The notes: generated by a model from the sequence alone, not told the origin. A DNA stretch of 41,614 nt from Thermodesulfobacteriota bacterium (GCA_040880385.1 JBBDIN010000048.1:1-41614); one strand, 5' to 3'; positions 1 to 41,614 are shown, counted from the stretch's first letter. Numbers and translations are program-made.

Positions 1-224
1 CAAAAAAGCAGCATGGGCCTATATATCTCTTTACAGCAACTTTGGATTTCACTCAAATTGTATTGCTTGAAAGAAACCCCGGCCTCACAGCCGTATCCCC
101 AACATGGACTGTTCTAACGACGGGTGGAGCACTACCTGAAGATTTACAAACAAATGTTCAAGCAGCTCTTGATCCAATGCTGGACAGTTTTATTACCGAT
201 TATAGAAAAGCCAATCCGAAATAG
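1..224 (+). CDS. 3' end of a CDS entering from the left window edge (hypothetical protein)
   Basis: Frame 3 is open from nt 3 to the TAG at 222-224, so track ORF 42..224 is only the tail of a longer gene. No motif recognised. Confidence 0.4.
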   Translation, partial: KKQHGPIYLFTATLDFTQIVLLERNPGLTAVSPTWTVLTTGGALPEDLQTNVQAALDPMLDSFITDYRKANPK

Positions 225-277
225 CTGTTACTAATATAATTTCTCAAATTTTTTATGTTAATTGAGTCCAATAAAAA

Positions 278-307
278 GAGGGGTAAGCCGTTACCGATTT
301 ACCCCTC
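278..307 (-). terminator. Hairpin GAGGGGTAA-N12-TTACCCCTC; the T-run is on the minus strand only
   Basis: Perfect 9-bp stem (278-286 / 299-307). The plus strand has AAAAA before the stem, which reads as TTTTT after the stem on the minus strand. It could stop minus-strand read-through from the recombinase side, or act bidirectionally for the 1..224 gene. Confidence 0.45.
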
Positions 308-460
308 TAAGAGCACACTGTTATACATAGTACAACAACTGTATGTATTTCTTATTATTAGATAATATAAATCAAAAAAGTGATTTGGCAAGTAGTTTTT
401 TTATAAAACTGAAAAATTGTAAGTAAAAGCAAATCCGGCTTTTTATACTAATTGTAAGAT

Positions 461-547
461 AATTGTCATTAACATCACCTTAATTTAAATCTAATATCGC
501 ATTAAAATATTAAGGGATATCTTCTTTGTATACCCTATCAACTCCGT
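461..547. repeat. Left copy of long imperfect inverted repeat (IR-L)
   Basis: The reverse complement of 461-547 aligns with 26432-26518. There is an exact 18-mer (530-547 vs 26432-26449) and an exact 16-mer (479-494 vs 26485-26500). About 67 positions are identical over ~90 aligned columns. Confidence 0.9.
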
Positions 548-556
548 GCTTTTAGG

Positions 557-591
557 GGGCAACTCGATCTCAATCGGCTTGCCCTTTTTTT
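557..591 (+). terminator. Intrinsic terminator-like hairpin GGGCAA-N16-TTGCCC followed by T7
   Basis: 6-bp GC-rich stem (557-562 / 579-584) followed by TTTTTTT (585-591) on the plus strand, 9 nt after IR-L. Confidence 0.5.
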
Positions 592-657
592 ATTTAATAT
601 TTATCCTCAATGAAATTCTTGCTATTTTATGTTAGACCGTAAAAGGCAGATTTAGAT

Positions 658-2511
658 TTATTTCATGTCTATTGTGTCTGCTGTAATATTCAGAAATATA
701 GCTCTCAATTTATATGAACCTCTAAACTTAATTCTTATCCTATCAATACTTTTGCTTTTAACTATTCTGATTCTTCCTGGTTCTATTTCTTCATTATTTT
801 GGTATTTGTCCAGTTTTGTATGAATTTTTATCCATTCAATCATATTTTTGATTTCCTGCCTTAGCTGAAATCTTCGATGTATACGTTCTTGATCATCTTT
901 AGCAGATTTTAGAAATGAATATGCTTCTTTTATACTATCTTTCTGTTTGCTCAACTTTAGACGCTTTTCGGCTAAATTTTTGATTTCTTGTTCAAGTTTT
1001 TTATTTTTGGCTATTAACTTCTCTGAAGCGTCATGTTTCTCAGTAACTTTTTTTTCATATACTATTTTATTCTTTTCATCGTCTATACGACTAATTGTTT
1101 CTAACAAATTATCTATCTGAGAATCTAGATCACTCAATTTTAACATGTTTGCTGACATTTTATTTTCTTTTTCTTTTTTAAGTTTGGTAGTTGCATCCTC
1201 GTTTGGCAAAAATTTGTTAACATCCAGTTCTTCAAAGTTTTCAAAGAATATCTTCTCAAATTCGTTATAAGGTACGTGTCTAGCGTTACAAACCTTTAAT
1301 TCTGTATGGACTTCTATCTTTGGTATTTTATGTGTCTTTCGTGTTATATCACGAATCATCTTGGCACCTACTATTGCTTCAATTTGTTCAGGATCTTGTT
1401 CTATAGGAATTTGGACTTTATTTTTTCTCTTTGCACTATCACAAACAAGATATTGCCAAACGTCTTTGCCAGTATGAAGGTAGACCATTGAACTTCCACA
1501 TATTCCGCACTTAACAATATTTGTAAATAAGTTCTTGGCTTTATCTGTATTACCTCCTCCTGCATTGCCGGGGAATTTGCTGTTTTGTTCAATGATTTCT
1601 TGTACCCTATAAAATGTTCCTTCATCTATTATTTTCGGGTAGTAATTTTTTATAGGATCACCTACGGGTACTCGTTTTGATTTATAGACCTCTTCTCCTT
1701 CTTCTTTATTGGGTATTTCATGAGGTTGGAATTCGCCAATTACACTTCTGCTTCGAAGTATTTTATTTATGTATGCCTCACGCCAACCACCGGACTTATT
1801 ACGACCTTTAATAGGTGGTTTCCATACATTAGGCTCTAGGTTTAATTCTTTTTCGATTTTATAACTTCCTTTCCCTTCGAGTCTTTTCTTAAAAATTAAC
1901 TTTATTACGTCACATACTTCAGGTATCGGAACAAATTCTTCTTTCTTATCTGACCATTTCACCCATAGCGGACATCTTGTACTAAATCTCTTTATTTCAT
2001 TATTGCTTAACTTCCTCCTTTTCTCTTTTGTTGCTTCTCTCACTCGAATAGATTTCTTGCGAGATTCATCATGTGCAGCAGACATCAATATAATGCTGAT
2101 TAGAAGCTCTGTTGGATTTTTATCTATAATATCCTTATCGTATTGCCTTTTATCTTGTAATGTTACTATCTTGATTCCTTCTTTTATTAAGTTCAAAAAC
2201 GATGTTAGAGCGTCACTCACTTTTTCACGAGATAGCCGGTCAAGATGCTCTACAATCAAGACAGAACCTTTAGGTATCTCTCTTTTATCAACTAGTTCAA
2301 TGAATTTATTAAGTGCACCATCAATTCTATTAATGCCTTTATACCCTGATATACCTAAATCTTTGAACTTTTGACTTTCATCAAGTTTTAATCCAAGCTC
2401 CTTAGCAGCATATTCCTCCGCTTCCATCTCTTGGCGTCTGAGAGAATCCCCTTTCTCTTGCTCAGGAGTTGAAAAACGTATGTAACTGTATGCTTTTGGC
2501 TTGTTATCCAT
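658..2511 (-). CDS. Large serine recombinase (resolvase/invertase catalytic domain, recombinase domain, zinc ribbon, coiled coil)
   Basis: N-terminal AYSYIRFSTPEQEKGDSLRRQ carries the catalytic-serine motif (S14). Cys clusters CGICGSS...LVCDS...VCNARH fit a zinc ribbon. The C-terminal part is a long K/E-rich coiled coil. 617 aa is typical of the family. Confidence 0.9.
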   Translation of the reverse strand: MDNKPKAYSYIRFSTPEQEKGDSLRRQEMEAEEYAAKELGLKLDESQKFKDLGISGYKGINRIDGALNKFIELVDKREIPKGSVLIVEHLDRLSREKVSDALTSFLNLIKEGIKIVTLQDKRQYDKDIIDKNPTELLISIILMSAAHDESRKKSIRVREATKEKRRKLSNNEIKRFSTRCPLWVKWSDKKEEFVPIPEVCDVIKLIFKKRLEGKGSYKIEKELNLEPNVWKPPIKGRNKSGGWREAYINKILRSRSVIGEFQPHEIPNKEEGEEVYKSKRVPVGDPIKNYYPKIIDEGTFYRVQEIIEQNSKFPGNAGGGNTDKAKNLFTNIVKCGICGSSMVYLHTGKDVWQYLVCDSAKRKNKVQIPIEQDPEQIEAIVGAKMIRDITRKTHKIPKIEVHTELKVCNARHVPYNEFEKIFFENFEELDVNKFLPNEDATTKLKKEKENKMSANMLKLSDLDSQIDNLLETISRIDDEKNKIVYEKKVTEKHDASEKLIAKNKKLEQEIKNLAEKRLKLSKQKDSIKEAYSFLKSAKDDQERIHRRFQLRQEIKNMIEWIKIHTKLDKYQNNEEIEPGRIRIVKSKSIDRIRIKFRGSYKLRAIFLNITADTIDMK

Positions 2512-2719
2512 CGGTTTGAAGAGTTACCAGATAATAATATGTTTGTAATATTTATTTTAACCGTCGAATATTGTACGATCTCTTATAAATATATACAAAG
2601 GTATTTGTTTTATGTATCAACGCTTTAAACAACTATATTTTGACATATTGTACATTATTCAAGCTATTTATTCCTTTTTTAAGTTATCTAGAAATAAAGA
2701 TAAGAAAGAGAAAGAAAAA

Positions 2720-3412
2720 ATGACGAATTATCATGATGAGATTGATAATATTAAACTAATAAGAAATGGACTAATGCACCTAGAATGTGAATTGCTTCAA
2801 GATGATCCTAGCTGGCACAGAATAGCGAGAGAAGCACATCTAGTACTATACCGTTCTATGATAGAGGCTTTGAGAAGTACAGACAACATTGCGATTACGG
2901 GCAAGAAATCTAAAAATCGAGTGCATGTATATAAAATAGGTGTTAAACCATGGAAAAAGATTGAGAAGATTTCAGTTGATGGTTGTGAGAATGCATGGAA
3001 GTTTTCAATTCCAGAGTCTTTTGAACCAGAAAACGATACACATACAACTGAATCACTATCAGATGACCGGCTTATGGATGATTTTTTGGTACCATTTTAT
3101 GACGCGTTAGCCATGATACAAGCAGAAAATTTTATGGAGACATTGGTTCACAGTAAGAAAGTTGCTGTATCAGATGAAGATATGCAAAAACTTGAGTTGC
3201 TACACGAATCAGTAAGAAACCCATATGAACATTTCGTTCCATGTACGCGTTTAACCCCTAAAAGACTTCTTTGTTCAGTTGCGAAACTTTGTATATCTCT
3301 TTCTAGAGAGTTGCTATTTGAATCAGGTAATGTTCATTTTTATATTGAAACCGAAAAAGAAGACATTGCTAATTTTATCAATCAAATCAGTAGTAAGCTT
3401 GAATGTAATTAA
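2720..3412 (+). CDS. Hypothetical protein with two RNxxxH motifs (HEPN-like candidate)
   Basis: ORF 2612..3412. The ATG at 2720 is preceded by a purine-rich AAGAAAGAGAAAGAAAAA tract. Motifs are IRNGLMH (nt 2762-2779) and VRNPYEH (nt 3215-3232). The gene is divergent from the recombinase gene. Confidence 0.6.
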   Translation: MTNYHDEIDNIKLIRNGLMHLECELLQDDPSWHRIAREAHLVLYRSMIEALRSTDNIAITGKKSKNRVHVYKIGVKPWKKIEKISVDGCENAWKFSIPESFEPENDTHTTESLSDDRLMDDFLVPFYDALAMIQAENFMETLVHSKKVAVSDEDMQKLELLHESVRNPYEHFVPCTRLTPKRLLCSVAKLCISLSRELLFESGNVHFYIETEKEDIANFINQISSKLECN

Positions 3413-3486
3413 TAGAGTAGAACCACTCTTTAAATAACTAATGCTTCAGTCTACCTGTCTATATTGTTCTAATATCTTATTGGCAG

Positions 3487-3678
3487 TTACTTCCCCACAT
3501 TGATACTGGAGAGCTGACCGAGAACTCCAAAAACGCTCAGGAGCCACAAGATAACGGCAATGACCACGACGGCATTCAATATCGTCTTGATGGAACCCGC
3601 CATCGGGATGAAATTGTTGATGAGCCAGAGAAGAACACCAACTACGATAAGGACCACAACGACATGAATTAAAGGCAT
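3487..3678 (-). CDS. Small two-TM membrane protein (resembles the Thivi_2564-type small membrane protein family, from memory)
   Basis: A strong RBS (AAAAAGGAGGT) lies 6 nt before the ATG. The 63 aa product has two hydrophobic helices (VVVVLIVVGVLLWLI / VVVIAVILWLLSVFGVL). It looks GC-richer than its surroundings by eye. Confidence 0.7.
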   Translation of the reverse strand: MPLIHVVVVLIVVGVLLWLINNFIPMAGSIKTILNAVVVIAVILWLLSVFGVLGQLSSINVGK

Positions 3679-3976
3679 GATGTTACCTCCTTTTTAATTT
3701 GTTACGGGCGTCTCCTCTCATTTTGTTTCGTTAACTAAAAGCTATGATATAATACGCCCTCTTCCTAATCATTTTACACTCTTTTTGATGTTACCGCTAT
3801 ATGACTAACTATTCCTTATCAAATTTAAGCTCTCTTGCGCTCCCAATAATTCCAAAACCTTGCCTTACTTTTCCTCGACATTCTTTCTGTTTAACTCCTC
3901 TGGTAAACCGCTATCGCTTCCGCGTTTTATCATTCCTGCATGGCGGAGGGGGAAATCAGGTTCAGATTGAGAATCA

Positions 3977-4240
3977 TCAGAGTCGTATATAGCTTTTTAT
4001 CATATCCTCAAGCGAATCTGTAATTCGTTCCAGCTTTGTGCGAGCAAATCGATTTCCCAGATTTCTATGATATACATACCCGACCATAATATCTTGCGTG
4101 ATCTCACCATAGAATATCGTAATATGATTTGTTTCTTCACCTAACGATACAGTAATTGATTTTCTATGCTTTGGAGTCTGTCGCGGAGAAGAGGTATTAC
4201 TTCCAGCAGGTCTGCTCCGGCTCATAACCGGACCGATCAT
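3977..4240 (-). CDS. Doubtful 87-codon ORF; the C-terminal half is faintly RelE/ParE-like
   Basis: The N-terminus is low-complexity (SRSRPAGSNTSSPRQTPKHRK). The C-terminal ITIFYGEITQDIMVGYVYHRN resembles the strand-plus-HR core of RelE/ParE toxins. No clear RBS. Confidence 0.25.
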   Translation of the reverse strand: MIGPVMSRSRPAGSNTSSPRQTPKHRKSITVSLGEETNHITIFYGEITQDIMVGYVYHRNLGNRFARTKLERITDSLEDMIKSYIRL

Positions 4241-4467
4241 CGCTTTTTCCGCGGAATAACCGTCCCTAGACTATTCATATACAAGATTGTTTAATATTGT
4301 GTCAATTTTAGTTGAGAATATTTGCTCTATGCTGTCGCTCATTATTTATTCCCTTGTGTCTCCCCCGGTGGTCTCATTTAGAAACCGGCTCCCTTTATCC
4401 TCCGATCACTAAACTATTTATAGTTAACATATGCCATCCTCAGAGTAGAAAGCCGGGGCTAGAATCT

Positions 4468-4695
4468 TTAGTCCCGGGGATCATCGTGATTCTCAACGTA
4501 CTCGAATAAGTCCCCCACTTGCAAATTTAGAGTCTTACATAACTTCACCATGGTTGATTGATCGATTCCTTTCCAATTCTCATGGTAATACTTGTTTATC
4601 GTGTAAGTAGAAAGCCCACTGATCCTGGCAAGCTCAACTTGAGGTATCCGTCTCTCACCAAGGATTCTTGATAAATAGCACTTAATTTTACCCAT
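4468..4695 (-). CDS. XRE/Cro-type helix-turn-helix transcriptional regulator (HTH_26-like)
   Basis: RIPQVELARISGLSTYTINKYY is a classic helix-turn-helix, and the C-terminal LCKTLNLQVGDLFEY is typical of short XRE regulators. A hairpin CCGGGGCTA/TAGTCCCGG (4454-4478) overlaps the stop codon. Confidence 0.85.
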   Translation of the reverse strand: MGKIKCYLSRILGERRIPQVELARISGLSTYTINKYYHENWKGIDQSTMVKLCKTLNLQVGDLFEYVENHDDPRD

Positions 4696-4857
4696 AATCC
4701 ACTATCTCCTCTTTAAACTTAGCTATTTTAATACAAAATATATGTACATTAAATAGAAATGTCAAATAACGAGCAATATTTATTAGAAGTCCTATTGACA
4801 GAATATTTTATAGGTGCTAGTATATCTATTAAAGTACAATAAATTATGGAGACAGAT

Positions 4858-4965
4858 ATGACACTTATGGCTTGTATTATATTGGGTTTGGTGGCTGGTA
4901 TCATTGCCAGTAAGATATTCAACAGAACCGGTGAAGGATTAATGTTTGATATTCTTTTAGGATTG
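4858..4965 (+). pseudogene. 5' fragment of a GlsB/YeaQ/YmgE (transglycosylase-associated) stress membrane protein gene, fused in frame to the next gene
   Basis: MACIILGLVAGIIASKIFNRTGEGLMFDILLGL matches the first ~35 residues of this ~80 aa family, and similarity then stops. GGAGA lies 5 nt before the ATG at 4858. The end coordinate is approximate. Confidence 0.5.
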
Positions 4966-5040
4966 TCGGCGCAAGGAGTTCCAATGGAAAGTAAAGTAAC
5001 CAAGTGTTATGAGGTAAGAGAGGGTTTAACTAAATTCAAG

Positions 5041-5913
5041 ATGTTGAATCATATGGTGGTGGCGATTGTAATCAGCATGGTGTTGCTGGTGGGAACAAGC
5101 TTACCGTCCAACGCACAGCAGCAAGAAACTCAGCAAAAACAGGTCGAGCAGCAGCTTGATGAGGAACAGCAGGTTCAGCAGAAAGAAGCTCAGAAGCAGA
5201 TCAAGCAGGAAAAAAAGGCTGAACAAAGGCAGCAGAAACAGGCCGAGCAAAAGCAGGTCAAGCAACAAAAGGCTGAACAAAAGCAGCAAAGGGTAGAACA
5301 GCGACGTCTGTCACAGGAGCAACAGCAGAAGCTTATTAATCATCAGAAAGAGCTTCAGGCGCAGTATCGTAATGAACTGCAACAGCAGCAACGTCTCGAG
5401 GAACAGCGTATAGCACTGCTACAGAAACAAAAGCGTATGGCACAGTATCGTTTTCAGCAACAGTATTCAGAAGACATGCGTCAGCAGCAGAAACGTTTCC
5501 AGAATGAGCAGAACTACAATTACAATAATGATCCCTACTTCTACACGGCTCCGAATTATCGTTACTCTCGTAACGGCAGATACTACGAAACGAATCAATA
5601 CGGTGCAGATCTGCTCAAGCAGGCTGTAAATTACGGCTATGCGCATGGATCCCGCGCCGGACAGGCGGATCGGGAGGATGGCTGGGGCTACAACTATAAA
5701 GGCTCTTATGCTTATCAGGATGCAAACTACGGATATAATGGTATGTACATGGACCAGAACGAGTACAACCACTACTTCCGCGAAGGATTCAGGCGCGGCT
5801 ATGAAGATAGCTTCAATAGCCGCTATCAATATGGTAGCAACTCTGGAGGCAACTATTCTATTCTTGGGACCATTATGTCGCAGATCCTCAATTTCCAGTC
5901 GCTTGTCAATTGA
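5041..5913 (+). CDS. Secreted Q/E/K-rich coiled-coil protein with a Tyr/Gly/Asn-rich C-terminal domain
   Basis: Signal-peptide-like MLNHMVVAIVISMVLLVGTSLPSNAQ is followed by ~140 aa of QQKQ/EQK low complexity, then NYGY/GWGYNY/RRGYEDSF-type aromatic-Gly repeats. The start within ORF 4846..5913 is uncertain. Confidence 0.6.
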   Translation: MLNHMVVAIVISMVLLVGTSLPSNAQQQETQQKQVEQQLDEEQQVQQKEAQKQIKQEKKAEQRQQKQAEQKQVKQQKAEQKQQRVEQRRLSQEQQQKLINHQKELQAQYRNELQQQQRLEEQRIALLQKQKRMAQYRFQQQYSEDMRQQQKRFQNEQNYNYNNDPYFYTAPNYRYSRNGRYYETNQYGADLLKQAVNYGYAHGSRAGQADREDGWGYNYKGSYAYQDANYGYNGMYMDQNEYNHYFREGFRRGYEDSFNSRYQYGSNSGGNYSILGTIMSQILNFQSLVN

Positions 5914-6013
5914 AGTATAGGCACCGGGAATGTGGATAATTTGCCAGCTTTTGGCTTCTGAATATATTAGGAATAGTAGCGATAATAAGATAGATATTAT
6001 AGGAGGTAAGTCA

Positions 6014-6163
6014 ATGAGATCATTTAAAATATCTTGGAGGAGTCTTAGAGTATTATTGATGTTAGTGGGCATAACTTTTCTATTCAACCTCCCTGGTCTG
6101 GTGAGTTGTCATAGTTCTGTAGGTACAACTGCTAAAGGTGAATACAGTTGGATAAATAGTTAA
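6014..6163 (+). CDS. Small putative lipoprotein (49 aa)
   Basis: AGGAGG (6001-6006) lies 7 nt before the ATG at 6014. MRSFKISWRSLRVLLMLVGITFLFNLPGLVSC has a lipobox-like LVSC. Confidence 0.45.
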   Translation: MRSFKISWRSLRVLLMLVGITFLFNLPGLVSCHSSVGTTAKGEYSWINS

Positions 6164-6288
6164 CAGAAAGTCGGGTTGGATTGGCTAAGAGTTCAAACTA
6201 AATTTATGAACAACTGGTAACAATCATTCTTTGGAAGAAGAAAAAAACATTTTAATAATTCATGATGAGGATAAAAAGGAAAATTCTC

Positions 6289-6603
6289 ATGAAAAAAGTA
6301 ACCGGAAATTTAAGTCTCATTATATGTATCGTACTTACGGTTGCGTTGATGAGCTGTGCAGGTAGCCGTACCAGAGAGAGTTCAGGGGAGTATGTGGACG
6401 ATAGTGCTATCACCACAAAAGTTAAGTACGCGCTTTTGGCTGATCCGGACGTAAAAAGTCTTGATATAAGTGTGGAAACCTTCAAAGGGGTAGTTCAGCT
6501 AAGTGGTTTTGTCAACGATAAAGAACAAGCCCGTAAGGCAGTTGAGATTACACGTAGCGTCGACGGTGTTAAGTCAGTAACAAACAGTCTTATTGTGAAA
6601 TAG
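6289..6603 (+). CDS. BON-domain lipoprotein (OsmY-like)
   Basis: Lipobox LMSCAG. DDSAITTKVKYALLADPDVKSLDISVETFKGVVQLSGFV...ARKAVEITRSVDGVKSVTNSLIV is a canonical BON domain. Confidence 0.85.
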   Translation: MKKVTGNLSLIICIVLTVALMSCAGSRTRESSGEYVDDSAITTKVKYALLADPDVKSLDISVETFKGVVQLSGFVNDKEQARKAVEITRSVDGVKSVTNSLIVK

Positions 6604-6668
6604 GCCAAGAGATCTTATAGCAACACTGAATCTGATCCTGTAGCTCAATAAAACGGAGGTGATAAATA

Positions 6669-6866
6669 ATGAATTGGGATCAAATAGAAGGAAGTTGGAA
6701 ACAGCTAAAAGGTAAAGCCAAAGAGAAATGGGGAAAACTTACTGACGACGACATGGATGTTATAGAAGGTAAGCGTGATCAACTAGTTGGTAAGCTACAG
6801 GAAAAATACGGCTATACAAAAGAAAAAGCAGAAAAATTAGCAGATGAATGGTCTAAGGATGTTTAA
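6669..6866 (+). CDS. CsbD-family general stress protein
   Basis: [52 protein letters not shown] is the CsbD signature. A GGAGGTG RBS is present. Confidence 0.9.
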
Positions 6867-6903
6867 TCTTGTTTGACGGCCTAATAAGCCATACCTATTT
6901 ATG

Positions 6904-6950
6904 CCCTTTCTTACACAGATTGAAAGATCGTAGGAAAGGGTCTAATTTTT
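6904..6950 (+). terminator. Terminator-like hairpin after the CsbD gene
   Basis: CCCTTTCTTAC (6904-6914) pairs with GTAGGAAAGGG (6930-6940), an 11-bp stem with one G-T pair, followed by TCTAATTTTT. Confidence 0.5.
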
Positions 6951-7025
6951 ATTGAGGGCAGGTGTTTAGATCTGAGTAGTTTTAATAGTGTTTTTTAAAA
7001 TCAAATTTATTAAAGGAGTTAGCAT

Positions 7026-8348
7026 ATGTATAAATTTTTGGTATTAATAGCTATGTTTAGCGTTTTCTTTGTTGCAGGTTGCGATGAAACTCAGGACGCG
7101 TTTGTTGACGATATTTTAGATCCAGAGATGAGCAAATATGTTGCTATTGGTGACAGCTTAACTGCAGGTGTCCAGTCAGACGGAATAGTCAGGGATTTTC
7201 AAAAAAATAGCTTCCCAGCTCTCATTGCAAAGCAAATGGGTATTGATAATTTTGAGCAGCCTATTGTAGACTCTCCTGGAATTGGTTTTGAACCCGGCAA
7301 AACTCCTATAATGTTCATGAACGGTGAGATATTCCGCAATGATCTCGATGTTGATGAATTTGATCTTCTCTCAAACTTTTTTCTCACACGACCCTATGAT
7401 AACCTAGGGCTTCCCGGTGCAGAGATTGTAGATGTCGCTTCTACAACAATGCTTTTATTTGAGGTAGTACTAAGAGGCTTAGGTACACAATTGGAGCAAG
7501 CAATAAGCCTTGATCCTGAATTGATTACATTGTGGATAGGAGGCAACGATGTGCTTGGATCTGCTAAAGCCGGAGGAGATTTTTCTAAAATAAGCTCAAC
7601 AGAAAATTTTGAATCTGAATACAGAGATATTTTAATGCAGCTTAGCAATAAAACAGATGCTATGATAGTTACTGCAAACCTACCCAATGTTGCGGATATT
7701 TCATTTGTAATTTTCTTAGACAGAGTATTTAGAACTGTCCCAGAGTTGGAAATCATGACACCAGTACCCGTAATCTTTGACGAAGATTTTAACCCTATAG
7801 ATTTCGGTGACGGCCTTTTTATCCCTATTCTTACTCAGGAAGATAATGTTGAGCATCTAACACAGGCAGCCCTCAATAGTTACAGAAATGGGACAGGGAT
7901 ACCCGATGAAGCTGCATTAATGGATATGGGATTTACAATGATGGAAGCAAGTGATATTGTAGTGAAAATGGAGATGTTTGGTCTGAGCCCTAGTGGTACT
8001 GAGCTGGCAGGTGATTTAACTCTTACCTTTGATGAAGGTGACGTGATTCAAGAGGCCGTTGAAAGTTTTAATTCAGTTATTTCCAATGTAGCAGGTGAAT
8101 TTGGTGTGCCCGTTGTAAATATTAACGAAGCTTTGATGAGATTAAATAGTGAAGGCATTGATGGATTTACAAGCGATTTCGTTTTAATTGACCCAGTAAA
8201 TACCGCCTACAGTTTAGACGGCATTCACCCCAATGACGCTGGATACGGTATTATAGCTAATCTATTCATAGAGAAAATTAACGAAGCTTTTGATATGAAT
8301 ATTCCACTTATTGATACAGAGCAATTTAGAGGTCAGTACTCAAACTAA
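7026..8348 (+). CDS. SGNH/GDSL-family hydrolase lipoprotein
   Basis: Lipobox FFVAGC. Block I YVAIGDSLTAG, block III WIGGNDV and block V DGIHPNDAGY are present. Confidence 0.85.
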   Translation: MYKFLVLIAMFSVFFVAGCDETQDAFVDDILDPEMSKYVAIGDSLTAGVQSDGIVRDFQKNSFPALIAKQMGIDNFEQPIVDSPGIGFEPGKTPIMFMNGEIFRNDLDVDEFDLLSNFFLTRPYDNLGLPGAEIVDVASTTMLLFEVVLRGLGTQLEQAISLDPELITLWIGGNDVLGSAKAGGDFSKISSTENFESEYRDILMQLSNKTDAMIVTANLPNVADISFVIFLDRVFRTVPELEIMTPVPVIFDEDFNPIDFGDGLFIPILTQEDNVEHLTQAALNSYRNGTGIPDEAALMDMGFTMMEASDIVVKMEMFGLSPSGTELAGDLTLTFDEGDVIQEAVESFNSVISNVAGEFGVPVVNINEALMRLNSEGIDGFTSDFVLIDPVNTAYSLDGIHPNDAGYGIIANLFIEKINEAFDMNIPLIDTEQFRGQYSN

Positions 8349-8383
8349 GTTTTATTAAAGAAATAGCAAAGGAGGTATTTAAT

Positions 8384-8575
8384 ATGAATATATTTAGAAG
8401 TTTACTTTTAGTTTTACTTCTTGCCGTGTCTGTTGCAGGATTATCTGCCTGCCCAAATTCGGATGTTGGAGACGGACCTGCGGAGAATGCTGGTGAAAAG
8501 ATGGATGATGCCGCTGAAGATGTGGGCGATATGATGGAAGACGTGGGTGACAAAGCAAAGGATGCTGTTGATTAA
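8384..8575 (+). CDS. Small acidic lipoprotein
   Basis: RBS AAGGAGGT. Signal and lipobox LLLAVSVAGLSAC are followed by a D/E-rich tail. Confidence 0.65.
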   Translation: MNIFRSLLLVLLLAVSVAGLSACPNSDVGDGPAENAGEKMDDAAEDVGDMMEDVGDKAKDAVD

Positions 8576-8838
8576 GTAGGCAATTTATCCTTTTTTTCAA
8601 TATCAATTCTCTATAACTTAAAGATCACTTTTTATTTATACCTACCTAAAACTCTTAACCTTTGCCATTTTAAATATTTGTTCTGACTATATGTACACAT
8701 ATACAACTGTTAAAGTTTCTACAAATCTTAGAGTCACTTTTTTCTAATTCCTATGCAGATAAAGAGCAGCCGAAAGATGCAGCTGTTACAACAGAACAAA
8801 GTTCTGAAACTAATGAGTATGGTGACGTATCTGGAAAA

Positions 8839-9336
8839 GTGACGGGAATAGACGGAGACACCATCACTGTCAAGGATGAAGATGGCAGCATGCATAAAGT
8901 TAATGTTTCTGGATTTCAGGATATGCAAGAATTGCAAGTCGAGACTCTCGAAGAGGGAGACAGAGTAATTGTAATGTCAAGAAACGCCAAACCCTATGCT
9001 ATCTCTAAAGTAGCAGAGGCTTGGACAGTAGATGTGGACATGCCAGACGTAGATATGCCCGATCTTGCAAATACAACTACTGTAAAGGGTAGAGTTACTG
9101 AAGTTGACGGCGACAAAATTAAGTTTAAGAGCAAAGAGGGCTCCATGCATTCTGTGAAGGTTACCGGTAAGCAGGATATGGCTGAGCTTCAGACTGAAAC
9201 CATTGAAGTTGGTGACATCGTTATTGTTAAGGTTAGAGACGGAAAACCTTATGGTATCAATAAACATCTTGAAGCTTGGTCAGCTTCGGAGCAAGTAGAA
9301 GTAGAGACAGTAGTAGTAGACCCGGCATCTAACTAA
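8839..9336 (+). CDS. Protein made of two tandem ~64 aa repeats; 5' end uncertain
   Basis: Repeat 1 is TGIDGDTITVKDEDGSMHKVNVSGFQDMQELQVETLEEGDRVIVMSRNAKPYAISKVAEAW. Repeat 2 is TEVDGDKIKFKSKEGSMHSVKVTGKQDMAELQTETIEVGDIVIVKVRDGKPYGINKHLEAW. The frame is open from 8713, but there is no ATG before the GTG at 8839. Confidence 0.55.
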   Translation: MTGIDGDTITVKDEDGSMHKVNVSGFQDMQELQVETLEEGDRVIVMSRNAKPYAISKVAEAWTVDVDMPDVDMPDLANTTTVKGRVTEVDGDKIKFKSKEGSMHSVKVTGKQDMAELQTETIEVGDIVIVKVRDGKPYGINKHLEAWSASEQVEVETVVVDPASN

Positions 9337-9528
9337 TAGTTACTTATATTTAGATAAAAATGAGTTCCTAGGGAAATATCCAAAGGGGAAATGGGACAAT
9401 CTTTGAAGGAGGATATTCTATTTCCTCTTTATTTTTGATAGGAACTGGTTCATAATGAAAAAAGAAACGAATTCTCAGGAACTTTTTTTTAAGAAGATGT
9501 TAATCTAATCTAAAGGAGGCAAGAAACT

Positions 9529-9693
9529 ATGTTAAGTTGGGCACTAGCTTTCTTAGTTTTAGCATTGATTGCTGCTTTTTTAGGTTTTAGTGGAATTGCA
9601 GGAGCATCAGCGGGTATAGCTAAGATTTTATTTGTCGTCTTCTTGGTTATTTTTGTAATTTCTCTAATTTTTGGGAGACGACCGCCTGCCTGA
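9529..9693 (+). CDS. DUF1328 (UPF0391, YtjA-like) small membrane protein; not in the ORF track (54 aa)
   Basis: [65 protein letters not shown] matches the family pattern ([18 protein letters not shown]). Stop is TGA at 9691-9693. Confidence 0.85.
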
Positions 9694-9735
9694 GATTATC
9701 TATTAATCATAATCAAGACTTGGTGAGTTAAAATC

Positions 9736-9775
9736 AGAGCGGCTTTTTGAATTTATTTAAAGAGCCGCTCTTTTC
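9736..9775 (+). terminator. Intrinsic terminator
   Basis: Perfect 9-bp stem AGAGCGGCT (9736-9744) / AGCCGCTCT (9763-9771), running into TTTTC. Confidence 0.7.
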
Positions 9776-9864
9776 AATTAAACATTTCAATTTTCAGTAA
9801 ACTTTATATATTTGTTACATAATCCTTTTGAACAATAACTAAATTTGACTCCATTGAGTTCAAT

Positions 9865-11261
9865 ATGAAATTTAAAGAAAGAATCATCAACATTTTAAAG
9901 GACCTTAAATCATTTTTGTGGTTTTTTCGTGCTCTTTGGTATAACGTCGGGTCAAGCTTCTGGTTCTTACCCGCTTTAATGGTTGCCTCTTCTATAGCTT
10001 TTTCCTTTATCATGATATACGTAGATGCCAATATTGTTAAAGTTAGCGGGATAGAATCTTTAGGCTGGATTTACGAAAACAAACCTGAAGGCGCACGTGC
10101 TCTTCTCTCAACTGTAGCAGGATCAATGATAACAGTGGCAGGTGTGGTTTTTTCAATAACAATTGTTGCATTAACCCTAGCCTCTACACAATATGGTCCA
10201 AGACTGCTTGGCAACTTTATGCGAGACAAGGGAAATCAAGTAGTACTTGGAACTTTCATTGCTACCTTCACTTACTGTTTATTGATATTGCGGACTATAA
10301 GAGGAGGGGAGGATAGCTCTTTTATTCCACATCTTTCTGTTACAATTGGGGTACTGTTTGCAATATTTAGTATCAGTGTTTTAATTTATTTTATTCACCA
10401 TGCTGCAACATCTATACAAGCTTCAAATGTAATATCTGGAGTTAGCAAGAATCTTAAACATACTATTGATTTAACATTCCCCGAGAGAATAGGTCAAGGA
10501 AAAACAGAACTCCCAGATTGGTGGAAAACCCCTAATGAATTACCCCTGATTTCGAAGATGATTTATATTCAGTATTGGCATCTGAAAGTGGTTATCTGCG
10601 TACCATCGATAATATCGGAATACTTGATATTGCAATAGATGAAGATCTTATTTTAAAAGTAGAAAACTATCCGGGAGACTTTATTGTAAAAGGCAGCCCG
10701 ATTGTTAGGATATGGCCTGCTAATAAAGTTGATACAGAAATCCAAAGTAAGATTAGAGGTACTTTATTAATTGGGAACCAACGTACAAGTGAGCAGGATA
10801 CAGAATTTGCGATAGATCAGTTAGTAGAGATTGCCGTTAGATCTCTTTCCCCGGGAATTAATGACCCTTTTACAGCTATTATGTGTATTGATCATCTTTC
10901 TGTAGCACTCAGCAAAGTGGGAGATAGAGTAATTCCTTCAGTCTTTCGATATGATAAAAACAACAAATTAAGAGTTATAGCCAAACCAAAGACTTTTGAT
11001 GATTTGATGAACTCTGCCTTTAACCAGATACGTCAATATGGAAGGACAAGTGTTTCTGTAACTATCCGTCTTCTTGAAAGCTTAATTGTCATTGCTTCCA
11101 ATACAGATAGAGATAGGGATAAGAAGTCGATAAGACAGCATGCGGAAATGATAAAGAGAGGTAGCGATGAAGCATTGCCAGAGGAACTGGACAGAAAAGA
11201 CGTTGATCAAAGATACATGCAGTTGATAGCTATATTAGATGGTAGAGGAGAGTCTATATAG
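9865..11261 (+). pseudogene. DUF2254-family membrane protein gene split by a frameshift near 10520-10545
   Basis: ORFs 9865..10638 and 10575..11261 overlap in different frames. The N-part has FWFLPALMVASS...STQYGPRLLGNFMRDKGNQVVLGTF. The C-part continues with SESGYLRTIDNIGILDIA...PGDFIVKGSPI. Together they give ~460 aa, the usual family length. The second frame is open from 10539. Confidence 0.75.
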
Positions 11262-11441
11262 TCGATAGTCATTATTTTCTGTAAAGTAGAATTTCTAATG
11301 ATAACTAAATTAACTAACCAAACTATATTCTTGAAAGATTTTATTATCAATACTTCAATAATTGTAATATTCAGGGGTTCTAAGTGTATCTAATAACCCA
11401 GCTGATCGGTATAAGTCTTACATTCCACTATTATAAAATGT

Positions 11442-11861
11442 TCAAGAAAAGGCTAGTTGGATATGATTAATTTGAAAGTTGCGCTTAATTAAACGGGTAA
11501 AATCTTGTCTATTTAACTCTAATATTTTTGTTCGGAATGTGTCCACTAAGGGACCCCATACCGTACTCTCGTTCATTTCAGCTAGTAGATTGAACGGTTC
11601 TTGGTAATCATAACAGAGACTTACACCATCCCAAGTAACGTTCAGAAGTACTGTTTTGATAAGAAGCCTTCTTTCCTCATGTTCTGAACATTTGAATAAC
11701 TCACTACTGTGTTGAGCAAGTTTAAGTATATAATCTACGGTTATATAGAAATCTTTGTCAACTTCATCAACTCTCTTTAATTTATCGTCAATTATCTGCA
11801 AATCGGAATCATACTGTTTCAATTTTGCTTCATAAATTTCCTTAGTAATGTAATCCACCAC
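11442..11861 (-). pseudogene. C-terminal remnant of a second large serine recombinase
   Basis: YITKEIYEAKLKQYDSDLQIIDDKLKRV...ELFKCSEHEERRLLIKTVLLNVTWDGVSLCYDYQEPFNLLAEM matches the coiled-coil and C-terminal pattern of large serine recombinases. A TAA lies immediately upstream (11862-11864). The catalytic, recombinase and zinc-ribbon parts are absent. Confidence 0.55.
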
Positions 11862-12115
11862 TTAAAGAAAGAGCCATAAGTAAAATACTTAACTAACACT
11901 GTGAGCAGTTGTAAGTTACGAGTTTAGAAGAATATCAACTGCTTCACTCAAATACTCAATCTTGTAATACATAACAAGATAAGCAAGTATCAGAAATTAC
12001 TACAAAATAATCGAGTAAAATACTATATTAAACGTTGCATTGATCAATTATACTCAAACCTATTAAGAGAACATTTCTGATAATTTGGATAATTTTAAGG
12101 GAGGTCATTTCCACA

Positions 12116-13033
12116 ATGAAAAGTTTTTTAACGTCAAGGTATCACTTACATACTGTTGTGATTTTATTACTTGCTTTAAACTTCGTAGCTTTGACAATGG
12201 TGGGAGGTTGTAACAATAACAACGGTAGTAGTAAAAGACCTGAAAATGAGCCTAATAACAGTTTTGAAGATTGCACTTTGGTCAGTTCCAATGTAGGAAT
12301 ACGGGGCAGTATTGATCCAGAGGGAGACGAAGATTATTTCTGTTTTGATGTCGAAGCTGGAACGATGGTTTCGGCAGATCTTATGCCAAACGGTGACCTC
12401 AATCCGATCCTTGAGTTATTCGGACCGGGTCCCGGATTTCCACTATTGGATGCGGGATCAACTTTTGTCGAATCTATTGTTGGCGTAGCCGGTAGATACT
12501 ATGTAGTTGTGGGAGACATATCAGATAACGGTGGTTCAGATTATACATATATGTTATTTATAAGTTCTACTGGTCCGACACCTCCTCCAACGGTTTCACC
12601 AACGGCAAGCCCTACTCCGACACCAACAGCGCCACCTACGGGTATGCCGACCTTGCCTCCACCTACGGCAACACCAAGTCCAACTCCTACTCCAACTCCT
12701 ACTCCGACAGCTACACCTACACCTAGTCCAACTCCCGCGCCTATGATACATGATGTAAGTATGATTGATAGCGAATTTATGCCTGCGGATATTACCATAA
12801 CAGTTGGTGACACTGTAAGATGGACAAACAATGGATCATTGAATCACACTGCGCAAGATGATAATGATACTATATTTAATTCCAATGATGATTTCCCACT
12901 TCCATCTGGAATGACACCGGGTGATATGTTTGAATTTACATTCAATTCAGAAGCGGAAATCGACTATTTCTGTATTTTCCACGGTGGACCCGGAGGAATA
13001 GGAATGTCAGGAACAATAAAGGTTGAGCCATAA
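12116..13033 (+). CDS. Lipoprotein with a PPC-like (pre-peptidase C-terminal type) domain, a Pro/Thr linker and a C-terminal cupredoxin domain
   Basis: Lipobox MVGGC. EPNNSFEDCT...GSIDPEGDEDYFCFDV is PPC-like. The PT-rich linker is at nt 12569-12744. The cupredoxin end has GDTVRWTNNGSLNHT...DYFCIFHGGPGGIGMSGTIKVEP, giving His, Cys, His and Met ligands. Confidence 0.8.
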   Translation: MKSFLTSRYHLHTVVILLLALNFVALTMVGGCNNNNGSSKRPENEPNNSFEDCTLVSSNVGIRGSIDPEGDEDYFCFDVEAGTMVSADLMPNGDLNPILELFGPGPGFPLLDAGSTFVESIVGVAGRYYVVVGDISDNGGSDYTYMLFISSTGPTPPPTVSPTASPTPTPTAPPTGMPTLPPPTATPSPTPTPTPTPTATPTPSPTPAPMIHDVSMIDSEFMPADITITVGDTVRWTNNGSLNHTAQDDNDTIFNSNDDFPLPSGMTPGDMFEFTFNSEAEIDYFCIFHGGPGGIGMSGTIKVEP

Positions 13034-13072
13034 AAAGATAGATTAACGAAGAAGCTCATCTTTATTAACTAT

Positions 13073-13116
13073 ATCCCCATTTCTTGTCATACACAGGGAA
13101 TGGGGATGTTTGTTTT
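13073..13116 (+). terminator. Intrinsic terminator
   Basis: Perfect 9-bp stem ATCCCCATT (13073-13081) / AATGGGGAT (13099-13107), then GTTTGTTTT. Confidence 0.65.
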
Positions 13117-13248
13117 GACTGACCTCTTGAATTTTTTTACGGAACAACGTATTTAATAAGTAACTTTGTTTGATGTTATTGAACATTAATACTTTATATG
13201 CAAAAAGCTGACCAGATCATTTGCGGGGCTGGGGAATATTAGAGTCTG

Positions 13249-13866
13249 ATGAAAAGAATATTGCCGGTTGTAATCATAATTGTCATTATTCTGGGGCTTG
13301 GGTATTTCACGTTATCCAAATATGACGAATACCGGAGCGATAAAAGATTCTATGGCATTTATTACGGAAAAAATGCCCCGGACTTTACATTAAGGGACCA
13401 GGACAGCAACCCTGTCAGTCTTGATCAGTTCAAAGGAAAGGATGTATTGCTATCATTCGGATACACGAGCTGTCCCGATATATGCCCTACAACCCTCGCG
13501 AAGCTAAATAATATTATGGATCTACTAGAAGACTCCAAGCACAAGGTGCAAGTTCTATTCATTACAATCGATCCCGAAAGAGATACGGGGAAAAGACTAA
13601 AGGAATTCATTCCATACTTTAATGAAAATTTTATCGGCTTGACTGGAAATGAGGAAGATATAAGAAAAGTCGCAAATTCATATTCGGTATTTTATCAAAA
13701 ATCTAATTCAGGTAATTCTGAAGCGTTCTATTTCATGGACCATACGCAAACTGTGTACCTGATAAATCAAAACGGAAAGCTGGTATTGATTTATCCCTTC
13801 GAGAATCTCTCTCCTGAGAAAATAGTTTCCGATATTAACAGAACTTTCCAAACAACAGATGGTTAG
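13249..13866 (+). CDS. SCO1/SenC-family copper chaperone (thioredoxin fold)
   Basis: N-terminal TM anchor, FGYTSCPDICPTT (CxxxC copper site) and downstream MDHT histidine. Length is typical. Confidence 0.9.
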   Translation: MKRILPVVIIIVIILGLGYFTLSKYDEYRSDKRFYGIYYGKNAPDFTLRDQDSNPVSLDQFKGKDVLLSFGYTSCPDICPTTLAKLNNIMDLLEDSKHKVQVLFITIDPERDTGKRLKEFIPYFNENFIGLTGNEEDIRKVANSYSVFYQKSNSGNSEAFYFMDHTQTVYLINQNGKLVLIYPFENLSPEKIVSDINRTFQTTDG

Positions 13867-13898
13867 TAATTTGTCGTGTGGTTGTTTGTATAGATGTT

Positions 13899-15047
13899 TT
13901 AAAAAGGGGGGGAACAGAACTCAGATGAGAGGCTTGCGTCAGTAGGATCCCAAATATAATTACCATTTAAATTAATATAACCCATCTTGTGCTGCTGATA
14001 AACGCGGGCAAAACCATTTTTAAAGTTAGATGCTCCATCAAATTTGGGCTCAATAACTATTTTTCCTTTTTTGTTTATATATCCAACTTTATGATCCAGT
14101 GATACAAATGCTAGTTCTTCCGAAAAATCCGAGGCTCCGTCAAATCTGGGTTTAATTATCATTTCGCCGGTAGTATCGATGTAGCCGACTTTGTTGTTTA
14201 CCGTAACTCTCGCCATTCCATCTGAAAAACTCCAAGCTTTCTGATATTTGGGTTCTATCACCATATTGCCGTGCTTGTCGATAAACCCATTTTTACCATT
14301 TAATTTAATAAGAGCAAGTCCTTCTTTAAAGTCGACAGCATAATCATATTCTGGCTTTATAACTAATTGGTTCTCTTTATTAATAAAACCATGCTTTCCG
14401 TCTACTGCCACACGCGCCAGACCTTCAGTGAAGCTCGATGCGCTACTCCAGGACAGCTGTATGACATATTCTCCCTCTTTGTTTATAAATCCCCTCGTGC
14501 CGTCGACCACAACCAGCGCGAGACCCTCCGAGAAATTATTTGCAATATCGAAAACCGGCTCAATTACCATATTGCCGCTTTTGTCGATGAACCCATACTT
14601 GCTGTTAATATTTACGACAGCCAACCCTTCGGAATATCCCCAGGTATTGTTAAAATCGTCCCTCGTAACCATTTTCCCGGTTTTATCGATGTAACCTCTT
14701 TTCCCGTTTATTACGACAAGAGCCATACCTTCTGAGAAATCGGTTGCCCCGTCAAAAACAGGCTCTATCACTATATCACCATTTCTATCTATATATCCGT
14801 ACTTTGTTCCTATGAGTATACGTGCTAGGCTATCTGAAAATTCTGACGCAACATCAAATTTTGGAAGTATCTCAATATCACCCGAGGATTTTATAAATCC
14901 AACTTTCCCTTCAAGAACAACTGGCAACAGCTCTTCACTACTTGAGAGCGCGACATCATCTGCATTCTCCCTGCAGGATACTGCAAGGAATATGAAAAAA
15001 CTGACCACTATAATGAGCTTATAGTCAATGTATTCAGCAATTCTCAT
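13899..15047 (-). CDS. WG-repeat (KWG-type) lipoprotein
   Basis: Lipobox LAVSC. About ten repeats of the pattern GK.GFIDK.G..VI.P.FD.A..FSEGLA.V. Confidence 0.85.
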   Translation of the reverse strand: MRIAEYIDYKLIIVVSFFIFLAVSCRENADDVALSSSEELLPVVLEGKVGFIKSSGDIEILPKFDVASEFSDSLARILIGTKYGYIDRNGDIVIEPVFDGATDFSEGMALVVINGKRGYIDKTGKMVTRDDFNNTWGYSEGLAVVNINSKYGFIDKSGNMVIEPVFDIANNFSEGLALVVVDGTRGFINKEGEYVIQLSWSSASSFTEGLARVAVDGKHGFINKENQLVIKPEYDYAVDFKEGLALIKLNGKNGFIDKHGNMVIEPKYQKAWSFSDGMARVTVNNKVGYIDTTGEMIIKPRFDGASDFSEELAFVSLDHKVGYINKKGKIVIEPKFDGASNFKNGFARVYQQHKMGYINLNGNYIWDPTDASLSSEFCSPPF

Positions 15048-15189
15048 AAAATATATTATACCATATTATCAGTTCTCAATAATGTTATATGCGGGAGTTT
15101 ACTCATGTAATTAACCTTCGTGAATAGGGAGATAAATTAACCTAGGGGTTATGTCTGTACCATTTGAGTCCAGTTCTAGTAAAACTTCT

Positions 15190-16788
15190 CTATACAACTT
15201 CGTAATTTATCATCATCCCCTGATCCTCATGCTCTAGGTTATGGCAATGGAAGAGGTAGAGTTGTTCGCCGGGAAAATCCAAATCGAAACGGATAGCATA
15301 TTTTACACTTTCTCCAGGCCAGACGAGAACCACATCCTTCCAACCCAAATCAGCCGGCATCCTACCCTGAGAGTCGATAGCCATATCGCTGACCTGCTGT
15401 GGGCTGTTAATGCGCTCAAGTATCTGGAACTGAAAAGCATGTATGTGAATAGGGTGGGGCATGGCAAGGGGCCCGTTCTGAATTGTCCAGATTTCTGTAG
15501 TATTCCTTTCTACTGTTATAGGCACTTGCTCCGGGTTGAATCTGAAGTTGTCAATAAACCAGGTGCCTTCAATAGGATTTGGCAGAGTAACTAATCTTTC
15601 GCCAGCGCCTATAGTATCAATGGGGACGATTTTGGAAAGTACAGCGGGAATCTGGCGGCTATAATTTGTTTCATTAGTTACTTTAAATTTCATTACAAAG
15701 AACTCTTCGCCGTTCATAAGAGTAGAGGGCTGGTTGAAGTCCAAGTCTATGAGAGCAGGGTCCATTGGGTCAAACTCAAGGCTCTTAAGATAGATGTCAT
15801 CGCCCAGTTGATGTCCTCTGAAATCAACGAGTATATCTACCCTTTCGGCTACACCGATAAAGACCTCACTGGCTTCATATGGTTTGTCCAAGAGTCCTCC
15901 GTCGTTTCCTATGATATTAAACGGCAGTTTCACAGAGTCTTTAGTAATGGCAAGTCTGTAAGTTCTTGAGTTGGATGAATTAAGTATCCTGAGTCTATAG
16001 ATTCTGGTATCAACATCCAGGAATGGTTTGATTGTATTGTTTACAAGTATTCTGTCTCCTAGTACCCCAATTGTTTGAATCATGGGGTTGATATCGAAAA
16101 CGAGCTGCCCGTCTTCATCAAAGTTCCGGTCTTGCAGGTTTAAAGGTAATTCGGTTTGTCCTAGCTCAAGGTCAAGGGCGTTCCCAAGAGCATCGTCATT
16201 TTCATCCTCTACTATAAAAAAACTGCCGAGTCCAAAGTATGCCTGCTCTCCGACAAGTCTGTCCGGATGTGGATGATACCAATATGTAGCTGCTCTGTTT
16301 ATAACCTGATAATTGTAATTATAGGAAGTGTTAGGAGAAATAGCATTATTAGGATGACCATCATTTACCTGATCCAATTTGAGCCCATGCCAGTGAATTA
16401 TGGTTTCCTCATCCAATTCGTTAAACAATGTCGCATCTATGGCATCACCCTTTCTAAGTCTGAAAATCGGGTTATAAAAAATTCTATCCCCTGTATTTAC
16501 TTCGTAAAGGTATGTAGAAGCTAGCTTGCCAGGTATTATTTCCGTTTCAGTTTCCTTGGGAGTAATTAGAAAAGGAGAGTCCGGATGAAACAAACCGTAA
16601 AGCCCCTGATCCTCGGGAACGAAGAGCTGATTAATAAAATCTTTAGGCGATCTGGGATCCAGATTCATGCCAGAACCTCCACCGCCATTACCATTGCTGT
16701 CGCAAGAATTGAAAACTATTCCTCCGCCTCCCACGGCAAGGTATGTCCCTCCCAAGCTTATTAGCTTTACAAAATCTCTTCTCTTCAT
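15190..16788 (-). CDS. Tat-exported multicopper oxidase (CueO/laccase-like)
   Basis: Twin-arginine MKRRDFVKL. Copper motifs HWHG, WYHPH, HPIHIHA and HCHNLEHEDQGMM. An alternative start is at 16809. Confidence 0.9.
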   Translation of the reverse strand: MKRRDFVKLISLGGTYLAVGGGGIVFNSCDSNGNGGGGSGMNLDPRSPKDFINQLFVPEDQGLYGLFHPDSPFLITPKETETEIIPGKLASTYLYEVNTGDRIFYNPIFRLRKGDAIDATLFNELDEETIIHWHGLKLDQVNDGHPNNAISPNTSYNYNYQVINRAATYWYHPHPDRLVGEQAYFGLGSFFIVEDENDDALGNALDLELGQTELPLNLQDRNFDEDGQLVFDINPMIQTIGVLGDRILVNNTIKPFLDVDTRIYRLRILNSSNSRTYRLAITKDSVKLPFNIIGNDGGLLDKPYEASEVFIGVAERVDILVDFRGHQLGDDIYLKSLEFDPMDPALIDLDFNQPSTLMNGEEFFVMKFKVTNETNYSRQIPAVLSKIVPIDTIGAGERLVTLPNPIEGTWFIDNFRFNPEQVPITVERNTTEIWTIQNGPLAMPHPIHIHAFQFQILERINSPQQVSDMAIDSQGRMPADLGWKDVVLVWPGESVKYAIRFDLDFPGEQLYLFHCHNLEHEDQGMMINYEVV

Positions 16789-16896
16789 GACAAAAGTCTT
16801 CCTCCTCATTAATTTGACTCAATAATTTAGGATCAGGGTCAATAGTAACACACTGAGTATAAAATCTATGTTATATACAAAAAACTTTAGATGACT

Positions 16897-17847
16897 TTAG
16901 TTTTTCTTTTCCTCCTGGCTTTTCGCATTGTCATTTTTACCCGGTATTACCTCTTCCTCCACTTTTACCTTATACATCATGGGCTTTCCTGTTTTGTAAA
17001 GTCTGAACCTTGCAAGCGCTTGCTCTTTTGAAGCTTCTGAAGCCTTTTCATCATAGGTGATTGTTATTTCATCGGGGGCCTTAAACCGTACTTCCGGTAT
17101 ATCGACATTTTCCTCTATATTCGTTGCAGTTAGTTCGCTAGTCATAGTAAACTGCTCTGTTGTCATCTTAAGCGGTATTTTGGCTTCAGTCCATATCCAG
17201 GTTTTTCTGTAATAAGGAGGATCGGTTTCTGCCTGGACTGCGGTCATGAAATTCTCCTCGGTTGGTTTTTCTCCGAATTCATATACATCGCATTTCCTGC
17301 CTAAGATTTCGCCAGTACCTGTTTTCTTGCCTAATCCGGAAATATCGAGGGAAACAATTCTTCTTCTGTCCATCCTTTCATGAAAGGCTTTTTTCTCCTC
17401 TATTGATAATTTGTCGTACTCAGGTTTGGTATGCCTAGTTGAGTTGTCAATTTTTATGCCGGTTCCATCCACAACATCGATATGATAAACATGATCAGGG
17501 AGAATTATCTGAATCCTTTCAACTTTCCCAGATGTTCTATCATCAGCCGGCAGGGCCATATTGATCGTCTTTGCAAATTTATCGCCCTCAATATAGACGG
17601 TTTCAGTACCCTCATAGGATTTTTTTTCGCCTCCAGGGTGTCCGTATTCAGTCTTGCCTTTATACTTGATTACTACGCTTTCAAACGGATAGTACTTTAC
17701 GTAAGGATTAGGAAATTTTACATCGCTGCTCTGGCTGTCCTGCGCCTCAGCGTAGGGTGAATGAACAAGTAAGAGCATGTAACAGACCGCAAAGAATAAA
17801 AAACTCAAACTCTTTGGATATAATCGGGCAATATTAATATTAAACAA
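16897..17847 (-). CDS. Secreted hypothetical protein
   Basis: GGAGG lies 8 nt before a TTG at 17847, giving the signal peptide (M)FNINIARLYPKSLSFLFFAVCYMLLLVHSPYAEA. The track ORF starts at 17877. No motif recognised. Confidence 0.6.
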   Translation of the reverse strand: MFNINIARLYPKSLSFLFFAVCYMLLLVHSPYAEAQDSQSSDVKFPNPYVKYYPFESVVIKYKGKTEYGHPGGEKKSYEGTETVYIEGDKFAKTINMALPADDRTSGKVERIQIILPDHVYHIDVVDGTGIKIDNSTRHTKPEYDKLSIEEKKAFHERMDRRRIVSLDISGLGKKTGTGEILGRKCDVYEFGEKPTEENFMTAVQAETDPPYYRKTWIWTEAKIPLKMTTEQFTMTSELTATNIEENVDIPEVRFKAPDEITITYDEKASEASKEQALARFRLYKTGKPMMYKVKVEEEVIPGKNDNAKSQEEKKN

Positions 17848-17978
17848 GGGAATAACCTCCGTACAATATTTTATCAAATAATACCGTTAAAGACTACACT
17901 TATATACAGCCAAAAAAAGAGGGGAGACTCTTTATAATTAAGTCTCCCCTCAATTATTTTCACTACAATTTTCGTTTA

Positions 17979-20042
17979 CTAATGAGCCAGCGGATCCGGT
18001 CTATACTGTACTTTGAATACGAAACCCTGCTCCAGCTCTGTGTGGAGTATAGGATCTATACCGTAATCGACCCACCATGATCTGCCTTTCCAACTGCTTC
18101 CGTCGTCAATCCTTCCGTCCTGTCCTCTATGGAAGAATCCAACCGGATAAGGTACATAGGTTCTAACAAACTCTTCTGTATCTGGAAGGAATGTGATGAT
18201 CGAATCGGATGCAGTTCCTGTGCAAACAACTGCATTTTCTCCGAGCCCTAAAATGTTGAACTGGTCGACCCATGTGTAATAGTGGTAATCAGTTCTTCTG
18301 TCCGGAATGCCTTTGTAGGTAGCGCCAGGGATCTCCCATAGAGTCCAGCCTTCTGCGCATTGTTCTCCAGTGCCGAAGGTCTGAGCGCATTGGCTGCGGT
18401 CAAATTTAGCAAGATGGGAACTTCCACCCAAGCAGGTCCATATGTTGCCTTCCGTATCAGAGTCCAAACCTCTCGGTCCGAAACCCGGAGCAGGTGGAGT
18501 GTAAACCTCAAACTTTTCAGATGCAGGATCAAATCTCATTATCCTGCCACGAGCTCCCGCTCCTAATTGGGCAGCCCAGATAGTCCCGTCGACGAAATTA
18601 GGAATGATTCCATAATTGAAGCCGGGTGCTGGAGTATCTGCTATGCCGTCGCCGTCTGAATCAACGACCATTCTCCACCATTCCTGCGCATCTCCTTCCG
18701 TCCCTTCAGGATCGTTCGGATCTAACATGTCAGGATATATCACGCCGAGATTAAAGAAATCTCCGCTTAGCCATAGGTCGCCGTTGAAATCAAACTGGAG
18801 ATGGTGTGTGCCGAAGCAAGTATCGATCAGCACGAATTCTTGGGTATTTGTATCGTAATAACCCATCTGACGGTGTCCACCAAAAATGCCAGGGTCTCTT
18901 TCGAGGCAGAAATCCGGCAAGTTCTCAATACCCTCAGGACGTATCTGTGTGGTTATCCACACTTTGCCCGTATCGTCTAGCATAGGGTTGTGTGGGTTAG
19001 CAGCATTCTGATATGCTCCAGGGTAGGCTGTCGTTCCGCCCTCAGCTGGGCAGCCTAAAGTCGCAAATCCCGGCTGGTCGCACCAAGGTACGTTAAAGCC
19101 GTTTCGTGTCGGCACCTTAATCCTTGTCGTAGCATGAGTATTTGGATTAAGTTTTAACAGGTAGTCATTTCCAATATCTACGCCCCAAATTGGCTCGTTT
19201 GGATACATGGTTGGGTCACGTTTGTCTGTGGCAACCTCATCATGTGCATATGTAAAAAGATCTCCCCATTCCCACATCGTTAAAACAAAATTCCTTTCCT
19301 TTCCAGATGGTCTAGGAGGGGTAGGGGGTACTTCACCAGCTGCTATCCTTGCACCCCAGTCGCCTAACATTTCAGCCAGATTTTCTCTGCCTATTCCATT
19401 GGCAGTTCCGTTCATAGTACCCGCTTTTTTCCACCCGAAATCAAATGCTGCAGCATTCGGAAGCCTGGTATCCGGAGTACCGACCTGATGGCAAAGCTGG
19501 CAACCGAGTTTTGTTCTGTCTATTAAGTGGTCGCGTGTCACAAGCGATTCAGCCCAGCCATTCCCTTCAGGTCCAGTACCAGGAAAATCGCTGTTTGGCG
19601 GGAGCTCTATGATCGAGGCCCAATAATTAGCTGGGAAAATAGCTGCAGCCGCCTGAGGCGTGGGAGCCTGAACTCCTTCTAAATCCACCTCGTCACCAGG
19701 TGAAGCCTGGACCGGGTCAGAATCTACCAGACCGTAACCGCGAACCCATACATCATATGTCGCATTGGGAAGATCTGGTAAGACATAGTTTCCGTTCGAA
19801 TCTGTTACGACTATCTTTATAAACCTGCCGGGTGCTCCGTCATTGGTCGAGACTCCAAAGCTCTCTGCAATAACCCAAACTCCAGCTTCAGTTGAGCCGT
19901 TGGTGGTAACATTTCCGCAGATGTCATCATTATCTCCGCATCTGGTAGTGCCACTGCCTCCTCCACTATTACTACATCCACCATAAATTAGAGGAAGCGT
20001 AAATATACAACAAAACATAATTAGAATAGTAATTACTCTCAT
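17979..20042 (-). CDS. Large lipoprotein: CarboxypepD_reg-like beta-sandwich, single CXXCH haem-c motif, possible beta-propeller-type C-terminal region
   Basis: AGGAGGTG lies 8 nt before the ATG at 20042, giving MRVITILIMFCCIFTLPLIYGGC (lipobox). VVTDSNGNYVLPDLPNATYDVWVRGYG is CarboxypepD_reg-like. CQLCH is encoded at nt 19488-19502. The W/G/D-rich C-terminal ~450 aa only suggests a propeller; I did not delineate repeats. Stops are a TAG-TAA tandem. Confidence 0.75.
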   Translation of the reverse strand: MRVITILIMFCCIFTLPLIYGGCSNSGGGSGTTRCGDNDDICGNVTTNGSTEAGVWVIAESFGVSTNDGAPGRFIKIVVTDSNGNYVLPDLPNATYDVWVRGYGLVDSDPVQASPGDEVDLEGVQAPTPQAAAAIFPANYWASIIELPPNSDFPGTGPEGNGWAESLVTRDHLIDRTKLGCQLCHQVGTPDTRLPNAAAFDFGWKKAGTMNGTANGIGRENLAEMLGDWGARIAAGEVPPTPPRPSGKERNFVLTMWEWGDLFTYAHDEVATDKRDPTMYPNEPIWGVDIGNDYLLKLNPNTHATTRIKVPTRNGFNVPWCDQPGFATLGCPAEGGTTAYPGAYQNAANPHNPMLDDTGKVWITTQIRPEGIENLPDFCLERDPGIFGGHRQMGYYDTNTQEFVLIDTCFGTHHLQFDFNGDLWLSGDFFNLGVIYPDMLDPNDPEGTEGDAQEWWRMVVDSDGDGIADTPAPGFNYGIIPNFVDGTIWAAQLGAGARGRIMRFDPASEKFEVYTPPAPGFGPRGLDSDTEGNIWTCLGGSSHLAKFDRSQCAQTFGTGEQCAEGWTLWEIPGATYKGIPDRRTDYHYYTWVDQFNILGLGENAVVCTGTASDSIITFLPDTEEFVRTYVPYPVGFFHRGQDGRIDDGSSWKGRSWWVDYGIDPILHTELEQGFVFKVQYRPDPLAH

Positions 20043-20212
20043 ACTCTCAACACCTCCTGTGTGTGTATAGTTCAAAGTGTTTTCCTGGATAATTTTTCCA
20101 ATTCCACTCACTTGAACTATATAAAACGATTCTAATGTAGGGGATAGGTTAATGCTATAGATGTAACGTCAATATCTTTGTAGCGTTAAACATTACAGAA
20201 ATGTAATAATTG

Positions 20213-20228
20213 CTACAATTATTTGTAG
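20213..20228. promoter_or_regulatory. Palindrome CTACAA-TTAT-TTGTAG upstream of the haem-lipoprotein/oxidase operon (candidate response-regulator operator)
   Basis: Perfect 6-4-6 inverted repeat, with a further TTGTAG at 20178-20183. It lies in the 246-nt spacer between the response-regulator gene and the 20042 start. Confidence 0.3.
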
Positions 20229-20357
20229 ATGGTGTGTGCGATCTCAGCAGTAGGTGTTTGAGTCTAATAGTTACATAAATTAACTTGCAACTTTGTCTGC
20301 AATATTAACACTTACGAAGCAAAACCATTGTGTTTTATATATATTGGTATCTGCATT

Positions 20358-20999
20358 TTAAATAGCAGAAATATTAATTAAATGATTCCGAATTGAGTAA
20401 TGAATCAATTCAGCGTCATTTTTCGTATTCATTTTCTCTAGGATTCTGACTCTATAGGTCCTAATCGTCTGTTCGCTTAAATATAATTCCTCAGCTATTT
20501 GTTTTATTGATTTCCCTGTTGCAATTAGGCACATGACTTGATATTCACGATCGGAGAGTTTGTAATGTGCCGGTTTTTCTTCATCGGCGTAAATATCAAA
20601 CACCAACTTCTCGGCCAGTGACGGACTTACATATCTTCCACCTAAATGTATCTTCTTGACGGCTGAAACCAGATCATCAGGCATTGTATTTTTTGTGATA
20701 AATCCTGATGCGCCGGCTTTTAGTACCCTGAATGCTATCTGGTTCTCATCCAACACAGTTAAAATCAGTACAGGCAAATTGGATTTGAGCAATTTAATTT
20801 GCCTCAATACCTCAATACCATTCATATCTGGTAATTTAATATCCAGGATCAAAATATCCCATTTATTTTTGTTTATCTTTGATAATGCCTCTCTGGCATT
20901 TTCCGCTTCACCAAACTGGATATTTATCAGGCCCTCGGAAAGTATCTGCTTAACACCTTTTCTGATAACGGGATGATCATCCACAATAAGTACTTTCAA
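20358..20999 (-). CDS. Response regulator, NarL/FixJ family (REC plus LuxR-type HTH)
   Basis: MKVLIVDDHP...ILILDIKLPDMNG is the receiver domain. LSDREYQVMCLIATGKSIKQIAEELYLSEQTIRTYRVRILEKM is the LuxR-type HTH. Confidence 0.9.
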   Translation of the reverse strand: MKVLIVDDHPVIRKGVKQILSEGLINIQFGEAENAREALSKINKNKWDILILDIKLPDMNGIEVLRQIKLLKSNLPVLILTVLDENQIAFRVLKAGASGFITKNTMPDDLVSAVKKIHLGGRYVSPSLAEKLVFDIYADEEKPAHYKLSDREYQVMCLIATGKSIKQIAEELYLSEQTIRTYRVRILEKMNTKNDAELIHYSIRNHLINISAI

Positions 21000-23370
21000 T
21001 TTGGTTCTCCGTATAAGGGATGATAACTGTTACTGATGTTCCTTCATTAATATTGCTTTTTATAGTGAGTTCCCCGTTTAAAATATCTGTACGTTCCGTC
21101 ATCCCCAATAAACCTAGAGAATCCATACTCGTGATAATATCTTCCTTCATTCCTTTTCCATTGTCATTTACAATAAGTACGAGGTCATTGCAGTATGATT
21201 GAAGTGTCACCTTTACTTCTGTAGCCTCTGCATGACGTATTATATTTGTAATTGCCTCCTGAAATATACGGAACAGAGTAGTTTTTACTTTTGAGTCCAG
21301 AACATGTTCATTAATTGAAGAATAAAAGTCGATATCAATATTGGTTTGGGACTTGATGTTGACTATTTGCCACTTAATTGCGGCTTCTAGGCCAAGCTTG
21401 TCAAGAACCTCGGGTCTCAGTCTGGCGCAGATACGCTTTACTGTTTCAAATGCATTATTTATTAAAACTGTAAAATCGTCTAATTTGTTTACTATATCTG
21501 CGTGTTGCTTATCTTCAGGGAGTTCGTAACCTTGTGTAAGTTTATTAAAACTCTTTTTCAGCCATGAGACATCAATGGTCATACCGGTTAACATCTGGGC
21601 AAAATCATCGTGAATCTCACGTGCCACTTCTGTCCTTTCTTCTTCCCTATAAAACACCAGGTGTTCTGTAAGTTTGCGGAGACTTTCACGGGATTCTTTC
21701 AATTTTTTACTTTGGCTTATGTCTATAACTGTTCCTTCATAATAAAGAAAGTTTCCGTCTTTGTCATTTACAGCCCTTATGCTTTCAATGACATTTATGA
21801 CTGAGCCATCATTTTTTTGCCATATAGAATCAAGCTCGGATATCTTTGCATCCTTGTTAAGTAGTATTTTTTTTCCATTATACGGGATTTGGTTATCTAT
21901 GAAGTCATTATGCGTAGGAGATTTTGAAATCATTTCTTCAAAAGATGAAAAACCCAGTAGACTTATAAGTGTGGAATTTGCCATTAATATTTTTCCATTT
22001 TCGGATTTTCGGTAAATACCAGTAGGAACATTCTCATACAATTCCCTGTATTTCTTTTCGCTCTCTTTTAGGTCATCATATAATTTTGCCTTGGATATTG
22101 CTATCGACAGGTGGTCAGTGATAGAAGTCAGAAGTTTGACTTCATGTTGATCGAACTTATGGTATTTGTAGCTTGCAAAATAGATAACACCAATAACGGT
22201 TTTCTCACTTTTAATTGGAACCCCAAGCACTCCGTGATGTCCTAGTTGCTTTCCGGCAGCTCCTACATCCTTTCTGTTCTGTATATTTTCTACATTGAGA
22301 TGTTGGCCGTTATTAATAATTTTCCAAGTTATACCGATACCCTTTGGTATTCTGTATGCTTTGCTTATGTAGATTTGTGGAACATTACGTTGCGCTATCA
22401 GAACTGCTTCTTCACTTCTCGAGTCCAGCAGGTATAGAAAGGTCATATCAATATTTTCGAAAGTGGATATAATATCAAGAGCTATTTCATAAACTTCCTT
22501 TAGGTTAAGAGATTGGTGAACAGTTTTTACCACTCTGCATAAAATCTCCATATCCTTAACACGCTGCTCTAGACTACTGTCAAGTTTTCTTAACTCTTTG
22601 TGTTGCTCGAAAAGTTTACTTTTGAGCTCGGAATTGTCCGAAACATCTTTGAAATTCAAAATGATCTTTGTTTCTCCAGATGAAATTCTGTAAGGTTTTA
22701 TAGTACAATCCCTGAGCATCCAATCTCCTTTTTTGGTTTTGAATCTGAAAGAAAATTGTGCTGTAGAGTAGTGCCTGAGTGAGTGTTCAAATATTGACTT
22801 CACAATAAATAAATCTTCGCTATGAATATACTCCATAAAACAACCATCTATAATATCCGATGGCTCATATGTTATGTGACATTTGGAGTTAGAACTTACT
22901 GATAGGAACCGACAATCTTTGTCTAGTTCACAAACAACTTCATTTGTAATATCCAACTGGCTTGCAAGCTTATTTTCAAAATCTTTCAGCTCATTCTGGT
23001 AGGATTTGTATTGCGATATTCTCTGAGCTGTTCCAGCAAGAGCTATTGGCTCACCACTTTCATTTCTAATGCAAACTGAGTTTAGTAATATAGGAATCTG
23101 GGTGCCGTCTTTATGTATAATCTCTTTTTCATATTCTACGGCTCGGTCATTATTTAATATCAGGTTAACTACCTGTTCGTCTATAACATGGAATTCCGGC
23201 GGTGTAAGTTCTTGGTACCTTTTAGTGAATAATTCATCTCTACTATATCCAGTTAATTCGAGCCAAGCATCGTTAACCTCGAGCATATAGCCATCTAAGC
23301 CGGCTATGCCGACAGCAATTGCGGAAGATTCGTATATCTTTTTAAAAAATTTTCCAGTCAAATTTGCCAT
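20977..23370 (-). CDS. Sensor histidine kinase with PAS-PAS-GAF-PAS input and HisKA_3/HATPase_c transmitter
   Basis: H-box REIHDDFAQMLTG (HisKA_3 type). ATPase boxes FQEAITNIIRHA and VNDNGKGM. PAS-like and GAF-like segments lie upstream. The gene overlaps the regulator gene by 23 nt. Confidence 0.9.
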   Translation of the reverse strand: MANLTGKFFKKIYESSAIAVGIAGLDGYMLEVNDAWLELTGYSRDELFTKRYQELTPPEFHVIDEQVVNLILNNDRAVEYEKEIIHKDGTQIPILLNSVCIRNESGEPIALAGTAQRISQYKSYQNELKDFENKLASQLDITNEVVCELDKDCRFLSVSSNSKCHITYEPSDIIDGCFMEYIHSEDLFIVKSIFEHSLRHYSTAQFSFRFKTKKGDWMLRDCTIKPYRISSGETKIILNFKDVSDNSELKSKLFEQHKELRKLDSSLEQRVKDMEILCRVVKTVHQSLNLKEVYEIALDIISTFENIDMTFLYLLDSRSEEAVLIAQRNVPQIYISKAYRIPKGIGITWKIINNGQHLNVENIQNRKDVGAAGKQLGHHGVLGVPIKSEKTVIGVIYFASYKYHKFDQHEVKLLTSITDHLSIAISKAKLYDDLKESEKKYRELYENVPTGIYRKSENGKILMANSTLISLLGFSSFEEMISKSPTHNDFIDNQIPYNGKKILLNKDAKISELDSIWQKNDGSVINVIESIRAVNDKDGNFLYYEGTVIDISQSKKLKESRESLRKLTEHLVFYREEERTEVAREIHDDFAQMLTGMTIDVSWLKKSFNKLTQGYELPEDKQHADIVNKLDDFTVLINNAFETVKRICARLRPEVLDKLGLEAAIKWQIVNIKSQTNIDIDFYSSINEHVLDSKVKTTLFRIFQEAITNIIRHAEATEVKVTLQSYCNDLVLIVNDNGKGMKEDIITSMDSLGLLGMTERTDILNGELTIKSNINEGTSVTVIIPYTENQIESTYCG

Positions 23371-23790
23371 ATTTAAGAAGAATCCTTTAGCCTTAAAAAA
23401 TAAAACCCACCTTATTTATAATTATAATCGGTCTAGCATTGTAATTGCAACTAAAAATATCTTTTAATGACATTTTGTTTTCATAAATACAGCTAATGCA
23501 AACATCTATATTCTGACACCAATTGATGTAACCTATACTAGATATGGGATTATAAATCACATGTAGATGCTAGTCTCAGTCTAACATTCATGAATGCCTA
23601 TATTGTCCATATTCAGAATAAGAATATATACACTAATTTATTGTTCAGTTTTTTCTGTCTTAGAGAAGAATTTGCATATATCTGTTATTAGTGGCCATCT
23701 GCAATATTTGCACCTAATTAACCAACTTAATTATAATTCGTTATTAATGGGGAGCAGTATACAGTCAACCAAAGACATAAATTGATTAAT

Positions 23791-23845
23791 CATATAGATA
23801 GGAATAGAATAGAAGCCATAGATAGACTATGAAATATAGAATATT
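23791..23845. repeat. Cluster of ATAGA pentamers in an AT-rich non-coding region (iteron-like)
   Basis: CATATAGATAGGAATAGAATAGAAGCCATAGATAGACTATGAAATATAGAATATT contains at least five ATAGA copies in 55 nt. Confidence 0.35.
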
Positions 23846-24239
23846 CGGTGGTAAATCTTAACGGAAACCGTCGAATCCTGCGACTTTTTTAAAAATTGGG
23901 GTATTATATGTGATTTTACTAGAAAACTGTTCTAAGCAGGTGAAATATGGAATGCAATTCTTAATAGGAGGATAATTACAACAAAACATTAGATGGGTCA
24001 AATTATCGAGTAGAAGCGTTCTAAGAAAAGAAAATATTAGGTTGGTAAAAATAGTTGAACTGTAAAGTTCGACCATCGTTAACTTATAAATACTTAGAAC
24101 TTCTTATAAAAACTTTTTATTTATATATACTGAATTAATCTATGAGCAATACTGAAATAGTATTTATAGCAGATCTGAATCAATATATTTCAATACTTAA
24201 AATTTATGGTGGCAGTTCTTAATATTTACACTTTGTTTT

Positions 24240-25061
24240 TTATATTCTCGGCTTTAGATAAACTTTAAATAGAATTTTATTGTTATCAACTCTCTCTATC
24301 AATCTGTGATTTTCTAATTGTTCTAGTATTGGTTTTATATTGGTTGGAGTTATATCAACCAATCTGCACAAATCTACTAGAGTGCAGTTACAGATATCCC
24401 ATTTGCGATCAAGATAATTGCTTCCTTCTACTACTTCATACACATCCTTTGTGGCATAATCTAATTCTAAATCTTCTATCTCTATGTATAGCATGGCATT
24501 AAAGTGAGCGCTCATTCTCATTGATAAATATAATGCTTTTGCTCTTGGTTTTAGGTTTGCCCAGACACCACTATCAACTATGCACTTGTGGAAAGTGAAG
24601 TATTCACCTTCCCACTCTTCAATATAGTCTTTTCGAATAAAATTAACTGCATAAACATAAAAATGACGAGTACCTTGTGTCTGTTTATGTTTTTCTAAAA
24701 AAGGTTCGCCGATAAAAGATTTTTTTTCCAAATCCTTAATACCTTTTCTGACTGTGTTGACATCGATGCCAGCCATACTTGCTATATTTTTCTGAGATAT
24801 TTGAAACCACTTGTTCTGTTCAAAATTTGATTGAAGACATAGGACTGGATAGATAGCAATTGAAGGTAAAGACATACAGAAGTCTTCGTCAAACTTTGGG
24901 AAGAAAAAAAATCGATTTGTATTGATATCTGCTGATTTCGGAAATTCAAATTCTTTTGGCTTGGTGTATATTTGGTTAAAAAGAAATTTTTGATGTTCTA
25001 TTCTTTTCCTTTTACCTCTTTCAACATCGGCTTTTACTCTTTCTTTCCAATTAATTTTCAT
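24240..25061 (-). CDS. Rep-like protein with two RepA_N-type winged-helix segments
   Basis: FFFFPKFDEDFCMSLPSIAIYPVLCLQSN...WFQISQKNIASMAGIDVNTVRKGIKDLEKKSFI follows the RepA_N pattern (FxxxPK...L...A..lY..L...W...S...ia...g.s..ti.k.ik.Le...li). A second similar segment is FTFHKCIVDSGVWANLKPRAKALYLSM...LVDLCRLVDITPTNIKPILEQLENHRLI. Confidence 0.55.
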   Translation of the reverse strand: MKINWKERVKADVERGKRKRIEHQKFLFNQIYTKPKEFEFPKSADINTNRFFFFPKFDEDFCMSLPSIAIYPVLCLQSNFEQNKWFQISQKNIASMAGIDVNTVRKGIKDLEKKSFIGEPFLEKHKQTQGTRHFYVYAVNFIRKDYIEEWEGEYFTFHKCIVDSGVWANLKPRAKALYLSMRMSAHFNAMLYIEIEDLELDYATKDVYEVVEGSNYLDRKWDICNCTLVDLCRLVDITPTNIKPILEQLENHRLIERVDNNKILFKVYLKPRI

Positions 25062-25064
25062 ATT

Positions 25065-25163
25065 CTGCCCTCTTATTTTGATATCCTGCCCTAAATTTAT
25101 TTAACTGGGGACACGCGGGGCAGGTCGCTTCAGCAGTGTAGCTAGTCACTACCTAGTCCCCAG
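25065..25163 (-). promoter_or_regulatory. GC-rich structured leader upstream of the Rep-like gene (CTGCCC repeats plus an 8-bp stem)
   Basis: CTGCCCT occurs at 25065-25071 (overlapping the RBS on the minus strand) and at 25086-25092. The inverted copy GGGGCAGG is at 25117-25124. Stem CTGGGGAC (25105-25112) pairs with GTCCCCAG (25156-25163). This is a GC-rich patch in an AT-rich spacer. Confidence 0.4.
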
Positions 25164-25313
25164 ATTTTATTCTATAGAGTTCGCTGAAACAAAACTTTCA
25201 CTCACTAAGGAAAACGATTTTAATATCATTTACGCCTTGTTTTTTAGTTCAAATCACGTATTGACCATTAAAATCTCCTATATTGTCAAAAATGAAACTG
25301 TTACATTTATGTA

Positions 25314-26120
25314 TCAATTACATTTTTCGTCTAACTCTTTTATCATAGTGTTAATTTGTATTGTGAATCTCTCTAACATCTTAATGATCTCATAATCTTC
25401 CTCGTCTCTAATTAAAGCTTCTTCATCAGTGTATTTCTCAATCAAAGGATTAGATGGATTTATATTCGGCAGTTTCTCAATCTTTTTCAGTCTATCGCTT
25501 ATTAATTGATTCAGCCCTTTGAGTTCAATTATATACTTTTCCCGAATTGATATATCCTTTTGTTTTTTTAACAAATCTTGTACTACTTTGTCAGTAGTTT
25601 TGACTTCTCTGTTTCTAAATTGAATGGCTATTTTTACTAATTCTTTCTTTTTCACATCTACTTTCCCATTTACTCCTTCAAATAGGGCTTGACGTAAATC
25701 AACAGGAAAATCAGGACTGGTAATTACATATAAACAAGAAGGATTAAAATACTCAACCACCTCAGGATGTCCCATGCAGGCTCTATAAACTTTCATAAAG
25801 TTATGAGCTGTTTTTCTACAAAATTCGAAATTATTGTCAATCCAATTTTGGAACTCACCATGTCTGAGAATTGTTTTAAGCTCACATAATAACTTGCCTA
25901 TCTCGAAAATATGATATTTAAATGCTTTGCATCTAATGAATAATTCTTCCCGAATCGCATCCACATAGTTTTCAACAAACTCCCTTTTCTCAAAATCATC
26001 TTTATATAATTCTTGTCTCTCATCCCTTAATCTTTTCGCTTCGAAAATTAGTTGTAATCCCGGTTCTGTTGTTCTATAATCGAGTACTTTCTTATTTTTT
26101 GTTATTGGATATATGTACAT
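25314..26120 (-). CDS. DUF3102-domain protein (plasmid/phage-associated family)
   Basis: RHGEFQNWIDNNFEFCRKTAHNFMKVYR matches the DUF3102 core pattern (G.w..Wl..n...s.rtA..yM.v). The start overlaps the upstream stop as TAATG. Confidence 0.65.
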   Translation of the reverse strand: MYIYPITKNKKVLDYRTTEPGLQLIFEAKRLRDERQELYKDDFEKREFVENYVDAIREELFIRCKAFKYHIFEIGKLLCELKTILRHGEFQNWIDNNFEFCRKTAHNFMKVYRACMGHPEVVEYFNPSCLYVITSPDFPVDLRQALFEGVNGKVDVKKKELVKIAIQFRNREVKTTDKVVQDLLKKQKDISIREKYIIELKGLNQLISDRLKKIEKLPNINPSNPLIEKYTDEEALIRDEEDYEIIKMLERFTIQINTMIKELDEKCN

Positions 26121-26365
26121 TATGCAAGCCTCCTTATATTTAGTGCCTCTACTTGACGATACAATTTTCTTTTTGAATTCCTTGGAACCCCAAGGATTCT
26201 TCTTTTCTTAACTTCATTTGTAGCAAATTCCTCTACTTGTTGTTCGGAATAAGCTAGGTAACATAGTTTTTCTATGTGCCAATTACCTTGACGCCCTCTA
26301 ATTCTTTTAGGAAAAAACCTTCCTGTTACAACTCTATTCTGGATTTCTACTTCGAAAAATGGCAC
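26120..26365 (-). CDS. Small basic hypothetical protein, first gene of the plasmid-like operon
   Basis: AAGGAGG (26374-26380) lies 8 nt before the GTG at 26365. The track ORF starts at the GTG inside the RBS (26374). The gene is translationally coupled to the next gene. Confidence 0.5.
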   Translation of the reverse strand: MPFFEVEIQNRVVTGRFFPKRIRGRQGNWHIEKLCYLAYSEQQVEEFATNEVKKRRILGVPRNSKRKLYRQVEALNIRRLA

Positions 26366-26431
26366 GTGATACACCTCCTTGTATGATGTTATTATGCAAT
26401 AATGACAAGAAGTTGTACTATGTAATATGGT

Positions 26432-26518
26432 ACGGAGTTGATAGGGTATGGAGAAGATAATATTCCCTGTTTGTTAATCCTATGTTAGATTTAAATTAAG
26501 AAGAAGTTAACATCAATT
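26432..26518. repeat. Right copy of long imperfect inverted repeat (IR-R)
   Basis: See IR-L. The inner end lies 67 nt upstream of the small-ORF start at 26365, so this copy occupies promoter/leader position. Confidence 0.9.
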
Positions 26519-26652
26519 CTGTTTGTTCTTTACATTAATAAACCGTTTTTATCGTCATATATTATATTTCAGTCGCTTTAGGGTTGATAAGTTAGTCAAA
26601 TTACATCGATACTACGCCCCCATATCTAAGAGGAGCCTAAATTTCTTACAAA

Positions 26653-27411
26653 ATGAGAGTTTGCACTTTAGCCAGCGGGAGTTCAGGGAACTCACTATAT
26701 ATAGAGACTGAGAGTACAAAGGTATTGATTGATGCCGGTATTAGTATGAAGCAAATTAAACTCAGGCTTGAGACTATAGGTGTTGAACTATCAGATATAG
26801 ACGCTGTAATTACCACACATGAACACTCAGACCACACACACGCTATTAAGAGATTAAATATTCCGACTTACGTAGCCTCAGCTACGACACATCTCTGGAA
26901 AGACACAGTCAATCAGCTTGAGGAATTTGAGAGTGATACAGCTTTTGCTATTAAAGACTTATTGGTGACCCCTTTTTCTGTCCCACATGACGCTCTGGAT
27001 CCGGTGGGTTTTTCTATTGAATGCTCTAATAATATTAAAATTGGAATAGTGACAGATATAGGCTCAGTTACCACATTGGTAAAAGAAAGACTCAAGAATT
27101 CAGACATTTTATTAATTGAGTTTAATCACGATAGTGACATACTTCTTTATAGTCATTATCCCTGGGATTTGAAACAAAGAATTAAAGGACGTCTCGGCCA
27201 TTTATCCAATACCCAGGCTGCTGAACTGTTAAATGAATTGTTCCATGAAGGTTTGAAACATGTGATTTTGGGGCATTTGAGTCAGGTTAATAATAGACCT
27301 GAGCTTGCTTTTCAGTCTGCCTCAAAAATAGTGAAAAAAAATGGTGCGGAATCCGAGGTCAGTGTTTCAGTCGCGCCCAGAAAAACCGTAGGGGAGGTAC
27401 TGCAAATTTGA
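26653..27411 (+). CDS. MBL-fold metallo-hydrolase (YycJ-like)
   Basis: MRVCTLASGSSGNSLYIE start and TTHEHSDHTHA (HxHxDH). Confidence 0.9.
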   Translation: MRVCTLASGSSGNSLYIETESTKVLIDAGISMKQIKLRLETIGVELSDIDAVITTHEHSDHTHAIKRLNIPTYVASATTHLWKDTVNQLEEFESDTAFAIKDLLVTPFSVPHDALDPVGFSIECSNNIKIGIVTDIGSVTTLVKERLKNSDILLIEFNHDSDILLYSHYPWDLKQRIKGRLGHLSNTQAAELLNELFHEGLKHVILGHLSQVNNRPELAFQSASKIVKKNGAESEVSVSVAPRKTVGEVLQI

Positions 27412-28700
27412 TTACAAGATACTCAAGACCCGAGATGTCTTCTATATGGTCTGATGAATCCAAATATAAGAACTGGCTCCGTGTAGAGATAGCAGTGTGT
27501 GAAGCATGGGCGGAAAATGGAAGAATACCCAAAGAAGCTGTTGAAGAAATTAAAGCTCGCGCAGGGTTTGATGTGGATAGGATTGATGAGCTTGAAAAAG
27601 AGGTAAAGCATGATGTTATTGCCTTTCTTACTTCAGTATCAGAGCATGTAGGGGAGAATTCCAGGTTTATACACTTGGGACTTACTTCTTCGGATGTCTT
27701 AGATACGGCTTTAGCGCTTCAGCTAAAAGATGCGGCGGAATTGATCATTAAAGACTTAGTCTCTGTTTTGGATGTACTAAAAAGACGCGCATATGAACAT
27801 AAAGATACGGTTATGATTGGAAGAACGCACGGAATTCATGCTGAGCCTAAGACCTTAGGGCTTGTTTTTGCATTATGGTATGACGAGATGAAGAGAAATT
27901 TAGAACGTATGCATAGGGCAAAAGATGTAATTAGTGTGGGTAAAATTTCTGGCGCTGTAGGCACTTTTGCCAATGTTCCACCTCACGTTGAAGAATTTGC
28001 ATGTGAGAGATTGGGACTTAAAGCTGCTCCTATATCTACACAAATTGTTCAGCGCGATATTCATGCGGATTATTTCCTCACTCTTTCTATAGTAGCATCT
28101 ACGATTGAAAAAATTGCATTAGAGGTAAGACATTTCCAAAGAACAGAGGTGCTTGAATTAGAAGAGCCTTTTGGAAAAGGACAAAAAGGTTCTTCAGCTA
28201 TGCCTCACAAGAGAAACCCGATAATTTCAGAGAACCTATGCGGACTTTCAAGACTTGTCCGCTCTTATGCCATTTCAGCATTGGAAAACATCCCTCTTTG
28301 GCACGAGCGTGATATTAGTCACTCCTCCGTAGAAAGGGTTATAGGCCCTGACGGAACCATACTCCTTGATTACATGCTCGACAGGGTGCATTACCTCTTG
28401 GACGGTCTTCAGGTATATCCACAGAACATGGAAAAGAACATTTGGTTAACACGCGGGCTTGTCTTTTCACAGAAAGTCTTGTTAAAACTTATAGACAAGG
28501 GATTCTCTCGTGAAGATGCATATAAAATAGTACAGGATAACGCAATGGAAACTTGGAAAGGGACTCATGATTTCAAAGATCTACTCCTTAAAGATGAAAG
28601 CATAAAAAACTCATTAACCCCCCAAGAAATAGAGGAATGTTTTGATGTTAAGGCTGATCTCAAAAATATCGACGCCATATTTGAGAGGGTTTTTAATTAG
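27408..28700 (+). CDS. purB: Adenylosuccinate lyase
   Basis: MITRYSRPEMSSIWSDESKY N-terminus and fumarate-lyase signature GSSAMPHKRNP. 430 aa. TTG start overlaps the upstream stop. Confidence 0.95.
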   Translation: MITRYSRPEMSSIWSDESKYKNWLRVEIAVCEAWAENGRIPKEAVEEIKARAGFDVDRIDELEKEVKHDVIAFLTSVSEHVGENSRFIHLGLTSSDVLDTALALQLKDAAELIIKDLVSVLDVLKRRAYEHKDTVMIGRTHGIHAEPKTLGLVFALWYDEMKRNLERMHRAKDVISVGKISGAVGTFANVPPHVEEFACERLGLKAAPISTQIVQRDIHADYFLTLSIVASTIEKIALEVRHFQRTEVLELEEPFGKGQKGSSAMPHKRNPIISENLCGLSRLVRSYAISALENIPLWHERDISHSSVERVIGPDGTILLDYMLDRVHYLLDGLQVYPQNMEKNIWLTRGLVFSQKVLLKLIDKGFSREDAYKIVQDNAMETWKGTHDFKDLLLKDESIKNSLTPQEIEECFDVKADLKNIDAIFERVFN

Positions 28701-28826
28701 CCGAAATTCAACAAATTTCGTTTAATTTCATGTAGTTGTATCATCCCTTATTTTTGTTGCTTTCTAAACATTCAGTGGTATAGTTTTAGCTAATCAAAAC
28801 AGCTTTTAGAAAACAGGAGGCAAGTA

Positions 28827-30092
28827 ATGAGAGTTAAATTTTTAGGAGCGGCAATACTAGCGCTATGCTTTTTCGTGGTTGGAAGTACTTCTTTTGCAGA
28901 AAAAATGTCAACGGATGAGGCTGCTAGGTTGCAGTCCTTCTTTATGAACAGATTTGGGACTACAGTTCCACCGGGAGCGGAAGTTACCGTAACCGGGTTT
29001 GAAGCGAGTCCGATAAAAGGATTTAAAGAAGGTGTTTTTTCACTTATCACTGATCGTGGAGATCAAGAACTCCCATTTATTATCAGTGACGACGGGAAAT
29101 ATGTTTTAATAGGCAAACCCACGAGTACAGAGGGCTTTGAGGCAACAGGGGTAAAGGGACTAAAACAAGGGAGTATCCCATACGGTCCTAATAGTGTTCC
29201 AGTTCTCGTAAGCGAAGACGGTCAGTCTTTAATGATAGGCGCAACTCTTGTGAGCACAAAGGATTTTAAAGAGTCAGGCTTTGCCGGGTTTAAAAAAGGT
29301 ACAATCCAGGCAGGTAGAAATCAGGTTCCTCTGTTTATAATGGGCGATGCTCAATATGTAATTTTGGGGACAGATATTATAAACACCAAAGATTTTAAAG
29401 ATACAGGGGTTGCTGGTCTGAAAAAGGGCTCAATAGGTGGCGGAAATCAGCAAGTACCTCTTTTTGTTAGCACAGACGGTAAATATATGATTTTAGGCAC
29501 ACCGGGACTCGGAGCAGATATACTGGACTCAACAATTGATCCTCACAAAGAAACTATGGAGAAAATATCTCTTGCTAACACTCCAACGAAAGGGACTAAA
29601 GACGCTCAGGTTACAGTAGTTGAATATTCTGATTTTCAGTGCCCATTTTGTCAAAAAGGAAAAGAGATGCTTCCTCAGATCTTAAAGGATTATGATGGTA
29701 AAGTTTCAATTTCTTATAAGCAGTACCCACTGCCAAACCATAATTGGGCTATGAAAGCTTCCATTGCTTCCCTTTGCGCTTATGAACAGGGAAATGATAA
29801 GTTCTGGGCTTTCCATGACAAGGTGTTTGATAATCAGAAGAAAATTACCTTAGAAGATGCTGATGCTACTTTTAACGGATATGCTAAAGAACTAGGATTA
29901 AACTTGAAAGAATTCGATAAATGTGTAGCGTCGGATGAAACTGCAGCAAAAGTAAAAGCTGATATGGCTGAAGCACAGGCAATCGGTGTTAACTCCACTC
30001 CTACTTTTGTAATAAATGGAATGAAAGTTCCTGGAGCTAACCCTCAGGGCGTCAAATCAGCAATCGATCTTAAATTGTCTGAAGGTTCATAA
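28827..30092 (+). CDS. Secreted DsbA-family thiol:disulfide oxidoreductase with a four-repeat N-terminal region
   Basis: Signal peptide present. Four ~32 aa repeats follow the pattern GFKEG/GLKQG/GFKKG/GLKKG ... VP.F.S.DG.Y...G. The C-terminal thioredoxin domain has YSDFQCPFCQKG. Confidence 0.85.
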   Translation: MRVKFLGAAILALCFFVVGSTSFAEKMSTDEAARLQSFFMNRFGTTVPPGAEVTVTGFEASPIKGFKEGVFSLITDRGDQELPFIISDDGKYVLIGKPTSTEGFEATGVKGLKQGSIPYGPNSVPVLVSEDGQSLMIGATLVSTKDFKESGFAGFKKGTIQAGRNQVPLFIMGDAQYVILGTDIINTKDFKDTGVAGLKKGSIGGGNQQVPLFVSTDGKYMILGTPGLGADILDSTIDPHKETMEKISLANTPTKGTKDAQVTVVEYSDFQCPFCQKGKEMLPQILKDYDGKVSISYKQYPLPNHNWAMKASIASLCAYEQGNDKFWAFHDKVFDNQKKITLEDADATFNGYAKELGLNLKEFDKCVASDETAAKVKADMAEAQAIGVNSTPTFVINGMKVPGANPQGVKSAIDLKLSEGS

Positions 30093-30115
30093 ATAATTCA
30101 AATTAGAAAAATTTG

Positions 30116-30164
30116 CTGCACCTGCTCGTAAGCGATAAAAGTTTATGTTCAGGTGCAGTTTTTT
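30116..30164 (+). terminator. Intrinsic terminator
   Basis: Perfect 9-bp stem CTGCACCTG (30116-30124) / CAGGTGCAG (30150-30158), followed by TTTTTT. Confidence 0.75.
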
Positions 30165-30281
30165 ATGTTTATTAGATTCTCTTTCCTTTGTTTAACTTGC
30201 TGTTAATTCGAATTATAAAGTAACATACTACTTAGGAACCAAAGATATAATATTGATACAGTCTCAAAATAATAAGCATCT

Positions 30282-30833
30282 TTGGCAGTAATTAGAGCAT
30301 CAAATAAAATATCGAATAAAGATATAGATAATGCTGATCTTTTTGAAAATTCCACAAATGAGATATCTCAATCTAATATGAGAACTGACAATTACGAAGA
30401 AGAGTTTCTATCCTTTAACCTTGCGGGTTTAAACTCAAGAGCTTTAGCATTTTTAATAGACCTGGTTATAATCGCAATTATCTCTTTACTTGCATTTGGC
30501 GCAGCTATTTATTTATTGCAAGACACGAACCTAGATGCATTTGGATTAAAGCGAGTTTCCATGCCGATATATCTGCTTCTATTTTTTCTGGCATCCTCCT
30601 ATTTTGTTATTCTTAATGGCTATGGGGGAAAAACTGTTGGTAAGATGTTAATGGGAATTAGAATAATTTCTGAGGAAGGCGGTTCAATTGGATTTTGGCA
30701 GTCGTTTGTAAGGTGGATTGGCTATTACATTTCAGGATCTTTCTTATTTCTTGGTTTTGTCTGGTCTATTTTTGATAAAAGCTCTCAATCTTGGCATGAT
30801 AAAATTGCTGGGACTTATGTTGTAAAGGAATAA
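30282..30833 (+). CDS. RDD-family membrane protein
   Basis: SRALAFLIDLVIIAII..., GKTVGKMLMGIRII... and QSWHDKIAGTYVV are typical RDD-domain elements. The start is uncertain (TTG at 30282 or ATG at 30378). Confidence 0.75.
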   Translation: MAVIRASNKISNKDIDNADLFENSTNEISQSNMRTDNYEEEFLSFNLAGLNSRALAFLIDLVIIAIISLLAFGAAIYLLQDTNLDAFGLKRVSMPIYLLLFFLASSYFVILNGYGGKTVGKMLMGIRIISEEGGSIGFWQSFVRWIGYYISGSFLFLGFVWSIFDKSSQSWHDKIAGTYVVKE

Positions 30834-30855
30834 GATCTCGAAAGGAAAGATATAT

Positions 30856-32118
30856 ATGAATCATCTTCAAGATTTAAATAGTAAAATAACAAAAAATAAA
30901 GCCAAACTGGATTTGTGGATTAAAGACCAAATTAACAAAGTCTTTATTCCTCTTTATACCTCAGTTGATTTAAGAATCTCCGAGCATAAAATTGTGCCGG
31001 TTGATACTAACGTTTTTCCTGCTGGCTTTAACAATCTATCTGATACATTTAGAAACAGGGCATCTTCACTGTTTAAAGATTACTTTGACAGAGAATATCC
31101 GAAAATGAATAGCATTCTTCTTATCCCTGAGCTTCATACAAGAAATACTTTTTACTGGGAGAATATTTCGGTACTCAAATCAATACTTGAAGATGTTGGC
31201 TATAGGGTGGAAGTGGGAATAATTAGTGACGATGAGCTCCCGGAAGAGATGGAATTTGAAGCAGCTTCTGGAAACAAAGTAAAAGCTTATAGAGCGTTAA
31301 AAGATAATAATAGAGTTACTATTGCTAATTTAAACCCTGATCTCTTGCTCATAAACAACGACTTTTCCGAGCAATGCCCTAAGACTCTAAGAGATATAAC
31401 GCAGCCTGTAGAGCCTCCTGTGGAAATTGGATGGCATACGAGGAAAAAAAGTATACATTTTGAATTTTATAATAAGCTTGCAAAAGAAGTAGCTCAGATT
31501 CTTGAAATCGATCCTTGGGTGATCTCAATTGATACAATAGATGATTATGGCGTTGATTTTGATAGTAGAGAAGATAGAGAAAAAATAGCCAAGGTTGCTG
31601 ATTCGATGATTAATAGGTTAAAGATACAATATGAGGAAAGAGGAATATCGGAAGAACCGTATTTATTTATTAAGAGTAATTCCGGCACCTATGGAATGGC
31701 TGTAGTAAATGTGTCAAGTGGTGATGATGTAAGAGCTCTAAATTCTGATAAAAGAAAACGTATGAGGGTTAGCAAAGGGGGTAGTCCCGTTAGAGATGTG
31801 GTGCTTCAAGAGGGTATTCCCACATCACTTAAGTACGAATCAGACATTTCTGCCGAGCCGGTATTTTATCTGATTGATACCCAGGTTGCCGGAGGATTTC
31901 TGAGGCTGAATAAGAGCCGAAACACTTTAGAAAATCTAAACTCAAGAGGTATGGAATTTGCCCATATTGATCCATGCGATGAAGCTACACACGTAGAAGA
32001 AGTAGAAACCCTCTGCTCCCCAGCGCTCGAACTAGTTTCCCGAATTGCAACAATAGCCGCGGGATACGAAATAGAAAAGATTCTTGATGAAGGTGGATGT
32101 GTAGAAGAAGTTGCTTAA
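30856..32118 (+). CDS. Glutamate--cysteine ligase of the atypical GshA family (T. ferrooxidans type), tentative
   Basis: ~420 aa. VPVDTNVFPAGFNNL near the N-terminus and the overall layout match my memory of this family. Not verified by search. Confidence 0.55.
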   Translation: MNHLQDLNSKITKNKAKLDLWIKDQINKVFIPLYTSVDLRISEHKIVPVDTNVFPAGFNNLSDTFRNRASSLFKDYFDREYPKMNSILLIPELHTRNTFYWENISVLKSILEDVGYRVEVGIISDDELPEEMEFEAASGNKVKAYRALKDNNRVTIANLNPDLLLINNDFSEQCPKTLRDITQPVEPPVEIGWHTRKKSIHFEFYNKLAKEVAQILEIDPWVISIDTIDDYGVDFDSREDREKIAKVADSMINRLKIQYEERGISEEPYLFIKSNSGTYGMAVVNVSSGDDVRALNSDKRKRMRVSKGGSPVRDVVLQEGIPTSLKYESDISAEPVFYLIDTQVAGGFLRLNKSRNTLENLNSRGMEFAHIDPCDEATHVEEVETLCSPALELVSRIATIAAGYEIEKILDEGGCVEEVA

Positions 32119-32158
32119 GTTAATCTAGTTCCATATATGAAATGCATATAGATCTCCC

Positions 32159-33550
32159 TTATTTCTCAGGCATAAGCATACTGCCTGTTCTCTTAGCCAT
32201 ATCTATAGTCCTTTTTAGAAGCACGGTATAAATAGGCTGTCCGCCTAGGCCCTGAGCTACGATTGTTGCCGTGAAACAGGTAAGAATTAACGGCAGTATC
32301 ATCAGATAGTTCCCTGTCATCTCAATTGTTAACGCAATCCCGGTCAGTGGCGCTCTCACAGTTGCGCAGAAAAGCGCTGCCATACCGGCAACAGCAAATA
32401 CTTCAGGTTGAACTACTAAATCAGGCAGCAAGAAATGCGCAAAATGTCCAAACCACATTCCGAATAATGTTCCCAATGCCAGCATAGGGGCAAAAATGCC
32501 TCCTATAGCTCCTGAACCATAACTAACCATGGTTGTTCCAAACCTTACTGCAAACAGTAACAGCATAATCATGACTGGTATAGAACCACTAAGAGCTTTT
32601 GGTATTACTACATAACCACCACCTACAGCGTCTGGGAAAAGCCATACAAGAGCACCTATCAACCCACCCACTATAAGTCCTGTCAAAGTAAAGGACCATC
32701 CGGTTAAATTAGAAAAGAAATTTAAAGTCCAAACTAGTAAGCGATTAAATACATAGCCGAAAAGTCCGAAAACGCCTCCAAATACAAGAAATAAAAATAA
32801 TGAGGACAGCGGAGGTGTAGACAACATATTCATTGGTATAGCAAGTTCTTGCCCAACCATAAGTCTTAGTACTATATCAGCGGATGCTGAAGCAATTATT
32901 ACAGCCTGAACCGTTAAAAAGTTGTACTTGAACTCTGGGCGCATCTCTTCCATAACAAAAAGTATTCCGGCAAGTGGGGCATTAAAAGCAGCGGAAAGAC
33001 CTCCACCGGCGCCTGCAGCTATTAGAGCATGAGCATCGATTTTACTAACCTTAAATATATCGGCAATCATCTTTCCTATGTTTCCGCCGATCTGAATTGT
33101 CGGGCCCTCACGTCCCATTACCATTCCGCTTCCAAGAGACAGTAAGCCGCCGAAAAACTTAATAGGAATAACCCTTCTCCATCTAAGAGGTCTTATCTCT
33201 TCCAAACCGCCCTCAATTTCCTGCACACCACTGCCACCTGTTTCGGGGGCGAGTTTTCTAACCAATAAAAAAGCGATAAAGACCATTACACCTGAAAGAA
33301 CTATCGAGCCGATTAGCGGCAATCCTGGTGTTACCTCCAGGAACTTGAAGAACATATCTTTTGCTGTAGCTATTTGAGCTAAAGCGATTTGAAAAAGTGC
33401 ACCCACGCATCCAGTTAATGATCCAACGACCAGAGCCCATAGCAAAACAATTGAACTTCCCTTTTCAGTTGTCGAAAGTTTGGATAATACTTTGTTCAAA
33501 CCACCATGATGAGAGGCGTTATTAGAATCCGGATTCATCCTACTCTCCAA
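32159..33550 (-). CDS. clcA: ClC-family H+/Cl- exchange transporter
   Basis: ClC motifs GGSGVQE, GREGPTIQIG and GGIFAP. Polytopic membrane protein of 463 aa. Confidence 0.9.
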   Translation of the reverse strand: MESRMNPDSNNASHHGGLNKVLSKLSTTEKGSSIVLLWALVVGSLTGCVGALFQIALAQIATAKDMFFKFLEVTPGLPLIGSIVLSGVMVFIAFLLVRKLAPETGGSGVQEIEGGLEEIRPLRWRRVIPIKFFGGLLSLGSGMVMGREGPTIQIGGNIGKMIADIFKVSKIDAHALIAAGAGGGLSAAFNAPLAGILFVMEEMRPEFKYNFLTVQAVIIASASADIVLRLMVGQELAIPMNMLSTPPLSSLFLFLVFGGVFGLFGYVFNRLLVWTLNFFSNLTGWSFTLTGLIVGGLIGALVWLFPDAVGGGYVVIPKALSGSIPVMIMLLLFAVRFGTTMVSYGSGAIGGIFAPMLALGTLFGMWFGHFAHFLLPDLVVQPEVFAVAGMAALFCATVRAPLTGIALTIEMTGNYLMILPLILTCFTATIVAQGLGGQPIYTVLLKRTIDMAKRTGSMLMPEK

Positions 33551-33677
33551 TAATTTATGAGGATAAGAGGTCGATAATCATTATCTAAGACATGTGTTCT
33601 ATACAAGTTCGCCATTAAAGATAATTATCATTACAAATTTCTTTATGTGCAAGGGGAAATTATATTAAGAACAATAT

Positions 33678-34637
33678 TTATAGTTTTGATCTGTTATGAG
33701 GAGTTGAAAGATCAAGTTCAGGCCCGGAGGGGACTATACCTGTCGGATTTATAGTCTTATGACTCTTAAAGTAGTGTTCTTTTATATGTTTGAAGTTTAC
33801 TGTTTCTTGAACACCGGGGTATTGATAAAGCTCTCTAAGATAGTTGGATATGTGTGGGTATTCTTCAATCCTACGAAGGTTGCACTTAAAATGAGTGTAA
33901 TAGACCGAGTCAAACCTGAGAAGTGTCGTGAATAAGCGCCAATCAGTTAGTGTTAATTTATCTCCGACAAGATATCGTTTCTTGCTGAGTATATTCTCAA
34001 TTTGATCCAGAGTGCTAAACAAATTATTAAAGGCTTGTTCGTAGGCTTGCTGTGTTGTAGCAAACCCACATTTATATACACCGTTATTTATGTTGCGATA
34101 TACAACTTCATTAATTTGATCAATTTCATCCCGTAATTCAGGTGGATAAAAGTCCTGTGTCGAATTTCCTAATTCATCAAATTCGGAGTTAAGCATAAGA
34201 ATAATTTCTGATGATTCGTTATTAACAATTGTTTTCTTTTCTTTATCCCAAAGAACCGGAACCGTAACCCGCCCAGTGTAGTCTGGTTTAGCCGTTGTAT
34301 AGATTTGGTGGAGATACTGAGAACCATTTAAGGAATCAGATATTGAACCCGGATAATCTGAGAACTCCCATCCGTTTTCTTCCATCAAAGGATCAACAAT
34401 AGAAAGTGAAATCACCCCCTCCAGGTTCTTTAACTTTCTCAAGATCAGAGTGCGGTGAGCCCAGGGGCAAGCCAATGAGACATATAGATGATATCGGTTG
34501 GGTTCTGCTTTAAAGCCGGATGATCCGTCGGCGGTAACCCACTCTCTAAACTGGCTTTCCCGCCTTACAAAGCGCCCGCCAGTTGATTTGGTGTCGTACC
34601 ACTTGTCCTGCCATTTACCTTCTACAAGCAATCCCAT
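33678..34637 (-). CDS. yqjG: Xi-class glutathione transferase / glutathionyl-hydroquinone reductase
   Basis: Start MGLLVEGKWQDKWYDTKSTGGRFVR and the catalytic CPWAHR motif. 319 aa. Confidence 0.85.
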   Translation of the reverse strand: MGLLVEGKWQDKWYDTKSTGGRFVRRESQFREWVTADGSSGFKAEPNRYHLYVSLACPWAHRTLILRKLKNLEGVISLSIVDPLMEENGWEFSDYPGSISDSLNGSQYLHQIYTTAKPDYTGRVTVPVLWDKEKKTIVNNESSEIILMLNSEFDELGNSTQDFYPPELRDEIDQINEVVYRNINNGVYKCGFATTQQAYEQAFNNLFSTLDQIENILSKKRYLVGDKLTLTDWRLFTTLLRFDSVYYTHFKCNLRRIEEYPHISNYLRELYQYPGVQETVNFKHIKEHYFKSHKTINPTGIVPSGPELDLSTPHNRSKL

Positions 34638-34648
34638 AAATTATAGAC

Positions 34649-35077
34649 CTACCAGGCCGTAATATCTTTGTAAGCTATTATTTTTGTCGGTTTTATAGTC
34701 ACAAGGAGCTCCCCTTTGACTGCATTTCGTTTTCCAAATGCTTCAGCCTCATGTTCTCCCATGTATCTTCCCCCTATACGAGTTGCTCAGAATAGTAGTT
34801 TTTCAGGATCTTCTGAGAATGTAACAGTTCCCTCTATTGTTACAAAAGAATAAGGTGGGGCTTGATCGTCAATGCTCAGGCTTACTCTTGGATCACGGCT
34901 CATATTTTTAGCTTTGACTGAGGCCTCCCCTGTCGTAAAAACTAAATTGTCTCCATCAAGGGTATACCATATTGGTACGACATGCGGGCGCCCGTCGTCT
35001 CTAACAGTAGCAAGCTTTCCGGTTTTTGTGCCCTGGAGCAGAAACTCCTTATATTCCTCTTTAGTCATTTTAGACAT
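34649..35077 (-). pseudogene. Pyridoxamine 5'-phosphate oxidase (PPOX) family gene interrupted by one in-frame TGA
   Basis: GAGGAG RBS before the ATG at 35077. GKLATVRDDGRPHVVPIWYTLDGDNLVFTT is PPOX-like. TGA is at 34787-34789. The same frame continues ATRIGGRYMGEHEAEAFGKRNAVKGELLVTIKPTKIIAYKDITAW to the TAG at 34649-34651. Confidence 0.75.
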
Positions 35078-35165
35078 GAATAGATCTCCTCTGTATTTTA
35101 TATGCACCTAAAACACCGAAGGATTCTGCTTAACTTGTTTTTGTGACTTGACTAGACTAGATTAT

Positions 35166-36548
35166 TTACCAACTAGCAATTTCTTTTTTGGCAAGTTTGA
35201 TCATTTTAACTACGTTTTTCTTGGCGGTGCCGCCGTGAGATTTCCTGCTCTCAATAGATCCATCTAATGTAATAAAGTTATAGAGGTCTTCTTCAAAAAG
35301 CTTGGAAAATTTCCGGAATTCTGAAATACCAAGATCCATAAGTTCAAGACCCTTTTCTTCAGCGTAGCTAACAATGTTCCCGGTAACTTCATGTGATTGT
35401 CTAAACGGCAGCCCTTTTCGGCTTAGATAATCGGCAACATCGGTAGCTGTGATAAACCCTTCATTTAGAGCCTTTTTCATATTATCATGTTTAAATTTGA
35501 TCGAGTTTAACATCTCGGAAAGTACTTCCAGACATGCCTTTACCGTATCCACAGTATCAAACATTGGCTCCTTATCTTCCTGCATGTCGCGGTTGTATGA
35601 AAATGGCAGGCCTTTCATTATAGTTAGAATCGCTACCTGATTACCATATACTCTTCCTGTTTTCCCGCGGATTAGCTCTGCCATATCAGGGTTTCTTTTC
35701 TGAGGCATAATGCTTGAGCCGGTAGTGAACTCATCTCCCAGATCGACAAAGTCGAATTCCTTAGTAGACCAGAGGACGAACTCTTCTGAAATTCTACTGA
35801 GGTGCATCATTAAGGTTGCGGAAGTGGATATAAATTCTATGATAAAGTCTCTGTCACTGACAGTATCAATACTGTTGTCTGTAACGCCCGGAAAATCTAA
35901 TAGCTTAGCTACAAGCTTCCGGTTAATTGGGAAAGTTGTTCCAGCCCCAGCCCCGGCTCCAAGTGGCATAACGTTTACTCTCTTTAAGCAATCTATATAG
36001 CGCGCCCGGTCGCGTTTTAACATTTCGTATAGAGCCATTAATTGGTGGGACAGAAGTATCGGCTGCCCTCTCTGAATATGAGTATATAGAGGGATCATGG
36101 CATCAATATTCTCCTCAGATAATTCGACCAAACGCCCCGAAATTATCTCGATAAGAGTTGTGATTTCCACTATTTCTTTTCTAAGGTAAAGACGCATATC
36201 AAGCGCAATCTGGTCGTTCCTGCTCCGTGCGGTATGAATTTTTCCGCCAACGTCCCCAATTTTTTCAATTAATCGTTTCTCAATATTAAGATGGATATCC
36301 TCAAACTCTACGCTAAATGGAAACTACCCCGCTTTGATATCGTTTTCTATTTGCTTAAGACCTTTTATGATTTTATCAGCCTCTTTTTTTAATATAATCC
36401 CTTCGTTAGCAAGCATTGTCGCATGCGCAATGCTTCCTTCAATGTCCTCTTTGTAAAGCCTCTGATCAAAGTCGATTGATGCCGAAAATTTCTCAGCTAC
36501 TTTATGTGTACCTTTTTTGAATCTTCCGGCCCATGGTTTTTTTATCAA
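35166..36548 (-). pseudogene. argH: Argininosuccinate lyase gene with one in-frame TAG at codon 75
   Basis: ORFs 36324..36548 and 35166..36197 plus the gap between them form one frame of 460 codons. It reads MIKKPWAGRFKKG...IKAG-TAG(36324-36326)-FPFSVEFEDIHLNIEKRLIEKIGDVGGKIHTARSRNDQIALDMRLYLR..., with the GSSIMPQKRNP signature downstream. Confidence 0.85.
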
Positions 36549-36692
36549 TTTAAATCTCCTGTTAATCCCAATATATTACCAAGCTTTTCCAGATGATAGT
36601 AATTTTGCCTATTAAAACTTTATCATGTAGGAAGAATATATATAAGGGCACAGGATAAAAAGCGTTGATTTTTATATTGAAATATTCTTAGT

Positions 36693-37154
36693 CTAAAGAG
36701 ACTTTAAAGCCGAAAGTGCTTCTTTGACATGTCCTTTATAGTTTAATTGGGAGGAGAATATATGGCGGACTATTCCTTTTTTATCAATAACATATGTGAC
36801 CCTGCCCGGAACTATTCTGAGTGTTTTGGGCACCCCGTATTCTCTTCTAACATCATCATCGGGATCACTTAATAATGTGAAGGGTAGGTTGTTAGCTTCA
36901 GCAAACTCTTTGTGAGAATCTATAGAATCCGAACTAATTCCTATTAGTTCAGCATCGTAAATATTTTTGAATTCATCGAAGTTATCTCTGAAGTGACATA
37001 CTTCTTTAGTGCATAGCATAGTGTTGTTTTTAGGATAGAAAAATAGAACTATTGGTTTTTTGCCAATGTAATCTTGAAGCTCTACAGCCTCATCCTTCTC
37101 GGAAAAAAGTGCGAAGTTTGGAGCCAAATCACCTACTTTTACAGATTCTGCCAT
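36693..37154 (-). CDS. bcp: Peroxiredoxin, Bcp type (AhpC/TSA family)
   Basis: GKKPIVLFFYPKNNTMLCTKEVCHFRD matches the PxxxT/SxxC active site with the second Cys five residues later. 153 aa. Confidence 0.85.
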   Translation of the reverse strand: MAESVKVGDLAPNFALFSEKDEAVELQDYIGKKPIVLFFYPKNNTMLCTKEVCHFRDNFDEFKNIYDAELIGISSDSIDSHKEFAEANNLPFTLLSDPDDDVRREYGVPKTLRIVPGRVTYVIDKKGIVRHIFSSQLNYKGHVKEALSALKSL

Positions 37155-37476
37155 TGCCGTATTCTCCAGATTTTTAATCTCTTATGAGTTAAGATACCTT
37201 AAAATTCAATTTAGCTTAGTGTGATTATTATATGTGTTGATTCTGAGTGAATAGTTATCAGCTCATCCCTTAATTCTTTAAGGTTTTGCGCGAGAACGCC
37301 AGTTGCAATATTTAGTATTGCACAGTCTTTTAGATACAAAGGCTGTATATTTTTGTTTTTAGAAGTCATAATTAGAGACGTAAGTATAGAGTCTTTTCTC
37401 CAATACTCAATTGTTTATTTGAATGTTTATTTGAAAAGATTTTTTGATCGGCAAATTTCTTTTAGGAGACAATATT

Positions 37477-37983
37477 ATGGATGTTTTTAAGTGTGTTTCT
37501 ACATTGAGCTCAATTAGAAGCTATATAAAAAAAGAAGTGCCCGAAGAAGTCATTATGGAAGTGCTAGAAGCGGGAAGGTTAGCCCCGAGCGCTCATAACG
37601 ATCAGCCATGGCAGTTTATTCTGATAAGAGATAAAGCCAAACTGAATGATATGACAAAATATTGCATCAGCGGTAGTTTTATCTCCCAAGTTGATTTTGC
37701 AGTTGTTGTTGTAACTGATCCCTCTTCAAAATGGCATGAGATAGACAGCACGAGAGCAGTTCAGAATATGGCTTTAACGGCTTGGAGCAATAAACTCGGT
37801 ACATGCTGGATCGGGAGACTTGAAAAAAAGGGTCTTATGGATTATTTAAACATTCCTCAGAATCTGAATATTCTGACAGTGCTTCCTTTCGGTTATTTTG
37901 ATGAAAGATTAATAAATTCCGATAAGTTCAGAAAGGACCCAGAACAAGTATTCCATCTCGACAGTTTTGGTAATAGATTATAA
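37477..37983 (+). CDS. Nitroreductase-family protein
   Basis: AGGAGA lies 8 nt before the ATG at 37477. RSYIKKEVPEEVIMEVLEAGRLAPSAHNDQPWQFILI is the family N-terminal motif. Confidence 0.85.
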   Translation: MDVFKCVSTLSSIRSYIKKEVPEEVIMEVLEAGRLAPSAHNDQPWQFILIRDKAKLNDMTKYCISGSFISQVDFAVVVVTDPSSKWHEIDSTRAVQNMALTAWSNKLGTCWIGRLEKKGLMDYLNIPQNLNILTVLPFGYFDERLINSDKFRKDPEQVFHLDSFGNRL

Positions 37984-38079
37984 ATCTGTTTCTTTTCTAT
38001 ATGAAAGGTGATGATTTACCGCAATCCGTGATTATTATATCTACTAAATGCATCCCAACTTACTTCAGAGGTTAAATAA

Positions 38080-38946
38080 ATGGATCAGTTATTGGAAAAG
38101 ATAAAGAATTTTCTCCCGCAGGTAACGGATACGCTCGCTCTTGATGTGGTTACTACAGTACTCCTTCTTTTGGGAGTCATTCTATTCAAAACTATACTAG
38201 TTTGGATACTCTCTTCCCAAACACGCCTTCCTTTTGAGATAAGAAAAAGACGGGCTATTTATATAAGAAACATAATGATTTTAATTTTTATAGTGGGTGT
38301 GATTTTCATCTGGTCAAAGGAAATACATACTTTTGCAATCTCATTTGTGGCGTTAGCTTTTGCTATAGTATTCGCCTTTAAGGAAGTTATATCCAGCGCT
38401 AATTGGGAAATCTTCAGATCTGCCACCAATGCCTACACAGTGGGCGATTATATAGAAATTAACGGTATGAGGGGGGTTGTTCTCGACCATAACTTTTTAT
38501 CGACTACAATACAAGAACTTGGACCGGGTAAGAGATCAAACCAGTTCTCTGGCCGCTCAATAACAATTCCGAACAGTACTTTTCTTGTATCGCCCTTGAT
38601 TAACGAGTCATATATGAAGGATTACATTCTTCATACCTTGACGATTCCCATGTCGGCTGATGACAATTGGGAGAAAGCGGAAGAGATCTTACTAGAAGCC
38701 GCTAATAAAGAGTGTGAAGACTATCTGGAAAGTGCCCGAAAGCATTTTGACTCTCTTAGCTACAAGCTTAACTTAGGTCTTTCAGCAGTAGAGCCGATCG
38801 TAGCTATTGAAATTCCTGAGCCCAATAAAATTAACCTTATATTGAGGTTCCCGACGCCGTTTGCAAGAAAGTGGGTGAGAGAGCAGGCAATATTAAAAAG
38901 TTTTCTGAGACAATATAAATCAAACAAGCAGGTTGAATCGGAATAA
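38080..38946 (+). CDS. MscS-family mechanosensitive channel
   Basis: Three N-terminal TM helices are followed by YTVGDYIEINGMRGVVLDHNFLSTTIQE (the MscS beta-domain pattern). Confidence 0.75.
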   Translation: MDQLLEKIKNFLPQVTDTLALDVVTTVLLLLGVILFKTILVWILSSQTRLPFEIRKRRAIYIRNIMILIFIVGVIFIWSKEIHTFAISFVALAFAIVFAFKEVISSANWEIFRSATNAYTVGDYIEINGMRGVVLDHNFLSTTIQELGPGKRSNQFSGRSITIPNSTFLVSPLINESYMKDYILHTLTIPMSADDNWEKAEEILLEAANKECEDYLESARKHFDSLSYKLNLGLSAVEPIVAIEIPEPNKINLILRFPTPFARKWVREQAILKSFLRQYKSNKQVESE

Positions 38947-38953
38947 AAAGTAC

Positions 38954-39853
38954 TTAACTTTTTTGATAATCTAATAGTCTAAACTGCGGTATATATGAGT
39001 TCTTATCTCCACAGCTCTTAATGATTTTTACGGCATTTTCATCCTTTCTCAGCTTGATTTTATGCATTGCCTCATCAGATTTTGCGAAGAACTTGATCTT
39101 GAATTTCTTATCGTTCTTTTTCGAGCTTTTATAGATCAATTCTGAAATTTCCGATATGCCGGTTTCTTTTCTCAGATAATACTCTGCCGCCTGCACTTCG
39201 CTTGTGTGACAGGAGCGTCCTCGGTAGCTTGAAATATTTATATTCCCACTCTCGCATTGTGTAATCAACTCCTCAGCGACCTTGCCCTCTCTAATGCGGC
39301 CGTATACCAAACCATGTGGGAGGCATACAAAGGTTGAAGCGAATCTGTGTCCACCAATATGGTTAGCTTCCCAAGTCCGAGATCCGTATTTGCCCTTAGC
39401 CATATCCAGATATACAGGCATGCCAAATTTGCCGCAGCAAGTGTCATATTCTCCGTTAGTGCAAATGATATATATTTTTTCTTGAGACAGATTTTCGTTA
39501 GATTTTAGAATTTTCTTTATTTTTAGCGAAAGTAAGTCCTCGTAATCGTTAATACTAAATTCGTACAGCCTTGGATTTGCTTCATCGGATACTGCTACAT
39601 AAAACTTAAGATCGTTGTCGGAGTTTTCCTGTTTTTTAATAAGTTGCAGGCGCGAATTGGATACTGATTTAAGCTCTTTATTAAGATGGGCTTTTACAGA
39701 TTTTGGTATTTTGCTGTCTTTAAATGCGCTACCCGACCAGTGCCCTCTGTACTCAAGCATAATCCAGACATCCACCCTGGGCGCTGTCCCATACATCTCC
39801 TCATTTGCATTAAGCGAGCTTTCGAAACAAAGTATCTTGTTTTTAATTGGCAT
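38954..39853 (-). CDS. Sucrase/ferredoxin-like (Suc_Fer-like, thioredoxin-like [2Fe-2S]) family protein
   Basis: IYIICTNGEYDTCCGKFG and ANHIGGHRFA match the family Cys cluster and GGH+FA motifs. Confidence 0.65.
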   Translation of the reverse strand: MPIKNKILCFESSLNANEEMYGTAPRVDVWIMLEYRGHWSGSAFKDSKIPKSVKAHLNKELKSVSNSRLQLIKKQENSDNDLKFYVAVSDEANPRLYEFSINDYEDLLSLKIKKILKSNENLSQEKIYIICTNGEYDTCCGKFGMPVYLDMAKGKYGSRTWEANHIGGHRFASTFVCLPHGLVYGRIREGKVAEELITQCESGNINISSYRGRSCHTSEVQAAEYYLRKETGISEISELIYKSSKKNDKKFKIKFFAKSDEAMHKIKLRKDENAVKIIKSCGDKNSYIPQFRLLDYQKS

Positions 39854-39932
39854 ATTCTAATATTGTTGTTTAGTCTTTCGGCACTTAGTAGTATTTATTA
39901 AGGTGCAAATTATACCATGAAAAGGAATAAAC

Positions 39933-40892
39933 ATGAGTGATAAAGCAATTGGAATAGATATTGGTGGCACGAATCTAAGAGGCGCTCTGGTAGATAGTGA
40001 GGGGAATATACATAAAAGGATGAAAATTTTATCCCAAGCTGATCAGGGAATAGATAAACTCATCGATAATCTTGCTAATTTTATTGCTGATATTAGCAAA
40101 GGGGAGAAAGTAACCAATATAGGAGTAGGGATTCCGGGAATTATAGATTCTAAAAATGGGATAATTACTCAAGCTCCAAATATATCAAACGTTGATAACT
40201 ACCCCTTAAGATCGGTGCTCAAAGAAAAGTTAGGACCTGATTTGAACATTGTTATAGAGAACGACTCGAATAGCGCGGCCTTGGGTGAGTGGTGGATTGG
40301 GGCATCAAAAGATGTAAATTCCATGATAATGCTTACTATGGGCACTGGTGTAGGGGGAGGGATTATTTTAGACGGCAATCTTTGGACCGGGGCTGATGGT
40401 ATGGCGGGCGAAATAGGTCACATGACGATCTATCCTGATGGTGCCCGGTGTAACTGCGGGAACTATGGCTGTCTTGAGAGCTATGCTTCAGCTACAGCGA
40501 TTAGAAGGATGGTAAAAGAGGGACTTCAAGATGGGAACTTAAATACAGTCTTGAGAGAAACTACTGAAAATGTGCATATTGAAGATATACCCAGGATTGT
40601 CATGGAAGCTGCAAGTTCAGGTGAGGAGTTCTCACTCAAAATTTGGAAAGAAGTTGGAGTAGCTTTGGGTATCGCGATCGCGAGCCTAGTCAATCTATTA
40701 AATATAGAGATGGTTGTTATAGGGGGCGGGGTTTCAAACGCTTGGGATTTATTTATAGATACCACTTACAAAGAAGCTCATAAAAGGGCGTTTCGCGCAC
40801 CTATGGAAAGGGCAAAAATCGAAAGGGGACTACTCAGAGATGACGCGGGGATCTTGGGATCGGCATATTTAGTTCTGCACAGTAGCAGTTAG
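39933..40892 (+). CDS. ROK-family glucokinase
   Basis: AIGIDIGGTNLRGALVD (ATP-binding), ENDSNSAALGE and the zinc motif CNCGNYGCLESYAS. Confidence 0.85.
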   Translation: MSDKAIGIDIGGTNLRGALVDSEGNIHKRMKILSQADQGIDKLIDNLANFIADISKGEKVTNIGVGIPGIIDSKNGIITQAPNISNVDNYPLRSVLKEKLGPDLNIVIENDSNSAALGEWWIGASKDVNSMIMLTMGTGVGGGIILDGNLWTGADGMAGEIGHMTIYPDGARCNCGNYGCLESYASATAIRRMVKEGLQDGNLNTVLRETTENVHIEDIPRIVMEAASSGEEFSLKIWKEVGVALGIAIASLVNLLNIEMVVIGGGVSNAWDLFIDTTYKEAHKRAFRAPMERAKIERGLLRDDAGILGSAYLVLHSSS

Positions 40893-40900
40893 AAAGGGTT

Positions 40901-41614
40901 TTAAGACCATCTTGGTCTGAGAAGCTTCATCATTAGTACTTCGTTTTTCTTTTCTTTAACTTTAAATCTATCATCAATCCTAATACCGCCAAGCCACATT
41001 ATCTCGCCCTTAGATATGAAAATCGGTACTCTCGATCTTAGAAACTGAGGCAATTTAATATCTGTAAAATAGTCCTGCAGCTTCTTGGACGAAGTCATGC
41101 CTAAAGGGGAAAACCGGTCGCCAGGTTTAAAATTTCTGGCTTCTATTGGGAAATCAATAGATTCAGTGTCAAAATATGCCACACTTTCATTGTTTTCATC
41201 GAGGGTGTCTGTTTTAAGAATCGAGACCTCAACCTCAAACTCTGGGAAGCTCCATTTCCCGGGAGATTGAATGCTATATTTGAATTCATGTTCCAGCTCA
41301 GACTTCTTGGTAATCAGAATCGTGTCATAACCCTTAACAATTACAATACCTTCTGGAATCTCAACTTCTCCGGACGTAGAATCGGATAACAAAAAATCAT
41401 CTGTAGCGGTGATATGGATGGATGAAATATTTTTCAGACTTTTGGCAATTTTTTCTACCGCAAGCCTAAGTAATGAGAATCTTAATGATTTATCAATGGT
41501 TCTATAATGTTTTAAATTCCCGATCAGCTCTGATTTATTAGTACTGAATGTTTCTCCAAAATGCTTAAGTGCTTGCTTTGAGATAAACTCTTCTTCAGAT
41601 CTTAATATGTCGGC
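40901..41614 (-). CDS. tilS: tRNA(Ile)-lysidine synthetase, C-terminal part (5' end beyond the window)
   Basis: The frame is open to nt 41614. The C-terminal domain reads FKPGDRFSPLGMTSSKKLQDYFTDIKLPQFLRSRVPIFISKGEIMWLGGIRIDDRFKV. Confidence 0.8.
   Translation of the reverse strand, partial: ADILRSEEEFISKQALKHFGETFSTNKSELIGNLKHYRTIDKSLRFSLLRLAVEKIAKSLKNISSIHITATDDFLLSDSTSGEVEIPEGIVIVKGYDTILITKKSELEHEFKYSIQSPGKWSFPEFEVEVSILKTDTLDENNESVAYFDTESIDFPIEARNFKPGDRFSPLGMTSSKKLQDYFTDIKLPQFLRSRVPIFISKGEIMWLGGIRIDDRFKVKEKKNEVLMMKLLRPRWS

Follow-up and report, generated by a model that had tools for sequence, protein, structure and literature searches.

A serine recombinase island that probably splits a small host transcription unit and carries a replacement copy of it in a Thermodesulfobacteriota bacterium

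Elements mobilized by large serine recombinases, such as phiC31, Bxb1, A118, SPbeta (SprA), TnpX, and SCCmec (CcrAB), have in common a recombinase domain set, a 2-bp crossover, junctions without a long direct repeat, an attP of ∼42 bp with an imperfect dyad, a recombinase gene at one end, and an interrupted host gene, and the island described here resembles them in each of these features. Such elements either leave their target disrupted (comK, spsM, and groEL1) or sit at the extreme 3′ end of a gene, as SCCmec does in rlmH. We know of no large serine recombinase element that carries a complete second copy of its target beside the recombinase gene, and none was found in literature searches; within the literature searched, a complete inverted target copy in this position sets the present island apart. 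Islands and phages that enter tRNA or tmRNA genes by means of tyrosine integrases, as well as dusA-specific islands, share with this locus a short and highly conserved target, here probably a noncoding RNA gene, and a repair of the damage to that target by the element, which in the present case is likely rather than observed (for tRNA reconstitution by an integrated element, see PMC6536676). However, tyrosine integrase and dusA-specific elements carry only the displaced 3′ (or 5′) part of the target, as a direct repeat within attP, whereas here the crossover involves just 2 bp of identity, and the island brings the entire unit as a separate, inverted copy. The Hin/hix, Gin/gix, Cin, and Pin switches likewise combine inverted repeats with a serine recombinase gene adjoining one repeat, but their invertases belong to the small serine recombinases and act on ∼26-bp sites, both of them part of a resident segment; unlike in those systems, the enzyme here is a 617-residue integrase, one repeat arm lies outside the inserted DNA, and empty sites exist. 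Accretion arrays (SCC composite islands, ICE/CIME accretion, and tycheposon islands, for which imprecise excision has been suggested as a way of picking up adjacent host DNA; 10.1101/2020.12.28.424599) have a parallel in three loci related to this one (L005, L009, and L074), in which remnants of earlier insertions are stacked beside an intact or re-used target. The repeated sites of such arrays are direct repeats made by integration itself, whereas the extra target copy here is island-borne and inverted.

The stretch of DNA analyzed (the window) comprises 41,614 nt from a Thermodesulfobacteriota bacterium (GCA_040880385.1 JBBDIN010000048.1:1-41614). An earlier note had described a long imperfect inverted repeat with arms at 461–547 and 26432–26518, bracketing a ∼26-kb segment, and three approaches agree that this repeat is real. 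Gapped local alignment of 461–547 with the reverse complement of 26432–26518 scored 73 with three small indels, as compared to a mean of 21.8 (sd 2.8, maximum 40) for 1000 dinucleotide-preserving shuffles of both spacers; a repeat search returned arms at 456–505 and 26474–26523 (50 nt, 78%) and an exact 18-mer at 530–547 and 26432–26449; and BLAST gave 77% identity over 88 columns. The described geometry is also correct, with paired coordinates summing to 26979, 110 nt between the left arm and the recombinase stop codon, and 67 nt between the right arm and a likely GTG start at 26365. Similarity does continue outward from the arms, but to ∼403 on the left and ∼26590 on the right, i.e., beyond the limits of ∼441 and ∼26545 previously given. 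On the inner side, 548–594 matches host sequence 272–314 on the opposite flank of the island; homology thus crosses the island boundary, indicating that the left copy reproduces in full a host sequence that the island has split. No further copies of the repeat were detected in the window, in viral contigs, or, other than at this site itself, in the loci compared.

Island boundaries are defined by empty sites. In L004, a locus from a near-identical related genome, window positions 1–316 (96% identity) are joined directly to 26432–29956 (97%), and L004 positions 5624–5625 align to both 315–316 and 26432–26433. The overlap is therefore exactly 2 bp (AC), the sole sequence common to both junctions in this comparison, and the island is 317–26431, an insertion of 26,115 bp between AC cores without any longer duplication. 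L006, L008, and L009 are also empty, with homology to the window stopping at 316 and resuming at 26432. The GC content of the island is 0.376 versus 0.388 for its flanks. Positions 317–460 are common to the occupied locus L070 and absent from the empty sites, and so belong to the island, and the left repeat arm lies 145 to 230 bp inside its left end. The right repeat arm is host DNA, comprising the AC core (26432–26433), a B′ arm GGAGTTGATAGGGTAT (26434–26449), leading into body and promoter sequence of the host unit described below; it occupies the same place upstream of an MBL-fold hydrolase gene, with 85 to 99% identity, in L003–L009 and L020, and it is present at nine island-free sites, in all of which homology to the window starts exactly at 26432. 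Of the three interpretations offered in the earlier note, that of a recombinase-mobilized island therefore holds as regards a 26-kb insertion by a large serine recombinase, but the repeats are not its ends, and where an empty site joining ∼440 to ∼26546 had been anticipated, the boundaries read from the empty sites are 316/317 and 26431/26432.

On its host side, attL consists of 272–314 (minus strand), the 3′ end of the split host unit, with a T-run (272–277), a hairpin (277–308), and a B arm ending in CTAAGAGC, all contiguous with the left flank in L004. The crossover AC (315–316; the same AC lies in attR at 26432–26433) is followed by the P′ arm (317–336), made up of the 7-nt spacer ACTGTTA and the 13-mer TACATAGTACAAC (324–336). 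The P arm of attR (26412–26431) has the 13-mer GTTGTACTATGTA (26412–26424) and then the 7-nt spacer ATATGGT; the right end of the island, and hence the P arm, is seen in this window only. The two 13-mers are perfect reverse complements, and the reconstructed attP reads GTTGTACTATGTA-ATATGGT-AC-ACTGTTA-TACATAGTACAAC, i.e., 13+7+2+7+13 or ∼42 bp. True island ends are accordingly 13-nt perfect inverted arms lying 7 nt from the AC crossover, which is a typical large serine recombinase attP. The previous objection that 87 nt or more is too long for element-side arms was well founded, as the real arms, P and P′, are of the usual size of ∼20 nt. In attB, B (TTACCCCTCTAAGAGC) and the reverse complement of B′ (ATACCCTATCAACTCC) match at 9 of 16 positions when compared by hand, such that both attachment sites are short and have imperfect dyad symmetry around the core. 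A junction of the form 13-mer, 7 nt, GT, and GCTCTTA(A/G) recurs in four hosts with differing hairpins (the window, L070, L071, and L072), the last three having the same P′ arm as the window. Just inside the left end, a consensus scan detected a promoter-like site on the minus strand (TTGCCA-16-TATATT, 364–391; 10/12 matches) in a region conserved in L070. This site faces outward over the left end; were the island circular, it would point across attP toward the operon of the 84-residue ORF described below.

The gene at 658–2511 (minus strand) encodes a 617-residue protein with Pfam matches to Resolvase (PF00239, 1.2e-20), Recombinase (PF07508, 3.3e-11), and Zn_ribbon_recom (PF13408, 1.8e-7), an N-terminal motif YIRFSTPEQ, and a charge-rich, coiled-coil-like region at residues ∼440 to 560. 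It thus has the catalytic resolvase, recombinase, and zinc ribbon domains with a coiled-coil insert of a large serine recombinase, and homologues with 63 to 78% identity sit at island ends. No directionality factor was recognized. The right-end operon (24240–26374, minus strand; Pfam and PHROGs) contains, besides an 84-residue ORF and a DUF3102 gene, a gene for an HTH_36 protein that weakly matches DnaD-like or replication-initiator proteins; the likely GTG start of the 84-residue ORF follows AAGGAGG at 26380–26374. Scans of the island proteins with Pfam, PHROGs, and NCBIfam recognized, as cargo, copper proteins, a two-component system, a GDSL lipase, and DUF2254, and found no conjugation genes (relaxase or T4SS) and no virion or packaging genes, and the island was on these grounds not classed as an integrative conjugative element or a prophage. 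To the right of the island, the first host gene encodes the MBL-fold hydrolase (26653–27411, plus strand; Pfam), followed by purB, DsbA-like, RDD, and GshA genes in an order common to L003–L010.

The interrupted host unit lies between a gene for a 170-residue protein and the MBL hydrolase/purB cluster. Its 5′ part (26434–26510, minus strand) has a –35 hexamer TTAACT (26510–26505), a 17-nt spacer, a –10 hexamer TAACAT (26487–26482), and a body of ∼47 nt. The promoter is a consensus match, with hexamers and 17-nt spacing conserved in eight hosts and three island copies; the more distant host L010 lacks the promoter block. The body ends in an invariant 26-mer that is identical in seven of nine related host sites, with one change each in L008 and L020. 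RNAalifold analysis of 11 sequences identified 12 hairpin pairs, six of which show compensatory double changes across hosts, and the T-run that follows the hairpin on the minus strand only is present in all but L007. For the host unit, the predicted folding energy is –29.6 kcal/mol (z = –4.7). A terminator hairpin and U-run kept by compensatory changes are as expected of a small RNA gene, and no Rfam family matches the unit. Judged by these sequence features, the target is most simply a ∼90-nt small RNA gene on the minus strand with a predicted promoter, from which transcription is presumed. Its severed 5′ part now points into the operon of the 84-residue ORF, into which it may read through. 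A duplicated promoter region unrelated to recombination, another interpretation in the earlier note, is borne out in that a conserved promoter-like unit does lie within the repeat, but it is not unrelated to recombination, since the attachment site is inside that unit.

An intact spare copy of this unit is carried within the island at 403–598 (plus strand; ∼190 bp) and aligns end to end with the uninterrupted L004 empty site. Promoter-like hexamers were found by consensus scan at 469–474 (–35, TTAACA) and 492–497 (–10, TAATAT); these are followed by a block ATACCCTATCAACTCC GT GCTTTTAG (530–555) that is one base off the invariant 26-mer of the hosts and includes an attB-like core at 546–547, and then by a hairpin (554–584) and T-run (585–591) on the same strand (fold –21.9 kcal/mol, z = –2.6). 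The spare copy lies between the recombinase gene and the left end of the island, convergent with that gene and inverted relative to the host copy. The left repeat arm (461–547) corresponds to its promoter and part of its body, and the long inverted repeat is the homology of the spare copy with the promoter/body half of the split host copy.

Three other islands, with recombinases 70 to 78% identical and the same layout, are found in hosts with different hairpins, and the spare module follows the recombinase gene in each (L070, L071, and L072/73). Three island copies form a sequence group of their own, being 76 to 77% identical to one another versus 56 to 72% to host copies, and all three have TTAACA-17-TAATAT. 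The spare copy of L072 has lost its promoter block, and that of L071 lacks 1 nt adjacent to the core. A sister clade (L001, L002, L069, and L074; recombinases 63–66% identical) splits a gene of the Diphthami_syn_2 family: the host gene, beside conserved host genes, ends at ...EFHTF+V*, and a full-length copy, 35 residues longer, lies 6 to 20 bp after the recombinase gene. In contrast, a related island (L067/L068; recombinase 68% identical) has a TfoX_N gene as its target, and the 235 bp that separate its recombinase gene from its arm contain no evident spare copy, indicating that the feature is not universal.

We therefore favor, as the probable explanation, an integrative island at 317–26431 that splits a small host transcription unit and carries a replacement copy of it. 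The recombinase, whose activity is predicted, would insert the island by attP × attB recombination at the AC dinucleotide, with attB inside a host unit consisting of promoter-like hexamers, a body of ∼50 nt ending in the invariant 26-mer, a hairpin, and a T-run. Insertion has parted the promoter and body, right of attR, from the terminator, left of attL, and the complete paralogous copy at 403–598 would supply the function of the destroyed target. A serine recombinase has only 2 bp in common with its target and so cannot rebuild it in the way that tRNA-targeting tyrosine integrases do. We infer that the spare copy replaces the function lost by integration and, being inverted, it may protect the island against deletion by homologous recombination with the host copy.

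A reading in which the spare copy is a passive relic, i.e., functionless host DNA once picked up by an ancestral island through aberrant excision or recombination with an unoccupied chromosome, appears unlikely to us. The lost promoter block of L072, the deletion within the 26-mer of L071, and the 77% identity of the window spare copy to the host copy are consistent with it. However, the copy persists in four islands with recombinases diverged to 70 to 78% identity; its hexamers are nearer consensus than those of the hosts in three islands; its hairpin and T-run are intact in all four, kept through compensatory changes; and the sister clade independently keeps an intact ORF of a different target in the same position. 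We are more doubtful still that the attB-like core of the spare copy is itself a recombination site, whether as a landing pad for accretion, as a ∼230-bp inversion switch with attP in the circle, or as a partner of the host copy that flips or locks the island and regenerates the target. The 26-mer with its core is identical or nearly so in island copies, attL-like remnants lie upstream of an intact target in L005 and L009, and an additional, partial copy of the target is found in L074. The core of L003 joins the recombinase and a hairpin of island type (91% identical to the spare hairpin of L070 and 87% to that of L072) to a host-type body and the MBL gene, with the recombinase orientation reversed and the left side rearranged, a chimeric junction as expected from recombination between the two copies. 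Yet the L003 junction could equally arise by RecA-type recombination; at no locus is an island inserted into the spare copy; L005 and L009 yielded no recombinase remnants; three of four spare copies are changed in or beside the core region; and attP in the circle would tend to be destroyed if a fully active attB lay 230 bp away. To our knowledge, moreover, the pairs recombined by large serine recombinases are attP with attB and, given a directionality factor, attL with attR; attB with attR is not expected to be among them.

The same consideration bears on the suggestion in the earlier note that the whole 26-kb segment is a programmed invertible one bounded by the repeat arms, as the two copies constitute an attB-like site and an attR. 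Although the repeat is inverted, the recombinase gene adjoins one arm, and the recombinase of L003 points the other way with respect to the MBL gene, the empty sites reveal an insertion rather than a resident segment, and the four independent intact insertions (window, L070, L071, and L072) are all in the same orientation, leaving L003 alone with a chimeric junction and reversed recombinase. The arms are also only 77% identical, differing as host and island copies generally do, and are thus not being homogenized; programmed inversion is in our judgment very improbable. Least credible is that the repeats are terminal inverted repeats of a mobile element ending at ∼441 and ∼26545, or a generic REP/MITE-type repeat. 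Long, significant, inverted arms bracketing a recombinase and cargo would suit the former, but empty sites refute both, given that the right arm is in place in nine genomes without the island, with homology from 26432, and that 317–460 is island DNA; the REP/MITE version is also at odds with the lack of further copies in the window, the loci compared, and viral contigs.

Under the favored explanation of a split unit and its replacement, damage would be repaired by a separate copy of the whole unit, which differs from the reconstitution by partial direct repeat seen with elements in tRNA genes. A broader proposal, which we put forward as tentative, is that this island clade may systematically carry, in the interval from the recombinase gene to attP, an intact inverted copy of the locus it splits, be it an undescribed small RNA gene or a protein gene, that complements the host and, via a usable attB, recombines with the split copy. 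If so, recombination between the copies would leave the island flipped and locked and would restore an intact target that a further island could use, which would explain both the chimeric junction of L003 and the stacked remnants in L005, L009, and L074.

A genome scan with the MBL-fold protein encoded to the right of the island retrieved 62 loci, the closest being Dadabacteria/Thermodesulfobacteriota MAGs. The principal empty site, L004, encodes an MBL protein 98% identical to that of the window and aligns to window positions 1–316 (96%) and then, gap-free, to 26432–29956 (97%), with the two alignments overlapping by exactly 2 bases, AC. Loci L006, L008 and L009 are also unoccupied, and homology to the right flank begins exactly at 26432 in all of L003–L009 and in L020. 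Because the island-free sites stop at 316 and resume at 26432, the inserted DNA is 317–26431. The left junction reads ...CTAAGAGC-AC-ACTGTTA-TACATAGTACAAC..., the right junction ...GTTGTACTATGTA-ATATGGT-AC-GGAGTTGATAGGGTAT..., and the empty site ...CTAAGAGC AC GGAGTTGATAGGGTAT.... When joined, the island ends form a 42-bp attP (...GTTGTACTATGTAATATGGT AC ACTGTTATACATAGTACAAC...) with perfect 13-nt inverted arms positioned 7 nt from the AC core. Such a 2-bp overlap, together with a short dyad-symmetric attP, is characteristic of serine integrases (e.g., phiC31, Bxb1 and A118). The 12-mer ACATAGTACAAC was considered as a possible operator and rejected, as it belongs to the P and P' arms. A 20-mer containing the core had no match among viral contigs.

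The earlier note had described inverted repeats at 461–547 and 26432–26518, with weaker similarity out to ~441 and ~26545, and had proposed that they might be island ends, borders of an invertible segment or a duplicated promoter. A repeat search of the window returned arms at 456–505/26474–26523 (78%) and an exact 18-mer common to 530–547 and 26432–26449. When the two intergenic spacers were aligned locally with gaps, 461–547 paired with 26518–26432 at a score of 73, compared to 21.8 ± 2.8 (maximum 40) in 1000 dinucleotide-preserving shuffles, and BLAST detected 77% identity over 88 columns between the arms and no further repeat copies in the window. The inverted repeat is therefore real, as is the proposed recombinase-mobilised island, and the distances and coordinate sums in that note are correct. 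However, the boundaries drawn from the repeat are displaced from the true ends (316/317 and 26431/26432, from the empty sites). The right arm (26432–26518) is host DNA that starts with the AC core and B' arm and is 85–99% identical in every unoccupied site, while the left arm (461–547) is island DNA. We place very high confidence in these boundaries and in the assignment of each arm to host or island. The role assigned to the repeat was likewise mistaken, since what it reveals is a spare copy of the attachment target carried by the island; the island bearing it is a large-serine-recombinase integrative element that carries this copy.

Read in the orientation of the recombinase gene, the left end of the island comprises the stop codon, 60 bp, AATAAAAAAA, a hairpin, CTAAAAGC-AC-GGAGTTGATAGGGTAT and ~130 further bases. 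This end aligns with the uninterrupted L004 empty site from the A-run preceding the host hairpin to ~160 bp past the core. Given alignment with the whole empty site, the island carries a complete copy (403–598) of the sequence that it split. The portion of the spare copy left of the core matches host positions 272–314, across the island on the opposite flank, and was invisible to the first reading. Contigs encoding recombinase homologues were compared, and L070 (74% identical), L071 (78%) and L072/L073 (70%) exhibit the same order: recombinase, hairpin, TTAAGAGCAC-GGAGTT(G/A)ATAGGGTAT (lacking one G in L071) and the rest of the spare copy. At 145–1270 bp beyond lie GTTG(T/C)ACTATGTA, 7 nt, GT, GCTCTTA(A/G) and a host hairpin. 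Each of the four hosts has a different host hairpin, indicating use of the same dinucleotide in four lineages. Island copies from the window, L070 and L071 group apart, with 76–77% mutual identity as compared to 56–72% identity to host copies, and their hexamers (TTAACA/TAATAT) are nearer consensus. The spare copy is not a universal feature: the L067/L068 island (recombinase 68%) interrupts a TfoX_N gene and has just 235 bp separating its recombinase gene from the arm. Literature searches turned up no report of an integrase element that brings along an entire spare target.

The target was described from nine related host sites, read on the minus strand. Hexamers resembling TTAAC(T/C/A) and TAACAT, 17 nt apart, are present in eight of the nine, followed by ~50 nt ending in ATACCCTATCAACTCCGTGCTCTTAA, which is identical in seven sites and has one change each in L008 and L020. 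The hairpin varies in sequence between genomes yet stays paired, with double compensatory changes in 6 of 12 pairs. A T-run occurs 3' of the hairpin on the minus strand only, consistent with the hairpin terminating a leftward transcript that necessarily starts in this spacer. Folding energies were −29.6 kcal/mol (z −4.7) for the predicted 92-nt host RNA and −21.9 kcal/mol (z −2.6) for its island counterpart. Neither host nor island copy matched an Rfam family above threshold. On this sequence evidence the target is probably a small-RNA gene not described before, presumably transcribed, with the crossover falling immediately 5' of the terminator. Closer to the MBL gene lies a separate, conserved promoter-like site belonging to that gene, TTGA(C/T)A-N17/18-TACTAC (window 26584–26613; equivalent positions in L004–L010, L016 and L041). 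This site is kept even in distant relatives lacking the attB unit, and its −35 element overlaps a minus-strand TTATCA-18-TATAAT site at 26590–26561.

A sister clade presents the same arrangement independently, with a protein-coding target. Recombinases 63–66% identical to that of the window (L001, L002, L069 and L074) are encoded at island ends adjoining a Diphthami_syn_2-family gene. The host copy adjoins the conserved host genes Zn_peptidase, SDF and DUF3108 and ends ...PCGENGEFHTF+V* in all four loci. A second copy, 66–81% identical, lies 6–20 bp 3' of the recombinase gene, inverted relative to the host copy, and runs 35 residues further to the normal C terminus. Spare copies cluster (73–83% mutual identity). 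Three host copies also cluster (78–83%), leaving the fourth, from L002, as an outlier (62–65%). The junction arms of this clade (GAGTTACACTATATATTAA...) resemble the P arm of the window. An AC core was initially assumed for these islands and dropped, as comparison of spare and host copies without an empty site cannot place the crossover. The C-terminal remainder of the split gene was not found within the 10 kb fetched. Both clades, with different targets, thus retain an entire spare target, which in each case separates the recombinase gene from the attachment site.

Programmed inversion of the island, as raised in the earlier note, is unsupported. At L003 the recombinase (70% identical) is oriented toward the MBL gene, the reverse of the other four insertions. 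The hairpin of this locus most resembles those borne by the L070 (91%) and L072 (87%) islands and is contiguous with the recombinase 3' flank and a fragment of a divergent neighbouring gene; rightward of the core the sequence is of host type (TAACAT) and continues into the MBL gene. The fusion of recombinase and island-type hairpin to host-type unit and MBL gene at the attB core lies within L003 5890–12160. The left side is rearranged: the host hairpin is missing and an rve_3 fragment is present. Judged from sequence, this chimeric junction is what would be expected of recombination between the spare copy and the split host copy. Site-specific and homologous recombination are indistinguishable here because the switch lies within the invariant 26-mer of the target.

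Arrays of remnants were observed at three other loci. In L005 (2860–9790) an attL-like remnant is followed by a spare copy that has decayed, four ORFs and then a second hairpin with an intact target; its two hairpins, near-identical (35/36 bases), flank the attL-like remnant and the ORFs, which by size and order alone look like an RND efflux operon. L009 contains three hairpin-TAAGAGCAC copies (2450–2520, 5930–6020 and 9640–9800), two of which lead into P'-like arms, whereas the third is intact and has ~50 bp of the left-flank gene ahead of it. Neither L005 nor L009 yielded any recombinase remnant, and their left remnants are of the uninverted type; interpretation of these loci as inverted isomers was rejected on both grounds. 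L074 (11832–17200) holds three Diphthami_syn_2 copies: a full spare 3' of the recombinase gene, a copy of host type that stops early at EFHTF+V*, and a 98-aa host-type N-terminal fragment adjoining the conserved flank. These arrays, which we could not reconstruct by simple integration and excision, suggest that the target has been used and regenerated repeatedly.

The recombinase itself (658–2511, minus strand; 617 aa) possesses Resolvase, Recombinase and Zn_ribbon_recom domains and the N-terminal motif YIRFSTPEQ. It had no PDB sequence match at 1e-5, exact-sequence look-up matched no contig, and a metagenome scan returned one partial relative only (L066), without an attachment site. Family scans of the cargo identified GDSL lipase, frameshifted DUF2254, plastocyanin-like, SCO1 and multicopper-oxidase genes, a WG-repeat protein, and a PAS/GAF histidine kinase with a LuxR-type regulator. 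The right-end operon encodes an 84-aa ORF, a DUF3102 protein and an HTH_36 protein with weak DnaD-like or replication-initiator matches. No conjugation, phage/virion or directionality-factor assignments were obtained among the segment proteins with PHROGs and NCBIfam. The DUF2254 gene (9865–11261) consists of two overlapping ORFs in different frames (profile positions 2–168 and 199–366), reflecting either a frameshift pseudogene or sequencing error. GC content rises to 0.49 at 18000–20000, over a 710-aa ORF of unknown function, versus ~0.37 overall, which suggests a mosaic origin of the cargo. Short tandem coding repeats occur at 12587–12743 (a Pro/Thr-rich linker in the plastocyanin-like protein) and 5115–5511 (Gln/Lys/Glu-rich, in a 355-aa ORF). 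Several islands of this recombinase clade (L074, L075, L070 and L001) also have a ~210-aa Phage_integrase-family (tyrosine recombinase) gene, immediately upstream of the serine recombinase gene in L074 (9227–9871) and L075 (9223–9858) and a few kb upstream in L070 (1848–2483) and L001 (2885–3511); it is absent from the island of the window. The right flank encodes the MBL-fold hydrolase, purB, a DsbA-like gene, RDD and GshA (family scans). An argininosuccinate-lyase gene (35166–36550, minus strand) contains an in-frame stop (...DIKAG*FPFSVE...), such that the first ~118 positions of the Lyase_1 domain are missing from the listed ORF.

The host unit is split by integration at AC, but an intact paralogue arrives with the island and may substitute for the function lost by insertion. 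Tyrosine integrases that target tRNA genes rebuild the target via shared sequence; in contrast, the serine integrase here cannot, and so a paralogue would be needed. Whether the spare copy complements the target in this way we consider an even call. Its inverted orientation would cause recombination between the copies to invert the island instead of deleting it. After insertion, the promoter-like site of the host unit would point across attR into the 84-aa ORF operon; the crossover lies ~50 nt from AAGGAGG. Near the left end of the island is an outward promoter-like site, TTGCCA-16-TATATT (391 to 364, minus strand), conserved in L070. In a circular form this site would read across attP into the 84-aa ORF/DUF3102/HTH_36 operon.

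Serine integrases share just 2 bp with their target, and for this reason their elements are assumed either to disrupt the gene they target or to stay clear of genes. The exact attP and attB are now given for an uncharacterised integrase, a candidate genome-engineering tool, and homology between recombinase-adjoining DNA and DNA past the junction is a clue to be sought in locating attB. Dadabacteria/Thermodesulfobacteriota also seem, on this analysis, to share a conserved small-RNA-like gene that lacks annotation, and the attB-like site within the spare copy raises questions of self-recombination and island stacking. Here the island would offset the damage with a complete spare copy, as would the sister clade with its different, protein-coding target, which would be a distinct route for mobile DNA to cut its cost to the host.
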